A stretch of 64,000 nucleotides of DNA, from the IMG/VR virus record IMGVR_UViG_3300048854_000081, positions 286,037 to 350,036 of that record; one strand, written 5' to 3'. The first letter of the stretch is position 1. Each line of letters opens with the position of its first letter. This DNA is from a virus. Its lineage: Duplodnaviria > Caudoviricetes. Both the position numbers and the translations under genes were made by a program. The notes under the pieces are model-generated. The model saw only the letters and a list, made by a program, of their open reading frames with translations, was not told the DNA's origin and made no database searches. Positions 1 through 64,000 of this stretch are shown here, one piece after another.

Positions 1-270
1 TTTAAGTCGATTAGCTCTGTAGGATATGACAATCATATTGTCGAGAGAATATCCCTTGGATGAATCAATTCGATCAAAGCTGATCGAATCATCCTCTACT
101 TTGGTACGATGGAAGTGTAATGGTATCCCAAGGATGGGACAGGTGATAGGAATACCAATCTCATCGATGTCCGATGGCAGTAACGTAAATGGAATACCAC
201 GCTTTGTTGCAGACGCCTTTAGCTGATTCCATATATCTTTGAAATCTCTTTGGGTAAGATGTAAATTCAT
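1..270 (-). CDS. HNH-like endonuclease, N-terminal part (runs off window start; not in ORF track)
   Basis: Manual translation from ATG at 270: MNLHLTQRDFKDIWNQLKASATKRGIPF...TCPILGIPL...SISFDRIDSSKGYSLDN...SYRANRLK; same DRIDSxxGY motif as 27227..27763. Confidence 0.75.
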   Translation of the reverse strand, partial: MNLHLTQRDFKDIWNQLKASATKRGIPFTLLPSDIDEIGIPITCPILGIPLHFHRTKVEDDSISFDRIDSSKGYSLDNMIVISYRANRLK

Positions 271-305
271 AACTATGGTCGTTTATCATAGTTATATATG
301 CCACT

Positions 306-334
306 TGACTTTCAATGAAAATGGTGGATAATGA
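306..334 (+). promoter_or_regulatory. sigma70-like early promoter
   Basis: TTGACT-N17-GATAAT upstream of ATG 362. Confidence 0.6.
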
Positions 335-361
335 TGCAATACATTTCACCTGAGACAAATC

Positions 362-1153
362 ATGCATGACGTAAATCTTTACACTGGAAGCAACCCGAAG
401 CCGGAATGGAATCCGAATATTGATTATGTGAAGAAGACCTTCATGTTCGATACGAGGCACGTCATTTCGCATTTCTCTGAGTATCCGGTTTACACACTGG
501 ACAATGCGTTTCCTGAAGATATCTGTAATCACTTGATTGCCGAGTTCGAAAAGCAGGATCACTATGCTGTCGGTGTGGATGGTTACGCTAATGCAGCCGA
601 GCATACCGGCTCTTATAGAGCGATGGCATGGAGTGAATCCGTCGCCAATCAGGTCTCTGAAAGACTTCATAAGATTATTGATGAGAACTCATTTGACGGT
701 GGTCTTGATGGGTTGGTTCATCTTAGCGATCTTTCAATTCTCTACACACCATTCAGACCCGTGTTAGAGGCTGAGTACGATATGATTGGTTCTACACCAT
801 GGCTTCGCTTTATGAAGTATGGTCAGGGTGGTAAGCACACTCCACATTATGATGCCCCATTCCATAATGAAGATGAACGATACATTACGTTGTACTCATG
901 GGTTCTCTATCTAAACACACCAGAAGGTGAAGGTGGAAATTTCCAGTTTGTGGCTGATGGTCAGGAAGATGTACACCCACTAGATCAAAATCTTAATGAT
1001 TGGGATCACATGAGTGAGACATCCGTTCTAGATATCAAGCCGGAGCGTGGGAAGCTTCTTGTGTTCCCACATTGGCTATGCCATCAGGTGCAAGAGTATC
1101 TTGGTAACGATCATCGTTATATCATCCGTGGAGACGTAGCTTTTGGATACTGA
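362..1153 (+). CDS. 2OG-Fe(II) oxygenase (prolyl 4-hydroxylase-like)
   Basis: RFMKY...PHYD (HxD), LYLN, GG, FPHWLCH, RYIIRGD. Confidence 0.85.
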   Translation: MHDVNLYTGSNPKPEWNPNIDYVKKTFMFDTRHVISHFSEYPVYTLDNAFPEDICNHLIAEFEKQDHYAVGVDGYANAAEHTGSYRAMAWSESVANQVSERLHKIIDENSFDGGLDGLVHLSDLSILYTPFRPVLEAEYDMIGSTPWLRFMKYGQGGKHTPHYDAPFHNEDERYITLYSWVLYLNTPEGEGGNFQFVADGQEDVHPLDQNLNDWDHMSETSVLDIKPERGKLLVFPHWLCHQVQEYLGNDHRYIIRGDVAFGY

Positions 1154-1157
1154 ATTG

Positions 1158-1829
1158 ATGTGTGACGAGCCGTGGTATCAAGAACTTGAGCGTAAGTACG
1201 GATATGAATTCTGTGCTACGGCTGGATACTTCATGGAATTCAAGCCATGGGCTCACTCATATCGTAAACATTTTAAGCTTGACGAATTGGAGCCTGTCGA
1301 TGCAGTCATACAGTACTCAGGTGCATTTCATCCGATCCATTATGGGCATGTTGAATGTTTTCATAATGCCATCAATCAGGTAGTTGTTTGGACGAATGCA
1401 CAGAGTGGCTACGTATTTTTACACATTGATCATAGTGACTATCGTGATTCTAAGGGATACTGTTCCGATGAAGTGTTCAAGGAACGCATAGCTGACGTGG
1501 TAGAGAACTTCGAATATAAGAATTTTAAGATTATTCCTATCTTCGACGATGCTATGCCTGACAATTGTTCACGTAACTTCACTAGACTGTATACTGAGTT
1601 ATCTAAAGTTTTTAGACACGTATATTTCGTGTGTGGTGGTGATCGTGCAAACTATGCATTAACCTTTATGGATAAAGGTAAAGTTATTGTATCTGGAAGA
1701 CAGTCATCACCAACATATGAAAGTTACAAACATTTAATGAATGATAGAATCTGGTTTATCGGTGGTAACAATTCATCATCTTCTACGGATATCCGTTCAC
1801 AACTTAACAAAGAGCAATCACATGACTGA
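1158..1829 (+). CDS. HIGH-family nucleotidyltransferase (cytidylyltransferase/NadD-like)
   Basis: GAFHPIHYGH (HxGH), GGDR, C-terminal SSTDIR; ATG at 1158 chosen over TTG 1143. Confidence 0.75.
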   Translation: MCDEPWYQELERKYGYEFCATAGYFMEFKPWAHSYRKHFKLDELEPVDAVIQYSGAFHPIHYGHVECFHNAINQVVVWTNAQSGYVFLHIDHSDYRDSKGYCSDEVFKERIADVVENFEYKNFKIIPIFDDAMPDNCSRNFTRLYTELSKVFRHVYFVCGGDRANYALTFMDKGKVIVSGRQSSPTYESYKHLMNDRIWFIGGNNSSSSTDIRSQLNKEQSHD

Positions 1830-2613
1830 CATTATTACTGCAAACGACATCGAAGTTGAAATTAATACCTCGGCTGTCGAGCCTGCACAGTACTTCAAGA
1901 TTCTGAAGGGCAAGACTCAGGATGCAACCAGCGAACGTCTTAGCGACCAGCTTAAGACGGTTTCCGCACAGATCATTGCTGCGAATCGCGTCGGCCAGAA
2001 ATCATTTTTAGAGAAGCTTGCATTTACTCATAGCGTGATCGTCAAGGAACAGATGCTTCTTGCTAACGGTATTTCCAAGTTTGTTTACAAGGATGACATC
2101 AAGCAATTCTTGGATAAGGTCCAACCTGTAAATTCGATCAAGATTATTGAACTGGAACGCTATCCGCGTGCCATCCCTCTTGATGTTCTCAATAAGCTGG
2201 ATGCAGTCAAGCAACTAGGTATCTTCGATGAATTTTGTGTGGTCTTCACTGACCTTACCGATTCTACTTACGAAACTGCGGATGAAAAGGAATTCGTAAA
2301 GCGCAACCGCGATCCTATCGTGTTCGGGTTCTTTAAGGAAGAAAAGACTTCATTGAAGCATGACCGTTTCTACTTCGTTGTGGATTGGGAAGATGAACAT
2401 TGTGATCTTACCTTTACCAAAATGATTGAGAAGATGGCCGAACTGGATATGAAGAATGTAGAGAAGGAGATTGGAGTCGATCCAGCCTACCTACAGGAAA
2501 TCGTAGATAACACTCTTGCTTCGATGGGTAAGCGTCACATGTCAAGTTTACAGCAGTCGGAAGGCAGTGTGGAGAAGCCTAAGTCTTGGTTTAAGCGTAT
2601 CTTCGGAAAATGA
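1822..2613 (+). CDS. hypothetical phage protein
   Basis: Long ORF with typical codon usage; RDPIVFG...FYFVVDW motif. Confidence 0.75.
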   Translation: MTDIITANDIEVEINTSAVEPAQYFKILKGKTQDATSERLSDQLKTVSAQIIAANRVGQKSFLEKLAFTHSVIVKEQMLLANGISKFVYKDDIKQFLDKVQPVNSIKIIELERYPRAIPLDVLNKLDAVKQLGIFDEFCVVFTDLTDSTYETADEKEFVKRNRDPIVFGFFKEEKTSLKHDRFYFVVDWEDEHCDLTFTKMIEKMAELDMKNVEKEIGVDPAYLQEIVDNTLASMGKRHMSSLQQSEGSVEKPKSWFKRIFGK

Positions 2614-3059
2614 TTACGAAGGATGCGGACCTAACCTTGGAGTCTTGGTTTGCAGGGGATACGGACCATCGTCTCCTGTTAAACCGGGAAGATGCTTATG
2701 TTAGAAATAATCATATAAAATACCATCATGGTAGTGTCTTAGAAGATAAACCTAAAAATAGGGTTCAGCTTGTTGACCTTATGTTTTTGGTATTGAGTAA
2801 GCATTCACATCCAAATGTACAGCGTATTCTAGGTGAGGACGAAAATAGGGAATACGATTGGGTTGAAAAGCATGTCGATATTTTGGACTCTGCACCAGAG
2901 AGCCTACCCAACTACGGATATGGTTACGTTCTACATAATGTAATATATTCTGAATGTGAATGTTGTGGTGGTGAAATGCATCTACTCAACAATAGTACTG
3001 GTTATTCGATCTGTGATCGATGTAACGTTAGACTCCACTTGAAACCACTTGAGCTATAA
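2610..3059 (+). CDS. hypothetical protein with C-terminal Zn ribbon
   Basis: ATGA overlap; CECC...CDRC. Confidence 0.65.
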   Translation: MITKDADLTLESWFAGDTDHRLLLNREDAYVRNNHIKYHHGSVLEDKPKNRVQLVDLMFLVLSKHSHPNVQRILGEDENREYDWVEKHVDILDSAPESLPNYGYGYVLHNVIYSECECCGGEMHLLNNSTGYSICDRCNVRLHLKPLEL

Positions 3060-3063
3060 AGAG

Positions 3064-3084
3064 AAGCCACCTTTCGGTGGCTTT
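3064..3084. terminator. bidirectional intrinsic terminator
   Basis: AAGCCACC-tttc-GGTGGCTT between convergent genes. Confidence 0.7.
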
Positions 3085-3087
3085 GTC

Positions 3088-3447
3088 TTATTCTGTCGGC
3101 TTGTTCATCGGCTTGTCGTTGCCTAGATAGTCCATGCCATCCTGTAGCAATCGCTTAAGCAATTCGTCACGATGCTGATCAATGAATCCCTTCACTAGCT
3201 GGGCATCGGTGGCATCACCATCATGGATAGTTCCATTGTCGTTCACATCGATGTCTTTGATCATGTAACCCTTGGACTTAGGATCGAATTCGACGGAGAC
3301 AGCGTAAACCACGCCATTGTTTCTGTCCTTGATAGCGATATCACCATCAACCTTGTCACCGTCCATGTCAAACGTGTTTACGTTTACTAGAGCAAACTGT
3401 GGAGCATCATTGTCCATGATTGCTTCTAGTAGATTTTGAATTTTCAT
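3088..3447 (-). CDS. late acidic protein, candidate internal head protein
   Basis: N-terminus MKIQNLLE; TATAAATA upstream. Confidence 0.65.
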   Translation of the reverse strand: MKIQNLLEAIMDNDAPQFALVNVNTFDMDGDKVDGDIAIKDRNNGVVYAVSVEFDPKSKGYMIKDIDVNDNGTIHDGDATDAQLVKGFIDQHRDELLKRLLQDGMDYLGNDKPMNKPTE

Positions 3448-3467
3448 AATAATTCCGAATTTGTTAA

Positions 3468-3475
3468 TATTTATA
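3468..3475 (-). promoter_or_regulatory. T4-type late promoter TATAAATA
   Basis: Exact T4 late consensus ~20 nt upstream of the ATG at 3447. Confidence 0.75.
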
Positions 3476-3480
3476 GAACG

Positions 3481-3510
3481 TTGACATATCGCTTACCTAA
3501 ACCCTATACT
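3481..3510 (+). promoter_or_regulatory. sigma70-like promoter
   Basis: TTGACA-N18-TATACT. Confidence 0.6.
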
Positions 3511-3533
3511 ACCTGAAAGTTAGGTATAATACA

Positions 3534-3980
3534 ATGCAAGACAAATGGAATAACCGATTCATGGATTTAGCTTTCCATGTTGCATCATGGTCACGCGATC
3601 CAAGTACTAAAGTTGGCGCACTGATTGTAGATTATGAACACAACGTCAGAGCCATGGGTTACAATGGATTCCCAAGAGGAATCGCTGATACCGATGAGCG
3701 TTTGAATAACCGTGAACTCAAATATCCTTTAACCGTACATGCAGAACGAAACGCACTGGCATCCTGTGCGAAGCTCGGTATCCGTACCGATGGATGTTAC
3801 CTAGTATGCACACACTATCCGTGTTCGGTATGTGCAGGTATCATCATCCAGTCAGGTATCATGAGGGTTATCGTAAAGAAGCCTGATGAGGCTTTCTTGG
3901 GTCGCTGGGAAGATACACAGCTTGCGTTAGATATGTTTGCAGAAGCCAATGTGGCTATCGAGATAGTGAACCAAGAGTAA
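3534..3980 (+). CDS. dCMP deaminase
   Basis: SRDPSTKVGA, GYNGFPRG, HAERNA, PCSVC. Confidence 0.92.
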   Translation: MQDKWNNRFMDLAFHVASWSRDPSTKVGALIVDYEHNVRAMGYNGFPRGIADTDERLNNRELKYPLTVHAERNALASCAKLGIRTDGCYLVCTHYPCSVCAGIIIQSGIMRVIVKKPDEAFLGRWEDTQLALDMFAEANVAIEIVNQE

Positions 3981-4048
3981 ATGAAATACATTTCAATATT
4001 GATTGAATCGTCACATGCTGATATGATGTGTAAAGAATAACAATTTAA

Positions 4049-4546
4049 ATGGAACCTAATATGAAGCATCTGACCCTACCCACTTTTATCATGCTCGTCG
4101 GCTTGCCGGGGAGCGGCAAGAGCACTTGGCGTAACAGTGTTGAAAACCTGTCTGAGTATGAAATCGTGTCGTCGGATGACTACATTGACAAGATTGCTTT
4201 GCGCGAAGGAAAGACTTATACTGAGGTGTTTGACTCTGCCGTGAAGGAAGCTTCACGTGAAATGCAGATCACTTTCGATAAGGCTATTGCCGACAAGAAG
4301 CACATCATTTGGGATCAGACCAACCTCTCGGCTAAGAAGCGCAAGGGTGTTCTGTCCCGTCTTCCGAAGGGTTATCTGTCTATTGCGGTCGTCTTCGAAG
4401 TGGAACTGGATGTCATCAAGGCCAGAATCAAGAAGCGTGCCGAAGAGACCGGTAAGAACATTCCGGAATTCGTCATCATAAATATGTTGAAGACCTACGA
4501 AAAGCCTACTGTTGGCGAAGGTTTCAATAAGATTATTACTGTATAA
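4049..4546 (+). CDS. P-loop kinase (polynucleotide kinase-like, AAA_33)
   Basis: GLPGSGKST, SSDD, DQTN, R-x-x-x-R lid. Confidence 0.85.
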   Translation: MEPNMKHLTLPTFIMLVGLPGSGKSTWRNSVENLSEYEIVSSDDYIDKIALREGKTYTEVFDSAVKEASREMQITFDKAIADKKHIIWDQTNLSAKKRKGVLSRLPKGYLSIAVVFEVELDVIKARIKKRAEETGKNIPEFVIINMLKTYEKPTVGEGFNKIITV

Positions 4547-4556
4547 GGAATCAGTC

Positions 4557-5189
4557 ATGATAGAAGAGCAGACTCACCACAATATAGGACTACCACAGAT
4601 TCTTTTACTAGACGCTGGTGGTAACGCCATTGACTGGATTAGCTACGCAGATTTTGCAACACTGAAGGCCAAGGATCGTATCCTTTGGACTACGGGTACG
4701 TATGCTTGTACGATTCGTGGTGGTACCAATGCAATTTCTGGTAAGCGTACTGAGTTGGTCTTGGATACTATCGTGGCTATCAAGCACGAGAAGAAAGAAA
4801 AGACCAAGAAGAAGCATGCAGACGGTTTCAACCCAACCCTTACGAATAAGATGTTGTTCGCAAGAGACAAGAACCTGTGTGCATACTGCGGTCACGTCTA
4901 CGCTGCTAAGAAGCTTACCCGCGACCATGTAATTCCTCAGTCGAAGGGTGGTCCAGACGTATGGGAAAATGTAGTGACTGCGTGCAGCACTTGTAACCTA
5001 TGGAAGGACGACAAGATGCTGGACGATGCTGACTTGAAGTTGCTATATGTTCCTTACAAGCCATCGTTCCACGAGCACCTAATTCTTAAGAACAGAAACC
5101 TACTGGGCGACCAGCTAGAATTCTTGCTTAAGGGTGTATCGGAGCACAGCCCAGTGTTTAAGGAATTCTCCGAAAGGTTAGTTGCTTAG
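4557..5189 (+). CDS. HNH endonuclease (McrA-like)
   Basis: LFARD..CAYCG..LTRDHVIP.SKGG...WENVVTAC..CN..K; RBS AAGGA before ATG 4557. Confidence 0.88.
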   Translation: MIEEQTHHNIGLPQILLLDAGGNAIDWISYADFATLKAKDRILWTTGTYACTIRGGTNAISGKRTELVLDTIVAIKHEKKEKTKKKHADGFNPTLTNKMLFARDKNLCAYCGHVYAAKKLTRDHVIPQSKGGPDVWENVVTACSTCNLWKDDKMLDDADLKLLYVPYKPSFHEHLILKNRNLLGDQLEFLLKGVSEHSPVFKEFSERLVA

Positions 5190-5196
5190 GAAGAAG

Positions 5197-5224
5197 AAAA
5201 GCCCGTCGAATGACGGGCTTTTTT
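5197..5224. terminator. bidirectional intrinsic terminator
   Basis: AAAAGCCCGTC-gaat-GACGGGCTTTT. Confidence 0.8.
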
Positions 5225-5225
5225 A

Positions 5226-6098
5226 TTACATCACCAAAATACCGTTGGCAACTGATCCTAGTAGATCGTCGAGATAATAAGTTATATCTCTAGCGAACAT
5301 TTGAACCATATCATTGACTTCCTCGTAATCGTCACGAATACTGAAGTGCTGTTTTGAAGCACCCGCACCGCCGCCAAATTGCTTAGGTGCTGGATTGAAC
5401 TTAATCTTACCTGTAGTTAGATACTGTGCAATCAATTCATTTAGAATTTCAAACCAATCTCTAACTGTACGTTCTCTAGCAGAACGGAATGTGCTGATTT
5501 CATAAAAGAAATACAACATAGCAAGCTGATTCTTTCTTACACTATTATCTCGCATTCCACGATTGAACATTTCACGTTCACTACCGGGAAAGTTTTGGTT
5601 ACCATAGTAAGCCATTATTTCCTTAACGGTGTTCAATAAGTAATCGGATACTTGACGATATTGACTGTGTGAGTCTCTAATACTATTCTCTCTAGCTAGT
5701 GCATGGCCGATGCGATGGGCCATGATCCAAGCAGTCATATTCTTACGTTCAGAACCCTTATTGTTAGTGAAGACCACTTGGATATGATCTTGATCCATGT
5801 TGGGTTGAATGGCAGCATATACTTCATCGCCAAGATTTTGTTTAACCCAATCAGGGGTGACTAGACCGACTTCGGTATGTTTATTAGCCTGTGGAGAGTT
5901 TACGAAATAGAAATCGAAATCGTGTGGGGATGCGCCAAATTTCTTACGGGTACGTTCGATAGCCTTGGGATGGCGGATAAGGTTACGGTCGCGCTGATCA
6001 CGAAAGGATGAGTTCTTATCGAAGTTACCAATGGTTTTGTAATCACGCAAAGCCATTTCATTAATAAGGAAATTTTTGAAGGAAAGATTTTTAGACAT
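5226..6098 (-). CDS. late protein, candidate internal head protein
   Basis: N-terminus MSKNLSFKNFLINE; AATAAATA box at 6122..6129; HRIGH motif. Confidence 0.65.
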   Translation of the reverse strand: MSKNLSFKNFLINEMALRDYKTIGNFDKNSSFRDQRDRNLIRHPKAIERTRKKFGASPHDFDFYFVNSPQANKHTEVGLVTPDWVKQNLGDEVYAAIQPNMDQDHIQVVFTNNKGSERKNMTAWIMAHRIGHALARENSIRDSHSQYRQVSDYLLNTVKEIMAYYGNQNFPGSEREMFNRGMRDNSVRKNQLAMLYFFYEISTFRSARERTVRDWFEILNELIAQYLTTGKIKFNPAPKQFGGGAGASKQHFSIRDDYEEVNDMVQMFARDITYYLDDLLGSVANGILVM

Positions 6099-6189
6099 TG
6101 TTTCTATTCAATTATTACCCATATTTATTCGATATACCTTGCTGAATGACAAATTAACTGGTACAATTTGCGGAAATTGGAAACCGTAA

Positions 6190-6753
6190 ATGAACTTAGT
6201 TGAATATCAAGAGAAAGCCCTTCGTACCGAATCTATCGTTACCGAAGTAGTTGCAGATAAGAATGAGTTGCTACACGTACTATCGATCTTCGTCACCGCT
6301 GGTGAAATGCTCGATTGTCTTAAGAAGAAGATTTACTACAAGAACCCTAAGAAGTATAACGAAAAGTTCCAAGAGCTTTCCGATAGCCTGAAGTTCTTTG
6401 ATACATGTGCTGACCGTCATCATGGCGAACAGCAGGAAGAGCCGCTAATCGGTATCGATCCTCGTGTATTCCACGGCATCGTTGGAGCCAGCACAGAATC
6501 CGCAGAGCTTGCCGCCGCCCTTATGAAGTACATCACGACCGGTCAGCTTGACGGCGTTAACGTACAAGAAGAAATGGCTGACACTAGCTGGTACTTCGCT
6601 ATCCTAAATGATTCTCTAGATTTGTCATGGGAAGAAGGTCTGGTGCGTAATATTGCTAAGCTTAAGGCTCGTTATCCTGAGAAGTATTCGGATGAGAGCG
6701 CAGAAGTCCGCGACCTAGATACGGAACGTAAGATTCTTGAAGGTAAGGCTTGA
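6190..6753 (+). CDS. MazG-like nucleotide pyrophosphohydrolase
   Basis: YQ..A.RT, ESAEL, EEMADTSWY, NIAKLKARYPEKY. Confidence 0.8.
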   Translation: MNLVEYQEKALRTESIVTEVVADKNELLHVLSIFVTAGEMLDCLKKKIYYKNPKKYNEKFQELSDSLKFFDTCADRHHGEQQEEPLIGIDPRVFHGIVGASTESAELAAALMKYITTGQLDGVNVQEEMADTSWYFAILNDSLDLSWEEGLVRNIAKLKARYPEKYSDESAEVRDLDTERKILEGKA

Positions 6754-7352
6754 GCGATCAAGCCCCTTTAATTGGACAATGGAATAACATGACACAGCAA
6801 ACCATAATTCTGGATGCAGACGATACGCTCCTAGATTTGAAATACCCAATGTGCGAAAAGCTCAATAAATACACAGGAAGATCAATTTCATGCGATCAAT
6901 GGAATTCGTTTAATATCACTGATATTTACGGCGGACTCGACATTGAAGACTTCTATTCGCTTATCATTAACGAAAAGCTCTTGGTCAATGCTGTCCCTTA
7001 CGAGGGATCAAAGGCTACCTTGGAAACACTCAAGGAAAAGGGTTACAAAATCGTTATTATAAGCTCTAGAGCTTATCATCCAGAAGCTTACGAAGTTACG
7101 AAGCAATGGTTTGATGAACATGAACTTCCTTACGATAGAATTCATATTTCGGGTAATGGCATCAAGAAATCCATTTACTCAAATATCTATGACAACATCG
7201 TACTAACAGTGGATGATAACTTGGAAAATTGCGAAGACTTTAATAACAATTGTAAGGTAGAAAACGTATTGTTAATGAATCAACCTTGGAACGCACAGAA
7301 TCAGTCGTTCCAGAGGGTAAGCACTATTCAAGAGATTTTGAATTACCTCTAA
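6750..7352 (+). CDS. HAD 5'(3')-deoxyribonucleotidase (NT5C-like)
   Basis: LDADDTL, ISSR, VDD, PWN. Confidence 0.8.
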   Translation: MSDQAPLIGQWNNMTQQTIILDADDTLLDLKYPMCEKLNKYTGRSISCDQWNSFNITDIYGGLDIEDFYSLIINEKLLVNAVPYEGSKATLETLKEKGYKIVIISSRAYHPEAYEVTKQWFDEHELPYDRIHISGNGIKKSIYSNIYDNIVLTVDDNLENCEDFNNNCKVENVLLMNQPWNAQNQSFQRVSTIQEILNYL

Positions 7353-7395
7353 GGGAAAATCATAAGATTCCCTAGAGCTAACCTAGGAGAATCTT

Positions 7396-7689
7396 ATGAA
7401 ATTTGCAAATAAAACAAAAGTAAAGACATTGATTGAAGATAAGGGTGGAGTTCTGATCGATTTGAGAACACCCGTCGATTACAGAAATGGCAGCATCGAT
7501 GGTGCCAAGAATCTTCCTCTTACAAATTTCATTAACAGCTTCTTGAAGTTCGACAAGGCTAAGCCTATAGTATTGATCGTCAACTTTGTAGATGATGCCG
7601 ACCTGAAGACCATCGACACGTACGCTATGCAGTTAGGTTATGAGAAGATTTGGGCTGCTGAATATAACCAGTTACGTGACGCAACCTGA
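7396..7689 (+). CDS. rhodanese-like domain protein (no catalytic Cys)
   Basis: LIDLRTP.DY..GSIDGAKNLPL; no Cys in sequence. Confidence 0.7.
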   Translation: MKFANKTKVKTLIEDKGGVLIDLRTPVDYRNGSIDGAKNLPLTNFINSFLKFDKAKPIVLIVNFVDDADLKTIDTYAMQLGYEKIWAAEYNQLRDAT

Positions 7690-7750
7690 TACTTGACAAT
7701 CAAATGCTTTACACCTAGAATGGCTCCTATCACAAGTAGGGGCCATTTTT

Positions 7751-8887
7751 ATGCTCGGTATCTTTCTAGCCATCATCGTTCTTTCGATCATCGTCGCAGT
7801 AGCATTGCGTTTCATTTTTCCTCAAAGATTCACGAACACTGAAACCTTTCTCACGATGGGTGGCGCAATCCTTGCTGGTGGATTGATGCTGCTTATCGTC
7901 AGCTATGGTAACACTCATGACTTCGATGTCCTCAACGGTCAGGTGACCGGAAAGGAAATGGAGCGTGTCTCTTGCTCTCATAGCTATTCATGCCACTGCC
8001 ATATGGTATCGAGTGGTTCCGGTAAGAATCGTACCAGTCATGAAGAGTGCGATACCTGCTACCGTCATTCGTTTGATCAGGATTGGGTCGTTCATAGTTC
8101 CGTTGGCGACTTTGATATCGAACGTATCGACGATCAGGGTCTTGGTCAACCAAAGCGTTGGACTGAAGTTCTCAAGGGCGATCCTACCTCACGTACCGAA
8201 TGGGTAACGAATTACGTTCTAGCTTCACCTGACAGCCTGTTTAACACCAAGGAACAGACGGCGGATGCTGCAACCTACGGAAAGTGGCTACCTAACTACA
8301 ATAAAATTTACGATTACTATAAGTTTGACCATGTTATGAACATGGGTACGAAGGCGGACACGGATGCATACAACAAGTCACTGGCTAGCATTCTCCGTAT
8401 TCTAGGTCCGGCCAAGCAAGCTAACGTAATTGTAGTATTCGTTCCTACTGCTGACCGTGGCTATAAGGATGCTCTTGAGCGTCATTGGCTGGGTGGTAAG
8501 AAGAATGACATCATTGTAACGATTGGTATCACCGACTATCCAAAAATTGCATGGGCAGATGCGTTCACCTTTGGCAAAACCTCAGGCAATGAATTGCTCG
8601 CAATCAAGATTCGTCAGGATATTGAAACCGTAGGTGATGTGAGCAAGGTTGGCGATGTAGTTGGAAGCATTAATCTCAATTCCGCCAAGTACTTCACTCG
8701 TGAACATATGAAGAAGTATGAATACCTTGAGAACGATTATGTTCCCAGTGGTTGGGCTCTACTTGCATGTTTCATCGTTTATGGTATCATTCTCATCGGT
8801 TTGGTGATCTTCTTCTGGATCAACGATGTCAGAACAGGTATCGATAGCTTCAACGGTTCACCCTCAGTTCGTCCATATCGTCGCTAA
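7751..8887 (+). CDS. membrane protein with periplasmic (TPM-like) domain
   Basis: Two N-terminal and one C-terminal hydrophobic helices; CSHSYSCHC..CDTCY; HWLGGKKND. Confidence 0.7.
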   Translation: MLGIFLAIIVLSIIVAVALRFIFPQRFTNTETFLTMGGAILAGGLMLLIVSYGNTHDFDVLNGQVTGKEMERVSCSHSYSCHCHMVSSGSGKNRTSHEECDTCYRHSFDQDWVVHSSVGDFDIERIDDQGLGQPKRWTEVLKGDPTSRTEWVTNYVLASPDSLFNTKEQTADAATYGKWLPNYNKIYDYYKFDHVMNMGTKADTDAYNKSLASILRILGPAKQANVIVVFVPTADRGYKDALERHWLGGKKNDIIVTIGITDYPKIAWADAFTFGKTSGNELLAIKIRQDIETVGDVSKVGDVVGSINLNSAKYFTREHMKKYEYLENDYVPSGWALLACFIVYGIILIGLVIFFWINDVRTGIDSFNGSPSVRPYRR

Positions 8888-8906
8888 TCTTAATTAAGGA
8901 AAACAT

Positions 8907-9461
8907 ATGAAAGTTGCAGCAATTATTCTCGGTATTGTTCTTGGTTTCGCTCTACTGATCGGTGGCATCTGTTTCGCCTCCTACGTCAGTGCATCGAACT
9001 ACGGTAATTCGTCCGAGCAGGCACTAAGTGCCCAGTATCAGGACAATCAGAACGTCCTCGCACAGTACACGACCAAGATTGCCGAAATCGCACAGGTTCC
9101 GAGCATGTACAAGAAGGACTTGCAGGATGTTATCGATTCGACCTTTAAGGGTCGTTATGGTAGCGATGGTTCGAAGGCTGTGGTTCAGTTCATCAAGGAA
9201 CAGAATCTAAACCTTGATCCAAGCATGTATAAGGAAATTCAGACGCAGATGATCGCTGGTCGTAACAAGTTCGAAAATTCGCAGACGCGTCTTATCGATC
9301 TACGTCGCAGTTATCAGACCGCACTAGGTTCTTTCTGGCAGGGTATGTGGTTGAAGTTTGCCGGGTATCCTAAGACTGATCTGTCGAAGTATGATCCGGT
9401 AATCAACGCTCATACTGAAGAAGCATTCAAGACAAAGCGTGACGAAGGCGTCAAGCTGTAA
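8907..9461 (+). CDS. LemA-like membrane-anchored helical protein
   Basis: N-terminal TM, YxxxxN, helical bundle, ..GRNKFENSQTRL.D..R.Y....F. Confidence 0.6.
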   Translation: MKVAAIILGIVLGFALLIGGICFASYVSASNYGNSSEQALSAQYQDNQNVLAQYTTKIAEIAQVPSMYKKDLQDVIDSTFKGRYGSDGSKAVVQFIKEQNLNLDPSMYKEIQTQMIAGRNKFENSQTRLIDLRRSYQTALGSFWQGMWLKFAGYPKTDLSKYDPVINAHTEEAFKTKRDEGVKL

Positions 9462-9467
9462 TAATAG

Positions 9468-9494
9468 AAAGGCCGGGATTACCCGGCCTTTTTT
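9468..9494 (+). terminator. intrinsic terminator
   Basis: AAAGGCCGGG-atta-CCCGGCCTTTTTT. Confidence 0.8.
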
Positions 9495-9521
9495 ATTGTG
9501 AACAGTTTATAAATGTGATGC

Positions 9522-9550
9522 TTGACACACTTTCATTTAAACGTTAACCT
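9522..9550 (+). promoter_or_regulatory. sigma70-like promoter of secreted-protein operon
   Basis: TTGACA-N17-TAACCT. Confidence 0.6.
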
Positions 9551-9632
9551 GCGTTCACAAATTTGGATTGGTAAACAGTGGGGCCATCCAAATTTTCTCC
9601 ATCCCACATCATAAATCTTTCGGAGTTTCATC

Positions 9633-10124
9633 ATGAATAAGTTCAATAAGTCCATCCTTGCTATCGCTCTTACCTTCGGCCTTGCCGGTGCTGCTGTCGC
9701 CCATGACGGTCAGTCTTCGTCACAGTCGGGTACTGTCGCTGGCGGTATCGGTGGTCAGGTTTCCGTTTACAACGGTGCCATCCTCGGTTCTTCGACCTCG
9801 GTTACCCATTCGGGTGCTCAGGCTACCACGAGCAATCAGGGTTCCGGTTCGACCGTTCAGGCTTCGCAGAACGTGACTGCTGGTGGCGCAACCGCTTCGG
9901 GTCAGGTTACTTCGGGCGGCGTGACCACGGGTACTTCGGGCTGGACCAGCACTACCGGTCAGTCGTCGGGTACGCAGTCTGGTAATGGCGTGGGTAACAC
10001 CTCATCGGGTGCTGACACCAACAGCACTGCTCAGTCGGCTGGCGTTTTCCAGAGTGGCACCATCGGTGCGACGGCTGGTTTCGAAGCTTTCGAAGCTGTG
10101 ACTGGTGCCAAGAGCGGTCGCTAA
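9633..10124 (+). CDS. secreted low-complexity Gly/Ser/Thr/Gln-rich protein (amyloid/curlin-like candidate)
   Basis: Sec signal peptide ending AVA; mature part nearly uncharged, no Pro or Cys. Confidence 0.7.
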   Translation: MNKFNKSILAIALTFGLAGAAVAHDGQSSSQSGTVAGGIGGQVSVYNGAILGSSTSVTHSGAQATTSNQGSGSTVQASQNVTAGGATASGQVTSGGVTTGTSGWTSTTGQSSGTQSGNGVGNTSSGADTNSTAQSAGVFQSGTIGATAGFEAFEAVTGAKSGR

Positions 10125-10203
10125 TCTTAGCGATTGACAATGATGGTGGGGTCACCTGACCCCACCATGTTCTAAACTCACACCAAACCACAGGGGTTTC
10201 ACA

Positions 10204-10812
10204 ATGAATCTTAAGAATTTTCTCATTAGCATGGTCCTCATGTTCCTAGTTAGCATGACTGCACACGCTGGTGATACAAACGTAAACAGTTCCGTTGACA
10301 GCAAGTCCTCGTCGCAGGTCGAAACCAACTCGCAGTCCGGTTCGTACAATGGTGGTAACAACATCATCACCAACAATCCCGGCACTGTTGATTATAAGGG
10401 TGGCTTTACGCAGCGTAACGTTCCATCCATGTCGATGGGTTCGTTCGGTAATAGCTTCTCAAGCAACTACTGTAGCGGTACCGCACAGGCTACGGTTGGC
10501 GTTGCAGGCTTCGGTGGCGGCGTTGGTTATCAGAAGCTTGACGAAGGCTGTCAGCTACTACAGGCTTCCGATATGCTGATGCGTATGGCTTCCACCTACC
10601 GTGCACAGGCCAACTCCCAGTGGGAATTCGCTAAGCAGTTCAATGGTACGGATGCGGCCAAGACGGTTGCTCAGGTTTCCCGCGATGCTTCATTCGCAAG
10701 TGCACTGAAGGCTGATCGCCTAGAGAGTGCCGCAGTCAACAACGTATGTTCGATCAGCGATAAGATTCTGAAGAACATGGTTGCGGCTGGCCTTGATTGC
10801 CCCAAGCAATAA
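10204..10812 (+). CDS. secreted protein with four Cys
   Basis: Signal peptide ending AHA; S/N-rich N-terminus; NVPS..CSG...GVAGFGGGVG....DEGC motif. Confidence 0.75.
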   Translation: MNLKNFLISMVLMFLVSMTAHAGDTNVNSSVDSKSSSQVETNSQSGSYNGGNNIITNNPGTVDYKGGFTQRNVPSMSMGSFGNSFSSNYCSGTAQATVGVAGFGGGVGYQKLDEGCQLLQASDMLMRMASTYRAQANSQWEFAKQFNGTDAAKTVAQVSRDASFASALKADRLESAAVNNVCSISDKILKNMVAAGLDCPKQ

Positions 10813-10832
10813 AAACCAAGTTGTGATACACT

Positions 10833-10859
10833 AATGCGGTCCTTCGGGGCCGCATTTTT
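10833..10859 (+). terminator. intrinsic terminator
   Basis: AATGCGGTCC-ttcg-GGGCCGCATTTTT. Confidence 0.8.
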
Positions 10860-10874
10860 ATTTGAGAGGATCAC

Positions 10875-11066
10875 ATGAACATTTGCACACTTAGCGGAAA
10901 GAATGCTTACGAAACTGAGGACGATGCCATCCGAGCTAGCCAATGGAGTAGAACGCTACAGGAATCCGACATCTTTGATGTTAAACCACCACTCCGAGTT
11001 TATAACTGTAATTGGTGCTATAAATGGCATCTGACTTCCAAGGCCAAGCCAAAGGTCAAGGGATGA
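10875..11066 (+). CDS. small Zn-binding protein
   Basis: C..SGK..Y.T...A; RVYNCNWC..WHLTS; RBS GAGGA. Confidence 0.7.
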   Translation: MNICTLSGKNAYETEDDAIRASQWSRTLQESDIFDVKPPLRVYNCNWCYKWHLTSKAKPKVKG

Positions 11067-11398
11067 CTAAAGTAGTTCACTGTAACAAAGAACGCTACGA
11101 CGTAATGATTGATCGCACAACTAAGTGGGGCAATCCCTACCATGCTGAGTATCGATTGACTAAGGATGATGCAGAATATTTGGGTTCTGTTCAACGTGAA
11201 GGTGGTACACTCACGCGATCTGAAAGAATTGCATTATACGAGAACTATCTTCGTAACAATACTGAGTTGTTTAGTCAGATTGAAGAACTCCGTGGCAAGA
11301 CACTTGGGTGTTGGTGTAAACCTGAAAAGAAATGTCATGGTGATATCATCGTCAAGCTTCTCAAGGAAAAAGAATTTAACGAATTGTTTGGAAACTAA
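11063..11398 (+). CDS. DUF4326-like protein
   Basis: VVHC..YDV.IDR.TKWGNP...ELRGKTLGCWCKP..CHGD. Confidence 0.8.
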   Translation: MTKVVHCNKERYDVMIDRTTKWGNPYHAEYRLTKDDAEYLGSVQREGGTLTRSERIALYENYLRNNTELFSQIEELRGKTLGCWCKPEKKCHGDIIVKLLKEKEFNELFGN

Positions 11399-11413
11399 TA
11401 TAAGGATAATGAC

Positions 11414-12448
11414 ATGTTTACTGACAAACTACTAACACGAGACGAATTCCGCGAAAAAGTTTTTGCGCGGGATGGTCATAAGTGTGTCTTTTGCGGTAAG
11501 CCTGCCGTAGATGCACACCACATTCTAGAACGTCGCCTGTGGGGAGAATCCCAAGGATATTACCTGTCCAATGGCGCTTCAGTCTGTGAAGAGCACCATA
11601 TCATGTGCGAGACCACGGAACTATCTGTCGAAGATGTTCGTCAGGCTTGCAAGATCGAGAAGTTCGTTATCCCTGATCATCTGTACGATGGTCATATCTA
11701 TGATAAGTGGGGTAACTTGATTCTAGACAATGGTCAACGAATGAAGGGTGAACTTTTTAATGATGAAAGCGTACAGAAGATTCTCAAGAAAGGTGGCAAG
11801 CTTGGTCTGTTCACTGATTACGTAAAGTATCCTCGTTCGTATCACCTCCCATGGAGTGAAGGTATGACCGATGATGATCGTATGCATAAGGATATGTCCT
11901 TCTTTGAAGGAAAGCGTGTCATCGTTACTAAAAAGATGGATGGTGAGAATACCTCAATGTATCGTGACTATTATCATGCACGTAGCATAGATGGTCGAAC
12001 TCATCCAAGTCGTTCGTGGGCTAAGCAGTTCCACTCACAAATTTGTGGAGAAATCCCCGAAGGATGGAGAGTGTGTGCAGAGAATCTTTACGCTAAACAT
12101 TCGATTGCTTACACTGATCTGAAATCTTTCGTCTATGGCTTCTCGATTTGGGACAATACTAACTTTTGTCTAGATTGGGACACCACCATGGAATGGTTCG
12201 AACTCCTTGGCGTGGTTCCGGTTGAGGTTATTTACGATGGCATCTATGATGAAAAGCTTATCAAAGCCCTATGGGATAAGAGTAAGTATGATCATATGGA
12301 AGGCTACGTGATGCGTACAGCGGAAGGATTCTCTTACAAAGATTTTAAGAAGTGCTTAGGTAAGTTTGTACGTCCCAACCATGTCGCCACGGCAAAACAT
12401 TGGATGTACGGTCAAGCAGTTGAACCAAACAAATTGGAAAGTAAATGA
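11414..12448 (+). CDS. HNH domain - RNA ligase fusion
   Basis: N-terminal CVFC..DAHH..N...VCEEHH; C-terminal KYPRS.HLPWS, KMDGEN, EGYV.R, KFVR. Confidence 0.8.
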   Translation: MFTDKLLTRDEFREKVFARDGHKCVFCGKPAVDAHHILERRLWGESQGYYLSNGASVCEEHHIMCETTELSVEDVRQACKIEKFVIPDHLYDGHIYDKWGNLILDNGQRMKGELFNDESVQKILKKGGKLGLFTDYVKYPRSYHLPWSEGMTDDDRMHKDMSFFEGKRVIVTKKMDGENTSMYRDYYHARSIDGRTHPSRSWAKQFHSQICGEIPEGWRVCAENLYAKHSIAYTDLKSFVYGFSIWDNTNFCLDWDTTMEWFELLGVVPVEVIYDGIYDEKLIKALWDKSKYDHMEGYVMRTAEGFSYKDFKKCLGKFVRPNHVATAKHWMYGQAVEPNKLESK

Positions 12449-13059
12449 TTCATATAAGTAACGATATCTATCTTGGTACGCTCTTGGAAGGGATTCCATA
12501 CAAGTTGCGTTACCTTGTTAATCGACCAAAGAATTTCTATAGAGTAATGGAAGACTCTATAGTTCTTCATAATTATGAAGGTTGGCATGAGCTTAGCCCT
12601 AACCTGACCACATTTGCATTACAAAACCTTTTCCTACATGATATAAGTCATGCGGTTCTGTACCATTTGCGTGATGAGAACAAGAAATTGTTCAAGAATG
12701 ACTTTGGTTTGTCATGGAAACATGTTAAAAAGATTGAAGGCGATCACTCTCATTTCAAGCATGAACAAGAACGATTGGATGAATATACCATCATCACGAT
12801 TCATGATGTGTTGGCACGGTCGATCAAGAAGAAAGCGCCATTGACACGTGATCGAGCGCAGCGCAGTAACTATATCGTTTCTGGTTATGTTTGGCATACT
12901 GCGGATACTCATACTCAAAAGGGTGAGCATCGCAAGAATGTCTTAAAGCATAAGAAAAACGAAGTGTATTCAGCAGTTGATTTTGTTTATGATCATGGCC
13001 TAGACACTATTCGCGATACGGCTAGATCACTGGTTAAGTATCTGAAGGATAATATGTAA
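12445..13059 (+). CDS. hypothetical protein
   Basis: ATGA-coupled ORF; HDISH motif. Confidence 0.6.
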   Translation: MIHISNDIYLGTLLEGIPYKLRYLVNRPKNFYRVMEDSIVLHNYEGWHELSPNLTTFALQNLFLHDISHAVLYHLRDENKKLFKNDFGLSWKHVKKIEGDHSHFKHEQERLDEYTIITIHDVLARSIKKKAPLTRDRAQRSNYIVSGYVWHTADTHTQKGEHRKNVLKHKKNEVYSAVDFVYDHGLDTIRDTARSLVKYLKDNM

Positions 13060-13397
13060 TGAATTTCAGAGCAATTACGCCAGAGCTTATAGAACAGCTA
13101 CAATCGATCAAGAAATGTGAAGACGATTGGGATGGTGATGGTGCAGTCAAACCCAAGCATGATCATGTTGATAAGATTATCGAAGTAATCACTACGGTTC
13201 CTTTTGATGTGGATAAGTTTCACGTCATGCTTGCAAGAGACGGTGAGGTCGGTGTTTATCATTCAAGTAATGATAACTATTTAGAAATCGCTATTGATCA
13301 CAATGATGATCGTGTCGTTGTCTATAGCCGAAACTTCAATAATGAACATGGTCAAATGTATCATTTAATACCATATACAGATTTACCAACGGCTTGA
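13059..13397 (+). CDS. hypothetical protein
   Basis: TAATG coupling; DWDGDGA motif. Confidence 0.65.
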   Translation: MNFRAITPELIEQLQSIKKCEDDWDGDGAVKPKHDHVDKIIEVITTVPFDVDKFHVMLARDGEVGVYHSSNDNYLEIAIDHNDDRVVVYSRNFNNEHGQMYHLIPYTDLPTA

Positions 13398-13449
13398 CGT
13401 TGAAATCAATTTCAAGTATGATGTAATCCTACATCGGGGAGGGAACATC

Positions 13450-13686
13450 ATGGCGTACAGAGAAATCACAGTTAACAACAAGACTTATCAGTACGTTGTC
13501 GGTCGTGATGTCACCAAGATCAAAGGATTTGGTATCTTCCGTAACTATGAATGGGCCTTCACCCGAAACAAAGATCGCAGTGACTACACAGTCACACCAT
13601 GGCATGTTGAGGGAATGATCCTAGGAATTCAGCGTCAGGATCGATCCCCGAATCCATGCATAACAGAATGTATCAATACTTGGTAA
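13450..13686 (+). CDS. hypothetical protein
   Basis: Strong RBS GGAGG; promoter upstream. Confidence 0.65.
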   Translation: MAYREITVNNKTYQYVVGRDVTKIKGFGIFRNYEWAFTRNKDRSDYTVTPWHVEGMILGIQRQDRSPNPCITECINTW

Positions 13687-13698
13687 TAAGGAGGGAGT

Positions 13699-14874
13699 AT
13701 GCAAATTTTTTCAGTAGGCGGCTCCGTCCGCGATGCGTTGATGGGTCTGGTTCCTCATGACCATGACTACCTTGTAGTCGGTTCTACGCCAGCAGAAATG
13801 GAAGCACAAGGCTTCACACAGGTCGGTAAGGACTTCCCGGTCTACCTGCACCCTGTCACAGGCGAAGAGTACGCGTTGGCCCGTGTGGAGCGTAAGGCGG
13901 GTCTGAAGCACACTGATTTTGAGACTCTGTTCGACTCTTCGGTAACCATTGAGGAAGACTTGCGTCGTCGTGACTTGACGATCAACGCTATCGCCATCCC
14001 GCATAGCTTTGAAGGCGAGCCAGTAGACCCGTATGGTGGTCTGGACGACATCAAGAACAAGGTTCTGCGTCATGTATCGGAAGCGTTCTCGGAAGACCCG
14101 CTGCGCGTTCTGAGGCTGGCTCGATTCACCTGTAAGTTTCCTGATTTTACTGTGTCTCCGGAAACGGCTGAACTGTGCCGGAAGATGGCTTACGCTGGTG
14201 AACTGGATCATCTGACACGTGAGCGTGTGTTCGAAGAAACGAAGAAGGCTTTCATTTCTAAGAATTCGTCGCGTTACTTGTCGAGTCTGTTAGAATTCGG
14301 TGCCAGCATGGTTCTGTGGGAAGACATTTCGGTAAATGATTCGGAATACCTTGAGAGTTTTGATTTAGTTGAAGAATTCGGCGATGATTTCACTGAGGAA
14401 GAATTGGTGATGATCAAGTTTGCTGTGATGTTCTTTCCATCCCATCAATCGAAGGTTGAATCTGAAGACGGTATGAAGAGGCTGAAGTTGCCTGTCGATT
14501 ACGCACAGTTTGCATCGGATTGCATTATGTTTGCTGAGTTAGAGCAAGCCTTGTTCGATATGGATGCCGAATGTGTTATGAAATTGATGAGCAAGTTCAA
14601 CATCGATAGTCGTCTAATGAAGAATCCTAACTGGCTGAACCTGTTGTACTTCACGTACAATATCATTACCCGTAAAGATAATGGTCTGCCAACTCATTTG
14701 ATTCGCGAATTCATGGAACATTTCAGAACCTTTAACGATGATGTCAAGGCGATGGACAAAGAGACAATGACCGGTAAGGAAATCGGTGAAAAGGTTAGCG
14801 AAATCAAACGTAAGAAGATCAATGAATTCTTGCACATAATCAAGACATTTTTTCATGGAAGTGATTATGACTAA
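13699..14874 (+). CDS. cca: tRNA nucleotidyltransferase (class II CCA-adding enzyme)
   Basis: VGGSVRD, DHD, VGKDFPVYLHP..GEEYALAR.ERK, DLRRRDLTINA, EDPLRVLR.ARF. Confidence 0.92.
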   Translation: MQIFSVGGSVRDALMGLVPHDHDYLVVGSTPAEMEAQGFTQVGKDFPVYLHPVTGEEYALARVERKAGLKHTDFETLFDSSVTIEEDLRRRDLTINAIAIPHSFEGEPVDPYGGLDDIKNKVLRHVSEAFSEDPLRVLRLARFTCKFPDFTVSPETAELCRKMAYAGELDHLTRERVFEETKKAFISKNSSRYLSSLLEFGASMVLWEDISVNDSEYLESFDLVEEFGDDFTEEELVMIKFAVMFFPSHQSKVESEDGMKRLKLPVDYAQFASDCIMFAELEQALFDMDAECVMKLMSKFNIDSRLMKNPNWLNLLYFTYNIITRKDNGLPTHLIREFMEHFRTFNDDVKAMDKETMTGKEIGEKVSEIKRKKINEFLHIIKTFFHGSDYD

Positions 14875-15451
14875 GGCTGTTGTTTTTGATGCTTACGGTA
14901 CTATCGTTAAGATTGCTAAGAGAACTCATCCTTACAAGCAATTGAAGAGCTTGGCCGGAGTGAGTGGATTTGATATTAATCCACTGACTTCTTCCATTAC
15001 CTTTGAAGAATGTGCTGAACTGTTGGGTGTCCATCTACTCTCTACCAAACTGCTTAAGGATTTGGAAAAGGAAATCAAGGCTGTCAAGGAATTCCCTGAA
15101 GTCATGGGTGTCCTTGATATCCTAAGATCACGTGGTAAGAAGCTAGTTGTATGTTCTAACCTTGCCCAGCCTTACGCTCAACCTATCATTGATATTTTTG
15201 GTGACAAGTTTGATCATTACGTTTGGAGTTTTGAGGTTGGGTACAGCAAACCGCAGAAGGAAATCTACGAAGCAGTAGAAGCACGACTTGGTATGAGTGG
15301 CAAGGACATTCATATGGTTGGAGACACATACAAAGCCGATGTTGAAGGTCCACGAGAGTTAGGTTGGACCTCAACTTTGCTTGACAGAACAGGTAAAAGC
15401 CCGTACTATTCTATTTCAAGACTAAACTCTCTTTTTCTGGATATCAAATAA
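14867..15451 (+). CDS. HAD-family hydrolase
   Basis: FDAYGT, CSN, SKP, VGDTYKAD. Confidence 0.85.
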   Translation: MTKAVVFDAYGTIVKIAKRTHPYKQLKSLAGVSGFDINPLTSSITFEECAELLGVHLLSTKLLKDLEKEIKAVKEFPEVMGVLDILRSRGKKLVVCSNLAQPYAQPIIDIFGDKFDHYVWSFEVGYSKPQKEIYEAVEARLGMSGKDIHMVGDTYKADVEGPRELGWTSTLLDRTGKSPYYSISRLNSLFLDIK

Positions 15452-15452
15452 T

Positions 15453-15680
15453 ATGTCACTCACTACATTTTTAGAACTGGTAATTGGACTTTATGTGGTG
15501 GGTATGTTAGGTATTCTCATTATTCTCTTTACTGCCGCCATTATCGGAAGAGCAGCGCGTAAATGCTTTCCACTGTTTCATAAGTGGAAAAGTTATGCAA
15601 CCCACGAAGAGGGTGATGAGTGTATGATTATGTACAAAGTATGTGAGAAGTGCAAAGCCACCAGATCACACATGTGTTAA
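15453..15680 (+). CDS. small membrane protein
   Basis: Hydrophobic N-terminus, C/H-rich C-terminus. Confidence 0.55.
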   Translation: MSLTTFLELVIGLYVVGMLGILIILFTAAIIGRAARKCFPLFHKWKSYATHEEGDECMIMYKVCEKCKATRSHMC

Positions 15681-15689
15681 GGAATTAAT

Positions 15690-16109
15690 ATGTCAAAGAC
15701 TATTTCAGCGGGAATCATTGTTAAAGTTGGAAACCGCTATGTGGTAGGTCATGCCACAGGACAGTCCCATTTTGATATTTTTAAGGGTCGTCAGGAAGTA
15801 GGTGAAACCTATATCGAGACTGCCCTACGTGAATGTTTCGAAGAATCGAATCTACAATTCAAGGCGGAAGACCTTACCTTTCTTGGTAAGCATATCTACA
15901 CCAAGAAGAAAGATTTGGCATTGTTCATCATCGAAGTTAACGAGGTTGCCATGAGCGATCTACGTTGCTGGACGCATCTGGATAATGGTAGTTTTGAAAT
16001 GGATTATTATGCAACCTTTGAATTTGATGAAATGATTCAGAAGGTTGGTTCTAGCATGGGTAAGCTACTTGCTAGCCTGAGGGCAGAAATCGAGGGGACA
16101 GTAGTATGA
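15690..16109 (+). CDS. Nudix hydrolase
   Basis: KG.QEVGE...ETALRECFEES Nudix box. Confidence 0.85.
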   Translation: MSKTISAGIIVKVGNRYVVGHATGQSHFDIFKGRQEVGETYIETALRECFEESNLQFKAEDLTFLGKHIYTKKKDLALFIIEVNEVAMSDLRCWTHLDNGSFEMDYYATFEFDEMIQKVGSSMGKLLASLRAEIEGTVV

Positions 16110-16324
16110 TCTTCACAGTCAATGCTATTTTAGCTAGTATCGTAACACTGCTCAGCATTGTTGTTACATGTCTCAGTGCTGTGCGCTTTGTTCGCACTAG
16201 TTGGGCTAAAGATCGCTGGGGAGTTCCGCTCTCCCTTTGCCTGTTCATGGGATGCTTATTCGTAAGCATGTTCTTCGTGACGCTACTACCATACATGTAT
16301 GAAATCGCCAGAACGCACGCATGA
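16106..16324 (+). CDS. small two-TM membrane protein
   Basis: ATGA coupling on both sides; hydrophobic. Confidence 0.55.
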   Translation: MIFTVNAILASIVTLLSIVVTCLSAVRFVRTSWAKDRWGVPLSLCLFMGCLFVSMFFVTLLPYMYEIARTHA

Positions 16325-16782
16325 AGACCATTTACCTATTTTTAGATTTTGATGGTGTCCTTCAGGTGTTCTTTCCTTCAGATGATTACACTGATGAAGA
16401 AAATGACTACTTCGCATTCGCAAAGAATGTGGAGAAGGTTATCGTAGAATATGAAGACAAGTTGGATATCAAAATTGTACTTTCCACCTCGTGGAGATAC
16501 AGTCATACACTTGACCGACTCAAAGCGTATCTTCCTAAGGGATTAGCGGATAAGGTCATTGGTGTGACACCTATGGAAGATGATAAGAAACCTCGTTATA
16601 CATTTCCTCGTGAGGATGAGTGTCGTCAGTTCATGGTAGAGAATAATTTCACAGGTCCGTGGTTGGCCTTGGATGACTGTCCGGATATGTTCTATACAAT
16701 GGAAAATGTATTTTATTGTCCTAACCATTTCAGGGAACCAGAAGCAGATAGGCTTCGGAAATCCCTAGACAAATTTATTTAA
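16321..16782 (+). CDS. HAD-domain protein (Swiss-army-knife RNA repair HAD-like)
   Basis: FLDFDGVL, IVLSTSWR, REDE, WLALDD. Confidence 0.8.
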   Translation: MKTIYLFLDFDGVLQVFFPSDDYTDEENDYFAFAKNVEKVIVEYEDKLDIKIVLSTSWRYSHTLDRLKAYLPKGLADKVIGVTPMEDDKKPRYTFPREDECRQFMVENNFTGPWLALDDCPDMFYTMENVFYCPNHFREPEADRLRKSLDKFI

Positions 16783-16795
16783 TTTAAGGTGTGTA

Positions 16796-17683
16796 ATGGG
16801 TATTGTTAAAGAAGCTTTTGTCGAGGGTAGAGAGACTACCGTCGATTGGGATGCCAGCAAGGCAAAGAAAGATCAGACACGTCTAGACGTATTTTCTCAT
16901 AACGTTGATAACTTTAACGGTCGCAAGTATGGTGAGAAAATTGCACTGGAACGGATTGATCCACAAACTGGTAAGGCCGTAGATTATTTTTCTTCTAGAC
17001 TAGAAGCGGCTAAGTGGGTCGTCACGAATGTCTTGAAGATGACCAGCGATCCAGATAACAAGAAAGCTTTAATGATTACCGGTAACATGCATATGTGTAT
17101 GATTAGTGGTTTCAAAGCTTATGGATCATATTGGAAATACGTTAATAAGAAAGCGTTTTTGGATAACGTAGTTAAGAAGTCTGCTAAATTAAAGAGTAAA
17201 TTGGTTTGGGTGTTGGATGAATCTAAATCCAATACCAGTGGAGTGGCAGAAAACGTTCATGCTTCCATTGCTGAAGCATCCAAAGCGATTGGCGTACCGT
17301 CATCCACCATTCGTGATTCACTCAAGTCACCACGTAAGTATGGAAAGTACATCGTTATGGAATACAATCCAACTGTCAAAGTAATGACATTCAAAAGTGC
17401 AGCAGAAGCAGCAAGAACTTTTGGAATGATTCAGAGAAAGATGGACAGAATCATTGATACTGGTAAACTTATCAATAACATTAAGATTAAAACTCTCCTA
17501 GCGAAAACTAAGACAGTTTATCAGGTGCTTGGTGATCGTGGTAAGATCATTGGTGAGTTTGATACTAAGAGTGCTGTAGCAGCAGCTTACAAAGTAAGCA
17601 AATATAAGATTGATCGGGCATTAGCTGGTGAAGTAAAAATCTATGGCGTCCACCGCGTTATTTCTAAACAAAAGCGAGTATGA
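16796..17683 (+). CDS. basic DNA-binding protein with repeated NUMOD1/HTH-like modules
   Basis: Repeated F.S..EAA-type motifs (FSSRLEAA, HASIAEAS, FKSAAEAA, FDTKSAVA); no nuclease motif seen. Confidence 0.55.
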   Translation: MGIVKEAFVEGRETTVDWDASKAKKDQTRLDVFSHNVDNFNGRKYGEKIALERIDPQTGKAVDYFSSRLEAAKWVVTNVLKMTSDPDNKKALMITGNMHMCMISGFKAYGSYWKYVNKKAFLDNVVKKSAKLKSKLVWVLDESKSNTSGVAENVHASIAEASKAIGVPSSTIRDSLKSPRKYGKYIVMEYNPTVKVMTFKSAAEAARTFGMIQRKMDRIIDTGKLINNIKIKTLLAKTKTVYQVLGDRGKIIGEFDTKSAVAAAYKVSKYKIDRALAGEVKIYGVHRVISKQKRV

Positions 17684-17713
17684 AAAAAGCCCCTTTCGGG
17701 GGCTTTCTTTTTT
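17683..17713. terminator. bidirectional terminator
   Basis: AAAGCCCC-tttc-GGGGGCTTT. Confidence 0.75.
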
Positions 17714-17716
17714 AGG

Positions 17717-18484
17717 TCATAGACCAGCTTCTTCCATGGCACAAATCCAAGATTTAACAAATGGACTTCTTACAATGTCGTTCTTGGTAAATGTAATAAC
17801 ATCAAATTCCTTCATAAAACTTACAACTCTTAGGAAGTCTTTGAAACCACTGGATTCGCCACGCTTACCAATCAAGTCATTTTGGTTATAATCACCGCAG
17901 ACGATGATTCTTGAATTGGTGCCTAGACGGGTGATTACCGAATTGATTTCGTGTAACGTTAAGTTCTGTGCCTCATCGATGATGATAACAGCGTTGTCCC
18001 AAGTCGAGCCACGGACGAACGAGGTTGGCATAAACTTAACCTTACCAGCTTCTTTCAAATCATCATACGAACTAGATTTACCTAGCAAATCATGCATGAT
18101 GTCCTTATATGGGGTTTCGAATGGTTCCAACTTCTCTTCAGCGGTACCCGGCAAGAAACCAATATCACGAGAAGCAACCGCGCTTCTAACTAGAATGATG
18201 TGGTCTTCTTGGAAGTCCTTAGAGAGAATGGTATTAAGGCCGAGCCACAAAGCAAGGAAAGTCTTGCCTGTACCAGCCGACCCATCGGCTACAATATGAT
18301 TGTCCATATGATACGATTCGATCAATGAACGTTGCGCTTCGGTGAGAGGTTTAATGGTCTTGATATCCAAGACGGACCATGTTTTCTTTCGTGGGCCTTG
18401 AGTGATAGCGACAACGTTGTTTGTGTTGACTGCTAATTCGTATCTTTCTGCTCTGGTCTTTCTCTTTGAAGCTTTCTTAGCCAT
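17717..18484 (-). CDS. phoH: PhoH-like ATPase
   Basis: GSAGTGKT, IGFLPG..EEK, RGSTW, DEAQN, GD..Q.D, DIVRS. Confidence 0.93.
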   Translation of the reverse strand: MAKKASKRKTRAERYELAVNTNNVVAITQGPRKKTWSVLDIKTIKPLTEAQRSLIESYHMDNHIVADGSAGTGKTFLALWLGLNTILSKDFQEDHIILVRSAVASRDIGFLPGTAEEKLEPFETPYKDIMHDLLGKSSSYDDLKEAGKVKFMPTSFVRGSTWDNAVIIIDEAQNLTLHEINSVITRLGTNSRIIVCGDYNQNDLIGKRGESSGFKDFLRVVSFMKEFDVITFTKNDIVRSPFVKSWICAMEEAGL

Positions 18485-18576
18485 ATAATGTTAACTCCTA
18501 AAATTCATTGTATTTGTTATGGTCTTTGGTTTATAACGAAGGAATTTTTAGATTACATAACCCACCCCCAAGTCGA

Positions 18577-18605
18577 TTGACTTATCCTGAGTGGACATAT
18601 ATAAT
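18577..18605 (+). promoter_or_regulatory. sigma70-like promoter
   Basis: TTGACT-N17-TATAAT. Confidence 0.7.
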
Positions 18606-18701
18606 CTTGTAGTTAAATTATATTGTTTAAAAAGAACTGTTAGCAAAAGATAACCTTTCGGATTCAATATTATTTATATAACGAATTATGGAAAACTAGA
18701 A

Positions 18702-18896
18702 ATGTCAGTAAAAACCTATGTTTACGAAGGAAAGGAAGTTGTGATGACAGGAAGAACCGCATCAAAAACTCTCCGTTCTGGTAAGATAAGTATCATCTAC
18801 GAGATTCGCCCAGCCAACGTTCCAGCAGACCAGACCATGTATAATCAATGGGTTGCAAAGGATGAAGTATTTGAAGTGGATGCTGTACCTCTATGA
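18702..18896 (+). CDS. hypothetical protein
   Basis: RBS; ATGA-coupled to DHFR. Confidence 0.65.
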   Translation: MSVKTYVYEGKEVVMTGRTASKTLRSGKISIIYEIRPANVPADQTMYNQWVAKDEVFEVDAVPL

Positions 18897-19405
18897 AAAA
18901 ATACTATGGTGGTTTCTTCATCGTAGCTGTCGATGAAAAGTGGGGTATTGCTAAGGATAATACTATACCTTGGCATTATAAGGAAGATTTTAAGTTCTTT
19001 AAGAAAATGACGGAAGGCTTTGCTTGTGTGCTGGGTTACAATACCTATGCAGAAATCGCGAAGATGAGAGGTTATCCTGAGAAAACGGACCAACTGCTTC
19101 CGAATCGTATCTGTAAGGTGATCACTTCCCGTGACATCCCTACCTCACAGTTTGTTAAACGAACCACCATAGATGGCGTGGTTAGTTCAGAAAACATCCA
19201 TGCATTCATTGGTGGTGTCCTCATTTACAATTATGCTATGGAAGATTTTTGGGGTGCATGTGAGTACGGTTACATAACTCGTATTAAGCACGACCATGAC
19301 TGTGATACATTCTTTAACAATGAATTGCTTGAGGAAGGATTCAAGCTCGGTGAAGTCATTGAAGAGACGGAAGACCTAAGATTTGAAAAATGGATAAGAA
19401 AATGA
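18893..19405 (+). CDS. frd: dihydrofolate reductase
   Basis: IVAVD...GIAK..IPW..KED..FFK..T, LPNR, IGG, CDTFF. Confidence 0.88.
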   Translation: MKKYYGGFFIVAVDEKWGIAKDNTIPWHYKEDFKFFKKMTEGFACVLGYNTYAEIAKMRGYPEKTDQLLPNRICKVITSRDIPTSQFVKRTTIDGVVSSENIHAFIGGVLIYNYAMEDFWGACEYGYITRIKHDHDCDTFFNNELLEEGFKLGEVIEETEDLRFEKWIRK

Positions 19406-19911
19406 ATCTAATAGAATTAACTGAAGCACTCAAACAGAAGACCAAGGGAACTTACATGGCAGTGGATTTTTCTGCTGATACGGTCAAGCGTCTACGCAAG
19501 TTTATGAAAGACCACGATATCCCTAACCGTGTTCCTAAGGAAAAGTATCACACCACAGTGATCTATTCTCGTAAGTATCTACCTGACGTAAAGGCTCTTG
19601 GTAAGATTGATCCACCTTGGATTGGTAAGCCTGTCAAGCTTGACATCTTCACCAGCAAGGAAGGTAACAATTGTCTTGTTTTACTTTTCTCTTGTAAGGA
19701 ATTGGTGAAGCGTCATGAACAGATCATGGATGAGCACAAGGCTACCTATGATTTCCCTGAGTACCATGCTCATATTACAATGTCTTACAATTGTGGTGAC
19801 TTCGATCCTAAGTCGATTAAGGACTTTAGCTCGATTGGTGACATTGAAATCGTAAACGAATATGCCGAAGATTTAAATCTGGATTGGGCGAAGACTGAAG
19901 GCTCCGAGTAA
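19402..19911 (+). CDS. T4 gp57B/Acb1-like 2H phosphodiesterase (anti-CBASS candidate)
   Basis: KGTYMAV.F, YHTTVIYSR, A.YDFPEY.AHITMSY (two HxT motifs), E..EDL. Confidence 0.8.
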   Translation: MNLIELTEALKQKTKGTYMAVDFSADTVKRLRKFMKDHDIPNRVPKEKYHTTVIYSRKYLPDVKALGKIDPPWIGKPVKLDIFTSKEGNNCLVLLFSCKELVKRHEQIMDEHKATYDFPEYHAHITMSYNCGDFDPKSIKDFSSIGDIEIVNEYAEDLNLDWAKTEGSE

Positions 19912-19979
19912 CGGGCCAGCGGTTCACGACATTTTTCGTCACATAAATATTTTTACATATAGAAATTGGAAATATATTT

Positions 19980-21269
19980 ATGTTTGATAACAAACACTTA
20001 GAAACACTTGAGAAGTTATTTAGAATTAAAAATCTACACCCGACCATTAGTAATGGTCGTTATGCTACTATGCGCGACCCAAAGTATGGTACTGCTACTC
20101 TTACTTCGTACAATCCACAATTGGTGACAGAGACGGAGACAGTCATAAAGTCATTCCTCAATACTGTCAACACAATTGTGAAAGTTCCTTTCATGGGTAA
20201 GGAAATGGATGTTCATTACGGATATGAATTGACCACTCGTAATGAAGAGGGTGAATATGGGGCGTCAGTATTGGGCAATCAGTTAGACAGAATTCTGAAG
20301 ATGGCTGGTGTCGCACCCGAATTCAGAATCGTAAAATATGTTGAAGGTAAGCCTTACCTAAAGATTAATCCTGTTGTCCGTTCCGTGGAATTACCAACAT
20401 TTGATGACAACATTTACGGTAACTTCGTCAATTCATTGATGCAGACTGGTCAGAAAGAGTTGTCGTTGATTGATCCATCTGGATTTCTAACCGAACACAA
20501 TAGAATCGAACTTCATGATATCGAAAATGTCTTTCTAGCTGCCAATACTCTTGTAGAAAAATATTTGTTGGATATTCATACGAATGAACTTGAAGCTATT
20601 GCGCAAGAACCAAAGAAAGACCCTATGTGGGAAAAATCTGAGGATGAAATCTACGATACCCTCGTAACTACGTTCAAGAAATTAGAAATTCCAGCTTTCT
20701 ATGATTTGGCGGCTGAAGATAGAGCCAAGCGTGCTACAAAGCACGAGCATGAGAAATCTACCGTAGAATTTTTCAAGAAATGTACTTATTCAAACTACTA
20801 TGAACCAGCCGAGTATGAAATCAAGCGTTGGGCATGGGAAGTAGATGTTACCTTACCTAACGGTTTTAATTTTGAAGATAAACGTAATGCCCGTCATACA
20901 AAGCAATTTCTAAGACTGGTCAACTTGACTATTGATTGGGTAACGAATTACTTTACTCCGATTGAAGATTTACAGATTGGTTTCTTGTTTGAAGATGGTT
21001 CTTTTGAGGACAGTCCAATCATCAAAAACATTTTATCTAATGTTATTGATGCAAAGGCTGTCTCTGCTTCTGATCTTGAACTGGTTATTGACCTTTATGA
21101 CAGTAAGGAGTACGTTATTGGTATGAAGCCACCTGTGGCTGTTCCCGTAGAAAATGAAGGTGAATTCAGGTTGGAAGATATAGCTACTCCAATTTCCGGA
21201 GTAGAATCAGAAGAGGAAGATACCCCCTACTTAACCACCTCATTAGGGTTTGGTAGCGAGTTCATCTAA
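19980..21269 (+). CDS. hypothetical late protein
   Basis: 429-aa ORF; CATAAATA box at ~19942. Confidence 0.7.
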   Translation: MFDNKHLETLEKLFRIKNLHPTISNGRYATMRDPKYGTATLTSYNPQLVTETETVIKSFLNTVNTIVKVPFMGKEMDVHYGYELTTRNEEGEYGASVLGNQLDRILKMAGVAPEFRIVKYVEGKPYLKINPVVRSVELPTFDDNIYGNFVNSLMQTGQKELSLIDPSGFLTEHNRIELHDIENVFLAANTLVEKYLLDIHTNELEAIAQEPKKDPMWEKSEDEIYDTLVTTFKKLEIPAFYDLAAEDRAKRATKHEHEKSTVEFFKKCTYSNYYEPAEYEIKRWAWEVDVTLPNGFNFEDKRNARHTKQFLRLVNLTIDWVTNYFTPIEDLQIGFLFEDGSFEDSPIIKNILSNVIDAKAVSASDLELVIDLYDSKEYVIGMKPPVAVPVENEGEFRLEDIATPISGVESEEEDTPYLTTSLGFGSEFI

Positions 21270-21332
21270 GCCGTATTGATTTACAACGTGATCCCATGTA
21301 GAATGCCGCTTAGCCTCTACATGGGATTTTTT

Positions 21333-23222
21333 ATGTCTAACATCGATGAACTTATTGCACAGCTTGAACTCTATGACGATGCCTACCATAACGGTGACGC
21401 GCTAGTTCCTGACGTTCAGTATGATCTACTGAAGGAAGAAGCACTTAAGCTCAAGCCGAACCACCCTTATTTCATGCAGGTAGGTTCAGACGTTCGTGGA
21501 GGTAAGGTAAAGCTGCCTCATTCCATGGGTTCGTTGGATCAGATTTACCTCGATTCTGCCAAATTTACCTTCTCCAAGTGGAGCGGTAAGTACAAGCTTG
21601 CCAAGGAAGACATTATTATCAGCCATAAGCTTGATGGTATCTCCTGTCTTGTCCAGTACAAGAATGGTGAACTACAGATTGCTTATAGTCGCGGTAAGGG
21701 TCTTATGGGTGCAGATATCACTCGCCATGTTAAGAAGATTTCGAATCTCCCTAAGCAAATTGATGGTAAGGGTCATCTGACCATTCGCGGTGAGCTAATC
21801 ATGGCTGACCAGACGTTTGCTGATAACTGGGCATCCGAATTTGCCAATCCTCGTAACATGGTCGCCGGTATGTTCAACCGTAGCCAGAGCGACGATGCCG
21901 CCATTGCTGACGTAGTGTTTATTGCCTACCAGACAGTTGCAGCCAGTGATGAATACATTACAGATACTCAGAGCGGCGATATGCTGCGACTCCACGAACT
22001 TGGATTCACGGTGGTTAACTGTGAAGCAGTTGTGGGTGGTGACCTCAATAACGATATCCTTACCGCGAAGCTTGCCAAGGCACGCTCTAGATCGCCGTAT
22101 GCGCTCGACGGTATTGTTCTGACCATCGACGCCAAGGGTAGTCAAAAGAATCTCTCTAACAGTGATAGCCTCAATCCTGAGCACTCTGTCAAGTACAAGG
22201 TGCAGGATAAGGATGCAGAAAAAGATGCGGTTGTGGTTGACGTTCTTTATGAAATCAGTAAGTGGGGTTCGTATAAGCCTCGTGTACAAATTCTTCCTAT
22301 TCAGATTGGTGGCGTAACGGTTACGTATGCCACAGGTTTCAACGGTAAGTTCATCGTTGACAACAAGATTGGTCCGGGGAAGAAAATCAAGCTGGTTCGT
22401 TCCGGTGATGTTATCCCCTACATCGTATCCGTTGAGAAAGACGATAAGATTGAGCCTAAGTATCCTGATGGTGCTTGGGATTGGAATGACAATAAGGTTG
22501 AATTCATTGATAAGAATTTTGCCACAAACCCTGACGTTATCTTTAAGCAGGTATTGGATTTCTTCAAGACACTTGATGTCGATCTTCTTAAGGAAGCCAG
22601 TCTTGAAAAGGTATTCGACAAACTGAGCCTGAGTGGTCAGTCTTACGAAACCATTCTGGAAACCATTCTTAGCTTGATTGAAATGGAATGGGTGAGCATC
22701 ATCGGTTCCAATGGCTCCAAGATTTTCGCCAGCCTTGAGCGTCGTCTGAGTGCGCTTACGATGGCTACCTACCTTGGCTCCGTGAACTACTTCGGTGCAG
22801 GCTTCGGTGTCCGTAAGGCTAAGCTCCTTCTCAAGAATGTATCCAATGAGGATGACGTATGGAACCTCACGGTCAAGGACGTTGTTGACTTTGAAGGCTT
22901 CGATGTCAAGACCGCACAGAACTTCGTTAATGGTTTGAAGAAGGCGGAAGTCTTCGCCAGTGAGAACAAGCTGACGTTTGTCAAGGAAGTCAAGACGGAC
23001 ACGTTGAGCCATCTTAACGTTGTGTTCACTGGTTTCCGTGATAAGGATTTGCAGGATAAGTTGGAGAAGTCTGGTGCCAAGGTTGGTTCGTCGGTCTCTA
23101 AGAAGACCACACACCTTGTGACGGCTGAACCTAACTCAACCTCTTCCAAGGCTAAGAAAGCCCGTGAAATGGGTGTAGAGACCCTTTCTGTGGACGAATT
23201 CAAGGATAAGTTTAATCTGTGA
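21333..23222 (+). CDS. ligA: NAD-dependent DNA ligase
   Basis: Y..G...VPD..YD, KLDG, RGE, NPRN, DGIV, RSGDVIP, C-terminal BRCT (VVFTG..SVSKKT). Confidence 0.92.
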   Translation: MSNIDELIAQLELYDDAYHNGDALVPDVQYDLLKEEALKLKPNHPYFMQVGSDVRGGKVKLPHSMGSLDQIYLDSAKFTFSKWSGKYKLAKEDIIISHKLDGISCLVQYKNGELQIAYSRGKGLMGADITRHVKKISNLPKQIDGKGHLTIRGELIMADQTFADNWASEFANPRNMVAGMFNRSQSDDAAIADVVFIAYQTVAASDEYITDTQSGDMLRLHELGFTVVNCEAVVGGDLNNDILTAKLAKARSRSPYALDGIVLTIDAKGSQKNLSNSDSLNPEHSVKYKVQDKDAEKDAVVVDVLYEISKWGSYKPRVQILPIQIGGVTVTYATGFNGKFIVDNKIGPGKKIKLVRSGDVIPYIVSVEKDDKIEPKYPDGAWDWNDNKVEFIDKNFATNPDVIFKQVLDFFKTLDVDLLKEASLEKVFDKLSLSGQSYETILETILSLIEMEWVSIIGSNGSKIFASLERRLSALTMATYLGSVNYFGAGFGVRKAKLLLKNVSNEDDVWNLTVKDVVDFEGFDVKTAQNFVNGLKKAEVFASENKLTFVKEVKTDTLSHLNVVFTGFRDKDLQDKLEKSGAKVGSSVSKKTTHLVTAEPNSTSSKAKKAREMGVETLSVDEFKDKFNL

Positions 23223-23797
23223 GATATGTTGTCAGATGTAAAATAGAAGACCACATCATAGAGTTAGCAAAAGAACATATGCTGGGTAAGACATTGAATA
23301 GATCGATCACCAATGGTGAAAGAGATTTGATGTCTACCATAGCAGAGATTTATTTTATCCATATGATGGATATTCTTAAATTTGAAAACATCGATTATGT
23401 AAGATCAATGGACTATGATGTACTAATTGATAATTTAAAGATCGATATTAAAGCTAAACAGAGAACCGTTGACCCTAAACCTGATTACATGGCAAGCATA
23501 GTTGCTTATAGTAAGACTAAGCAAAAATGTGATTATTATGCTTTTTGTCAGATCACAGTAGATCGTTCTGGTACGTTCAAAGATTTTTATTACATTGGTG
23601 GAATATCCAAAGAACTGTACTTTAAAAAATCTGAGTTTAAACGAAAGGGTGAACTTGATGGAAGCAACATGGTTAATGGATCGAGATTCAGGATCAGAGA
23701 AGATTGCTACAATTTAGCGTATGAAAATCTGAAATCTCTTTCGAAAGAAGATTCAGAGATTTTATCTGATAAAAAATTTGAAATAATAGAGTGGTAA
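23219..23797 (+). CDS. putative PD-(D/E)xK nuclease
   Basis: E...DYD...IDIKAKQR, DYYAF; AT-richer than neighbours. Confidence 0.5.
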   Translation: MRYVVRCKIEDHIIELAKEHMLGKTLNRSITNGERDLMSTIAEIYFIHMMDILKFENIDYVRSMDYDVLIDNLKIDIKAKQRTVDPKPDYMASIVAYSKTKQKCDYYAFCQITVDRSGTFKDFYYIGGISKELYFKKSEFKRKGELDGSNMVNGSRFRIREDCYNLAYENLKSLSKEDSEILSDKKFEIIEW

Positions 23798-23800
23798 TTT

Positions 23801-24100
23801 ATGAAGACTCAAATAGTAAAATTTGAAGATGACACCTTTGGTATACGTAAAGGTGGGAAACTGTTCGGTTACCATTACCTCGTAAGATCAAGAGGTATCG
23901 GTAGATACGAATGGAAGTGGATTCCACATAGTGATATCGATCATAAGGTAAAGCTTCCTTATTACGAGAAAGCAGTAAGGTTGCTCAGACTTTACGATGA
24001 CGAAATTGCGAAGCCTAAGAAGGTATTACCAGATTACGGTACACCGTATGAGCGGTTTGATGCTAGAATGATTTACAATCGATTAGAGAATGAAGACTAA
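23801..24100 (+). CDS. hypothetical protein (paralog A)
   Basis: IVKFEDDTFGIRK...YL...DYG. Confidence 0.65.
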   Translation: MKTQIVKFEDDTFGIRKGGKLFGYHYLVRSRGIGRYEWKWIPHSDIDHKVKLPYYEKAVRLLRLYDDEIAKPKKVLPDYGTPYERFDARMIYNRLENED

Positions 24101-24399
24101 TGTACGATCTTGATATTGTGAAATTTCGTAATAATAAATGGGCTGTCAGAAGAACCACTTTCTTCGGCAGATTTCGTTATCTTAGTATGTTCAAAACTGT
24201 ACTCGGTGAAACAGGTATGAATGGTGGTAAGCGCATCGTTTGGTCTTGGCATAAGGTAGATCAAGCTGAGCGGTTTCAACTTGATTCAATTACAGAAGCA
24301 GAACATCTTGTTCTTGATTATATTAACGATCATACTGAGATTAGTGTAGATTATGGCTCTTCTCGGTCTCGTGCTACTGCACATGTTCCAGTACCATAA
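24100..24399 (+). CDS. hypothetical protein (paralog B)
   Basis: IVKFRNNKWAVRR...YL...DYG. Confidence 0.65.
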   Translation: MYDLDIVKFRNNKWAVRRTTFFGRFRYLSMFKTVLGETGMNGGKRIVWSWHKVDQAERFQLDSITEAEHLVLDYINDHTEISVDYGSSRSRATAHVPVP

Positions 24400-24415
24400 T
24401 ATAATGTAAAATGGA

Positions 24416-25213
24416 TCATAGTTTTACTATGATCCATCCATTTATAGGTTTCCCATCTTTAAGGCGTCGGGCAAATGTGGATATATTCGTATTCAAAAAC
24501 TCTAATACTGGTGGTCTTCCTATGAAAATAATTTGCTCAGAATCTTTGGATAACTGATATTCAACTCGCAACACTGAATGATATTCAGATGATTTTCTTT
24601 TGATTTCTTCAGCTTTATCCTTACCATGAAGTTCTTCAAGCGTTTTCCCAATCATCTGTTCTCCACGCTTAATTGAGCCCTTTATAAAATTTTCCTTACA
24701 TTTTATTTTATGCTCGTTCGATTTTGGTTTCTGAAGCTTAACGCTACGGTCTTCCTTTAATCTCTTGGCTTCAGATTCACCATAAATTTCTTCATAGGTT
24801 TTACCAAGCTGTAAACCGGTTAAGGCTTGCGACATTTTAGCTTTGGATTCATCAGTGTGTTTTTTACCAAACATACCGTTATTAGGTCCAAAGTTTGTGG
24901 CACCCCTTCTACCACCGTAATCACAGTTGGTTAAAATACCGCCATTACTTTCTATACCATAGAATGTTATAACCTTCGTCTCCAATAGATATGCGGTCTC
25001 TTCATCTAAATCTTTGTGTAATATTTTAGTGATAGGCTTAAGGTCAAGGGATATCAATTTTTTGATGATATTATCCTTGTGAAAATTATGAGTCGTACCA
25101 CCATTTTTTACTTTTGAATAGTGGTGATTAACTCTATAATACTTGCCTTTACCGACATAAAATGGTAGGTTAGTACGTGGATCAACCAACATATAAACAT
25201 AGTAATTATTCAT
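24416..25213 (-). CDS. GIY-YIG homing endonuclease with NUMOD3 motifs
   Basis: YYVY.LVDPR..PFYVGKG..R, LTN, MFGKKHTDESKAKMS, GKTYEEIYG repeats. Confidence 0.85.
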   Translation of the reverse strand: MNNYYVYMLVDPRTNLPFYVGKGKYYRVNHHYSKVKNGGTTHNFHKDNIIKKLISLDLKPITKILHKDLDEETAYLLETKVITFYGIESNGGILTNCDYGGRRGATNFGPNNGMFGKKHTDESKAKMSQALTGLQLGKTYEEIYGESEAKRLKEDRSVKLQKPKSNEHKIKCKENFIKGSIKRGEQMIGKTLEELHGKDKAEEIKRKSSEYHSVLRVEYQLSKDSEQIIFIGRPPVLEFLNTNISTFARRLKDGKPINGWIIVKL

Positions 25214-25985
25214 GAATTCTCCAAATAAAATCAACTACAATGCTATATTTATCTCAGACACACATCTTGGACGTGAGGAATGTCAATATCTTAAACTGTT
25301 GGTTTTCCTGAAGTCTCTTGAGACTGACGATGGTCACGGCTATCGTGTAAAGACGTTGTATTTGAATGGCGATATCATTGACATTACTAATTTTCAAAAG
25401 AAACCATTCTTCTCGCTACATCTGACCGTCATCAAGAAGTTACTTCGTATGAAGGACAAGGGTGTAGAAATCATCTACATCCTTGGAAATCATGAGGCAC
25501 CTATCCATTCCTTGTTTGCGGATGAAAACGGTAACTATGAAGGAATCACCTTCAAGAAACACGTAATCCATGAAGCTTTGAATGGTAAGAAATATCTTGT
25601 CATCCATGGTGACCAGTTTGATGGTATAGTAAGAACTCACCCGATCATTTACAAGTTGGGTGATGCGGCATATAACGTCATGAATGTTATTAACAACATT
25701 CAGAATAAGATTAGACGATTACTTGGTAAACCCGAGTGGAGCTTTGCCCATTGGATCAAAACAAAAGCTAAGAGTGCTGTGAAGATGGTTGGTGACTTTG
25801 AAACCATCATTGCAGATTACGCCAAGCGATTTGACGTAGATGGTGTCATGGCTGGTCATATTCATATGCCGGAAGATCGTATGATTGATGGCATTCATTA
25901 CCTTAACAGTGGAACGTGGGTTGAAATATGCTCTGCGATTATTGAAGATGAAAGTGGTACGATTACAGTACAGAGGTTTGACTAA
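25212..25985 (+). CDS. calcineurin-like metallophosphoesterase (LpxH-like)
   Basis: SDTHLG, GDIID, GNHE, HGDQFD, GHIH, NSGTW. Confidence 0.88.
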   Translation: MNSPNKINYNAIFISDTHLGREECQYLKLLVFLKSLETDDGHGYRVKTLYLNGDIIDITNFQKKPFFSLHLTVIKKLLRMKDKGVEIIYILGNHEAPIHSLFADENGNYEGITFKKHVIHEALNGKKYLVIHGDQFDGIVRTHPIIYKLGDAAYNVMNVINNIQNKIRRLLGKPEWSFAHWIKTKAKSAVKMVGDFETIIADYAKRFDVDGVMAGHIHMPEDRMIDGIHYLNSGTWVEICSAIIEDESGTITVQRFD

Positions 25986-26314
25986 TGTCTAAAGTTATGG
26001 GTTTTGAAGAACTGATGAAACATATTGAAAATCTTCCACCACCGACTGAAGATCAAATTAAAGAATTGCGGAGAAATCTTCATATTTCTGATTATGAAGA
26101 TTTCATTGGAAAGCCGTATGATACGTTTGTTAAGTTCATGTTCCAAGAGAGACTTGAATATAACCTTGTCAGTGTAGACGGTAGGGCGATTAAAGAACAC
26201 ACACCGCGAGGCTTACAGGTTCATGTAGTCTTCGACAAGATTGAATCGTTTGATTACAATCTTGATTGGTATGAAGAATACAACGAAGTATTTTATGGTA
26301 AGGATCAAGAATAA
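25985..26314 (+). CDS. hypothetical protein
   Basis: TAATG coupling; FIG.P motif shared with next ORF. Confidence 0.6.
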   Translation: MSKVMGFEELMKHIENLPPPTEDQIKELRRNLHISDYEDFIGKPYDTFVKFMFQERLEYNLVSVDGRAIKEHTPRGLQVHVVFDKIESFDYNLDWYEEYNEVFYGKDQE

Positions 26315-26508
26315 TGACACAACAGTTTAATGAATTTATCGGCCAGCCTTTGGAAGTCCTTGAGGAAGCCGCAAAGAAAGACGGGTTTACGGTTCGCATC
26401 ACGCATAAGGATGGTCGGCCTATGGTGGTGACTCGGGATGTCCAGAACAAACGTCTTAACGTGGCTACTGTATCTGGATTGGTTACTCTTATCCTTGGAG
26501 TAGGCTGA
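26314..26508 (+). CDS. small protein (I78/potato-inhibitor-like fold candidate)
   Basis: FIGQP...A...VRI...G..VTRD...RLNV....G.VT....G. Confidence 0.5.
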   Translation: MTQQFNEFIGQPLEVLEEAAKKDGFTVRITHKDGRPMVVTRDVQNKRLNVATVSGLVTLILGVG

Positions 26509-26933
26509 TGATTTTTTATGTCTTGGGATTTGCCTTCTATGGTGATGAGGTTCTTTTAATTAGGAAGAATCGTCCATTGTGGCAGCAGGGTAAGCTTAAT
26601 GGTATTGGTGGTAAGATTGAAGAAATCGACGCCAATCCATGGGCAGCTATGCAACGTGAATTCAAGGAAGAATGTGGGCTAACCGTTTCGGATTGGAAAC
26701 ATTATGTTACCTTGGGTGATGTAGATGGTTCTGCATGGAAAATGGTTGTGTTTACCACTGAACTGAATGATATTCATAGTTTGCACTCTGCAACTGATGA
26801 AGTGGTCGGACTTTATTCAGTTGAAGACATCATTACTTCCAAAGAAGAAATCATGTCAAATCTTCCATGGCTTATTACCTTAGCCAAGGATTGCCATGGG
26901 ATACATCCTCCGTTTATTGGATATGATCAATGA
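26508..26933 (+). CDS. Nudix hydrolase (MutT-like)
   Basis: LNGIGGKIE.....AAMQREFKEECG. Confidence 0.85.
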   Translation: MIFYVLGFAFYGDEVLLIRKNRPLWQQGKLNGIGGKIEEIDANPWAAMQREFKEECGLTVSDWKHYVTLGDVDGSAWKMVVFTTELNDIHSLHSATDEVVGLYSVEDIITSKEEIMSNLPWLITLAKDCHGIHPPFIGYDQ

Positions 26934-27208
26934 AAACTAATATTATTGAAGTTGGAACATTGGTAGTCTTTAGTCCAAAGGTATTCAATCCATTGAGACC
27001 ATGGTATCCTTATTATGAAAATTATAAGGGTCAGGTCTTTAAGGTTGTTGGCTATCTGGAAGATAAAGAAGAGGGAACAGTTTATGACCATATATTTTTA
27101 GAATGTGTCAGTGATCCTACTGTTACAGTTGACGGATGTGTTCATGACTATGATGTAATACCAATTCCTAAGATGAACATTGATGGACATAAACATGGTC
27201 AGCATTGA
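26930..27208 (+). CDS. hypothetical protein
   Basis: ATGA coupling. Confidence 0.6.
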   Translation: MKTNIIEVGTLVVFSPKVFNPLRPWYPYYENYKGQVFKVVGYLEDKEEGTVYDHIFLECVSDPTVTVDGCVHDYDVIPIPKMNIDGHKHGQH

Positions 27209-27226
27209 CATTTAAAAATAGTTGAG

Positions 27227-27763
27227 TCAGGCTTCCCTTATCAGTTTGATTAATTTTATGGCATCATCGTTACTCATGTTATTTTTTGCATAATTGATAC
27301 AACATGAAACGAATTGAATGTTGCCAATTATATAACCAAGAGTCGAATCTATTCTATCTATAGAAGGTTGATCGATGTATGACGTTGAATATAAATCTAA
27401 CTTGATATTGGACAATGCACATTTGCCTTGCTGTTTATCCCATAGCACACCAAGATAATCTAATGTAATGGTCACTTCTTTGTTTCTACCTTTACATTTT
27501 CTGATCAGTGCACTGAATGGCAAATCTCTACCAAAATATTTCCTATTTTTGGCGGCAGCTTGAGTGCTAGCTTTCTTTTGTAACTCTGGATTATCAGAAA
27601 AGCTATTTTTTCCTTTTAGCTGTATAAAATTTCTTTTTCCATGACAAGAACGAGTACAGAAGAATTTACAATCAGGATTTATTCTACGTTGTTTGTTATA
27701 ATCAGCAGTTCGTTTTTCAAAAATATTACCACATTGGGAACATTGAGTAGTTGTTGTTTTCAT
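27227..27763 (-). CDS. HNH-like homing endonuclease with N-terminal Zn finger
   Basis: CSQC..FCTRSC; QQGKCALS..SIDRIDS..GY..GNIQFV..IN.AK; ATG 27763 right after CTAAATA. Confidence 0.8.
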   Translation of the reverse strand: MKTTTTQCSQCGNIFEKRTADYNKQRRINPDCKFFCTRSCHGKRNFIQLKGKNSFSDNPELQKKASTQAAAKNRKYFGRDLPFSALIRKCKGRNKEVTITLDYLGVLWDKQQGKCALSNIKLDLYSTSYIDQPSIDRIDSTLGYIIGNIQFVSCCINYAKNNMSNDDAIKLIKLIREA

Positions 27764-27832
27764 ACATCTATTTAGTGGAGGTAACTGGTTAATATTATTA
27801 ATAACAATTCCTGTTATCTCCACCAAGATCAC

Positions 27833-27857
27833 AAAAAGGAGCTTCGGCTCCTTTTTT
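27833..27857. terminator. intrinsic terminator
   Basis: AAAAAGGAGC-ttcg-GCTCCTTTTTT. Confidence 0.8.
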
Positions 27858-28033
27858 GCTTTGCTTTAAACGAAAAATGTGGTATAAATGTCTGAAATGA
27901 AAGAAGTTTTCTTATGTTGAATAAATCTTCACAAATGTGAAGGCCAAATTTATATCGATACGATTGTAAAGCAAATAAATAAAAATGGATCACAAAGTGT
28001 GATCTAATTCATAATTTACAGGGAGAATCCAAA

Positions 28034-28222
28034 ATGTTTATTCTAGGTGTCGCGGTTGGTGGTGTGGTTGGCATTTATCTTGGTAGAAAGTCTCCTGTCC
28101 TACAGGCATGGATTGTGACCAAGGTTGATGAGTTGGTTGCTAAGTTTAAGAAAGAAAAAGAGAAGATTCAGGTAACCACTCCTGCTTCTGTGACTGCTAC
28201 AACTGAAACGAAAGCTGAATAA
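28034..28222 (+). CDS. small membrane-anchored protein
   Basis: RBS GGAGA; N-terminal TM. Confidence 0.6.
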   Translation: MFILGVAVGGVVGIYLGRKSPVLQAWIVTKVDELVAKFKKEKEKIQVTTPASVTATTETKAE

Positions 28223-28320
28223 GAAATTAATATAATTAATCGACTTGACATAATAGTCGGTCGATTATATTATAGGCCCACGCAACAGAAAAACAATAAG
28301 AAAACAAGGTATTATAATAA

Positions 28321-29097
28321 ATGAATCATAAGCGTAGCGTCGCAGTAGCAATGGATCGTCTATCACATGAAGTTCTTAGTGGTAACGTTCGGGCTCAAGC
28401 AGGTTTGGATGAGTTGTTCACATTTGACATGCCACAGCCAGAAAGAAAAGTTAAGCATTACAAGCAAGTGATTCCAGTTAGTATCCATCATTTCTACGTT
28501 ATCGAAGAAATTAAGGGCGTTGATTATTATCTCAATATGATCAACACGATTCGTACTGCTGAACAGCATGACACCATTTTCATGTATTTAAACACACCGG
28601 GTGGTAGCCTACACACCGCCGTCCAGATTATCTCTGCAATTAGACAGTCTGCTGCAACGGTCGTTACATGTTTGGAAGGTGAAGTATGTTCCGCTGGTAC
28701 CATGTTGTTCCTAGCAGGTCACAAGCACGTTGTAAGCCCAAACTGTACCTTCATGATTCATAACTACTCACAGGGTGCATACGGTAAAGGTAATGATCTA
28801 ACCAATCAGGTTAACTTTACTGCTGCCAACTTTGCTGAGCTTGCTCAAGACATCTATGGCGATTTCCTAACTGCTGAAGAAATTCAACTGGTTCTAGGTG
28901 GAAAAGACTATTGGATGGGTAGCAAGGAAGTTGCACGTCGAGTTGGCGACAAGCTAATCGTTCAGGATAACGGTCACAATGACGAAGTTGCTGAATTGAT
29001 TAAGAGTTTGGTTCCTGCCGATAGTGCTGCCGATCCGGCTGCTGCACCTCCGGGTAAGGAAGTTAAACCTAAAAAGGTTGCCAAGTCTAAGAAGTGA
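28321..29097 (+). CDS. ClpP-like protease
   Basis: LNTPGGS, VCSAG (catalytic Ser), FMIH, DYWM..E. Confidence 0.85.
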   Translation: MNHKRSVAVAMDRLSHEVLSGNVRAQAGLDELFTFDMPQPERKVKHYKQVIPVSIHHFYVIEEIKGVDYYLNMINTIRTAEQHDTIFMYLNTPGGSLHTAVQIISAIRQSAATVVTCLEGEVCSAGTMLFLAGHKHVVSPNCTFMIHNYSQGAYGKGNDLTNQVNFTAANFAELAQDIYGDFLTAEEIQLVLGGKDYWMGSKEVARRVGDKLIVQDNGHNDEVAELIKSLVPADSAADPAAAPPGKEVKPKKVAKSKK

Positions 29098-29133
29098 TGA
29101 TAAGATGGGCCTTCGTGAGAAGGCCCATTTTTT

Positions 29134-30177
29134 ATGTTCGATAAAAATATTGAAGATTTAGTTCGTGAATACGTCACTTTCAATCATGGGTTGAATTCTA
29201 AAGGTTGGAATCGTACCTTTTGTGAAGTATGTGGTGACGGCAGTCGCACCAAGGGTCCACGCGGTGGCTGGCTCTTCAGTGGTGAAATGTGTTTCTATCA
29301 CTGCTTCAACTGTGGTATCGATGGCAACTTTGATTCAGACCGTGAGCATCCTTTCAGTAAGGAAATGGTCAAGATTTTCGATGGCTTCAATATTCCATCT
29401 AAGGAATATTTTGCTATTGCCTATTCTAAGAAAGTACTCGAAGAGAATGGTAAAAAAGAAAAGAAGCCAGAACGCAAGAAGACCGTTGTCGAGTCATTCG
29501 ACATCCCCGATTTCTTCGTCAATTTGGAAGATGTCAGTAAAGAAAACATCTATGCCAAGCTTGCCTATGAAGAGCTAAAGCGTCGTAACATCGATCCGCA
29601 ATCGTATCCTTTTTACATGAGTTCCGGTAAGTCCAAGGCTGGTCCTCGTGATGAGGCAATTGCTAAGGCATTTATGGGAAGGCTCATCATCCCTTTCTTC
29701 GATGCTGACGCCAACCTGATCTACTATCAAGGTCTAGACTTAAGTAAGCAATCCAAGAAGAAGTACCTGAATGCTGACGTTCCACGTACCAATGTCATTT
29801 CAGGCATGGAACGTTTAACCATGAATACCCAAAGTCCACTCTATGTAACGGAAGGCTTCTTTGATGCTTACCATCTGAAGGGTGTGAGTATTCAAGAAAA
29901 CAGTTTGACCCAAGGTCAGATCGATTTACTCAAGAGAAGTCCACGTAGAAAGGTGTTTGTTCCTGATAAGAAATCGGACTCTTCAAAGGTCGTTGACCAG
30001 TTTATTAAGTTAGGTTGGGAGGTCACAGTACCCGATATTGGATCATCTTGTAAGGATATTGATGATGCTGTTCGTAAGTACGGAAAGCTCTATACATTAC
30101 AGCAAGTTTCATCTAACATTCACAGGGCTGATGATGCAAAAATCCTACTCAAATTAAGTGGTTACCTAATAAAGTGA
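29134..30177 (+). CDS. DNA primase (T4 gp61-like)
   Basis: CEVCGD..YHCFNCG Zn finger; RLIIPF, KYL, TEGFFDA TOPRIM, PD, KDIDD. Confidence 0.88.
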   Translation: MFDKNIEDLVREYVTFNHGLNSKGWNRTFCEVCGDGSRTKGPRGGWLFSGEMCFYHCFNCGIDGNFDSDREHPFSKEMVKIFDGFNIPSKEYFAIAYSKKVLEENGKKEKKPERKKTVVESFDIPDFFVNLEDVSKENIYAKLAYEELKRRNIDPQSYPFYMSSGKSKAGPRDEAIAKAFMGRLIIPFFDADANLIYYQGLDLSKQSKKKYLNADVPRTNVISGMERLTMNTQSPLYVTEGFFDAYHLKGVSIQENSLTQGQIDLLKRSPRRKVFVPDKKSDSSKVVDQFIKLGWEVTVPDIGSSCKDIDDAVRKYGKLYTLQQVSSNIHRADDAKILLKLSGYLIK

Positions 30178-30241
30178 CAATTTACGTCGGTTTTGTGAAA
30201 TAACTGCATAAATAGTTGTATCATAAACTGAGATTGGTTAA

Positions 30242-30412
30242 ATGAAGAAAAAATCTTTAGACACATCTACCGTCAAGTCGAAGGCCGATAAGGTCAATGA
30301 GGACATTCTATATTTAACTTTCCTAGCTGAAGCTCAGAGAAAGTTTCCAGAGAATTTTGTCAAGGAAGATATCCTTCGCGCTCTCGGTAAAAAGCTAGGT
30401 TCAGATGTCTAA
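30242..30412 (+). CDS. small late protein (56 aa, below ORF-track cutoff)
   Basis: MKKKSLDTST...LGSDV; CATAAATA upstream. Confidence 0.55.
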   Translation: MKKKSLDTSTVKSKADKVNEDILYLTFLAEAQRKFPENFVKEDILRALGKKLGSDV

Positions 30413-30569
30413 GATAACGGTTGAAGATTTGGCCCGTTACGTTGAATCCCATCCCATAGAGGCAGTGGTTGCCTTAATTGATATTGAAGAGGTCGAAGAC
30501 CCCATTATCCGAACCATCCTACATACCCTCGATCATTCTATATCAAGGCTTCGCGAAGAGTTGAATTAA
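30405..30569 (+). CDS. small protein (54 aa, below ORF-track cutoff)
   Basis: MSKITVEDLARY...REELN; overlaps previous stop. Confidence 0.55.
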   Translation: MSKITVEDLARYVESHPIEAVVALIDIEEVEDPIIRTILHTLDHSISRLREELN

Positions 30570-30618
30570 AAAGCTTTAGGTAAACATATAAATAGTTCGA
30601 ATGTGAAAACTATTGAAT

Positions 30619-32664
30619 ATGGCCGATACACTTGTTAAAAAACGACCCGTAGATGCTTTCAAAGACTACTTCATGGAGGTTAAACCCTACCATGCCAAGA
30701 TTCTTGAAATAGTCGAGAAATACAATTTCTATGATAGCGTCAATGTTGATTTTGACGAAAGAATCACCTATGAATATACTCTCGCTAATGACCCTCTATG
30801 CAATGGCGTAGGCTTTGGTTATGAATGGGACGAAGAGTGTGGCTTTGACGCCAAGGAATGTTGCCATCTAGGCACGTGCCCACCTTCATCAGACACCTTC
30901 CTAAACTTATCTGAAACAGTAAGCTCGGCTGTCCACAGCGTGCTTGCTGTAAATGCTGATATTCTTATCGATGGTAATCATACTTTCGATAACACATTTG
31001 CTATTAAGAAAATCCTAGGACAGAATACATTTACCATTGCTGGTGATGTATCGACCTATTTCTTCGTTCAGCCAACCTTTGCACTTATTCCATTCAATAC
31101 CATTAAGTACAGCATTAATAATGCTAACTCGATTACTATCTTCGGTAACTTTGCTCAACAGTTTACCGATAAAAAGACATTCGATATCTACGGTACGAAG
31201 CAGAGTGATAAGAAGTATAACGTAATTTCTGCGGCTTATTCTGCGTCAACCAATATGACGACTATTGTTGTGGCTGAAACCATGACACCGAATGATCCCG
31301 GTTCTATCCTAATTCATACCGTGAGTAGAAACAATGGCGTCTATACGATGCTTAATGTTACCTATAATGGTGTGGACACAGTTGTTACCATTGATGCCAG
31401 CACTCGCCAGCTAGTTACAGAAAATGCAACGTCCGTTTTGTTCAAGACTGGCTACATTGAAGGTCGTGTAGTTTCTCTTCAAAACAACAATGTTCAGAAT
31501 GATGGTGAGTTTATCGTTGTGGATAGTACCTATGATCCATCGATAGACGCCACCACGGTTTCTGTAACGAATTCCTTGGGCATAGATACGGGTGCAGTAG
31601 GCCAGTTGATCTTGGAAGTAAAATTAGGCGTTAATGACTTTCTAGCTGATCTTCAGTGTCAGCCACCAAATGAAAATAACATCGCAGTTAACTTTGGTGA
31701 GAGATTAGTCATTCGCGGTGGTTTTAGACCATCACCAACACCAAGCCCAACACCGACGATGACTCCAACAGTCACGCCAACCATGACCATTACCCCAACG
31801 TTGACTATTACTCCGACGTTGACTATCACACCTACTCTAACAATTACACCAACGTTGACGATCACGCCAACCAATACCGCCACAATTACCCCAACAGTAA
31901 CACGCACCATCACTCCAACGGCAACGGCTGCACCAACCCGCACTCCGTTCCCTACACAGACGCCGGTACCTACGATCACCCCTACACCTAGCCCGTTCCC
32001 AGCAATTGGCTATACAATCGTTGACGGCGATACACGCTCGACAACGTTTGGTAGAAATTATGGTCAGATTGGTCTAATTCAGATTGCTTGTACTTCTGGT
32101 CGATTTGATGACTTGTATCGTGGTGCTCCGTTCGCACTCGATCCATTCAGTGGTAACGTTGTGAATTGTACCTATAACACACATAACTCATATTCACCAA
32201 CATCGCGTCCACAGCAAATTGAGCATGATGCTTTCACAAGCATGCCTATCATATTCCCTAATGGTGGTTCTGGTAACTTTACCGTTACAGTAAGCAATAT
32301 TGTTATTCAGTGTCAGAAGCAGGCTCAGGCTGCTAGCCCATCATGCGTTGGTATAGCTCAGCCTACGGCATCCGCACCAACGACTATCTCAACGAACGTG
32401 GGTAATGCCATTCTTTGTAACAATAATGGTATCTCATGGACACCGGGTGGTGCCAAGAATATCCTATTCAATGGTTATTATGGCGGCTTTGGTCCACTTG
32501 TCGGCATGGTAGGCTGTAGTGGTATTTTCGATTACCAGATGTTGTTCAACTTCACTGTAACAATTACCGATAACGTTACAGGACATCAGGTATTCATTCC
32601 CGGTCAGATGGCCGTGGATAGAGCATCGACGAATGCTCAGGGTGCTTATAACCCTTGCGGATAA
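30619..32664 (+). CDS. late structural protein (fibre/baseplate-associated candidate) with Pro/Thr linker
   Basis: TATAAATA upstream; EVKPYH.K N-terminus; beta-rich domains; PT repeat. Confidence 0.7.
   Translation: MADTLVKKRPVDAFKDYFMEVKPYHAKILEIVEKYNFYDSVNVDFDERITYEYTLANDPLCNGVGFGYEWDEECGFDAKECCHLGTCPPSSDTFLNLSETVSSAVHSVLAVNADILIDGNHTFDNTFAIKKILGQNTFTIAGDVSTYFFVQPTFALIPFNTIKYSINNANSITIFGNFAQQFTDKKTFDIYGTKQSDKKYNVISAAYSASTNMTTIVVAETMTPNDPGSILIHTVSRNNGVYTMLNVTYNGVDTVVTIDASTRQLVTENATSVLFKTGYIEGRVVSLQNNNVQNDGEFIVVDSTYDPSIDATTVSVTNSLGIDTGAVGQLILEVKLGVNDFLADLQCQPPNENNIAVNFGERLVIRGGFRPSPTPSPTPTMTPTVTPTMTITPTLTITPTLTITPTLTITPTLTITPTNTATITPTVTRTITPTATAAPTRTPFPTQTPVPTITPTPSPFPAIGYTIVDGDTRSTTFGRNYGQIGLIQIACTSGRFDDLYRGAPFALDPFSGNVVNCTYNTHNSYSPTSRPQQIEHDAFTSMPIIFPNGGSGNFTVTVSNIVIQCQKQAQAASPSCVGIAQPTASAPTTISTNVGNAILCNNNGISWTPGGAKNILFNGYYGGFGPLVGMVGCSGIFDYQMLFNFTVTITDNVTGHQVFIPGQMAVDRASTNAQGAYNPCG
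31729..32001 (+). repeat. mucin-like Pro/Thr coding repeat (TPTLTI units)
   Basis: PSPTPSPTPTMTPTVTPTMTITPTLTITPTLTITPTLTI... Confidence 0.9.
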
Positions 32665-32677
32665 AAGAAAAGGGCGC

Positions 32678-33217
32678 TTAAGCGCCCTTTTCGATAATGT
32701 CCTTGATCTTTTGGATCGTGGACTTTGCGTCAGTATGTAGAATACCGATACCGCCAGCTTCAACCCAAGGATCAATCGACTTGGAACGGTCATCGACCAG
32801 AATAACCTTAGGTCCGGCAAACGCTGCCTTCTCTAGGCTCTTGGTAACCACTTCGGTATGATACTTACCATAATGCTTTCTGATCCACCGCTTCTTCTGG
32901 TGCGGTGCATCCTGTGGACTGTGGCCCGAAGCAGTTAGGAATCCAATATCCCCGGCTGCAAAGGTTTCCTTTACGAAATCGAAAAGAATGTCCGCATCAT
33001 GCATCTTTTCCAGCGAATAGAAGAACGGCGTGTGAGCATCATAGCTGTTGATAGCCTTCCACATCTTGCGCTTGTCAATGGTAGCTTCGTCAACCTTCTC
33101 CATCAGGTCCAGTGCTTCCTTCGGGAAGATTCCCATGAGTTCGGCAACCTTGCGGGCGAAGTCACTGATAACCCCATCCATATCTAAAAATATTGTGTAA
33201 CCATGTGTCTTAGTCAT
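32678..33217 (-). CDS. HAD 5'-nucleotidase (NT5C-like)
   Basis: FLDMDGVISDF, FLTA, K..W, LVDDR..I..W..AGGIGILH. Confidence 0.85.
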   Translation of the reverse strand: MTKTHGYTIFLDMDGVISDFARKVAELMGIFPKEALDLMEKVDEATIDKRKMWKAINSYDAHTPFFYSLEKMHDADILFDFVKETFAAGDIGFLTASGHSPQDAPHQKKRWIRKHYGKYHTEVVTKSLEKAAFAGPKVILVDDRSKSIDPWVEAGGIGILHTDAKSTIQKIKDIIEKGA

Positions 33218-33338
33218 CGTCTTATTCTCTTGTCTTTAATGAGAAAAGTATAACATGAAACCTAAGTTAGTCAAGATGAAAAAATTTAACTTCCGTTCAT
33301 GGATGGTGTTGTAATATGTGAACATAGGAGGATTATCT

Positions 33339-33596
33339 ATGACTACGACTACTTGGCTCCAACGCTTAAGAAAGCTTTCAGCAGATTACGATGCCAACCC
33401 TACCCCCAGCTACTTCGTCATTGAAGCCAGCATGGCGTTGAAGCATGAAATCGATAAGGAACTGAATAAGAATAATCCATCCAGTTTTGATCACGTCATC
33501 CATGAGCAGACGCCATTGGAAGATAAGATTGACAATATCATCGACAAGGCCGACACGGCAGCGATCATCGGATTAGGGTTGTTTGGTAGGAATTAA
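33339..33596 (+). CDS. hypothetical protein
   Basis: RBS AGGAGG before ATG 33339. Confidence 0.65.
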   Translation: MTTTTWLQRLRKLSADYDANPTPSYFVIEASMALKHEIDKELNKNNPSSFDHVIHEQTPLEDKIDNIIDKADTAAIIGLGLFGRN

Positions 33597-33623
33597 AAAG
33601 GCCGGGAATTCCCGGCCTTTTTT
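33595..33623. terminator. bidirectional terminator
   Basis: AAAAAGGCCGGG-aatt-CCCGGCCTTTTTT. Confidence 0.8.
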
Positions 33624-33819
33624 ATATATTTCTTTCGATTACATCATGAGCATCTTTAAGAATCTCTACGATTCTCTTAATTTCTTCATCTTCAATCTCA
33701 TCATCTTCGGGACTGTAGGTTTCGAAATTAGGAACATCGTGTTCCAAACAAAGTTCACTGATTTCTGTAAAACGTTCTTTTAGTGACTCAAAGAAACTCT
33801 CACGGTTTAAATTACGCAT
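33622..33819 (-). CDS. small acidic late protein
   Basis: RBS AGGAG; MRNLNRESFFESLKE. Confidence 0.6.
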   Translation of the reverse strand: MRNLNRESFFESLKERFTEISELCLEHDVPNFETYSPEDDEIEDEEIKRIVEILKDAHDVIERNI

Positions 33820-33838
33820 TTTAAATTAAAGCTCCTAA

Positions 33839-34015
33839 TTATCCTAATAAAAATTGCTGTCCACCTTTTGTCACTGGGACGATGGTGGCTTTCTGCTTTG
33901 TGCTTTCGTCAAGATAGGCAATAGAGGCTTCAGCCATGGAACGATTACCATGCTTGCTCACTACTCTACCTTCGACTAATACCTGAAACTCTAGTTCATT
34001 ATCGGTTAAATTCAT
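33839..34015 (-). CDS. small late protein (58 aa, below cutoff)
   Basis: MNLTDNELEFQVLVEG...IVPVTKGGQQFLLG; RBS AAGGA; CTAAATA upstream. Confidence 0.65.
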   Translation of the reverse strand: MNLTDNELEFQVLVEGRVVSKHGNRSMAEASIAYLDESTKQKATIVPVTKGGQQFLLG

Positions 34016-34047
34016 AATAATTCCTTTACAACCTTGATTTATTTAGT

Positions 34048-34887
34048 TCAGTATTCGACTTCATTAACAAAATCGTCATGAATCTCAAAATTCTTATAGA
34101 AATCAACGACTTCATCAAGAACAAGTGAGCATTTCTCTAGAGAAAGGAGGTTATCCGTGCGTACACCCGACTCCATATCGATATAAAACTGGTGATGATC
34201 AGGGTTAACAGCCTCGATAAGACCGAGAATCTTTCCAATGTTACCCGGACGTAGACCACCAGCATAACCCGTGTAGAACAGATCAAACGGCTTCTCTACC
34301 GATTCAATCTCACGACCAAAACCACCTGAACCATCATGTAGAATATCGATGTTACCCCAAGCACCAAGACCTTCAGTAAGATCACGAAGTTCCATTTCTT
34401 TTAGGAGACGGGCATTCAAATCTTTCTTGGATTTGTTATGCTGAAGAATAATAGAACGGTTAAGATTAGCTAGACCATCATTGTATATCATATCAAGAAG
34501 ATCAGTTACAAATGTATCCTTGATCTTATGGATATTGAGGTTTAGCTGAGTACGGGAACCCCATACCAGTTCATGAATGTCCGTATCGTAATCCATGAAC
34601 TTATTAATAGTTTCTTCACCGCACAGGTGAACGGAAGTCGAGAAGTAGACTTCATTCTTATCCCAAAGATAATCCAATGCCTCACGGATAAAATCCATGC
34701 TCGGATAACGGGGGTCACCGGTCTTTGACTTTGATTCGCTATAAAGGAAACCAAACTCAATGACGGGAGCAGATGGAAGGGGAACACCCTTCGCCCACTT
34801 CTCATCTTCAAACACAAGAGCAGTCTTGACCAATTCATCAAGATCGGTCTTCTCATCAACGCCAACAAATGAAACTAGATTTAGCAT
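34048..34887 (-). CDS. phosphoribosylanthranilate-isomerase-like TIM-barrel protein
   Basis: HLCG, D.SGGFG, GYAGGL.PGNI, IDMESGVRT. Confidence 0.7.
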   Translation of the reverse strand: MLNLVSFVGVDEKTDLDELVKTALVFEDEKWAKGVPLPSAPVIEFGFLYSESKSKTGDPRYPSMDFIREALDYLWDKNEVYFSTSVHLCGEETINKFMDYDTDIHELVWGSRTQLNLNIHKIKDTFVTDLLDMIYNDGLANLNRSIILQHNKSKKDLNARLLKEMELRDLTEGLGAWGNIDILHDGSGGFGREIESVEKPFDLFYTGYAGGLRPGNIGKILGLIEAVNPDHHQFYIDMESGVRTDNLLSLEKCSLVLDEVVDFYKNFEIHDDFVNEVEY

Positions 34888-34891
34888 AATA

Positions 34892-35266
34892 TTATCCTTG
34901 GAGCGAAGGGGTGACTTCGATAGTGAATGGATCGACTGGAACAATGTTCTTCGATTCCTTGATCAGGGTGTTAGAATCCACTGGCTTGTAACCCAGCATG
35001 GAATTTAACGAATGAGTGATATGGAACACCTTACCGTCAGGACGCTTTGTATCGCCGTCTACGCTAACCAACAGTGTTTCCAGACCCTTGTGGTCATCGA
35101 TGTATCCGATCACTGTAACGGAGCTTGGAGCCTCAGGAAGAGGGGCATCAGCAGGCGCAGGGTACTTGACCGTGATGTGATGGCAGATGACATTCGGATA
35201 CTTTGGAGGAAACTTCTCCAAAAGCTGGTTCCGTGACTTGTCGGTTAGTAGATAGCAAGTATACAT
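34892..35266 (-). CDS. 2H phosphoesterase (tRNA-ligase CPDase-like)
   Basis: CHHITV and FHITHS motifs, KPVDSN. Confidence 0.75.
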   Translation of the reverse strand: MYTCYLLTDKSRNQLLEKFPPKYPNVICHHITVKYPAPADAPLPEAPSSVTVIGYIDDHKGLETLLVSVDGDTKRPDGKVFHITHSLNSMLGYKPVDSNTLIKESKNIVPVDPFTIEVTPSLQG

Positions 35267-35370
35267 TTGTGAATCCTAGATGTAGTTATATCGGGATTGT
35301 AGACCGTTATATTCTACGAGTCAATAGCCGTCCATAAATATGTTGGACTATTAGAGAGGAAAATTTAGTC

Positions 35371-35922
35371 ATGGCTTACAATTTAGATCATTGGAACAAC
35401 CCAAGAGGCTCTATTGCGAACAAATACGTAAATAATGATTTTGCTTATGTTTCGCGTGGTGCCAATATTGCATTATACGTGCTACAGCAATTTGACATCA
35501 AACCTTCCGAAGCAAAAGAAATGACCGTATTAGATTATGGTTGTGGTACGGGAAGAGCGGCAGCATTCATGGCTCTGATGTTTAAGCAGTCTGTAGGCTA
35601 TGATCCAAACAAGTACTGCATTAAAGAAGCACGTTTAGAGAATGAAAAATCCGAACTAAAGTTATCTAATCTTATTCTTACGGATCGTATTACAGATATT
35701 CCAGAATGTGACATCGCATTCAGTACGAACGTCATCGAGCATTTGAATGAACATGATGCCAGTGTGATGGTAAACGTTTTAAAGATAAAGGTAAAGGGAA
35801 AAACGCTACTTTGGTATGCACCGGAACGTAATGGGGTTCTACAACCTTACGCTAATCCAGAAAGCTGGGATGCTAAGCTAAATGGTGGAAAGATACAAAT
35901 CGATTTCTTTGATATTCACTAA
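35371..35922 (+). CDS. class I SAM-dependent methyltransferase, late
   Basis: VLDYGCGTGR, GYDP, NVIEHL; CATAAATA upstream. Confidence 0.8.
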   Translation: MAYNLDHWNNPRGSIANKYVNNDFAYVSRGANIALYVLQQFDIKPSEAKEMTVLDYGCGTGRAAAFMALMFKQSVGYDPNKYCIKEARLENEKSELKLSNLILTDRITDIPECDIAFSTNVIEHLNEHDASVMVNVLKIKVKGKTLLWYAPERNGVLQPYANPESWDAKLNGGKIQIDFFDIH

Positions 35923-35952
35923 AAGAAAAGGCCGGGAATCCCGGCCTTTAAC

Positions 35953-36216
35953 TTATGCTGCACAGGCAGCTTCTTGAGTTGACATAAACGCTACGAAATC
36001 CTTGAATTCACCGACATGCTCACCATCGACGAAGATTTGTGGAGCAGAACGCAAAGGCTTATCTGAATTAGCTTCAGTAACACGCTTCTGTAAATCTTGA
36101 ATCGTAACATCCTTACCTAGAATATGCTCAACGTAATCAAAGCACTTCTGTTTCATAATGGTTTTGGCTTGAACGCACTGACCACATGAATCCTTACTGT
36201 AAATCTCAATCTGCAT
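35953..36216 (-). CDS. glutaredoxin
   Basis: CGQC, APQIFVDG.HVG. Confidence 0.85.
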   Translation of the reverse strand: MQIEIYSKDSCGQCVQAKTIMKQKCFDYVEHILGKDVTIQDLQKRVTEANSDKPLRSAPQIFVDGEHVGEFKDFVAFMSTQEAACAA

Positions 36217-36239
36217 CTTTCTCTACCTTTCTTATAGTA

Positions 36240-36692
36240 TTATTTATTAAACTCATATATCTGAACTGTAACCTCAGGAAACTCTTCAGCAAATTTATCG
36301 AAAATAGGTTCGACATCGCTGGACCAATCCAATCCACCTAAACCACAACCAATTTTAGGTGCCAAGAGAGACCTTCCAACTAATTCACACCAAAGGAAAG
36401 CTCTATGTAGAGCTTTCTCAATGGCTTTAGGTGAAGCATATTTCTGACCATCGTAACCATAATTCAACTGAGTGAAGGCGTTCCCAATGGACAAGCTTTC
36501 CGTCACATCAATAATCTGAAGTCGTCCCAAGGTGGCTTCACCATGGGGAACTGTCTTAAACTTCTCATAAACTTCAGGATATCTCTGTCGAATCTGACCG
36601 GCTACACCACTGCCGAATCCACCGGAACAATTGGTGCCGTGGATGATTAATCCCTCAGTATTTTCAAAGATATCTGCGTTTATGACTTTCAT
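36240..36692 (-). CDS. macro domain protein (ADP-ribose processing)
   Basis: IIHG.NC.GGFGSGVA, NAFTQ, PKIGCGLGGLDW. Confidence 0.88.
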   Translation of the reverse strand: MKVINADIFENTEGLIIHGTNCSGGFGSGVAGQIRQRYPEVYEKFKTVPHGEATLGRLQIIDVTESLSIGNAFTQLNYGYDGQKYASPKAIEKALHRAFLWCELVGRSLLAPKIGCGLGGLDWSSDVEPIFDKFAEEFPEVTVQIYEFNK

Positions 36693-38167
36693 GCGGTTAC
36701 TTCCCTAAGAATACCATTTGCTACGAGAATGTCTTGGGTCTCAGTGAACGTCGTGTTAGCGGTACCGCGACGGAAACCATGGCTAGACAAGGATGGATTA
36801 AACAACTGTTCAAAGCTCTCCATCCCATACGTAAACATCTTGACCTTGAGCATTTCCAAGCACTTGAGGACTGCCGCAAATACCTTAGGATCATCCTTGA
36901 CACGTACGGTCAGTTCACACAGGACACCGAACATCTTTGTATAGATCAATGGTTCGTGACGCAATTCACCATTGAGAATGGTTCCGAAACGATTGATCAT
37001 TGCATTTCTTTGTTCTGGTTTGCTCAAATACGTAATGTTACGTGCTGTATTAGACACCATGTTAACGTATTCCATATCCGAAATAGCACCATCGGGAATA
37101 GACTTGACTTTCCAGCGTGTCAGAGCAGTGAAGATCGAGTATTCAATTTCCTTACCACGGAACATCGGAGTGATCTTCTTACCCTGTGCATCAAGCTTAC
37201 CTTCCATTGCCAGAATCGGATCGAAGATCGACTGGTATTTGATGTATGTCTCATCGGTCGTGAAATGGTTACGTACGTCAATGGAGGAAAGATAGAACAG
37301 AAGCAGACGTTCCTTAGGGAAATGAGGAACGAAACGCTTGATGTAATCCTTATTCTTTGCAACAGCCTTTTCGGTACCATTGAAGAAGTTTTCATTGGAG
37401 AAAGCTTCTGTGATTTCCTCATCGCTACCGCTAAGGAACAAATCCTTCATACGTTCGGTATAGGAACCTTCGGTAAGCTGAGTGACTAGCTCATGGAGGT
37501 TAGCTTGCTCTGGAAGTACGTAAGAAAGACCGCCGCCAAGGTTGAACACATCTAGCACGTAGCTTAGGCGACGTGGAGAGATTTCATTCTTAAGATCATC
37601 CTCAAGGTTACGCCACCATGCACAGGCAATCTCGCCTTGGGCACCGTAGCGCTTCTGGAAGAATTCCAGATTAACGTCATAGGGAAGATGGACCTGAATG
37701 GGGAAACGGTCACGCTGAGCCGGATCGAGACGTTCTACGTCATAGGATTCGTCATCATCCGGATTGATTGCAGCCCAAATAACCTTAAGGTTATTGAACT
37801 TCTTACCGTTAATAGAACGAAACTGAATCAGTTCCATGATAGCATTACGAACCTTTGCCGGAGCACGGTTGTATTCGTCGATCATGATGGCTTCAACTTC
37901 GTCATTTTGTAGACGCTTAGGACGGACAAGCTCAAGATAGGTTTCACCTGTTGTGTCATCCTTAACTTCCTTAGGAACACCGATGAAGTCAACCCACGGG
38001 TCCATGGTGGATGCACTCATGTACATCCATCTGTCACCGAAGTGTTCCTTGAACTTTTCTTTCACGGATTCGGTCTTACCGATGCCATGCTTGCCAATAA
38101 AGAGAACGTTGAGGTCATTTTTAATCCAAAAATCGTAGTCTGCGGAGGGTGGGGCTAGATGATTCAC
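36689..38167 (-). CDS. MoxR-like AAA+ ATPase
   Basis: GKHGIGKT, IDEYNRA, AINP, LDPAQRDRF, SPRR. Confidence 0.85.
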   Translation of the reverse strand: MNHLAPPSADYDFWIKNDLNVLFIGKHGIGKTESVKEKFKEHFGDRWMYMSASTMDPWVDFIGVPKEVKDDTTGETYLELVRPKRLQNDEVEAIMIDEYNRAPAKVRNAIMELIQFRSINGKKFNNLKVIWAAINPDDDESYDVERLDPAQRDRFPIQVHLPYDVNLEFFQKRYGAQGEIACAWWRNLEDDLKNEISPRRLSYVLDVFNLGGGLSYVLPEQANLHELVTQLTEGSYTERMKDLFLSGSDEEITEAFSNENFFNGTEKAVAKNKDYIKRFVPHFPKERLLLFYLSSIDVRNHFTTDETYIKYQSIFDPILAMEGKLDAQGKKITPMFRGKEIEYSIFTALTRWKVKSIPDGAISDMEYVNMVSNTARNITYLSKPEQRNAMINRFGTILNGELRHEPLIYTKMFGVLCELTVRVKDDPKVFAAVLKCLEMLKVKMFTYGMESFEQLFNPSLSSHGFRRGTANTTFTETQDILVANGILREVTA

Positions 38168-38259
38168 TTATGGTTCCTATGGGTTAAAAGTACAGCATTG
38201 ATGTTGTGGATTCTACATTAAGGTGATATGCTAGCGCAACGTTTTAATCGAGAGCATCC

Positions 38260-39540
38260 ATGGATCAGTCAGTAAACCGAACACCTGCGCAAACCATTCT
38301 TAATACTTCCACGCCCATGGGCAACGCTGAAATTTCAGAACTTGCATTCCTTTTACAATCGCACCACGCTATCTTTTATAAGTTCTTTTCGGTAGGTCGC
38401 CCTATTTTCGAAATGTCACTCCCAACGGCAGCAGTCTATGCGAGTCGTGAGACGGGACAGTTCCTTTATCTTAAGATTAACCCGCTATTCTGGCGTGGGT
38501 TGAGTATGCCTGAACGCACATTCATCATTGCGCATGAATGCATTCATCTTATCTTAGATCACCTTGTCCGTCTATCCCATCCGGGTATTAACTCAACCAT
38601 TGCTAACTATGCGGCTGATCTGGTTGTTAACCATATGTGCGTGGAGAAGTTTGGGTTCAAGCGATCCCAAATCGATCCTGAAGGTGTCTATTGCTGGATC
38701 GATAAGTTCTTTACGCCTGAAGAAAATGTGTTCTCTGGTGAAACCATGGAATACTATTACAACTTGCTTGAGAAGAAGCATGAAGCGGGTAAACTGCCGA
38801 TGTCGGGTGAGGGTGCGCCGCGATTGGTCGATCAACATGAACAGATCGATGAAGAAGCCGTTAAAGATTTTATTGAGAAGATGGATAAGCTCTTGTCTCC
38901 ACAAGAGAAAGAAGCATTATCCAAACTGGCTGGTATTGGTGGTGAAGGTATCTGGACTTTTCTTAATGTTAGAGTTAAGAAAAAGAAGAAGTGGGAAACT
39001 GTTATTAAACAGTGGGCGGTGAAGACTGTAGGATTTAAGCAGAAGAATCTTGACCAGTGGGCGAGAAGTAGTCGTCGCATGGCATTCCTTAAGCAAACTG
39101 GTCTGTTCCTACCTGCGGAAATGGAATTAGATGAGCGTAAACAAGAGAAGAAAAAGATTGTAGTCCATTTCTATCTTGATACCTCAGGATCATGTCATCA
39201 TCTGGCGGAACGATTCTTCACAGCAGCAAAATCGCTACCTACCGAACATTTTGATATTCGTTTGTTCTGTTTCCATGATTACGTGGTAGAGACCGATATC
39301 ACGGGTGACAAGGTTCATAAGGGTGGTGGTACGGCTTTCCATATTATTGAAGAGAATATTCAGCTATTGATGGGCAAGGAAGGCACATCATATCCTAAGG
39401 CTGTGTTTGTCATTACCGATGGTATGGGTACGCCTGTGGCACCTCAGATTCCAGAAAGCTGGCATTGGTTCTTGTCAGAAGATTATAAGAATTACATTCC
39501 TAAGAAATCGATGGCTTACAAATTGACAGATTACGAATAA
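38260..39540 (+). CDS. metallopeptidase-vWA protein (DUF2201-like)
   Basis: AHECIH (HExxH), N.AAD..VN; DTSGS MIDAS, GGGT, ITDG. Confidence 0.85.
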   Translation: MDQSVNRTPAQTILNTSTPMGNAEISELAFLLQSHHAIFYKFFSVGRPIFEMSLPTAAVYASRETGQFLYLKINPLFWRGLSMPERTFIIAHECIHLILDHLVRLSHPGINSTIANYAADLVVNHMCVEKFGFKRSQIDPEGVYCWIDKFFTPEENVFSGETMEYYYNLLEKKHEAGKLPMSGEGAPRLVDQHEQIDEEAVKDFIEKMDKLLSPQEKEALSKLAGIGGEGIWTFLNVRVKKKKKWETVIKQWAVKTVGFKQKNLDQWARSSRRMAFLKQTGLFLPAEMELDERKQEKKKIVVHFYLDTSGSCHHLAERFFTAAKSLPTEHFDIRLFCFHDYVVETDITGDKVHKGGGTAFHIIEENIQLLMGKEGTSYPKAVFVITDGMGTPVAPQIPESWHWFLSEDYKNYIPKKSMAYKLTDYE

Positions 39541-39541
39541 G

Positions 39542-39567
39542 AAAAAGCCCGCGAAAGCGGGCTTTTT
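39542..39567. terminator. bidirectional terminator
   Basis: AAAAAGCCCGC-gaaa-GCGGGCTTTTT. Confidence 0.85.
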
Positions 39568-39569
39568 GT

Positions 39570-39845
39570 TTACTTGCGAAGCTGGCTAGAATTATATGCT
39601 CTTGCCCATGGATAAACTCTTAGGAGTTCGGTGTAACCACCAACATAAGCATCGTCAACGAATATCTGTGGAACTGTTGCGATGGTTACGTGCAAACCTA
39701 GAGCATCGACACGCTTTTGAATATCTTCTTTTGTAACTTCACTACCAACCGTGTAATATGTAAATGGGAGGTTAGCGGAAGCACAAGCGCCCTTGGCCTT
39801 ATCACAGAAGGGGCAACCTTCTCTACCGTAAATTTCAATCTTCAT
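39570..39845 (-). CDS. glutaredoxin (GrxA/NrdC-like)
   Basis: CPFC, TVPQIFV, VGGY. Confidence 0.9.
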   Translation of the reverse strand: MKIEIYGREGCPFCDKAKGACASANLPFTYYTVGSEVTKEDIQKRVDALGLHVTIATVPQIFVDDAYVGGYTELLRVYPWARAYNSSQLRK

Positions 39846-39942
39846 TATATTCCTCAAGTGTTATGTTTTACGCGATATTATTTAGAAAACTTTAATGTGC
39901 GCTGAACCATTATATCCCACTTGAGGTTTATATAAAAGATGA

Positions 39943-40263
39943 TTAGTCGTCCTTACCTTCGCCGTTCTTGCTACCTTCTGGACGACCAGTACGCTTTAGT
40001 TCGCCATCGGAACCCTGCTTAGACTTAAGGGATTCAACGTCGGTTAGCTTGTACCATGAGTCACGGGAACCCGGCTCTGGCTCACGAGCAGCCTTAAGCA
40101 CGCCATCAGCCTTATACTGGCGGATTCTGCCCATGCTGCAACCTAGAATCTTAGCAGCCTGAGCGCCAGTGATTTCTTCGGTGGTAGGTGACGAAGCCTT
40201 CTGTGGGGTTTCATCTTCTGTCTTGGATTCGTTCATTAGATTTACAAGGTCGATCAATTTCAT
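39943..40263 (-). CDS. late MerR/excisionase-like HTH protein
   Basis: ITGAQAAKILGCSMGRIRQY...G.L; GRP; N-terminus MKLIDLVNLMNE; AATAAATA at 40282..40289. Confidence 0.7.
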   Translation of the reverse strand: MKLIDLVNLMNESKTEDETPQKASSPTTEEITGAQAAKILGCSMGRIRQYKADGVLKAAREPEPGSRDSWYKLTDVESLKSKQGSDGELKRTGRPEGSKNGEGKDD

Positions 40264-40319
40264 TAGGGTTTCCTTTTTGGGTATTTATTGAGAAATTATA
40301 GTATATGCTTGATTTATGT

Positions 40320-40607
40320 TCAAGGAATCAACTGTTTGGTGCAGACAAAGTTGGTCCATTCGTTCTGATTAACTGACCAACGCTTACCTTCAACGTCGGT
40401 AATATTGGAAATGGTAACCGTTTCAATGATGGACGACTTGTAATCCGCTTTCTGTGATTCCAGATAGTTAAGATGAGAGCTATCTAACTTATTAGTACAG
40501 GTAACATAGGTTTGACCATGATAAACTGACACGTCTACCTGATGGACAGCTTGTGCCGAACATGCTAGGATAGTAAGGAAGAATGGTAGTAAGAGTAATC
40601 TTTTCAT
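40320..40607 (-). CDS. putative lipoprotein
   Basis: Lipobox-like ILAC after hydrophobic stretch. Confidence 0.6.
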   Translation of the reverse strand: MKRLLLLPFFLTILACSAQAVHQVDVSVYHGQTYVTCTNKLDSSHLNYLESQKADYKSSIIETVTISNITDVEGKRWSVNQNEWTNFVCTKQLIP

Positions 40608-40684
40608 AGGTTTTAAGTTAACTTCGTTGTTACAATATTTATGAAATCGATATAATTCAAAATAAATATTTGCATGAGGTACCT

Positions 40685-41125
40685 ATGACGAAAAGAAAGC
40701 TTAAAAAGGAAATTGTTTCCATTATCGAAGTCATTGTCATTGGCTGTATTCTGCTGGTCGTCATGACGATCTTCGTAACCCATAATTCCATGAAGCACAA
40801 ACAAGAATTAATGGATAAAAACTTCTTTCAAAGCAAGGTCTTAGATCAACAACCTCTGATCAATGATCAGAAACAATTCTGGAAAGATTATGATAACATC
40901 TTGAAGGCACGTGCTGATTCAAACGGTAATGGAATAGTTTCTCTTCAGGAGAAGGAAGCGTTTGATGAACAGTTCTTTGAGGAAAGGGAATTGACTGTTG
41001 ATCCTGTTACGAAAGTGGTTACAAAGAAATCTGGTATCCCGGCTAATGGACAGGCTTTAATCTGTCATCTTAACAGTTTCTATATGGATCAACCGTGGGT
41101 TATGCCGGTTTGTCCTGACTTATGA
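40685..41125 (+). CDS. membrane-anchored protein with EF-hand-like loop
   Basis: TM helix; DSNGNGIVSLQE. Confidence 0.6.
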   Translation: MTKRKLKKEIVSIIEVIVIGCILLVVMTIFVTHNSMKHKQELMDKNFFQSKVLDQQPLINDQKQFWKDYDNILKARADSNGNGIVSLQEKEAFDEQFFEERELTVDPVTKVVTKKSGIPANGQALICHLNSFYMDQPWVMPVCPDL

Positions 41126-41330
41126 TTCGATAACCTCTCAAGAAACACTTGATTCCATCGGCGACACCAAGGATTCCTATGATTATCATAAGGACATCAG
41201 ACATTAATGCTGGACCTTTCGTTTCTTTTAGTAGATAATCGAAGGCGTAGAGTCCAATTCCTAGAAAGCAAAGGGTGAATAATGACCCAAAGATTACATC
41301 TACCCAAGCTTTACTTTTGTAATGATTCAT
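41100..41330 (-). CDS. small two-TM protein
   Basis: Two hydrophobic helices. Confidence 0.5.
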   Translation of the reverse strand: MNHYKSKAWVDVIFGSLFTLCFLGIGLYAFDYLLKETKGPALMSDVLMIIIGILGVADGIKCFLRGYRIISQDKPA

Positions 41331-41390
41331 ACTTACCTTGACTTATAGTTCAATAATATTTATAATTCACAAATATACACGAGGTTTTAA

Positions 41391-41681
41391 ATGGCAACTA
41401 AGATAGGCATCGAACCAGAAAACGATTTGGTTTTCGTTTCTCAGGTTAAGGTAAAGCAGACAGTCTCAGCCAGCGGCATCATTCTTACGGAAGTTAAGAA
41501 GTTCGGTGATGTTCTGACAGGTACGGTTGTTGCTGTAAGCGAGAACAGTGAATATCCACTTACTGTTAAGTTAGACAACACTGTCTATTTCATTGAGAAA
41601 GATATTTGGAGCAAGACTGTTCTTGATGGTAAGGAATATCTAGTTCTCCAAGAGAAGAATATCCTAGGGTACGAAGCCTAA
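41391..41681 (+). CDS. GroES-like co-chaperonin
   Basis: IEP.ND.V, SASGIIL, GTVVAV, DGKEYLVL.E..ILG. Confidence 0.85.
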   Translation: MATKIGIEPENDLVFVSQVKVKQTVSASGIILTEVKKFGDVLTGTVVAVSENSEYPLTVKLDNTVYFIEKDIWSKTVLDGKEYLVLQEKNILGYEA

Positions 41682-41770
41682 CGCACGCGTTAGGACATTA
41701 TTGGGAAGATGGTTGATAGAGTTTAACATCCCACTTGACTTTATCATCCATCTTCACATATTATATCCAC

Positions 41771-41915
41771 GTTGAAGATTTAAGGCCACATGATCGTGAA
41801 CGATCTATCAGTAACGACGGTTAATGGTAAAGGGATCATCGTCGTAAGAGGACCATAAGTCGTCCCGACTGACGAATTACTACATAGATGTGTAGAGGGC
41901 TGATCTTCAACACCA
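41771..41915 (+). ncRNA. unknown structured RNA ending in ACCA
   Basis: GTTGAAGAT/ATCTTCAAC closing stem plus ACCA; multiple internal hairpins; TTGACT-N18-TATTAT promoter directly upstream. Confidence 0.7.
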
Positions 41916-42260
41916 ATTGATCAAGGATTGTCAGTCACATGAACAGTCGGATCAAGTATCACCATATTGCGTGTCAGAATCAAATGGCTTACGTGCTCTA
42001 ACCAATACAATTCCATTACCGAAAGCTTCGGCAATGAATCTCTTAGGAATTATCGAATTCCCTAAGATTAACAATATGTTAAGATTAACGTATTTCGTAA
42101 TCAAACATGGCTTATCGCTGACAGAAGTATATCATCGTATAAATCGTTACACAAGTGACATTCCTTGTGGCGTTAATGATGCGTTCAATAATATAGAGTG
42201 ATTGACACATCCATTGAAATGTATTACTATCTACCCATCATATACGTATGGAGTAGCATC

Positions 42261-42470
42261 ATGCTTGCCGACTATCTAATTGCTCGTCTATTTGTCACTG
42301 TTGGTGGCGCAGGTTTCCTTCTCCTTGTCCTTCTTGGTGGTGCTGCCATGACCTTTATGGCATGGGGATTCCTTGCTTTAATCGTTTATGTGTTGGTAGT
42401 ATGGGGCATTCTCTACTTGCTGGCACTGGCTCTGATCAGTTGGCTCAAGAAGAACGCACGCTTCAAGTAA
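42261..42470 (+). CDS. small membrane protein
   Basis: RBS GGAG; TTGACA-N17-TACTAT upstream. Confidence 0.55.
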   Translation: MLADYLIARLFVTVGGAGFLLLVLLGGAAMTFMAWGFLALIVYVLVVWGILYLLALALISWLKKNARFK

Positions 42471-42490
42471 ACATTACCAAGGATTTAAGT

Positions 42491-42673
42491 ATGAATGAAT
42501 ACGTTGTTTGTTACAGATGGGAACGACGCACTACCGCTGATTTTGATCAATTGATAGAATATGTGAAATCTGAAGGCACGTCAGAGGTTGAGTCAATCAC
42601 AAAGCTATTGCTTGGGAAGTATGAAGTGAAGTATGTAGCCACGTTCTACTACGCTCGCCGAGCGCTTGACTAA
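42491..42673 (+). CDS. hypothetical protein
   Basis: RBS AAGGA. Confidence 0.55.
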   Translation: MNEYVVCYRWERRTTADFDQLIEYVKSEGTSEVESITKLLLGKYEVKYVATFYYARRALD

Positions 42674-42726
42674 TTCCATTACACCTCCTATAATATATTT
42701 CATCACATCAATACAGAGATATAAAC

Positions 42727-44913
42727 ATGATCGTCAACAATGAAGATAATGGTTCTGTCGTTTCCTCGGGTCTTGTCAGCGAAGTTGCTTTCAAGATCGA
42801 ACTAGCAGGTAAAGCGTTCAGAATGCTATCTGATGGCCTGTACACCAATAAGCAGGGCTCCATTGTGCGCGAACTGTCGTGCAACGCATTGGATTCCCAC
42901 AAGGCTGTTGGTAAGGCGGACGTTCCGTTTGAAATCCATCTTCCTTCCATCTACGAACCGACGTTCTCTGTTCGTGACTTCGGTCTCGGCATGTCTCCGG
43001 ACATGATCGAAAATACGTATGCCACCTACTTCAAGTCCACCAAGGACAACTCTAACGATGCCGTAGGTGGTTTCGGTCTCGGTGGTAAGACTCCGTTCTG
43101 CTACACCACAAGCTTCAGCATCACCTCCATTTACGAAGGTGTGAAGTATTTCTATACGGCCATGCTTGGTAACAATGGCGTGCCTGTCGTCTCCCGTTTT
43201 GGTGAGGAACCGACTGATGAAATCAATGGCGTGACCATCGAATTCAACGTTAAGGAACGCGACTATCGTCGCTTTGGCGAAGAGGTTGTAAGTCAGCTTC
43301 GCTTCTTTAACGTTAAGCCTACGCTTCTCAATAACGTTTATGATCTGGAATTCGAAAATATCGACTACCGTGAAACGTTTGGTAACTTCCGTGTGTCGGA
43401 TAGCTTGGACGGTTTGTATATCGTTCAGGGTGAGGTGGGCTACCCAGTTGATATGACGGAACTTCGGGATAAGGTATCCGACGAGAACCTTTCTCTATTC
43501 AATCTCTATACTGATGGTGCTATGTTCTTTGACATCGGCCAGATTGAGGTAACGGTGAGCCGTGAGTCGGTTCAGTTCAGCCCACTGACCATCAAGAGTC
43601 TTGAGACCTTCATTGAAACGGTTGGCCCGATCATCTATAAGAATATTCGCGAAAAGGTTCATGCCTTCTCTTGCGATTGGGATCGTCTGTCCTATCTTAA
43701 CGAATCTGAAAACAATCGTGTGTTTGCCACCCTTGCGAAGATGAAGTTCGGTGAAGGTGGTAACACGGGTGATAAAAAGCTTAAGATTGAAGGTGGTACC
43801 AAAACTCAGCCGTTCTATATCAATGCCACGAAATCTCGCGGTGGTGTTGTTGGTCGTCCTAATTTTTATGTGTCCTTCCCGGTTCCTCATAAGAATAAGC
43901 GTACCTATGCTAAGGCTGGTGACTTCACTGTGAAGCCTTCGGCTGATACGATCATCATCGTTCGCGACCAGACCAAGAGTGCCATTGCAAAGTTTTATCG
44001 ATTCGCTGATCAAAATTACGGTAAGACGGTCATGCTCATTGAATCGGAGAACACTGTAGATCAGAAGTTCTACGATTTCATTACCGAATCTTTTGGTGGT
44101 GCTCCGTTCATCAAGGCGTCGGAACTTCCTGAAACTCCTAAGTCGGGGTATCAGCGTGGTAAGCCTCCGGTTGTTTACGAAAATACCTCAACTACGTTGG
44201 TCGATAGTTCTCTGAGTTATTGGAAGAAAGTTTACGATGAAGAAGAGATTGAAACGGGTTACTATTTGACTTACACGACGTGGCCTTACATCGACGGTGA
44301 TACGTCCATTGTCAAGGCAGTGCATGATGCTGGTTTGTTCGATAAGCCGATTTATGTTATCAAGAAGGCCAAGGCTGATCTTCTGATTGACAATCCTAAC
44401 TTTGAGTGTGCCGCAAAACATGCCAAGGCGATCTTTGATGATCGTGAGAAGGATATGGATAAGCACGACCGCATGATTGAGCGTAGCCGTAAGGCTTATG
44501 CAATTCTTGATCGAGTCAGGGAAGCTCGCACTGCGTGTGGTCCGATCTGGCAGCATCGTGAACGGCTTGCTCCGCATTCTGAGCATATCAATAGCTTGAA
44601 TCGTTTGACTCGTGTAGAAAAGGTCGCAACCCGTTATACCGAAATTGTTACAAAAAAGATTAAGAAAGAAAACCGTCTGATTCGTGATATGCTTAGCCAG
44701 AAATCGATGAATAGGACTGATGACCACAGGGAACATGCTGAAAAGGTTATTTCCATTGAGGATTCGATCCGGGTTCGTGATCGTTATCCTCTGCTTGAAA
44801 CGGTTAATTACAATACAAGCTGGTTGGATGCTGAAGCAAAGCTTCGTCAAGCTGCTGCTCTTGTAGCTTACATTAAGATGGTTGACAACGTTGAAGCGCT
44901 TGGCGTAGAATGA
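42727..44913 (+). CDS. rIIA: RIIA-like protein (GHKL ATPase N-terminus)
   Basis: LY..K..SIVRELSCNALDSH, RDFGLGM, STK..SN..GGFGLGGK; followed by rIIB. Confidence 0.88.
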   Translation: MIVNNEDNGSVVSSGLVSEVAFKIELAGKAFRMLSDGLYTNKQGSIVRELSCNALDSHKAVGKADVPFEIHLPSIYEPTFSVRDFGLGMSPDMIENTYATYFKSTKDNSNDAVGGFGLGGKTPFCYTTSFSITSIYEGVKYFYTAMLGNNGVPVVSRFGEEPTDEINGVTIEFNVKERDYRRFGEEVVSQLRFFNVKPTLLNNVYDLEFENIDYRETFGNFRVSDSLDGLYIVQGEVGYPVDMTELRDKVSDENLSLFNLYTDGAMFFDIGQIEVTVSRESVQFSPLTIKSLETFIETVGPIIYKNIREKVHAFSCDWDRLSYLNESENNRVFATLAKMKFGEGGNTGDKKLKIEGGTKTQPFYINATKSRGGVVGRPNFYVSFPVPHKNKRTYAKAGDFTVKPSADTIIIVRDQTKSAIAKFYRFADQNYGKTVMLIESENTVDQKFYDFITESFGGAPFIKASELPETPKSGYQRGKPPVVYENTSTTLVDSSLSYWKKVYDEEEIETGYYLTYTTWPYIDGDTSIVKAVHDAGLFDKPIYVIKKAKADLLIDNPNFECAAKHAKAIFDDREKDMDKHDRMIERSRKAYAILDRVREARTACGPIWQHRERLAPHSEHINSLNRLTRVEKVATRYTEIVTKKIKKENRLIRDMLSQKSMNRTDDHREHAEKVISIEDSIRVRDRYPLLETVNYNTSWLDAEAKLRQAAALVAYIKMVDNVEALGVE

Positions 44914-44951
44914 GTGCTTCAAAAATATATCTATTCTCGGAGACATAAGAA

Positions 44952-45998
44952 ATGAGTAACACACCCCAAAAGCCTATCCCGTATCAGGTGAAGACTAACG
45001 GTAGCATTAACCTATTCGTAAATGGTTCAATCAAAACAATTGGTCCGGACGATCTTAACTATAAGGTCGTCCTTCAAGCCTTGAAGCGAGAGGACTGGAA
45101 TAAAGTTCTCGGTAGCCTTTCGGTTAAGGGTGCTATTGCTGATCATACCGATGGTCGCGTGGAAGTCTTCGGTGAAGAAATTCACATTGACAAGAAGCCA
45201 CTTCCTTCCGCTATTTCTAAGCGTGTAATTCCGCTTCTACGTAAGGCTGACTTCAACCTCAAGCCGCTGTTCCGTTTGCTTGAGAATATCGAAGCTAACC
45301 CGGCAGAATTCAGCCGCAATGAACTGTACCTGTTCCTTGAAGCGAATGATCTTCCGTTCACTGCCGATGGTCATTTCTTGGCTTACAAGATGGTCAGTGA
45401 AGATTATAAGGATTTGCATAGCCGTAAGATTGACAACTCCGTTGGTAACGTGGTTGAAATGCCACGTGAAGAAGTTAATCAGGATCGTGCAAAAACCTGT
45501 TCGGTGGGTCTCCATTTCTGTGCATTCAGCTATCTACCGGCCGCATACTACACGAACAATGATAGCAATCGTTTGATGGTGGTTAAGATCAATCCGGCTG
45601 ACGTGGTAAGCATTCCTAACGATTACGACAATGCGAAGGGTCGTTGCTGGCGCTATGAAGTGGTCGATGAACTGGCACACTTCGAAGATTCTCTGCCAGT
45701 TGGCTACACGGATACATACGCTGATCACATTGATGATACTGCCGAAGATGATGAGCCGGAAGTGTTGGATGATGACGAAGATGTGCTGATTACTCCTAAG
45801 AAAGCTACGGTAAGCGCAACTCCTACCAAGGCAAAGGGTGACTACTCGGCCAAGCTCGATGCTGCCAAGGTTCGCAAGATTCGTAAGCTTCTTGCTGAAG
45901 GCGACTGGACCCTAGTGGGTATCGCTGAGGTCATCGGTTGTTCGGCACGTCAGGTGGCTCGTGTACGTGATGGTGAAGTCTGGACTGACATCAAGTAA
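44952..45998 (+). CDS. rIIB: RIIB-like protein
   Basis: ELYLFL..NDLP.T.DG.FLAYK, MPR..V..D...TCS.GLHFC, V.INPADVVSIP.DY..AKGRC..YEV; C-terminal HTH. Confidence 0.9.
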   Translation: MSNTPQKPIPYQVKTNGSINLFVNGSIKTIGPDDLNYKVVLQALKREDWNKVLGSLSVKGAIADHTDGRVEVFGEEIHIDKKPLPSAISKRVIPLLRKADFNLKPLFRLLENIEANPAEFSRNELYLFLEANDLPFTADGHFLAYKMVSEDYKDLHSRKIDNSVGNVVEMPREEVNQDRAKTCSVGLHFCAFSYLPAAYYTNNDSNRLMVVKINPADVVSIPNDYDNAKGRCWRYEVVDELAHFEDSLPVGYTDTYADHIDDTAEDDEPEVLDDDEDVLITPKKATVSATPTKAKGDYSAKLDAAKVRKIRKLLAEGDWTLVGIAEVIGCSARQVARVRDGEVWTDIK

Positions 45999-46106
45999 TA
46001 GCTTGATGTTGATAAAGGGTCGGGTAATTCCGACCCTTTTATTTTGTCTGAACGTTGAAATTAATTTCACTTGACCTAGGGATCATCGTACCCTATAATT
46101 TGCAAC

Positions 46107-46532
46107 ATGATAAAGACCTACGAACTAAAGCACATTCGAAACCTCCGCAATATCGCGAAGGATTTGAATCATGGTTTGAAAAGTAAACATGCTGCGATGC
46201 TTACTGTCGGCAACAAGATTGTCAGTATGGGTGTTAACAAAGCCAAGTCGTGTCCTTTCCAGAAGCAGAATTCCAAGACTCATAAACAAACCAATCCTTT
46301 CCTTGAGTATAGTTTCATTCATGCTGAGGTCGATTGTCTGAAGGGTCTTGAAATTGATTTTAAACGCGCAACCCTGTATGTTGTGCGTACTGACTCCACT
46401 GGCAAGTTGATGGAAAGCTGCCCGTGTCAAGGTTGCAATTCTCTGATCAATAAACTCAAAATTCCACGTCTCGTCTACAGTGTCGCAGACGGTACGATTG
46501 TTGAAAATAACATTACCTATCATAAGGATTAA
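46107..46532 (+). CDS. CMP/dCMP-type Zn deaminase (substrate unknown)
   Basis: KHAA, G.N, HAEVD, CPCQGC. Confidence 0.8.
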   Translation: MIKTYELKHIRNLRNIAKDLNHGLKSKHAAMLTVGNKIVSMGVNKAKSCPFQKQNSKTHKQTNPFLEYSFIHAEVDCLKGLEIDFKRATLYVVRTDSTGKLMESCPCQGCNSLINKLKIPRLVYSVADGTIVENNITYHKD

Positions 46533-46534
46533 TC

Positions 46535-47041
46535 ATGCATTTGACCATTCGTCCTAATTCCACGTCGTTTCGTTACCTTGTTCGTTGGGATAGTGAGTTC
46601 AATCTCTATTCCTCAACCAAGGAACGCCGTGAAGAATATAAGTATCGTCAACCAAGGACATTCTGTGAATATTACCGGAAGGTTCTGGCTATCGTTGCGA
46701 TTCAGTTTTCTCTTGGAATCTGCGCAATTTCTCTTCCATTTTTCTTGGCTCTATATTTCACTGATGCTAATGTAGACGCCATGCCATGGTTCGCGGTTCT
46801 GATCAGCGGACTTGGTTTAATCCTTACATGTTTCTGTATAGTAACACCTGTCGTCCTTGGGCTGTTTTGGATCAAGGATAAGTTTTTCTCATGGAAGGAA
46901 GCCAAGCGTCGCGCTGCATATCTTGCTAAGCATGCTGATGGTGCTAATTATGTCGAGCCAACGCCGGGATTCATGAAAACGCTTTACTTCGGTTTGAAGA
47001 GCAAGGTGTGTCCGATCATTGTAATTACGGACGAAGCGTGA
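46535..47041 (+). CDS. membrane protein
   Basis: Two TM helices; FCEYYR; K.KVCP. Confidence 0.65.
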   Translation: MHLTIRPNSTSFRYLVRWDSEFNLYSSTKERREEYKYRQPRTFCEYYRKVLAIVAIQFSLGICAISLPFFLALYFTDANVDAMPWFAVLISGLGLILTCFCIVTPVVLGLFWIKDKFFSWKEAKRRAAYLAKHADGANYVEPTPGFMKTLYFGLKSKVCPIIVITDEA

Positions 47042-47652
47042 TTAAGCTTTACACTCCAATGAATGTGAAGCCGTGGACTATCCACGGCTTCGCCGTTGCC
47101 TGCTCAGGTGGTTACGATAGTATGGCTATTGCTCACTTTCTGGTGAGAGGTGGTCACAAGCCTCATATCATCCACGTCAATCATGGTACAGGTAATGACT
47201 CCGCAGAAGCCGTTGTACGGCGTTTCACGGAGAAACATGGTCTGACCCTAACCGTGCATCAAGTTAACCCTAAGGATAAGCCTGAGAGAGAATCATGGGA
47301 GGAATTCTGGCGTAACGAGCGTATCAAGGTCTATCGTGCCAATAAACAGCCTGTGATCACTGGTCACAATCTGGATGACGCCATGGAAACATGGCTCTTC
47401 AGTTCCATGCACGGTAATTGTAAGTTAATTCCATACAACACGCGTAACACCTATCGCCCCTTCATCCTGAACCGAAAGAGTGCCCTTCTTGATTATGCAA
47501 TCAAGAACGGTGTAGAATGGGCTGAAGACAAGTCGAATGGTGATGTGAATTTCTCACGGAATCGTATTCGACACAACATCATGCCCGAAGCCCTGTTTAT
47601 TAATCCGGGGTTTGCTAAGGTAATATCCAAAAAATATCTAAACCAATTTTAG
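47038..47652 (+). CDS. tilS: tRNA(Ile)-lysidine synthetase, minimal PP-loop form
   Basis: ACSGGYDS, HVNHG, R..R, TGHNLDD.MET, RP, ED.SN..FSRNRIRH. Confidence 0.85.
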   Translation: MIKLYTPMNVKPWTIHGFAVACSGGYDSMAIAHFLVRGGHKPHIIHVNHGTGNDSAEAVVRRFTEKHGLTLTVHQVNPKDKPERESWEEFWRNERIKVYRANKQPVITGHNLDDAMETWLFSSMHGNCKLIPYNTRNTYRPFILNRKSALLDYAIKNGVEWAEDKSNGDVNFSRNRIRHNIMPEALFINPGFAKVISKKYLNQF

Positions 47653-47660
47653 GACATTAT

Positions 47661-47993
47661 ATGACTACAAGAGAAGACGGTTTTCGCTCTACGAAACATG
47701 CCAAGGAACAGTTTGTGGCACGTTTCCCGAATGTGGCGAAGAATGCCGATAACACTACGCTCCTTCGCCTCTTCTATGATGCTAAGGAAATGCCGCACGT
47801 CTTCAATAATACGTCATTCGTGGTCTATCACATGGAACGTTACAAGAATTTTGACACACGCTATTTCGCCTCTGGCGATATGGTGTTTGTTGCAGATGTT
47901 AAAGCCAAAGTTATTTTTACTGTACTTGACCGTAGTCGTGAAGATGCGTTCCGGACATTCCGCGATCACGACCGATCCAGCTACCGCAAGTAA
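47661..47993 (+). CDS. hypothetical protein
   Basis: TKHA..QF..RF motif; RBS AGGA. Confidence 0.6.
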   Translation: MTTREDGFRSTKHAKEQFVARFPNVAKNADNTTLLRLFYDAKEMPHVFNNTSFVVYHMERYKNFDTRYFASGDMVFVADVKAKVIFTVLDRSREDAFRTFRDHDRSSYRK

Positions 47994-48004
47994 TAGAGAC
48001 CATT

Positions 48005-48379
48005 ATGACAAAACAAAGCAACATGGGTAAGCGCATCGTAGAGGACTACATCAATAGTGCTCCAATCATTCGTCAGTTTTCGAAGGATGCCACTATCGAT
48101 TCTACCCTGATCACCCTTTTCCAAGCTTATCGTAAGGATATTGAAGAAACCATTCAGATTTGCTACGACCAAGCTCGCGAGAAAGAAACGACTTACAAGG
48201 GTATGGCGTACTATACCTTCGAACAGTTTCATAAGTATTTCCGTCAGGTTGGTGTGATCACAGAATCCGCCGATAACCGTCCCTATGCCACCAACTGGCT
48301 CTTCTGGCAACTCTTAGGATCATCTAACTGTATCCTTCCGCGTGCCATGGCGCTAACGATTGAATCGGAGCTAAGCTAA
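48005..48379 (+). CDS. hypothetical protein
   Basis: Operon-packed ORF. Confidence 0.6.
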   Translation: MTKQSNMGKRIVEDYINSAPIIRQFSKDATIDSTLITLFQAYRKDIEETIQICYDQAREKETTYKGMAYYTFEQFHKYFRQVGVITESADNRPYATNWLFWQLLGSSNCILPRAMALTIESELS

Positions 48380-48840
48380 TGACCGACGCCATTAAAGATT
48401 TTTATGTGGATGTATCTCTTGATGGCGTTTCGCCAACCTACACACAGGTTATGAATGCTGATTATGACTGGATCGAATCCACGCATAACTGGTGTCAGCG
48501 AGCTTTTCCTAACTTTGAAGCGAGCGAATTGGTCGAGGGTGCTCCCGTGCTCGATGATGCGACATTGCTGGTCATCAAACGGTTTCATAAGGAAAAGGTA
48601 TTGAATTTGGTATTCAGATATCTAAGGCATTTTAACGATATCGGACATACTGACCCAAAGCATTACTACCATAACAATCGCCGTGTTACTCGCTTGCTTA
48701 AATTCTTAAACATGTTAGAATTAAACGATGCACTGGAAGTGGCATATAATACTGTGACGGCCTCAGAAGACGGCAATCCGGGGTTTGATAATGCACTTAT
48801 GTACTGGCAAGAAGCACTATATTATAAACGAGAACAATAA
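48379..48840 (+). CDS. OGFr-like (opioid growth factor receptor conserved region) protein
   Basis: IESTHNWCQRAFP..E.S....AP.L; HNNRRVTRLLKFL; YW. Confidence 0.7.
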   Translation: MTDAIKDFYVDVSLDGVSPTYTQVMNADYDWIESTHNWCQRAFPNFEASELVEGAPVLDDATLLVIKRFHKEKVLNLVFRYLRHFNDIGHTDPKHYYHNNRRVTRLLKFLNMLELNDALEVAYNTVTASEDGNPGFDNALMYWQEALYYKREQ

Positions 48841-49160
48841 TGAATAGAGAAGAACTAACCAATCACCTGAAGAATCTACAGTTTGACCAGCCATCGAACG
48901 TCAAGTTCTATAAGCTTCTATGGTCACGTCTGATGGAAGAAGAGATTCCACAGGATGATGCTACAAAGATTGCTGGAATTGTCAAGTACGACTTTTCTAA
49001 CGTACCAGAAGACAATGACAGCCTGAGCGAATTCGCTACTGAATATGCCACCTATGCCAAGAAGGTTTACGATAACATTCGTAAGATGAACGGTATTCGT
49101 GACATTACTCCACTCCTACGTTATTTTGACGTTGGTCACCTATCCATTACCAGTCTATAA
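48840..49160 (+). CDS. hypothetical protein
   Basis: TAATG coupling. Confidence 0.6.
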   Translation: MNREELTNHLKNLQFDQPSNVKFYKLLWSRLMEEEIPQDDATKIAGIVKYDFSNVPEDNDSLSEFATEYATYAKKVYDNIRKMNGIRDITPLLRYFDVGHLSITSL

Positions 49161-49163
49161 GCC

Positions 49164-49448
49164 ATGTTATATTCAACCAATACCGAAAACGACGGCGAAG
49201 AGCTTAGAGATTTGTTTAAGCTCCGTATAGAAAGATTTCGTTCAAAAAAGATCACTGATCTTGAGAAGTCTTTCTATTTGGTTACATCTAAGCCTAATCA
49301 GATGAGTGGGGATGCCATATATACCATTCCTGAAGAGGACATGGGTGACGTGTGGCTAGATCGATTCAAGTATTACGGATATCGTGTTATCAAATGTAAC
49401 GCAACCGAAGTGGTCCATGCTGGCAGTAAGGCGAAAGATGAACGATAA
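49164..49448 (+). CDS. hypothetical protein
   Basis: Operon-packed ORF. Confidence 0.55.
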   Translation: MLYSTNTENDGEELRDLFKLRIERFRSKKITDLEKSFYLVTSKPNQMSGDAIYTIPEEDMGDVWLDRFKYYGYRVIKCNATEVVHAGSKAKDER

Positions 49449-49695
49449 TTACAATAGACTTGTTGAAGCGGCAGAAGCATTAACTGAGTATCTTGTAGAT
49501 AGGCGGATCAAACCAAAGCCTGTTGTTGATCTTGAAAATCTGTTGAAAGAGATTTGTGCCAGTAAGGCACTTGAAGTTAAAAACCGTTCGACGTATAATG
49601 ACATTTCACATTTGATGCATATCACAGGATTGTCATTTGACGATTCAAAAGAATTGCTTCAACTTATGACAAACACACAACACGACGATTTTTAA
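49438..49695 (+). CDS. hypothetical protein
   Basis: Operon-packed ORF. Confidence 0.55.
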   Translation: MNDNYNRLVEAAEALTEYLVDRRIKPKPVVDLENLLKEICASKALEVKNRSTYNDISHLMHITGLSFDDSKELLQLMTNTQHDDF

Positions 49696-49721
49696 CATTC
49701 ATCTGAACTTGGAGTAAGTCA

Positions 49722-50096
49722 ATGGATAAGCATCTTTGGGAAGTTAAGCATAATTATCATGCTAGTGGCGAACATGGCGAAAGCTATGAATCCTTTAGCG
49801 ATTATCTTGATGAATTCGATGGAGCCGATCCCGATTATAATCTAATCTTTCGCTGGGATTGGCATGATTTTAAAACTGCCAAAGATGCTGATTATCATGG
49901 TTTTTACAATGGTACAATCGCACCTTACGAGTCTGATGACAAGATCAATGGTATTCTTAAGATTTACATTGTAGCTCAGCGACATGGGTACGTCATCGAA
50001 TCAATCATTAAGGTTTGTCGTGCAGATGAACCGAAGGTGATTGAATATTTGAACAAGGGCAAGGATTACTTGTTTAATCTTTGGAATCCACTATAA
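49722..50096 (+). CDS. hypothetical protein
   Basis: HLWEV.H.Y, D.DYNL.FRWDW; RBS GGAG. Confidence 0.7.
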   Translation: MDKHLWEVKHNYHASGEHGESYESFSDYLDEFDGADPDYNLIFRWDWHDFKTAKDADYHGFYNGTIAPYESDDKINGILKIYIVAQRHGYVIESIIKVCRADEPKVIEYLNKGKDYLFNLWNPL

Positions 50097-50131
50097 TTAT
50101 TTTTAACGTTTTCTTGAACTTGGAGTAAGTC

Positions 50132-50356
50132 ATGGAACATTATACGAAGTTTATTGGTGAGTGGACTCCGGTTGAAATCATTCCGGAATGTAAGATTGAG
50201 AATGAATGGGGATTCTATGCCCGCGTTGCAGTCAAGACCAAGACGGGTTACATTCTTCCGGCTGTCTATGATGAATTTAGCGGCCAGTTCATGACTCCAT
50301 TCGACGGTGAAGAAATCGGTGGTGTTGTCGAATGGTGTTATCGCGCAATTCAATAA
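50132..50356 (+). CDS. hypothetical protein
   Basis: RBS GGAG. Confidence 0.6.
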   Translation: MEHYTKFIGEWTPVEIIPECKIENEWGFYARVAVKTKTGYILPAVYDEFSGQFMTPFDGEEIGGVVEWCYRAIQ

Positions 50357-50424
50357 GCATTTTGTTTAAAGAGTTGACAAAATTACTAGATAGTGTAAAC
50401 TTCTATAAATAGATTTACAAAATT

Positions 50425-50508
50425 GGGCGAGTGGTGGAACGGTAGACGCACCACGCTTAGAACGTGGCGCCGTAAGGTGTGTGGGTTCGAATCCCACCTT
50501 GCCCACCA
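50425..50508 (+). tRNA. tRNA-Leu(TAG)
   Basis: Cloverleaf, CCACG-ctTAGaa-CGTGG, long V arm, GTTCGAATC, CCA. Confidence 0.93.
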
Positions 50509-50521
50509 ATTTTTATAATGT

Positions 50522-50603
50522 GCGAATGTGGTGGAACGGTATACACGGCAGTCTTAGAAACTGTTGCTTCGGCTTGAGAGTTCGAATCTCTCCATTCGTA
50601 CCA
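50522..50603 (+). tRNA. tRNA-Leu(TAG), second copy
   Basis: GCAGT-ctTAGaa-ACTGT, GTTCGAATC, ACCA. Confidence 0.9.
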
Positions 50604-50621
50604 GATTTTAGTAATACCTCG

Positions 50622-50697
50622 CGGGAGGTGGCGGAACTATTATACGCGGAAGGTCGCTCCTTCTTTTTGTAGGTGAAAGTCCTACCCTGCCCGACCA
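50622..50697 (+). ncRNA. tRNA-like RNA with 5-nt anticodon loop
   Basis: Bulged acceptor CGGGAGG/CCT(G)CCCG plus ACCA; GAAGG-tcgct-CCTTC; T arm GTAGG-tgaaagt-CCTAC. Confidence 0.7.
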
Positions 50698-50710
50698 AAT
50701 TATTAGTTTT

Positions 50711-50797
50711 GCCGCTATGATGGAATTGGTAGTCATGGCTGATTCAAAATCAGTTGCCTTAAAAAGCGTCCCGGTTCGACTCCGGGTAGCGGTACCA
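50711..50797 (+). tRNA. tRNA-Leu(CAA)
   Basis: GCTGA-ttCAAaa-TCAGT, GTTCGACTC, ACCA. Confidence 0.92.
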
Positions 50798-50803
50798 AAT
50801 TAT

Positions 50804-50886
50804 GGGCTTGTGGGGGAATTGGCAGACCCGGCAGACTTAAAATCTGTTTCGCAAGAGTGTCGGTTCGATCCCGACCAAGCCTACCA
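50804..50886 (+). tRNA. tRNA-Leu(TAA)
   Basis: GCAGA-ctTAAaa-TCTGT, GTTCGATCC, ACCA. Confidence 0.92.
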
Positions 50887-50891
50887 AATAA

Positions 50892-50979
50892 CCCCGTGTT
50901 GAGCAGTTGGATGGCTCGGAAGGCTACGAACCTTCTTTCAGAAATGATCTTGCACGTTCGAATCGTGTCACGGGGTCCA
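50892..50979 (+). tRNA. tRNA-Arg(ACG) with long variable region
   Basis: CCCCGTG/CACGGGG, GAAGG-ctACGaa-CCTTC, GTTCGAATC, CCA. Confidence 0.85.
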
Positions 50980-50996
50980 AATAAAAAAGGCTGGAA

Positions 50997-51764
50997 TTAT
51001 TTTCCAGCCTTTTTCTTTGCCCAATAACCACGAGGTGGTTTTTTGATTCCTAGGGATTTGCATTTCTTTCCTATAGCAGAATCAGTTACACCCAGCTTTT
51101 TTCCTATCTCTACCGAACTCATTTCCCATACTAAAATTTCTAATTCTTCTTTTGAAATTTCTAATTTTCTAGTCCTTGAACATTCTATCGAACAATAGAT
51201 ATTGTCATGAGTTTTGGCGCGAATGACAATTTTATTACACTTGGCGCAGTTATGTTCTTTTATTTTAGATAATTTATTTTTTATGGACTTATCTTGCTTC
51301 TTATTTCGGCCCGCATATGTAGAAGTCTGAGAATGACAATTTGGGCATAGTAAAATTAGATTAGTTAAACTATTATTAAATTTATTTCCGTCCATGTGTT
51401 CTAGTTGTAATACTAGAGGCTTATCCTTCCACATACTTAGTCCACAGTTATCTCCATAACATTTATATTCAAGATAACCATCATTTAGTAAACGTTTTTT
51501 CAGCATAGTAGATGATGAATAATGTATTTTATTACTTAATATATCTTCTATGTCTCTTTTAGCACATCTAGTGGTTCTATGTGCTTGGTGGAAATGTGAG
51601 ACATCTATGTTATAATGTTTAATTCTCAATTTTAATGTGGTGTACATATTTCTTGAATCTGACATGTTAAGGCGTCTTAGACACTCAGCATAAGAAAATG
51701 ATGATCTGACAGCTTCCTTTAATTCGTTTTCAGTATATGTGTGATAATGTGTATGTGATGACAT
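50997..51764 (-). CDS. HNH homing endonuclease
   Basis: LQLEH.DG..NN...NL..LCPNCHSQT; C-terminal KPPRGYW; AT-rich. Confidence 0.88.
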   Translation of the reverse strand: MSSHTHYHTYTENELKEAVRSSFSYAECLRRLNMSDSRNMYTTLKLRIKHYNIDVSHFHQAHRTTRCAKRDIEDILSNKIHYSSSTMLKKRLLNDGYLEYKCYGDNCGLSMWKDKPLVLQLEHMDGNKFNNSLTNLILLCPNCHSQTSTYAGRNKKQDKSIKNKLSKIKEHNCAKCNKIVIRAKTHDNIYCSIECSRTRKLEISKEELEILVWEMSSVEIGKKLGVTDSAIGKKCKSLGIKKPPRGYWAKKKAGK

Positions 51765-51878
51765 TCGAACCTTGCTCTATTTACTAAGTATTTAGTGATC
51801 ATGTTCGAATCTGTCGCATGTTGCTTTTCAACTTGAAACCTATTATACTTGTTTTATCTATATGACTCTGGTAGTCCG

Positions 51879-52307
51879 ATGAAACTTTATAATCGCATAA
51901 AGCAAGTAGAAATCAGCTTGGATGAGCTTGGATTCTATAACAGTCCTGATGAAATGACTCATATCCGTGGGATGTCGGATGATGCTACGCGTCGAGAGGA
52001 TATCAAAGAATTCTATTGTGATGAACCGTATCTTATATCTAAGATTTTGGAAGGTTGTGATAATTACGATCTTTCTGAATTGTTTATCGAAGGAATGCCG
52101 GACTGTGCGGGAATTGTAATTTATAGAATTGTTAAGGTTCCACCAAACATAATCGACATGCATAATCGTGTGGCACGAGAAAGTGCGTTCCATACATGGA
52201 AAAAGAAGTATACCAAGCTGTCTGAACAGCTTGCCGGTCTAATGAAAGATAAGGAAATCCTTGATAAGCGTAATGCTGAACTCAAGGAATTGCATAAGAA
52301 AGATTAA
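51879..52307 (+). CDS. hypothetical protein
   Basis: C-terminal coiled coil; similar in layout to 61096..61566. Confidence 0.6.
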   Translation: MKLYNRIKQVEISLDELGFYNSPDEMTHIRGMSDDATRREDIKEFYCDEPYLISKILEGCDNYDLSELFIEGMPDCAGIVIYRIVKVPPNIIDMHNRVARESAFHTWKKKYTKLSEQLAGLMKDKEILDKRNAELKELHKKD

Positions 52308-52310
52308 ATT

Positions 52311-52730
52311 ATGAATATACTTGAGCGTCAAAACAAAGAACTTCGTGAACTGGTCAAGGAACTTGTGTTCTTGATCGATCATGGTACGTTTACCAATGAT
52401 GTCTGTTGCTGTGGTGATAACATAGACCGGCATAGCATGTACTCAGATCATAGTCCTCGTGATGCTGGTGAACACTGGGCTACATCGTCCATGGATAAAG
52501 CTGAAGCTCTCTTAGAAAAACATGAAGCTGAAATTCTTAATCTGTCTCCTGTGACTGAACATGTAGATGACACTGATTATCTAGGTGTCTATCTTCAACT
52601 GAAGCATGCCATGGAACGTAAACCTCATGCAGTAACATCAAGAACCACTGAGCGAGCCATATGGAGTGCAGTCCAGTGTTTGAAGATTGCATATGAAAAA
52701 CATGGTCACAAATCTGATATAACTACTTAA
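52311..52730 (+). CDS. hypothetical protein
   Basis: CCCGD..H...H motif. Confidence 0.6.
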   Translation: MNILERQNKELRELVKELVFLIDHGTFTNDVCCCGDNIDRHSMYSDHSPRDAGEHWATSSMDKAEALLEKHEAEILNLSPVTEHVDDTDYLGVYLQLKHAMERKPHAVTSRTTERAIWSAVQCLKIAYEKHGHKSDITT

Positions 52731-52739
52731 GGAATTATC

Positions 52740-52931
52740 ATGATTGCCGCAGGCTATTCCATGGACTTGTACTGTCGTCATGAACGCAAGGAACATCCAT
52801 TTAACTACTTCCCTCATCAATTCTATGGTGAAACATGGGGTGAGTGTAAGAAGCAAGCCCAAGCCAAAGGTTGGACCTTCCAGAAAGATCGTGAAGTGAC
52901 CTGCCCCCTCTGTAATAAAAAGGTAAAGTAA
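52740..52931 (+). CDS. small Zn-finger protein
   Basis: LYC..H..C..A...GW......CPLC. Confidence 0.65.
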   Translation: MIAAGYSMDLYCRHERKEHPFNYFPHQFYGETWGECKKQAQAKGWTFQKDREVTCPLCNKKVK

Positions 52932-53173
52932 TGGACCATCTATCGCTAATTCAATTGATCGAAAAATATCGTGAGGCTGAGGATGTAGTCGAGGCGTCTT
53001 ATTATCGAGTGCAGATTGAGGATCGTATTGAGGCTATCCAAGAGATTACCCAAGATGCACCCTCAAGCTGGGTATGGAAAGATATGAAGCCTGTCATCGA
53101 AGGTGAGCCTATTAAGATTAAGAAGTCAAAGGCTGATATCGTTTATGACGAAGATGGTTTTGCAATAAAATAA
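52931..53173 (+). CDS. hypothetical protein
   Basis: TAATG coupling. Confidence 0.55.
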   Translation: MDHLSLIQLIEKYREAEDVVEASYYRVQIEDRIEAIQEITQDAPSSWVWKDMKPVIEGEPIKIKKSKADIVYDEDGFAIK

Positions 53174-53182
53174 GGAATAAAA

Positions 53183-53473
53183 ATGAAACAGATGTATGTA
53201 ACATGTACCGATAATGAAGGTGACCTATACCGTGTCTTTCCTCTTAGCACTGGTGTGGGAACATCCCAAGGTCAACTCTTGATTGTCTATCAGGATGTAA
53301 ATTCTAACGAAATTTATCATCGTACTGAAAAAGATTTCTATGAGAATATGAAAGAGGTTACACCTTCCTTTGATTGTCGTCGCTGCAATGGTAACGGTTA
53401 CAATCGTGAAGGTGACGATTGCTTTGTTTGTGGTGCCAGTGGTCGAAGTGAAAAACCCTATCTAAAGGCGTGA
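53183..53473 (+). CDS. DUF1653-like protein with DnaJ-type Zn finger
   Basis: G.LYRV..IVYQ..YHR...F; CRRCNGNG..CFVCGASG. Confidence 0.55.
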   Translation: MKQMYVTCTDNEGDLYRVFPLSTGVGTSQGQLLIVYQDVNSNEIYHRTEKDFYENMKEVTPSFDCRRCNGNGYNREGDDCFVCGASGRSEKPYLKA

Positions 53474-53530
53474 TTTGACATGTAATACGTTTCAATGTAT
53501 TATACCTTCATCTTGTTAAGAGTGAATGTC

Positions 53531-53989
53531 ATGAGCTATTTTCAGATTTTTGATAAATTTCATCTACCAGTAGAAATGCCTTTCAATGCTGCTGGGAATG
53601 CACAGTATCGGATAGAAAACTATCTTGATGAGCAGTTCCCTGAATATGCTCCACACTATTATATTGAAATGGGTCCGATCACTTCGAAAAAAGAGTCTGA
53701 CCCAGCATCCTTTTATCGCACGGAACTTCGCGTTCTCTTGTCACATCATGATAATGATGTCAATAAGCTCATTCATGATGTTGCTAAGATGATGGATGAA
53801 CGTCAACGTGCATATGATACGCTCGTGGATAAGTTTAAGCCTGACATTGATGGACGGCGTTACCGTACATTGATGAAGAATTTCAAATCCGACCATATCT
53901 GGTATCACGTTTTCTTCCCTGAAGATCGTCAGCTTGGTGATGGTGTCAGTGAAGTTCTAGATGCCATCTACGAAAGGGACAACTCATGA
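53531..53989 (+). CDS. hypothetical protein
   Basis: TTGACA-N17-TATTAT upstream. Confidence 0.6.
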   Translation: MSYFQIFDKFHLPVEMPFNAAGNAQYRIENYLDEQFPEYAPHYYIEMGPITSKKESDPASFYRTELRVLLSHHDNDVNKLIHDVAKMMDERQRAYDTLVDKFKPDIDGRRYRTLMKNFKSDHIWYHVFFPEDRQLGDGVSEVLDAIYERDNS

Positions 53990-54359
53990 GCGCGACACTT
54001 AATAAAATCTTAGATGCTTTCGATCAATACGAAGCCATGCGCCTTGTTGGTAAAGGGCTTGAATGGAAGTGGAGTGCTGAAGCAGAAGAAAAGTTTTTGA
54101 GACTTGGTAGAGAGCATCAAGCTCTTATGACCATGGAAAACATCTTCAAAATTGCTGAAGAAGTGACTCATACTCAGACAGCATTACTTAACAATGCCAA
54201 GGATATCTTGCGCTATCGTCATTTGGGGCTTGCATATCTAAAAATGTTGCATGTCAGTGACCCTATTGCTGCATCAATAAGGATGTTCGCGATCCTAGTA
54301 TGTTTATCGATTTCCTTATTGGTCCCAAGGTTGATCCGAATCCGGAGGATGTTGAATGA
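53986..54359 (+). pseudogene. hypothetical gene with apparent -1 frameshift near 54261
   Basis: Alternative frame PYCCINKDVRDPSMFIDF...EDVE* ends in ATGA overlap with next gene. Confidence 0.5.
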
Positions 54360-54664
54360 GCACGGAACTTCACACCATCGAAGACGCACGCAAGTACATG
54401 TATGACCATGCTCAGTATTTTTCGGGTAATGGTTATGAGGATCATGCAAAGCGTATGCTTGAGGCTGCAAAGATTATCGATAATCTTCTGGAAAAGAGTC
54501 GAACCGTAGTGGCTCACAGACTGGTTGTTAATCCTCAGATTGCTCATGGTCAAGGTTACGAAGGTCACTGGTTCTCTGGTGATCTTTCTGAAGTACAGAA
54601 AAAATTAATGTCGGCTTCTAAGATTTACACCGTCGAGATAGCCTACGCCAACCCTCTTGCATGA
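54356..54664 (+). CDS. hypothetical protein
   Basis: RBS GGAGG. Confidence 0.65.
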   Translation: MSTELHTIEDARKYMYDHAQYFSGNGYEDHAKRMLEAAKIIDNLLEKSRTVVAHRLVVNPQIAHGQGYEGHWFSGDLSEVQKKLMSASKIYTVEIAYANPLA

Positions 54665-54713
54665 TGACTTGAAATAAATTATACTGTCACCATACCAAAC
54701 CCAAGGAACGAAC

Positions 54714-55157
54714 ATGTCACTCAAGCAAGAAATCACTGCCCAGCGCATCACGGCTCTCAAGGCCAAGGATAGCTACCGCAGTCAGACCATTTCCCTGATC
54801 CTCGCCGCTGTGAAGCAGGTTGAGGTGGATACTCGTGTCGAACTTGATGACAATGGCGTTCTGACTGTCCTGAACAAGATGGTCAAGCAGCGCTTGGATT
54901 CCATCAGCCAGTTCAACGCCGCTGGGCGTACTGACCTTTCCGATGTTGAGGAAGCCGAAGTCAAGCTTATTAAGGAATTCCTCCCTGAGCAGGCTTCTGA
55001 GGAAGTCGTGAACGCGGTGGTAGCCAAGGCTATCGAAACCGTTGGCTCGACCTCTGTGAAGGATATGGGCAAGATCGTGGCCCTTGTGAAGCTGGAACTG
55101 ACCGGTCGTGCTGACATGGGCAAGGTTTCTCAGCTTATCAAAAGCAAGCTTTCCTAA
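54714..55157 (+). CDS. GatB/YqeY domain protein
   Basis: ALKAKD, K..EVD, KMVKQR.DSI.QF..AGR.DL..E..E, FLP.Q, KDMGK, GRADM. Confidence 0.92.
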   Translation: MSLKQEITAQRITALKAKDSYRSQTISLILAAVKQVEVDTRVELDDNGVLTVLNKMVKQRLDSISQFNAAGRTDLSDVEEAEVKLIKEFLPEQASEEVVNAVVAKAIETVGSTSVKDMGKIVALVKLELTGRADMGKVSQLIKSKLS

Positions 55158-55167
55158 GGAGAACGTC

Positions 55168-55521
55168 ATGGGACTGACCGCTATCGACCGCATGTACCCC
55201 AAGGTGAACGCCATAATTGTTCGTGCACTCATGTATGACAACCTTGCTCAAGCAGTGAAGGAAGCTGTCGCTCTTGCCATGACTGACGCCTTCAAGCGAT
55301 GTGTCGAAGAGAACGGTGCAGCGTACAGTGACAAATGGACCAATGATTACATTACCCAGCGTCATAAGTTCGAAGAAGTTTGCGAGTACAGTTTCGAATA
55401 CATCATGGATGCTGTTGGCTCGGGTCTCCTTAAGAAAGGTATCACTGGCATGATCATCGATGCTAACCATGCAGGTTGGGAAATGGCTCGTGAAATGTTC
55501 GAAAAGGATACTAAGCGATGA
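55168..55521 (+). CDS. hypothetical protein
   Basis: RBS AAGGAG. Confidence 0.65.
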   Translation: MGLTAIDRMYPKVNAIIVRALMYDNLAQAVKEAVALAMTDAFKRCVEENGAAYSDKWTNDYITQRHKFEEVCEYSFEYIMDAVGSGLLKKGITGMIIDANHAGWEMAREMFEKDTKR

Positions 55522-55751
55522 ATTGCGCATGTAAAAACAAGCGAGTTATTGCCATAGGCGGTAAGTGTAGCGATATGTGCTATTCTTCTTGTAAGGAATT
55601 GGGTGCGACGCAAGAAGGTTACGCACCACACATAGATAACGTTTCCGGTGGTGACTATATTGATTTTTCATTCTGTGCCATTTGTGGGCAGATTCAGAAT
55701 TTCACCCCAATGACAGATGAACAGATTGAAGGCGCTATTGGAGGCTATTGA
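55518..55751 (+). CDS. small Cys-rich protein
   Basis: KCSDMC, GY.P, GGDY..F.FC..CGQIQ. Confidence 0.65.
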   Translation: MNCACKNKRVIAIGGKCSDMCYSSCKELGATQEGYAPHIDNVSGGDYIDFSFCAICGQIQNFTPMTDEQIEGAIGGY

Positions 55752-55954
55752 GTAACATGAAGAAATATTATATTAACGAAGGTCGCCACTTTGATATCCC
55801 TGATCACTTTCGCAGTGAACTAATTGCAGGGCGATTCAAGTTCTATCATCAATACGAAGGTGAACGTGATCGTAGCTGTAATGCAATCAGACTGACTAAC
55901 GATGAAGGTTTTCAGTATGTGTTTGACTACGATCCTGACATCTTCGTTCACTAA
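55748..55954 (+). CDS. hypothetical protein
   Basis: RBS GGAGG; TTGA coupling. Confidence 0.5.
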   Translation: MSNMKKYYINEGRHFDIPDHFRSELIAGRFKFYHQYEGERDRSCNAIRLTNDEGFQYVFDYDPDIFVH

Positions 55955-55966
55955 CGGAGCATTATC

Positions 55967-56101
55967 ATGATCATGCATACACCAACCGGAAAGTATCGCC
56001 CCGGTGATGACGATGAATTCGATGAAAGCATCATTTGGACCTGTAGTTTCCCAAAACCGTATTATGTTCCAAGTATAAAAGAAATTCTAGAAGATTTATA
56101 A
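55967..56101 (+). CDS. small protein (44 aa, below cutoff)
   Basis: RBS GGAG; TAATG coupling to 56101. Confidence 0.45.
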   Translation: MIMHTPTGKYRPGDDDEFDESIIWTCSFPKPYYVPSIKEILEDL

Positions 56102-56505
56102 TGAAATACACTGTAGTCTTGTTGATGGGTTTACCGGGTAGTGGTAAGACGTTCATGGCAAAATCCTTACTAGGTAATGATGGCTTCCTAGTTGACGATC
56201 CGACCACTAACCCAAACTGTTTCAAGGAAGCGATTCAATCAGGGAAGACAACGTTTTACGTTTGTGATCCTTTATTGATTCTAGCTTGTGACCATGTTAT
56301 CTATAGTTTTATCTTTAGAAAATTTGGGGACGATGTAGATATCGAATGGATTTATTTTGAAAATGATCCTGAAGCTGCATGGAAGAATCACGAACTAAGG
56401 TGTAAGAAAGAACCACATAACGTTAACAGAGAGTTTTTCGATTATCTATCAAGTAGATATATCATTCCTGATGACGCACCAGTTTTTGCTATTCATAAAC
56501 AGTAA
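56101..56505 (+). CDS. P-loop kinase-like protein
   Basis: GLPGSGKT, YFEND. Confidence 0.7.
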   Translation: MKYTVVLLMGLPGSGKTFMAKSLLGNDGFLVDDPTTNPNCFKEAIQSGKTTFYVCDPLLILACDHVIYSFIFRKFGDDVDIEWIYFENDPEAAWKNHELRCKKEPHNVNREFFDYLSSRYIIPDDAPVFAIHKQ

Positions 56506-56585
56506 TGGATACCAATTGACTTTTACATTTTAAAGCTGTAGTATTAAACCGTCGATAGACATATCAACCCTGAAAGGATAATTTT

Positions 56586-56855
56586 ATGAACGATGTAGTT
56601 GCAATTCAAGCAGATGCAGTCCCATCTTCGCCTGAGAAGACTCAGAAGACCGGGAAAACTCGCGGTGCGAAGGTTAACCCAAATAGCAAGGCCAGCCAGA
56701 CCAAGATCATCCTTGCGAATATTCCTGCCAGTGAACTAACGCGTGCTCGTGCTCTTGAAGAGCTAGCTAAGCTTGGCCTGAGTGAGAAGGTCGCCAGTGT
56801 GTATTACTACAACTACAAGCCGAAGACCGCTGCCGTAGGCGCGATTTCGGCTTAA
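56586..56855 (+). CDS. small basic (DNA-binding candidate) protein
   Basis: Own promoter and terminator; LGLS...A..YYYN. Confidence 0.65.
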   Translation: MNDVVAIQADAVPSSPEKTQKTGKTRGAKVNPNSKASQTKIILANIPASELTRARALEELAKLGLSEKVASVYYYNYKPKTAAVGAISA

Positions 56856-56929
56856 TCCGTCGGAATCGAATGAGTAATAATGGGGCTAGTGTTTATACCT
56901 AGCCCCTTTCTTTTGAATATAGGAAAATT

Positions 56930-57121
56930 ATGCGTAAGATTATTGTGTTGTTTATTGCTCTACTGGTGTTTGTTGGCTTAGGTACTCTAGGTGCATTCAT
57001 GACCGGTGATCATTGGGGGACCAAAGAGTTTGGGGGCACTGTCTATGAGGTGGTGTTTGCACTGGTGATAGCGTCCATTTTCGCCTTCGTGATTCTCGAT
57101 ATTGATCTGGATAACATTTAA
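56930..57121 (+). CDS. small two-TM protein
   Basis: Hydrophobic; RBS AGGA. Confidence 0.55.
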   Translation: MRKIIVLFIALLVFVGLGTLGAFMTGDHWGTKEFGGTVYEVVFALVIASIFAFVILDIDLDNI

Positions 57122-57178
57122 CGTGTTGCATTGTGCTAACCGTTGAAGTATAATTCGATCATCACAGAGGACAATGCT

Positions 57179-57451
57179 ATGGAACATGTAACATACACCG
57201 AACTGGCAGTATGGGAAGCGATCTTCTTGATCACTCCCACCTTTCGCACGGCTAAAGCTGCTGGTGTGTATTTGAATCCAGCTTCGTCTGTGCGTGACGC
57301 ATTACTGGATTACTTCCTCCGTCGTGAACTGGGGTTTGTCTCAGACAACGAACGTGACGCATATCAGTATGCAGGTAACATCCTCTACAGTGCTCATATC
57401 GACCTGTGTAAGAATGGTATGTTCAATTATGCAGAGGACAAGAAGTCATGA
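57179..57451 (+). CDS. hypothetical protein
   Basis: RBS GAGGA. Confidence 0.6.
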   Translation: MEHVTYTELAVWEAIFLITPTFRTAKAAGVYLNPASSVRDALLDYFLRRELGFVSDNERDAYQYAGNILYSAHIDLCKNGMFNYAEDKKS

Positions 57452-57717
57452 GTATTATTCGTGATGATAATTATGGACTGGTTCACGCAAACATTGCGCA
57501 TAGCCAGTCAGAAAGCTATTTCGATGCCAGTTGTGATGAAACACTACGGATCATTGCGCAGAACATCAAGGTTCGAACCGAACAGGGTGCGTTTGATCTT
57601 ACTTACAATAAGTTCAGCAATATTCCACTCCTTGATGCAGTACACGACACGCTCTTAGAGCTTGAGTACATCGTGCGCAGGGATCACAAGAATCTTACTC
57701 TCACAATTAACTGGTGA
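57448..57717 (+). CDS. hypothetical protein
   Basis: ATGA coupling. Confidence 0.6.
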   Translation: MSIIRDDNYGLVHANIAHSQSESYFDASCDETLRIIAQNIKVRTEQGAFDLTYNKFSNIPLLDAVHDTLLELEYIVRRDHKNLTLTINW

Positions 57718-57720
57718 TTC

Positions 57721-58080
57721 ATGAAAGACGGTGCACTAACCATACTCTTTGCTGCTATAGCTCTGGTGGCTTTAATTGCGTTGGCTGATCATCGTAGCCA
57801 TGCACAGACTGTCTCGGGGGCTACCCCACCCTCACAAATCATCAAGACGGAACCTTACGGTACTCGCCAGATCACGTTGTCCAATGGGCAAGTAGTGAAT
57901 GTGTATGGGAGTAAGGTTACCTACATTCGTGCTGATGGCAAGACAATCACCACAGATACCTACGATTATGTTACGCCTAGCAACACGCATGTTGAGCAAG
58001 ACGATAACCAGATGTGTATCACATACACCGATGCCGCATTGAACAAGCCGATTGTTCAATGTATCCCAAAACAACACTAA
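57721..58080 (+). CDS. secreted/periplasmic protein
   Basis: Signal peptide ending SHA; two Cys. Confidence 0.6.
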   Translation: MKDGALTILFAAIALVALIALADHRSHAQTVSGATPPSQIIKTEPYGTRQITLSNGQVVNVYGSKVTYIRADGKTITTDTYDYVTPSNTHVEQDDNQMCITYTDAALNKPIVQCIPKQH

Positions 58081-58089
58081 GGAAATAAT

Positions 58090-58515
58090 ATGTTAGTTGA
58101 AGCAGTAAAGGGTGTTAACGAAGTTGTTGCAGATATTCTACAGAAGAGTCTCAATGCTGTACAGGATGGGGCAATTTGGCTTCAGGGTCAGCTACCGGAC
58201 GTTATCCGTCAGTTCATTCTGTTACATATTGCTCAAGCCATTTTCTTCATTTGTCTTGGTATTCTAATCATTGTGTTCGGATGGGTAGGTTATTTCAAGA
58301 TGAAGAAGCTCAAGACCGAGTATCTTAAAGGAAATCAGACCATCTACGCGGATTCATCAGGCTACACGGCTGGCATGATCCTATTTGCTGCCTTTGGTTC
58401 TGTTCTTGGATCACTATTCATTCTTATGAATCTATTTGACCTATTGACCCTGCTGATTGCTCCGAAGATTTATCTTCTGGAATATGTAGCGAGTCTGCTC
58501 AGCAACCGACGCTAA
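58090..58515 (+). CDS. membrane protein
   Basis: QLPDVI.Q, two TM helices, IAPKIYLLEY. Confidence 0.7.
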   Translation: MLVEAVKGVNEVVADILQKSLNAVQDGAIWLQGQLPDVIRQFILLHIAQAIFFICLGILIIVFGWVGYFKMKKLKTEYLKGNQTIYADSSGYTAGMILFAAFGSVLGSLFILMNLFDLLTLLIAPKIYLLEYVASLLSNRR

Positions 58516-58584
58516 GTAACAATTTAATAGCTTGACAGAGGGAGTGTAATATATTACACTCCCTCTAACTTTTTGGAGAATACC

Positions 58585-59055
58585 ATGCCTGTTAATATGG
58601 TTGATTGGGTTGAAACTTTCTTTGATGCTGTAGGGCAGCATGGTCCGGAAGAATCGGAATGCATGTACATGTTACGCAGTACCGTTGACGACGGGCTGAA
58701 GTTTCGTGGTCGTCATATTTTGGTCTATACCCTTCCAGAATTCTCCAAGTTTCTTAAGAGTGATGAGGAACTAACTGACTTCATCTACGTACGTTGCACA
58801 CAGAGTGTGATTGTAAACATTCGCGGAACGTCATTGACTCATGAAACGCTGGTATCTCAGATCATGACCTGTATCAATGATCATTTGGACGGGTTCGATT
58901 ACGATGAGAATGCTGCCATTTTCCAAAAGGAACATGGGTTTGTGCTCTCTTCGGTTCGCGGCTATGGTCCTCCCAGCATTTACATAGGAGAAGACTTTGT
59001 GTTCTCTCCGGCTGAAAAGCTTGTCTTTAGCAAATTCAATTTTCGACGGGTTTAA
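58585..59055 (+). CDS. hypothetical protein
   Basis: RBS GGAG; promoter upstream. Confidence 0.6.
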   Translation: MPVNMVDWVETFFDAVGQHGPEESECMYMLRSTVDDGLKFRGRHILVYTLPEFSKFLKSDEELTDFIYVRCTQSVIVNIRGTSLTHETLVSQIMTCINDHLDGFDYDENAAIFQKEHGFVLSSVRGYGPPSIYIGEDFVFSPAEKLVFSKFNFRRV

Positions 59056-59115
59056 GCCTAGGGTTGACGGGTGCTATGCAATGCATTACACTGTCTATCT
59101 ACTTGAGGGATTGTG

Positions 59116-59577
59116 ATGGATACTGAACTGATCTACATATTATTCGATGTCTATCGTTATGTGACGAAAGAAGCCGATCCTGATAATCGATGGAGTGGTG
59201 AAGATACCGATGCTAATGTGTCGTTCAAGTCGGTGCATCGTCATATGCCGAAGAACACATCTTCTTATGAAGAAATGTATCCATGCTTCCCAATGGAATA
59301 TGACAAGACCTACTTCGTTGTGTGGGCAGAATTTTCGACGGGTGATTCATTTAGTAACTCTGGTGGTCATTACGAAGTCATTGATGTATTCTTGGATGAA
59401 TCTTTGGCCGAGAAATGTGCTCACAATGCTGAGCACGAAATGAAAGAAGAAAATTGGTTAAAGTTCTACACCTACGAACGCCAGAACGGCGAAGTTATTC
59501 GCCAAAGCTGCCCTTGGGCTGGTTATTTTAACAGTTTGGATGATGTTCGTGTTGAATCCTTCAGACTAGAATATTAA
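59116..59577 (+). CDS. hypothetical protein
   Basis: STGDSF, PW.GYF..L motif. Confidence 0.65.
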   Translation: MDTELIYILFDVYRYVTKEADPDNRWSGEDTDANVSFKSVHRHMPKNTSSYEEMYPCFPMEYDKTYFVVWAEFSTGDSFSNSGGHYEVIDVFLDESLAEKCAHNAEHEMKEENWLKFYTYERQNGEVIRQSCPWAGYFNSLDDVRVESFRLEY

Positions 59578-59588
59578 GGAATAATAAA

Positions 59589-60602
59589 ATGCAGAAATTT
59601 ACTTCCATTGAATCGTTCAAGCACATCGTTGCTAACGTTCGCAAGTATTACAACAAGGTCGGCAAGCCGTTTCCGACGCTGACCTATACCGGTCGCGTGA
59701 AGCTGCATGGCACCAATGCTGGTGTGCGTCGTACGCCTAGCGGCCAGATCATTCCACAGTCGCGCGAGCGCATCATTGATGTGACTTCGGATAACAACGG
59801 CTTTGCTTTCTTTGTGGAAACTAACAAGGAAGCGATTGCTAAGCTTTTCGAAGGTTACCCACAGGATGAAACCGTTACGCTTTACGGTGAATGGTGTGGT
59901 GGTAGCATCCAGAAGGGTGTGGCCCTGAACAATGTGCCTAAGCATTGGGTTCTGTTTGCTGCCAAGCTTGGCGTGAAGGCTGAAGATGATATTGATATGC
60001 CGCCTGAATCGTTCTACACGGACGTTCCGGCTGATCTTCATGACAATGCCCATGGTATCTACAACATCGCTCAGATTCCTTCTTACGAAGTCACCATTGA
60101 CTTCCTTTCGCCTGAGCCAGCATCGGTTATCCTTTCGGAACTGACGCTTGCCGTGGAAGAAGAATGCCCATGGGGTAAGCTGATGTTTGATGTTTCGGGT
60201 ATCGGCGAAGGTATCGTGTGGCGTGCGAATGAGTATCCCAACATGTCGCGTCTCTGGTTCAAGACCAAGGGTCTGCTACACAAGGGTAACGACAAGACCA
60301 AGCAGCCGAAGATTGAAATCGATGACAAGCAGCTTGCTTCTATTAAGGAACTGGTTGAGAAGATTCTGACCCAAGGTCCATCGGGTCGGCTTGAACAGGG
60401 TCTTTCGTACCTGCGTGAGAACAACCATGAACTGACGACTCATTCCACAGGTGTCTACCTGAAGTGGGTTGCTGGGGATATCCTTAAGGAAGAACTGGGC
60501 ACCATCGCGGCCAGCGGTTTCGATTGGAAGCGCGTTCAGGGTCAGGTTATGCAGGTTGCACGTCAGTACTTTCTCACTGCTATTGATAAGGAGTTTGTAT
60601 AA
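59589..60602 (+). CDS. RNA ligase (Rnl2-like)
   Basis: KLHGTN (motif I), QSR, YGEWCG..IQKGV, GEGIVW, FKTKG; helical C-domain. Confidence 0.85.
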   Translation: MQKFTSIESFKHIVANVRKYYNKVGKPFPTLTYTGRVKLHGTNAGVRRTPSGQIIPQSRERIIDVTSDNNGFAFFVETNKEAIAKLFEGYPQDETVTLYGEWCGGSIQKGVALNNVPKHWVLFAAKLGVKAEDDIDMPPESFYTDVPADLHDNAHGIYNIAQIPSYEVTIDFLSPEPASVILSELTLAVEEECPWGKLMFDVSGIGEGIVWRANEYPNMSRLWFKTKGLLHKGNDKTKQPKIEIDDKQLASIKELVEKILTQGPSGRLEQGLSYLRENNHELTTHSTGVYLKWVAGDILKEELGTIAASGFDWKRVQGQVMQVARQYFLTAIDKEFV

Positions 60603-61081
60603 TGGGTGCCTACGTCACAGTTAAGTTGGATTACTTCCTTACCATTAAGCCACAGGCGAGGAATTTCCAAGAATTAAAAATTAAGTGTGCTAATGGTCAT
60701 GATCGTGATCGTAGCTCTGATGCGGCATTTTGTACGCAATGTGGTGAGAAGTTTGCGCCAGTTACGGTCGAAGTTACCAAATCAGTTGACTACTTTCAGG
60801 GATTCATTCAGGATATTCCGGAGCTTGAGGCTTTTGATGGTCTAGCTTGGGCTCCGGCATATCGTGCAAATAACACCTTCTTTGTCATTGATATTACAAC
60901 TACAGAGAAGAAAGCTGAAGACCTTGACATTAATCGTGGATTTGTCGTGACTGACATCGAAAAGCCACCGATGAGTTGGACGGCAGAACAGACCATGACT
61001 GATTTCATCACCAAGTTTAAGCGAGTGTATGGCGAGGATTCCATTAAATTGGAATATGGGTTATACTCATACTGTAACTAA
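60602..61081 (+). CDS. hypothetical protein with Zn ribbon
   Basis: CANGH...FCTQCG. Confidence 0.6.
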   Translation: MGAYVTVKLDYFLTIKPQARNFQELKIKCANGHDRDRSSDAAFCTQCGEKFAPVTVEVTKSVDYFQGFIQDIPELEAFDGLAWAPAYRANNTFFVIDITTTEKKAEDLDINRGFVVTDIEKPPMSWTAEQTMTDFITKFKRVYGEDSIKLEYGLYSYCN

Positions 61082-61095
61082 CATCGGAGAACGTT

Positions 61096-61566
61096 ATGAA
61101 AGATAAGCTGAGTGAGAATCAAATTAAAAACAAGCTTGCTCGGCTCCGCTTTTATCACGGTCCTGAGGATATGAATCTGTCTGACAGAGAGTTGGCAAGG
61201 GTGTCCAAGCATCAGAGCGAGGAACTTGACGATTTTGATGGTAAGACTGTCTTGGATGTTATTGAAACATTGAAGCATTACCTGAAGTATGATGCTATCG
61301 TTAGTGTGGGTACTACCGGTAGCGATTACTACAATAATAGGAATGTCGAGATTTGCGTGGAATGGCGTCGTCCTGAGACGGACGAAGAGTATGCAGATCG
61401 GATTCAATACATGAAAGAGAATGCATACAAAAGCTGGAAGGGTGAGTACGATAGCCTACAAAAGCAATTGGAACAGGCTAGGAAAGATGCCATTGCCGAA
61501 CGTGACCTTGAAGAATTGTCACTGAAGCGTTTGGCAAAGAAACTGGGATATAAATTAGAAAAATGA
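61096..61566 (+). CDS. hypothetical protein
   Basis: RPETDEEY..R, coiled coil. Confidence 0.65.
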   Translation: MKDKLSENQIKNKLARLRFYHGPEDMNLSDRELARVSKHQSEELDDFDGKTVLDVIETLKHYLKYDAIVSVGTTGSDYYNNRNVEICVEWRRPETDEEYADRIQYMKENAYKSWKGEYDSLQKQLEQARKDAIAERDLEELSLKRLAKKLGYKLEK

Positions 61567-61886
61567 TAGTACCTGAATTTGTTAAGGACTTCTGCCGGGA
61601 GCAATTCCGGCGGAAGGGTTTCATTAGAGTTGCCGTCGATTCCTATAGAGATAAAGAGTTCACAAGCTTTGTCAAGTCCACAGGTCTTAATTTTGATTAT
61701 GATCTATGTTTCCATGGAACAGAAGGTGTTACGATCAGTTTGGATAGTTACATTAACAGAGTCTTGACTTATGCTCCACATCACGTTAAGATTATGATTA
61801 ATGGAGTGTTACTGACGAACATTCGACAGAAAGCATTACCACCTCCGGCAAAGACTCCGGAACTTATAGATTTGACGAATACCTAA
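61563..61886 (+). CDS. hypothetical protein
   Basis: ATGA coupling. Confidence 0.55.
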   Translation: MIVPEFVKDFCREQFRRKGFIRVAVDSYRDKEFTSFVKSTGLNFDYDLCFHGTEGVTISLDSYINRVLTYAPHHVKIMINGVLLTNIRQKALPPPAKTPELIDLTNT

Positions 61887-61894
61887 GGAATTAT

Positions 61895-62083
61895 ATGAAC
61901 ATTGCTCGTCTGTTGACCGTTGTGGTCGCAGTGCTTATTTTGGCATCGCTGATACTGATAAATGTGTTGGTTACACTACCTTCATTTATTCATGTTATAC
62001 TGACACTAGTTTTCGCTGTGACTCTAGCTGCGTTTCTAGGAACCGCTGGTAAGCCACGTTGGATTGAACCCTTCGAATTGTGA
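61895..62083 (+). CDS. small two-TM protein
   Basis: Hydrophobic; RBS AAGGA. Confidence 0.55.
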   Translation: MNIARLLTVVVAVLILASLILINVLVTLPSFIHVILTLVFAVTLAAFLGTAGKPRWIEPFEL

Positions 62084-62092
62084 GTACACACC

Positions 62093-62359
62093 ATGCTTCC
62101 GGAATACGTCAAACTCTTACAAGCTGACAGCAAGTACTACGCCTTAGTAGGCGACATGCTGCGCGACATCTGTAAGGACGACAACCTTCCGACCAAGCTA
62201 GCGGTAGCACGGATCGACAAGTGTCGTCAGGATACGCTTACTTGGCAGGCGAACTTGTCAAAGACCGATCCTGAGTACAATGATAGATTCAACATTCTGG
62301 AAGGCTTCCTTAAGTTTTTCGATATCGTTGAAGTCATCGTTCAGATTGACGAAGACTAA
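62093..62359 (+). CDS. hypothetical protein
   Basis: Operon-packed ORF. Confidence 0.6.
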   Translation: MLPEYVKLLQADSKYYALVGDMLRDICKDDNLPTKLAVARIDKCRQDTLTWQANLSKTDPEYNDRFNILEGFLKFFDIVEVIVQIDED

Positions 62360-62375
62360 CATAAATAGATTTCAT

Positions 62376-62451
62376 GCGGGTGTAGCTCAGTTGGTAGAGC
62401 ACTATCCTTCCAAGTTAGATGTCGCGGGTTCGAATCCCGTCGCCCGCTCCA
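62376..62451 (+). tRNA. tRNA-Gly(TCC)
   Basis: GCGGGTG acceptor, ctTCCaa loop, GGTTCGAATCC, TCCA; CATAAATA upstream. Confidence 0.95.
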
Positions 62452-62459
62452 ATTTCGTA

Positions 62460-62600
62460 AGTCAAAATGCGTAGCTGATGCGCTGGTAGACCGGTTAGTG
62501 ACCGGGCAGCACCAGACGGTGCCGTATAGAAATATACGAGTCGAAGCCAAGGGTAACCAGTTCCCTCGTGTCGGAATTATTCAGTACCGACTTGACTCAA
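62460..62600 (+). ncRNA. unknown multibranch structured RNA downstream of tRNA-Gly
   Basis: AGTCAA/TTGACT, CTGGT/ACCAG, CCGGT/ACCGG, GCACC/GGTGC, CGTATA-gaaa-TATACG, GTCGG/CCGAC. Confidence 0.6.
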
Positions 62601-62626
62601 CTTTTAATTTTACACGACACCATTCC

Positions 62627-62947
62627 ATGTTAGAATCGGACGTCCTAAGTTACCAAATCCTACATTACCCATTACGAAATATTGAAATCATAACTAGGTA
62701 TCGTAGTGGCGTTACAGAGTCCATTAAAAATGTGAATGATTCTATAACTGGTGAAAGGTGGATGAAGGGAGAAATTACTGGATTAGAAGACAGTCCAATA
62801 ATTGGTGGTCGTCGAATATTTAAATATAAAAATATGTTAATGATAACCCACGAGTCATTCAATAATTTTCTAGCTAAAATTGAAGATTTCTATAGTATGC
62901 CTATTGAGGAAATTTCCTTGGGATTACTGACTTACGTAACAGATTGA
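62627..62947 (+). CDS. hypothetical protein
   Basis: ATG 62627; upstream part of the 62498 ORF overlaps the structured RNA. Confidence 0.5.
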   Translation: MLESDVLSYQILHYPLRNIEIITRYRSGVTESIKNVNDSITGERWMKGEITGLEDSPIIGGRRIFKYKNMLMITHESFNNFLAKIEDFYSMPIEEISLGLLTYVTD

Positions 62948-62956
62948 GAGGACTTC

Positions 62957-63208
62957 ATGGAATATTCAGAAGCAGTTGCATTAATCCGAAAGAATCCATA
63001 TAATCTGAGTCTGATTCCAGTTGAGTTGATTGACCTGAAATTGGTTAGATTCGTCAGGAAACTTAATGTGTGGGCAGTAGTAGCTTATGCGCCCAAACAT
63101 ATTAATAAGATTTGGCTTCATGTTGTGCTTGATCACACGATTAAATTTACATTTATCGATATTGACAACGATGGATGGAAATGTGAATATGAAGACTACA
63201 AAGTATAA
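62957..63208 (+). CDS. hypothetical protein
   Basis: RBS GAGGA. Confidence 0.55.
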   Translation: MEYSEAVALIRKNPYNLSLIPVELIDLKLVRFVRKLNVWAVVAYAPKHINKIWLHVVLDHTIKFTFIDIDNDGWKCEYEDYKV

Positions 63209-63230
63209 CAAACCATTTTAGGATAATACA

Positions 63231-63563
63231 GTGGAATATCTAAAGACGCTTTTCTCTTTTGCTCAAAACAACGTTCTATATTTCTATTTTCTACCGCTTG
63301 TAGTTTCACTAGTAGCGTTCATTGCAACATCCTTTACTGAATACAAGGAAGATGTGGAAGCTCGTGAAGCAGCGAATCAGGATACGAAAAAATTCTATAT
63401 CCCGAAGATTAAACTTGGTACACTAGTTGGCCGTGCCATCATTGCAGCCTTACCTTTTGTTAATATTGGTTCTGCCTTGTACAAGTCGTTCTTCATTGCG
63501 AGAGATATTAAGGATGCAGCCGAAAAGGCTCTTGATATTCCATTGGTTCCGAATAAGAAGTAA
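63231..63563 (+). CDS. membrane protein
   Basis: TM helices; RBS AGGA. Confidence 0.6.
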   Translation: MEYLKTLFSFAQNNVLYFYFLPLVVSLVAFIATSFTEYKEDVEAREAANQDTKKFYIPKIKLGTLVGRAIIAALPFVNIGSALYKSFFIARDIKDAAEKALDIPLVPNKK

Positions 63564-63567
63564 AGTT

Positions 63568-63848
63568 TTATTTACGGGATAAAAACGAAGCCTGCGAAGG
63601 TTACCGGAGACATCTAGGGACATAGCCGCTAAGTCTAATCCCGTAAATAATCCTTACATCGTGCCCATGAGTCTGAATGTTTCCGGTGGTATCATTCAGG
63701 TTGACATGATGTAAGTTAGGGACCACCAATGACGTTGCTTATAAAGAACGTTGATGCTAGAATAGCTTCTAGCACGATCACATAGTGCAGTAGTGGTATA
63801 TGACGTGGCGTTTCGTTATATATCCGACATTATGTGAATGAAACGCCA
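63568..63848 (+). ncRNA. block of structured, pseudoknot-rich RNA(s)
   Basis: No ORF; several 8-13 bp helices with G-U pairs (see findings). Confidence 0.6.
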
Positions 63849-63856
63849 AAGTTTCC

Positions 63857-63929
63857 GGCCTGATAGTATAGATATTAGAATACCCACCCCGAGTGGGAGA
63901 CTGTGGAGAATAACCACATCAGGCCACCA
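63857..63929 (+). ncRNA. tRNA-like RNA with 5-nt anticodon loop
   Basis: GGCCTGA/TCAGGCC plus ACCA; GTAT/ATAC D arm; CCAC-cccga-GTGG; TGTGG-agaataa-CCACA. Confidence 0.7.
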
Positions 63930-63934
63930 GTTTT

Positions 63935-64000
63935 GGGAGCGTAGCTCAATAGGATGCATGTGTAAACCTTGTACAAGGTTAGGGCATGTTAGTGTCTATC
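63935..64000 (+). ncRNA. tRNA-like 5' end with D-loop insertion (truncated by window)
   Basis: GGGAGCG-TA-GCTC-AATAGG then palindromic insert AACCTTGTACAAGGTT. Confidence 0.4.

Follow-up and report, generated by a model that had tools for sequence, protein, structure and literature searches.

Some phage tRNAs evade tRNA-targeting toxins through changes in the anticodon loop, among them mycobacteriophage tRNAs and the T5 tRNAs that face PARIS and retron effectors. Non-canonical elbows are found in tRNA-Pyl and in animal mitochondrial tRNAs, armless ones among them (cf. 10.64898/2026.06.12.731814). The tRNA gene cluster of phage T4 holds stable non-tRNA RNAs, RNAC and RNAD (species 1 and 2), whose function is still unknown (PMC9697503), and bacterial Y RNAs (YrlA) occur together with the Ro/TROVE protein in some jumbo phages (PMC7824862).

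The RNAs described here share features with each of these. Like RNAC and RNAD, they are small phage-encoded non-tRNA RNAs inside a tRNA gene region; they are set apart by description, as cloverleaves with a closed five-nucleotide loop and a re-coded elbow, belonging to families found in multiple jumbo phages and with many per genome. Like the toxin-evading tRNAs, they are variants changed exactly where host nucleases attack, but those tRNAs retain a seven-nucleotide loop and decode, whereas the present RNAs have a closed loop of free sequence. With the non-canonical-elbow tRNAs they have in common the loss of G18G19 and T-Psi-C and, in one relative (L077:8440-8497), of a whole arm; tRNA-Pyl and the mitochondrial tRNAs, unlike the present RNAs, decode and are not phage-borne. 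As tRNA-mimicking non-coding RNAs tied to RNA repair genes they recall YrlA, but they have no Rfam match and another architecture, and no TROVE protein was found in the genome with PF05731, a search in which control models did match.

The window, by which we mean the whole 64,000-nucleotide stretch analysed, makes up the final 64 kb of a jumbo-phage record that is 350,036 bp long and whose contig ends overlap. ARAGORN finds 41 tRNAs genome-wide, including all six canonical tRNAs that a preliminary description of the window had listed; Rfam recovers five of the six, the one missed being tRNA-Arg(ACG) (50892-50979), with its 16-nt variable region. The same description proposed that several further elements are tRNA mimics unable to decode normally. 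The elements and the genes around them are as follows.

41735..41764, + strand: sigma70-like promoter TTGACT-18-TATTAT, 7 nt 5' of E1 (a consensus match only)
41771..41915, + strand: E1, a 145-nt stem-closed orphan RNA ending in ACCA, with a 10-bp terminal helix
50374..50401, + strand: promoter-like site of the Leu/Arg tRNA operon, with motif TAAATAGATT next to it at 50406-50416
50425..50979, + strand: tRNA operon of Leu(UAG) twice, E2, Leu(CAA), Leu(UAA) and Arg(ACG), CCA encoded in all
50622..50697, + strand: E2, a tRNA-Leu-derived look-alike ending in ACCA, its acceptor stem bulged, its T-loop UGAAAGU and its D loop lacking GG
62376..62451, + strand: tRNA-Gly(UCC), with motif TAAATAGATT 5' of the gene; E3 starts 8 nt after it
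62460..62600, + strand: E3, a stem-closed RNA of tRNA-like topology without CCA (z -2.7)
62609..62636, + strand: promoter-like site after E3, TTTACA-16-TAGAAT plus TG (L078 2379-2406)
63568..63650, + strand: E4a, a predicted RNA closed by a 13-bp stem (z -4.1)
63653..63728, + strand: E4, a long hairpin (z -2.3, 5/200 shuffles as good)
63857..63929, + strand: E5, cloverleaf and founder of the R1 family, with the 5-nt loop CCCGA, an ACCA end, T-loop AGAAUAA and no GG in the D loop
63935..64000, + strand: 5' part of E6, the whole element lying at genome 129-322 (L078:3705-3899)
genome 329-407 (L028:209-287): E7, an R1 member past the window end, after E6

The look-alike RNAs are placed within tRNA operons at tRNA-like gaps of 5-18 nt; E2 is flanked by tRNA-Leu genes and the gaps among E5, E6 and E7 are 5-6 nt. 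CCA is encoded in the DNA for 40 of the 41 phage tRNAs, and likewise for E1, E2, E5, E6 and E7. This shared operon position and encoded CCA make processing by the tRNA pathway reasonable to expect, and the look-alikes are probably matured as tRNAs are. A putative intrinsic terminator behind the Leu/Arg operon, at about 50985-51015, was read by eye and is not listed by the terminator scan. Megablast of window positions 41000-64000 against the phage collection gave no match, and ARAGORN -m found no tmRNA, with its tRNA-like domain and tag reading frame, genome-wide.

The R1 cloverleaf family, to which E5 and E7 belong, occurs in at least four related phages. In 1.2 Mb searched, model R1 gave no false matches: besides E5 and E7 it picked out two members in contig L077 and three in G006, a relative of 174 kb. 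It found no member in G001, the closest complete relative. The family is marked by the T-loop AGRAUWM, a D loop without GG and an encoded NCCA. A five-nucleotide loop of unconserved sequence is present in six of the seven core members, that is, in all six full-length ones, and its length is constant despite completely different stems of 4-8 bp, while L077:8440-8497 is a relative without the anticodon-position arm. In the eight-row alignment (A4) 95.7% of the cells are paired and 17 of 21 pairs have changed on both sides, counts that are somewhat inflated by the fitting of the alignment to the model; none of 500 shuffles reaches this pairing level and slid controls give 35-51%. The cloverleaf is thus kept across phages through compensatory changes, and the covariation sought among homologues from related phages proves strong for this family. 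Moreover, its conservation equals that of real tRNAs: E5 is 76.6% identical to its G006 counterpart, and real tRNA orthologues of the two phages are 60-97% identical. With its cloverleaf, ACCA, five-nucleotide loop, covarying family and folding energy (z -4.15 vs shuffles), E5 bears out its description as a tRNA-like element that cannot decode normally.

E2 had likewise been described as tRNA-shaped, and we confirm this. Its acceptor stem has 7 bp with one bulged G and is followed by discriminator A and CCA, its anticodon loop is replaced by a 6-bp hairpin with the five-nucleotide loop UCGCU, and it can be aligned to the adjacent tRNA-Leu genes. Homologues are found in two other phages (L067:1310-1414(-) and L077:5002-5107); the 17-nt T arm is identical across the three phages and the acceptor stem of the family is preserved through one substitution and one insertion. 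The loops of the two orthologues are 7 nt and 8 nt long, and the folding energy of E2 is unexceptional (z -0.75, no better than shuffles). The element of which the preliminary description saw only the start, at 63935, could be completed: E6 continues over the overlapping contig ends to genome position 322, where it ends in GCCA. It is 194 nt long, a tRNA body whose D loop is expanded by an insert of ~120 nt; it has the six-nucleotide loop UUAACU and a canonical T arm, which it shares with a paralogue at genome 61668-61842. The insert was considered as a group I intron and this was rejected: there is no Rfam match on L028, and the insert, at ~120 nt, lies in the D loop and not in the anticodon loop.

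Like canonical tRNAs (RF00005), these RNAs have an acceptor stem, D, anticodon-position and T arms, a discriminator with CCA and a position in tRNA operons. In E5, E7 and their relatives, and in E2 with its one acceptor bulge, the cloverleaf has an acceptor stem of 7 bp stacked on a T arm of 5 bp and ends in NCCA. Unlike canonical tRNAs, none has a seven-nucleotide anticodon loop with U33. The loop has five nucleotides in E2, E5, E7 and the G006 and L077 members (one of which is armless), closed by a hairpin cut down to 4-8 bp, and six in E6, and U33 is mostly absent. At the elbow, D-loop GG and T-loop UC occur together in 39 real tRNAs and both are missing from E2, E5 and E7, in which the two partners are altered jointly, the GG being gone and T-loop positions 55-56 reading GA for UC; E6 keeps G18G19 and U55C56. 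Searched against Rfam including RF00005, which has a gathering threshold of 29 bits and which real tRNAs of the phage match with 50-70 bits, E1-E7 gave no match even at E<=5, so that none of the elements falls in an Rfam family. It is highly probable that E2, E5/E7 and E6 are real, conserved, tRNA-derived RNAs that do not decode, and for these several elements the R1 covariation, the E2 homologues and the closed loops bear out the original proposal. Two observations temper it. The R1 T-loop type is also carried by apparently decoding relatives, tRNA-Trp(CCA) and tRNA-Asp(GUC) in L081 and a member with a UUA anticodon in Stenotrophomonas phage RAS14, so the unusual elbow alone does not signify a mimic. 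Furthermore, were the closing C-G pair opened, five of the seven loops would read C-N-NNN-A-G, a seven-nucleotide loop with A37 and an Arg, Lys or Glu anticodon, which makes residual decoding or recognition by an aminoacyl-tRNA synthetase possible.

The elements do not constitute one system, as had been suggested, but fall into at least four unrelated classes. One conserved RNA, E3, stands apart from the look-alikes: it has a tRNA-like topology and no CCA, in agreement with its initial description as a structured RNA. Its closing helix encloses a 5' hairpin with loop GCUGA and, beyond a variable core, a 3' hairpin that abuts this helix and has the loop AAnnUUCAGUA; the two hairpin loops are mutually complementary (CUGA/UCAG). 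Its paralogue E8 spans genome 988-1098, and another phage has a relative at L077:4536-4636; these two show 100% pairing with six compensatory pairs, and model R2, built from them, scores E3 at 19.8 bits (E ~1e-4 in 2.5 kb). The promoter-like site downstream of E3 indicates that E3 belongs to the tRNA-Gly transcript and is not the leader of the next gene. In G006 and L077 a stem-closed RNA lies immediately 5' of tRNA-Gly, behind motif TAAATAGATTT. A self-cleaving ribozyme (hammerhead or HDV-like), for which we looked for a family-model match or a catalytic core such as CUGANGA ... GAAA, was rejected as an identity for E3: no Rfam model matched, and L077 has CUGAUU where E3 and E8 have CUGAUG.

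For E1 and E4 the evidence is that of folding energy, and both are unproven. E1 has the 10-bp helix and ACCA ascribed to it and folds better on the + strand (z -3.6) than on the - strand (z -1.8), but in five genomes neither DNA searches nor synteny nor a covariance model built on the single sequence turned up a homologue. By our estimate chance alone would yield, on each strand, a few Watson-Crick helices as long as that of E1 with NCCA behind them, and with G-U pairs allowed shuffles give 91-117 such sites per strand. Sigma70-like sites such as the one 5' of E1 number 2 in the region vs 2.1 expected. A small ORF comes next (ATG at 41939), and E1 may act as its leader. E4 is a long hairpin, as described, but its end is not acceptor-like, because the CCA sits 10 nt past the helix.

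The window also encodes most of the RNA maturation and repair toolkit attributed to it.

4049..4546, + strand: P-loop kinase (AAA_33)
6750-7352: second HAD/NT5C gene
11414..12448, + strand: RNA ligase (PF09414)
13699..14874, + strand: CCA-adding-type nucleotidyltransferase, PolyA_pol head plus RNA-binding domain
14855..15451, + strand: HAD phosphatase
46107..46532, + strand: Zn deaminase of CDA fold, located ~4.4 kb 5' of tRNA-Arg(ACG) and for that position called TadA-like
47008..47652, + strand: PP-loop ATPase, TilS-like
54714..55157, + strand: YqeY-domain protein (158 bits)
59589..60602, + strand: RNA ligase, Rnl2-like

The two RNA ligases, CCA enzyme, TilS-like protein, deaminase, YqeY protein, two HADs and kinase are thus present; the 2H phosphoesterases also named were not matched by PF13563, the one model tried. 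G001 and G006 have homologues of both the YqeY and the RNA-ligase gene, and the order from the ligase to tRNA-Gly(UCC) recurs there too. Textbook substrates of TadA-type deaminases and TilS are tRNA-Arg(ACG) and tRNA(CAU); a real tRNA-Arg(ACG) follows ~3-4 kb downstream of the TilS-like gene and of the deaminase gene, for which we infer a TadA-type substrate, and tRNA(CAU) genes exist in the genome. Jumbo phages, moreover, commonly carry sets of RNA ligase, kinase, phosphatase and CCA enzyme (PMC7824862). With real tRNA substrates nearby and such sets common, ordinary phage tRNAs account well enough for the toolkit, and its link to the look-alike RNAs is only circumstantial.

The R1 and E2 families are plainly tRNA-derived, the tRNA islands hold many aberrant forms (armless versions of 54-58 nt and tRNA bodies without CCA) and E2 folds no better than shuffles, as might be seen if the look-alikes were decaying pseudogenes, duplicates that have lost the anticodon loop and are neutrally retained. 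This is quite unlikely given that all four helices are held by compensatory changes, that the five-nucleotide loop recurs in independent members whose stems are unrelated, that T arms are identical or nearly so between phages with proteins only ~60-70% identical, and that conservation matches real tRNAs. We consider it very unlikely that they are unusual working tRNAs for sense or stop decoding, in which the closing pair opens or the ligases, kinase and phosphatases remodel the loop and inserts. The five R1-type and G001 loops, so read, lack U33, although that of E2 has it; stems of 4-8 bp would put the anticodon at differing distances from the acceptor end, and one member is armless; and the E2 orthologues are unequal in loop length. 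Such decoding would agree with the opened Arg, Lys or Glu loops, with relatives of the same T-loop type that have 7-8-nt loops and UUA or UCA anticodons or resemble ordinary Trp and Asp tRNAs, and with the amber-suppressor tRNAs of the genome, one of which has an altered elbow. Splicing would also be needed for the 30-60-nt inserts found at the anticodon loop of other tRNAs in these phages, but no splicing endonuclease was identified.

For E1 and E4 the likeliest reading is that the tRNA-shaped modules are processing or stability signals, which recruit RNase P and 3' exonucleases for the cleavage of long operon transcripts and protect neighbouring RNA or mRNA ends: E1 begins 7 nt past a promoter and is followed by a small ORF, and E4a and E4 stand between an ORF and the E5 cluster. 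The stem-closed RNA 5' of tRNA-Gly in G006 and L077 is also in keeping with it. For the look-alikes as a whole it is unlikely, as RNA-only arrays need no punctuation and the T-loops AGAAUAA and UGAAAGU are conserved though RNase P recognition does not demand it. There is little probability, finally, that they serve a phage enzyme as carriers or cofactors, whether as amino-acid donors charged by an anticodon-independent synthetase or as ligands of YqeY, the CCA-adding enzyme or a peptidyl-tRNA-hydrolase-like protein. The conserved half is that of acceptor stem, T arm and CCA, and the phage has YqeY and the CCA enzyme, but R1 members are without the Ala (G3-U70) or Ser (long variable arm) identity elements, and G001 has the proteins yet no R1 RNA.

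Our best explanation as a whole, inferred mode of action included, is a tentative one, that E2, E5/E7 and E6 are non-decoding tRNA paralogues that titrate proteins. A role as decoys for anticodon nucleases such as PrrC, as first suggested, fits poorly because the anticodon loop is precisely what is lost; the conserved part of the R1 RNAs is the acceptor stem, T arm and CCA, and the loop at the anticodon position is shrunk, variable and, in one relative, absent. Binding through the acceptor end or the tRNA body is, on the sequences, more likely. RNase P cleavage and 3' trimming would release the look-alikes as they do the neighbouring tRNAs, the RNAs would take an L shape with a re-coded elbow, and the closed loop without U33 would exclude them from the ribosomal A site. 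Acceptor-end toxins exist and act in phage defence (10.1101/2021.04.30.441581; 10.1101/2022.05.30.493996; PMC7450476). The step of toxin titration, taken by itself, is doubtful; if it occurs, the look-alikes would occupy proteins that recognise tRNAs by their body or their acceptor/CCA end, and their likeliest targets, ahead of anticodon nucleases, would be host tRNA-directed defence toxins that act at the 3' end, such as toxSAS/CapRel pyrophosphokinases and MenT/AbiE nucleotidyltransferases.

The window is the final 64,000 bases of the 350,036-bp record. The two ends of the record duplicate each other over ~195 bases (window 63806-64000 and genome 1-196), apart from an additional T in a T-run (GTTTTGGG vs GTTTTTGGG), and the record is therefore a circularly closed assembly whose end repeat is the overlap of a circular or permuted genome. 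In L078, a second assembly of the same phage (349,971 bp, 99.97% identity), the junction is intact in one piece. IMG/VR rates the record as 100% complete and labels it 'linear'. In what follows, genome coordinates refer to the whole record.

Candidate RNA elements (window coordinates unless stated otherwise)
E1, 41771-41915: 10-bp terminal helix followed by ACCA, 7 nt past a TTGACT-18-TATTAT site
E2, 50622-50697: between two tRNA-Leu genes; 7-bp acceptor stem with one bulged G, A-CCA end
E3, 62460-62600: starts 8 nt after tRNA-Gly; no CCA; promoter-like site downstream
63568-63650: separate stem-closed element (13 bp), just upstream of E4
E4, 63653-63728: long hairpin, with a CCA 10 nt past the helix
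E5, 63857-63929: 73-nt cloverleaf, A-CCA, T-loop AGAAUAA, no GG, 5-nt loop CCCGA; z -4.15
E6, from window 63935, genome 129 onward: 194 nt, perfect acceptor stem, G-CCA, canonical T arm
E7, genome 329-407: E5-like cloverleaf six bases after E6; 7-bp stem, 5-nt loop AGCGC
E8, genome 988-1098: paralogue of E3, with a relative at L077:4536-4636

The preliminary description had grouped six helical elements, most with an encoded NCCA end. Among these, E2, E5 and E6 are tRNA-shaped with CCA, and E1 has the helix and ACCA; E4 dropped out as acceptor-like, since the distance of its CCA from the helix makes the resemblance weak. E3 is structured and lacks CCA, as had been described. Rfam placed none of the elements in a characterised family, either at gathering score or at E<=5. 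Megablast of window 41000-64000 against the phage collection gave no match. Three related phage sequences were available for comparison: G001, a complete 340-kb relative found through protein-guided searches and syntenic with window 32.7-63.6 kb at ~40-75% protein identity; G006, a 174-kb partial relative reached through a search with the E5 T-arm pattern; and L077, a 21.9-kb contig reached through a protein neighbour.

Covariation among homologues, on which the earlier proposal of tRNA-mimic RNAs would depend, is seen in the E5 family. The covariance model R1 takes E5, E7 and a tandem pair from G006 as its seed. Run against 1.2 Mb of related genomes plus further loci, it recovered a third G006 member, the L077 orthologue of that member and a 58-nt form in L077 with no anticodon-position arm at all; the sole additional match was a weak one to a tRNA-Glu. 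In the 8-row R1 alignment, 95.7% of cells are in standard pairs and both sides have changed in 17 of 21 pairs, values that favour the structure because the alignment was fitted to the model, but the margin is nonetheless large: 0 of 500 shuffles were as good, and sliding the partner by 1-3 columns reduced pairing to 35-51%. E5 is 76.6% identical to its closest G006 counterpart, and real tRNA orthologues of these two phages are 60-97% identical. The anticodon-position stems (4-8 bp) are entirely different among the six full-length core members, and all six have a 5-nt loop (CCCGA, AGCGC, ACUCA, GCUUA and, twice, AUCGA). When E2 and a G001 look-alike are counted, five of seven 5-nt loops have a C-G closing pair and a final A. 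Opened, those five would become C-N-NNN-A-G: the anticodons would be those of Arg, Lys or Glu and A37 would be present; the stems would be of unequal length and U33 would be missing. This pattern is best read as a trace of tRNA origin, and leaves a small chance that anticodon-reading synthetases or nucleases recognise the RNAs. The 58-nt L077 form (L077:8440-8497) stands in tandem with another miniature tRNA-shaped RNA of ~54 nt (L077:8505-8560); the two, made up of an acceptor stem, a single hairpin, a T arm and ACCA, recall armless mitochondrial tRNAs.

E2 has a D arm without GG, the T-loop UGAAAGU and, in place of the anticodon arm, a 6-bp hairpin with the 5-nt loop UCGCU; its 5' part can be aligned to the neighbouring tRNA-Leu genes. 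Homologues are found in G006 and L077 beside tRNA-Arg and tRNA-Ser, the 17-nt T arm being identical in all three copies. E2 preserves the acceptor stem through a substitution on one strand and a C inserted in the opposite one. A long variable arm is still present in the G006 and L077 copies, one of which has a 7-nt loop and the other an 8-nt loop. U55C56 in the T loop goes together with the D-loop GG, the partners that meet at the elbow, in 39 tRNAs of this genome. E2, E5 and E7 have neither, positions 55-56 being GA, and both are likewise missing from one of two amber-suppressor tRNAs. The elbow partners appear to have changed in concert, with U19-A56 possibly replacing G19-C56, and these RNAs have therefore probably retained, not lost, the L shape. 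Watson-Crick kissing of the D and T loops was also considered for the R1 family and was rejected as inconsistent from member to member.

An exact-pattern scan with the R1 T arm found G006 only in the viral collection, and G006 and one 5.9-kb contig in the metagenome collection. This contig (L081, VFSW01039676.1, 16 tRNAs) includes a clear member of R1 whose 8-nt loop, CUUCAAAA, contains UCA, and its seemingly ordinary tRNA-Trp(CCA) and tRNA-Asp(GUC) have T-loops of the AGNRUWA type. Several apparent decoders on L081, these two included, have AGCAUUA or AGCGUAA as T-loop and no GG in the D loop. They represent an entire tRNA lineage with a re-coded elbow. The cultured Stenotrophomonas phage RAS14 (319 kb) has an unannotated R1 match of 56.8 bits beside an annotated tRNA-Gly:

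OP752703.1 302428-302502 (L085:1501-1575), minus strand: R1-type tRNA with the 7-nt loop UUUUACU and anticodon UUA, ochre-suppressor-like

The L081 and RAS14 members point to the unusual T arm as the mark of a phage tRNA lineage that probably includes decoders and suppressor-like members, with the 5-nt-loop forms as a derived subset.

E6 has ~120 nt of extra structure between its D-stem strands and a 6-nt 'anticodon' loop. Its paralogue at genome 61668-61842 shares the T arm, differs in acceptor stem and insert, and lacks CCA. When all elements were compared with the genome by BLAST, no sequence-level paralogues were found except for the T arm common to E6 and genome 61811-61832. The surrounding region, genome 61437-61842, lies outside the window and has, in order, a promoter, a ~140-nt stem-closed RNA, an aberrant cloverleaf (T-loop CGCAAAC) and an insert-bearing tRNA body (insert ~100 nt, without CCA); the E5 cluster likewise combines aberrant cloverleaves with an insert-bearing tRNA body.

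The promoter-like site that follows E3 places this RNA in the tRNA transcript and not in the leader of the next gene. Its paralogue E8 and the L077 relative are paired at 27 of 27 positions of the drawn structure, with six compensatory pairs, and a model of these two (R2) scores E3 at 19.8 bits with filters off; searched against five genomes, R2 found no more members. E3 aligns to the model in two hairpins, the 5' one with loop GCUGA and the 3' one with loop AAnnUUCAGUA, and in the UGG just after the first; the core differs. The topology is tRNA-like: a hairpin begins three bases inside the closing helix, a variable core follows, and the final hairpin sits directly against the helix. CUGA/UCAG complementarity between the loops is invariant across all three copies, and covariation is therefore uninformative here; such a pairing would stand in for the elbow contact. 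A hammerhead was considered for E3 and for the G001 spacer, and was rejected because there is no Rfam match and the core is unconserved. Three phages have another conserved ncRNA, of ~100 nt, immediately 5' of tRNA or mimic genes (genome 1288-1392, L028:1168-1272; L067:1583-1688(-); L077:4645-4750). Its motif is GGUUAGCUC ... AAAGCACUGUCAG, compensatory changes are seen in its closing helix, and RNAalifold gives double changes at 6 pairs.

E1 folds better than its own shuffles (z -3.6; opposite strand -1.8). A 9-bp helix followed by NCCA, with G-U allowed, occurs 182 and 143 times on the two strands vs 91-117 in shuffles, and we estimate ~3 per strand by chance with Watson-Crick pairs alone; E1 therefore cannot be argued from its helix and NCCA. 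A DNA search of five relatives gave matches at chance level only, the syntenic gap in G001 has no counterpart, and a single-sequence E1 model (R3) found only E1 itself in G000, G001, G006, RAS14 and Xoo-sp13. E1 and E4 are plausible as structured RNAs by their folding, and equally so as leader or trailer structures. The small gene upstream of E1 (window 41391-41681) has a precomputed PF00166 (Cpn10/GroES) domain, from which its product is predicted to be a phage co-chaperonin; a protein-database search found no relatives besides itself.

ARAGORN confirmed the six canonical tRNAs of the window. In the whole genome it found 41, of which 40 have a genomically encoded CCA, and the Rfam tRNA model gave 42 matches; ARAGORN's intron options returned only long 'introns' that we judged spurious. 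ARAGORN found no tmRNA in this genome and predicted a tmRNA-like gene in G001 (89769-90200; L047:9769-10200). Two CUA-anticodon tRNAs, amber suppressors labelled 'Pyl' by ARAGORN, stand in tandem at genome 26819-26975 on the minus strand (L005:1418-1574), and one, with T-loop CGCAAAU and no D-loop GG, resembles the mimics. The tRNA-Arg(ACG) at window 50892-50979 has an unusual 16-nt variable region and was called by ARAGORN and missed by the Rfam tRNA model. Structured inserts of ~30-60 nt, far below group I intron size, are found at or beside the anticodon loop of tRNA genes at genome 204985-205113 (L030:1501-1629) and 7990-8129, and in G001 at 181704-181809 (L052:1704-1809). At a distance of 5-10 nt, the motif TAAATAGAT(T) precedes tRNA and ncRNA 5' ends (window 50406-50416 and 62362-62372; genome 49646, 201423 and 212945); it is similar to the late promoter of T4, TATAAATA. 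It occurs seven times on the + strand, five of them ahead of tRNA operons, and once on the - strand, and is also present in G001, G006 and L077.

tRNA toolkit genes (window coordinates)
4049-4546: AAA_33 kinase
11414-12448 and 59589-60602: two RNA ligases
13699-14874: CCA-adding-type nucleotidyltransferase
46107-46532: Zn deaminase
47008-47652: PP-loop TilS-like protein
54714-55157: YqeY

Two HAD phosphatases and one metallophosphoesterase are also encoded in the window. The toolkit thus holds up as first described, from the CCA-adding type to the HADs, except for the 2H phosphoesterases, for which the single model searched, PF13563, gave no match. PHROGs assigned no function to the ORFs that flank the ligases. 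The genome lacks a Ro/TROVE protein, and the idea of a Y RNA was dropped on that ground. The deaminase has a CDA fold, and its gene lies ~4.4 kb upstream of tRNA-Arg(ACG), in which it could make inosine-34. The obvious ordinary substrates of the deaminase and the TilS-like protein are the phage's own tRNA-Arg(ACG) and tRNA(CAU). Comparable gene sets are common among jumbo phages (PMC7824862). Toolkit and mimics co-occur, yet co-occurrence gives no tie between them.

The mimics have kept the acceptor stem, T arm, CCA and cloverleaf and have discarded the anticodon loop. Retention of the acceptor/T-arm half with loss of this loop argues that they would be matured like tRNAs, stay out of decoding and act through the tRNA body or the 3' end; beyond the anatomy, we infer every step of the mechanism. 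The loss also speaks against substrate-like decoys of nucleases for which the anticodon loop is the site read, and so against the anticodon-nuclease form of the toxin decoy first suggested. We rank first the possibility that the mimics titrate host toxins acting on the tRNA 3' end (toxSAS/CapRel, MenT). toxSAS/CapRel are reported to pyrophosphorylate the tRNA CCA and MenT to add nucleotides, both as toxins that take part in phage defence (10.1101/2021.04.30.441581, 10.1101/2024.07.05.602228, 10.1101/2022.05.30.493996, PMC7450476). A tentative proposal, to which we give a rather low probability, is that jumbo phages of this group maintain dedicated 'loop-closed' tRNA mimics, purposely non-translating, as sinks or inhibitors of immune effectors or as orthogonal carriers for a phage enzyme. 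Such RNAs would be L-shaped; their acceptor/CCA end would be authentic, their elbow re-coded and their anticodon tip blunted, and the effectors would be those of the host that attack the tRNA 3' end or body.

That the mimics are pseudogenes is unlikely because of the covariation. They might instead be unusual decoders, against which the unequal loops of the G006 and L077 copies of E2 argue, or processing signals or enzyme cofactors, and all three remain as rivals. In a second, bolder reading, the short inserts and odd loops would be remodelled by the phage's ligase, kinase and phosphatase set. If the ~30-60 nt inserts are removed, these enzymes could serve for splicing and not for repair alone, and remodelling would mean that a phage has its own protein-catalysed pathway of tRNA splicing or editing.

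Stable RNAs of unknown function in phage tRNA clusters, such as RNAC and RNAD of T4, have been known for about fifty years. These two RNAs of the T4 tRNA region, described as being of unknown function (PMC9697503), are the closest precedent; what differs here is that the loop-closed tRNA look-alikes of jumbo phages form multi-member families backed by covariation. A genome holds several members, the covariation is clear, and the simple design that they share narrows the possible purpose. Standard tRNA finders and Rfam overlook this whole layer of tRNA-derived genes in jumbo phages, and the RAS14 match gives an entry point in a cultured phage, though its member has a 7-nt loop. If the reading as loop-closed mimics is true, it would be an RNA-based counter-defence not described before; if the mimics do titrate toxins directed at tRNA, they would be anti-defence molecules of a new kind and would predict the part of the tRNA that such toxins recognise.

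Follow-up and report, generated by a model that had tools for sequence, protein, structure and literature searches.

The locus described here lies in the genome of an uncultured jumbo phage (350 kb), in which ARAGORN finds 41 tRNA genes. The window, i.e., the whole 64-kb stretch of DNA that was analysed, is the end of a 350,036-bp IMG/VR virus record rated 100% complete; unless another reference is given, positions are those of the window. Genes for a MoxR-like ATPase, a DUF2201/VWA-type protein and a GroES/Cpn10-like protein are followed at this locus by rIIA and rIIB (Table 1). The GroES-like gene is separated from a conserved gene for a small membrane protein, itself located upstream of rIIA/rIIB, by an ORF-poor insert of ~520 nt (about 41690-42200) that is present in this phage only and contains the candidate structured RNA considered here, hereafter the element. 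Upstream of rIIA, positions 42261-42470 encode a 69-aa two-helix membrane protein and positions 42491-42673 a 60-aa protein; both genes are kept in most syntenic relatives, with 28-47% identity, and appear to be parts of a conserved rII-region module in this phage group. The kinship to cultured phages is distant, as the rIIA protein is at most 32% identical to those of the Xanthomonas jumbo phages of the XacN1 / Xoo-sp13 type.

Table 1. Genes, promoters and candidate RNA features at the locus (window positions).
Feature	Position	Strand	Remarks
GroES/Cpn10-like gene	41391-41681		
7-bp hairpin over the stop codon of the GroES-like gene	41677-41694	+	Based on the fold and on relatives' sequences
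18-bp imperfect hairpin, GAAGATGG-T-TGATAGAGTT / GACTTTATCA-T-CCATCTTC	41705-41755	+	Terminator-like for the upstream gene
Sigma-70-type promoter, TTGACT-N18-TATTAT	41735-41764	+	10/12 consensus matches; predicted +1 is G41771
Candidate structured RNA domain (element), 145 nt	41771-41915	+	Terminal helix, internal hairpins, 3′ ACCA
14-nt word, ACATGATCGTGAAC	41788-41801	+	13/14 bases match the rIIA start-codon region, 42725-42738
Hairpin 1, GATCG-TGAA-CGATC	41792-41805	+	5 bp, UGAA loop; pair probability 0.89-0.94
3′ hairpin, CTACAT-AGAT-GTGTAG	41880-41895	+	6 bp; pair probability 0.88-0.99
Doubtful 94-codon ORF	41917-42201	+	TTG start, no Shine-Dalgarno sequence, contains strong hairpins
Next promoter, TTGACA-N17-TACTAT	42202-42230	+	Precedes the conserved 69-aa membrane-protein gene
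rIIA	42727-44913		
rIIB	44952-45998		

The closest relatives of the rIIA protein among 5.8 billion proteins are 38-47% identical. Six of these relatives keep the synteny of the locus, in the order Cpn10, gap, membrane protein (64-86 aa), ~60-aa protein, rIIA and rIIB. The gap between Cpn10 and the membrane protein is hypervariable among them, being occupied by unrelated small ORFs, by an AT-rich spacer with a terminator or by almost nothing, and the two small genes are all that these loci share with the window in that stretch. We found no match to the element in the six syntenic loci by blastn, tblastx or covariance model, no DNA match among 50,697 phage records (blastn, tblastn), and no paralogue in the phage's own genome by DNA comparison, covariance model or short-word blast. 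The covariance model also found nothing in 80 further IMG/VR rIIA loci (690 kb) or in five complete related jumbo phages (340-385 kb). Exact-word scans of viral, metagenome and species-genome collections gave chance matches only, which the covariance model rejected. Searches for related loci with single proteins returned nothing, and the GroES-like protein had no match among the 50,697 phage records. The sole other copy of the element is in a second assembly of the same phage, where it is 100% identical, with no variation. The phage is represented in Logan run SRR35925193. Since a covariance model built on a single sequence has limited reach, these negative results exclude close homologues, not distant ones.

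The element is preceded by a sigma-70-type promoter whose -10 hexamer (41759-41764) ends 6 nt before the terminal helix, as the earlier note had placed it; the first base of the helix, 7 nt beyond the final base of the -10, coincides with the canonical +1. Genome-wide counts of promoter-like sequences show an enrichment at the expected spacings. With the strict -10 TATWAT, spacings of 16, 17 and 18 nt gave 15, 14 and 4 matches, respectively; the four occurrences of TTGACW-N18-TATWAT compare with 0-1 at spacings of 13-15 and 19-22 nt. The looser pattern TTGACW...TAnnnT with a 17-nt spacer occurs 61 times vs. ~10 expected. The claim that the element has its own promoter is supported by this spacing enrichment together with the position of the helix start, and the sequence is best described as a credible promoter and a high-quality member of an enriched class. 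Downstream of the insert, an equivalent of the promoter at 42202-42230 precedes the membrane-protein gene in most relatives.

On the upstream side, the motif CGCnnGCGTTA, which forms the hairpin over the stop codon of the GroES-like gene, is also found 3′ of this gene in most syntenic relatives. The loop and 3′ arm of the 18-bp imperfect hairpin that follows hold the -35 of the element's promoter, so that terminator and promoter overlap. The region 41664-41772 folds with a z-score of -5.6 and is more strikingly structured than the element itself. As judged from the predicted fold, it probably terminates the GroES transcript, and the element's transcription unit would therefore be insulated from the upstream gene.

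The terminal helix of the element is formed by GTTGAAGATT (41771-41780) and GATCTTCAAC (41902-41911). The earlier note had described a 9-bp closing stem followed by ACCA; both are in the sequence, and the helix comprises nine Watson-Crick pairs plus one U-G pair, i.e., 10 bp. Across a 3-nt bulge, it is extended by GGCC/GGCT (41784-41787/41898-41901) to 10+4 bp. The ACCA (41912-41915) lies directly 3′ of the helix and is followed by an A/U-rich trailer. In the ensemble computation, the terminal helix and the two hairpins listed in Table 1 have pair probabilities of 0.88-1.0. The minimum free energy (MFE) of the element is -46.7 kcal/mol on the plus strand, with a z-score of about -3.6 to -3.76, and none of 200 shuffled sequences folded as well; the opposite strand yields -36.5 kcal/mol and a z-score of -1.8. 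The 145-nt domain remains autonomous when 490 nt are folded together.

All the remaining sequence words named in the earlier note were found at their positions, including the CTACAT/GTGTAG hairpin; its GATCGT/ACGATC hairpin is present with 5 bp instead of 6, because the 6-bp version would leave a 2-nt loop. The interior that it proposed fared less well. A central three-way junction, closed by TCAGT/ACTGA and holding ACGACG/CGTCGT, folds at -41.1 kcal/mol, 5.6 kcal/mol worse than the MFE structure, with a pair probability of ~0.05 in the ensemble, and the possible ATGGT/ACCAT loop pairing would share bases with the GGAC/GTCC stem, with which it competes. Given that the helix and the hairpins are robust, whereas the junction is disfavoured and the loop contact competes with a stem, the folding calculations confirm the outer architecture of that model and not its inner one.

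To place this fold against the genomic background, we collected every locally optimal structure no longer than 150 nt on both strands of the window and kept the non-overlapping ones of at least 110 nt and -42 kcal/mol or lower (n=170), with dinucleotide-shuffle z-scores for 157. The optimisation of the frame in this null set mirrors what the eye of the earlier note's author had effectively done; a genome scan on a fixed 30-nt grid was discarded as a null because such a grid misses helix-closed structures. Sorted by z-score, the element is 34th among the 157 frame-optimised structures; the 33 that match or surpass it include many within genes. In the full set of 170, its MFE frequency places it 23rd and its ensemble diversity 83rd. 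Measured against such a frame-optimised set, the stability and definition of the fold are ordinary for this genome, and the fold alone is therefore not exceptional.

The layout of the locus is shared with the RNA genes of the same phage, in which 40 of the 41 tRNA genes encode the CCA followed by an A/T-rich trailer and a sigma-70-type promoter precedes several of the stand-alone tRNAs by 8-13 nt. Like those stand-alone genes, the element has a promoter a few nucleotides upstream, an end-to-end terminal helix, NCCA and an A/T-rich trailer; unlike them, it has no cloverleaf, D or T loops or anticodon arm, and its helix is 10+4 bp vs. 7 bp. The ACCA end and the distance from any tRNA, both pointed out previously, are real: the nearest tRNA gene found by ARAGORN is at 50425, 8.5 kb away. 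In general, the 41 tRNA genes are spread over many small clusters. The motif (C/A)TAAATAG, which resembles the T4-type late promoter TATAAATA, precedes the 5′ ends of at least eight of them by ~8-20 nt, e.g., at 62360-62368 before tRNA-Gly (62376) and at 50400-50408 (G000 336436-336444) before tRNA-Leu (50425); late promoters would thus seem to serve some tRNAs and sigma-70-type early promoters others. Outside the window, two adjacent tRNA genes with CUA anticodons (G000:C1:26819-26975, minus strand) are amber suppressors that ARAGORN labels 'Pyl'; the same pair is present in the distantly related phage XacN1 (PMC5852040).

The absence of a recognised family, which the earlier note had conceded, was a fair description. 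The element had no match to Rfam 15, whose families include riboswitches, ribozymes, 6S, SRP and group I/II introns, at the gathering score, where the only matches in the window were five tRNAs elsewhere, and a search of 41600-42300 at E-values of up to 10 returned only chance matches to eukaryotic miRNA and snoRNA models. The tRNA family (RF00005) was ruled out: an encoded 3′ NCCA follows a terminal helix here as it does in a tRNA, but ARAGORN found nothing at default or relaxed thresholds (ps80-90) or with introns allowed, and Rfam gave no match. A tmRNA was likewise ruled out, as the ARAGORN tmRNA mode (-m) at ps80 and Rfam both found none. A Y RNA (YrlA) was rejected because the 350-kb genome has no match to TROVE (Ro60/Rsr), the controls having matched, and there was no Rfam Y-RNA match either. 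A retron msr-msd RNA was rejected because the genome has no reverse transcriptase (no RVT_1 match, with controls matched). In tmRNA and in the minihelix model substrates of RNase P and of the CCA-adding enzyme, a long terminal helix carries a single-stranded 3′ NCCA, and by analogy the element may present a similar end; it differs from such substrates in having no G3:U70 pair, tag reading frame or pseudoknot architecture.

Among phage RNAs, T4 RNAs C and D (species 1 and 2; rnaC, 139 nt; rnaD, 119 nt) are structured and have no assigned function (PMC3014915). Like the element, they are phage-encoded, highly structured and ~120-145 nt long, and belong to genomes rich in tRNA genes. Unlike the element, they form the end of the tRNA operon and are released from the tRNA precursor by cleavage (T4 annotation), and rnaC has a canonical tRNA T-arm, whereas the element has none and stands alone. 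Kinship with rnaC and rnaD was rejected, as a covariance model of the element run unfiltered on the T4 tRNA region gave only noise (at most 12 bits) and nothing on either gene. A T4-type position in a tRNA operon was also rejected, given the distance to the nearest tRNA and the element's own promoter. The closest positional analogue of rnaC in the window, since rnaC follows the T4 tRNA cluster, is another structure of ~149 nt (62452-62600; MFE -47.4 kcal/mol, z-score -2.95) located directly after tRNA-Gly. Orphan RNAs have also been described in the jumbo phage PA5oct (ncRNA001-004, 236-619 nt; PMC7318152). These share with the element a location in ORF-free jumbo-phage regions and the lack of similarity to anything else; they were defined by RNA-seq and have no recognisable promoters, whereas the promoter and structure of the element are predicted.

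No ORF of at least 30 codons overlaps 41771-41915 in any frame, and in an independently assembled copy of this phage no gene was called within 41682-42260. The 94-codon ORF that begins just downstream of the ACCA includes two strong hairpins (42014-42036 and 42041-42067). The codon score of this ORF can be read either way, being near that of a conserved small gene, yet within the range of shadow ORFs (~90th percentile). The ORF itself is absent from 1.84 billion representative proteins and has no credible homologue there, the sole match being a repeat-like one to a 3,062-aa protein. On balance, it is more likely untranslated. We found no intrinsic terminator 3′ of the element's ACCA; a discrete 3′ end would therefore need processing.

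The conjunction of these features was compared with chance. Among the 118 promoter matches in the genome, an ORF follows at a median distance of 38 nt; at least 145 nt are ORF-free after 25 of them (21%), and at least 7 of these 25 serve tRNA genes. Starting from every promoter match, at offsets of 3-13 nt, we looked for NCCA directly behind a helix that has at least 10 bp, G-U pairs included, and encloses 60-260 nt. Such a combination is expected by chance 0.40 times per genome, or ~0.15 times for offsets of 5-8 nt; requiring an ORF-free stretch (x 21%) lowers the expectation to about 0.03-0.08. Promoter-anchored helices of at least 7 bp ending in NCCA, with true tRNAs excluded, are not enriched, with four found vs. 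~4.8 expected. The conjunction of promoter, helix, NCCA and ORF-free stretch is thus suggestive, not decisive. One further arrangement of this kind lies outside the window (G000:C1:57039-57225, plus strand), where a sigma-70-type promoter precedes an ORF-free stretch, with the next ORF 618 nt away, and a 7-bp end-to-end helix closes 150 nt, with GCCA at its end; this could be a further orphan RNA candidate or a chance arrangement.

The element also shares a short word with the start of rIIA. The sequence ACATGATCGTSAAC has exactly two copies in the 350-kb genome, one in the element and the other at the rIIA start codon, 937 nt apart, and both are located ~25-32 nt downstream of a TTGACT-type promoter. 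The copy in the element spans the junction and the 5′ arm of hairpin 1. In a local alignment of the two regions, 15 of 17 positions are identical, a score reached by 11 of 1,000 shuffles (p ~0.01, judged after the fact), and no similarity can be aligned beyond these 17 nt. The shared word may have been left by a partial duplication, may mimic the rIIA initiation region, or may be a coincidence. A Pfam search for a RegA-type repressor found no match, but was uninformative because its controls were likewise unmatched.

Taken together, these data make it plausible that the element is an orphan phage small RNA or a structured 5′ leader. It stays an unproven candidate because many other folds of this genome are at least as good as its own and none of the relatives carries it. 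Our preferred reading, held tentatively and with rather less than even confidence, is that of an orphan early RNA gene organised like a stand-alone tRNA gene, whose product would be a stable RNA of ~145 nt with ends set by transcription start and tRNA-style 3′ trimming. It is also possible, though in our judgement doubtful, that the promoter drives a longer early transcript (~300-430 nt or more), perhaps extending into the membrane-protein, 60-aa, rIIA and rIIB genes, and that the element is its structured 5′ leader; the base-paired triphosphate end would then shield the transcript from 5′-end-dependent decay, or the domain would serve cis-regulation. The credible promoter and the lack of a terminator after the ACCA suit such a leader, the next strong hairpins (42014-42067) lying ~100-150 nt further downstream. 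Additionally, 41771-42260 as a whole folds with a z-score of -2.8 into two domains, and T4 uses structured 5′ regions of mRNAs for control (PMC3014915). Against a leader, the strong second promoter, conserved in most relatives, stands directly before the downstream gene, and the downstream genes therefore do not need the element's promoter. There is also no convincing ORF with a Shine-Dalgarno sequence within 41916-42200, and a 14-bp terminal helix ending in NCCA would be an unusual feature of a leader.

We consider it unlikely that there is no functional RNA at all, the fold having arisen by chance in a fast-evolving spacer and the promoter being incidental or vestigial; the insert would in that case be decaying DNA, e.g., a partial duplication of the rIIA promoter and start or the remnant of a lost accessory gene. 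Such an origin would agree with the ordinary thermodynamic signal, the hypervariable gap between the GroES-like and membrane-protein genes, and the lack of a homologue in the collections searched. The conjunction of features itself is expected 0.03-0.4 times by chance, and the one sequence with which the element has ACATGATCGTSAAC in common is the rIIA start behind a similar TTGACT promoter. The quality of the promoter nevertheless argues against a chance fold, as does a helix whose start coincides exactly with the predicted +1 and which is followed by ACCA and an A/T trailer, like the phage's tRNA genes, and an rIIA duplication would have to account for a similarity that stops at 17 nt. It is highly improbable that the region encodes small proteins and that the RNA structure is incidental or controls their translation. 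Three candidate ORFs exist, with 22 codons (41790-41858, MIVNDLSV...), 20 codons (41939-42001) and 94 codons; the first opens with the same MIVN residues and the same 12 nt as rIIA, and the codon score of the last approaches that of a conserved small gene. None of them, however, has a good, properly spaced Shine-Dalgarno sequence, which the neighbouring real genes have. In the predicted structure, the region around the start of the 22-codon ORF lies buried, and the 94-codon ORF was not called as a gene, has a codon score that shadow ORFs also reach and, as noted above, has a single repeat-like database match.

If the element is an orphan early RNA gene, the host-type (sigma-70-like) promoter would fire into the ORF-poor insert, and the predicted first nucleotide of the transcript is G41771. 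Its initial 145 nt would fold as an autonomous domain in which the 10-bp terminal helix and its four additional pairs enclose several hairpins. The gene layout, with ACCA and an A/U-rich trailer, is that of the phage's stand-alone tRNA genes, and the 3′ end of the RNA would be formed as in a tRNA. At the 5′ end, the RNA would either keep its primary triphosphate or have been trimmed by RNase P; the 3′ end would arise through an endonucleolytic cut in the A/U-rich trailer, followed by exonucleolytic trimming to the helix-protected ACCA. As for its role, we infer that the product would bind a protein as a mimic of the tRNA acceptor end, rather than act as a base-pairing regulator. The analysis shows the features of the sequence, the class of its promoter, the absence of a gene and the fold, whereas the start site, processing, stability and function of the RNA are deduced from them.

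A more specific proposal, which we regard as very unlikely, is that the phage makes the RNA early in infection as a deliberate molecular mimic. In one version, the long helix and ACCA would imitate a tRNA acceptor end, be kept intact by CCA-adding and trimming enzymes, and thereby sequester a host factor or a defence nuclease directed at tRNA 3′ ends. In the other, hairpin 1 would display a copy of the rIIA start-codon region (ACAUGAUCGUSAAC) and titrate a binder of the rIIA translation-initiation site.

At present, the evidence for the element is contextual, and its value is that of a candidate for testing, not of a discovery. Jumbo phages have previously been shown to make orphan ncRNAs (PMC7318152), and T4 RNAs C and D still have no explained role after fifty years. 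If real, an RNA that combines a tRNA-like end with a non-tRNA core and stands alone would be a convenient, self-contained test case. Its small size allows expression from a plasmid, and it could thus be used to ask whether tRNA-processing enzymes, defence nucleases or translational regulators are among its partners.
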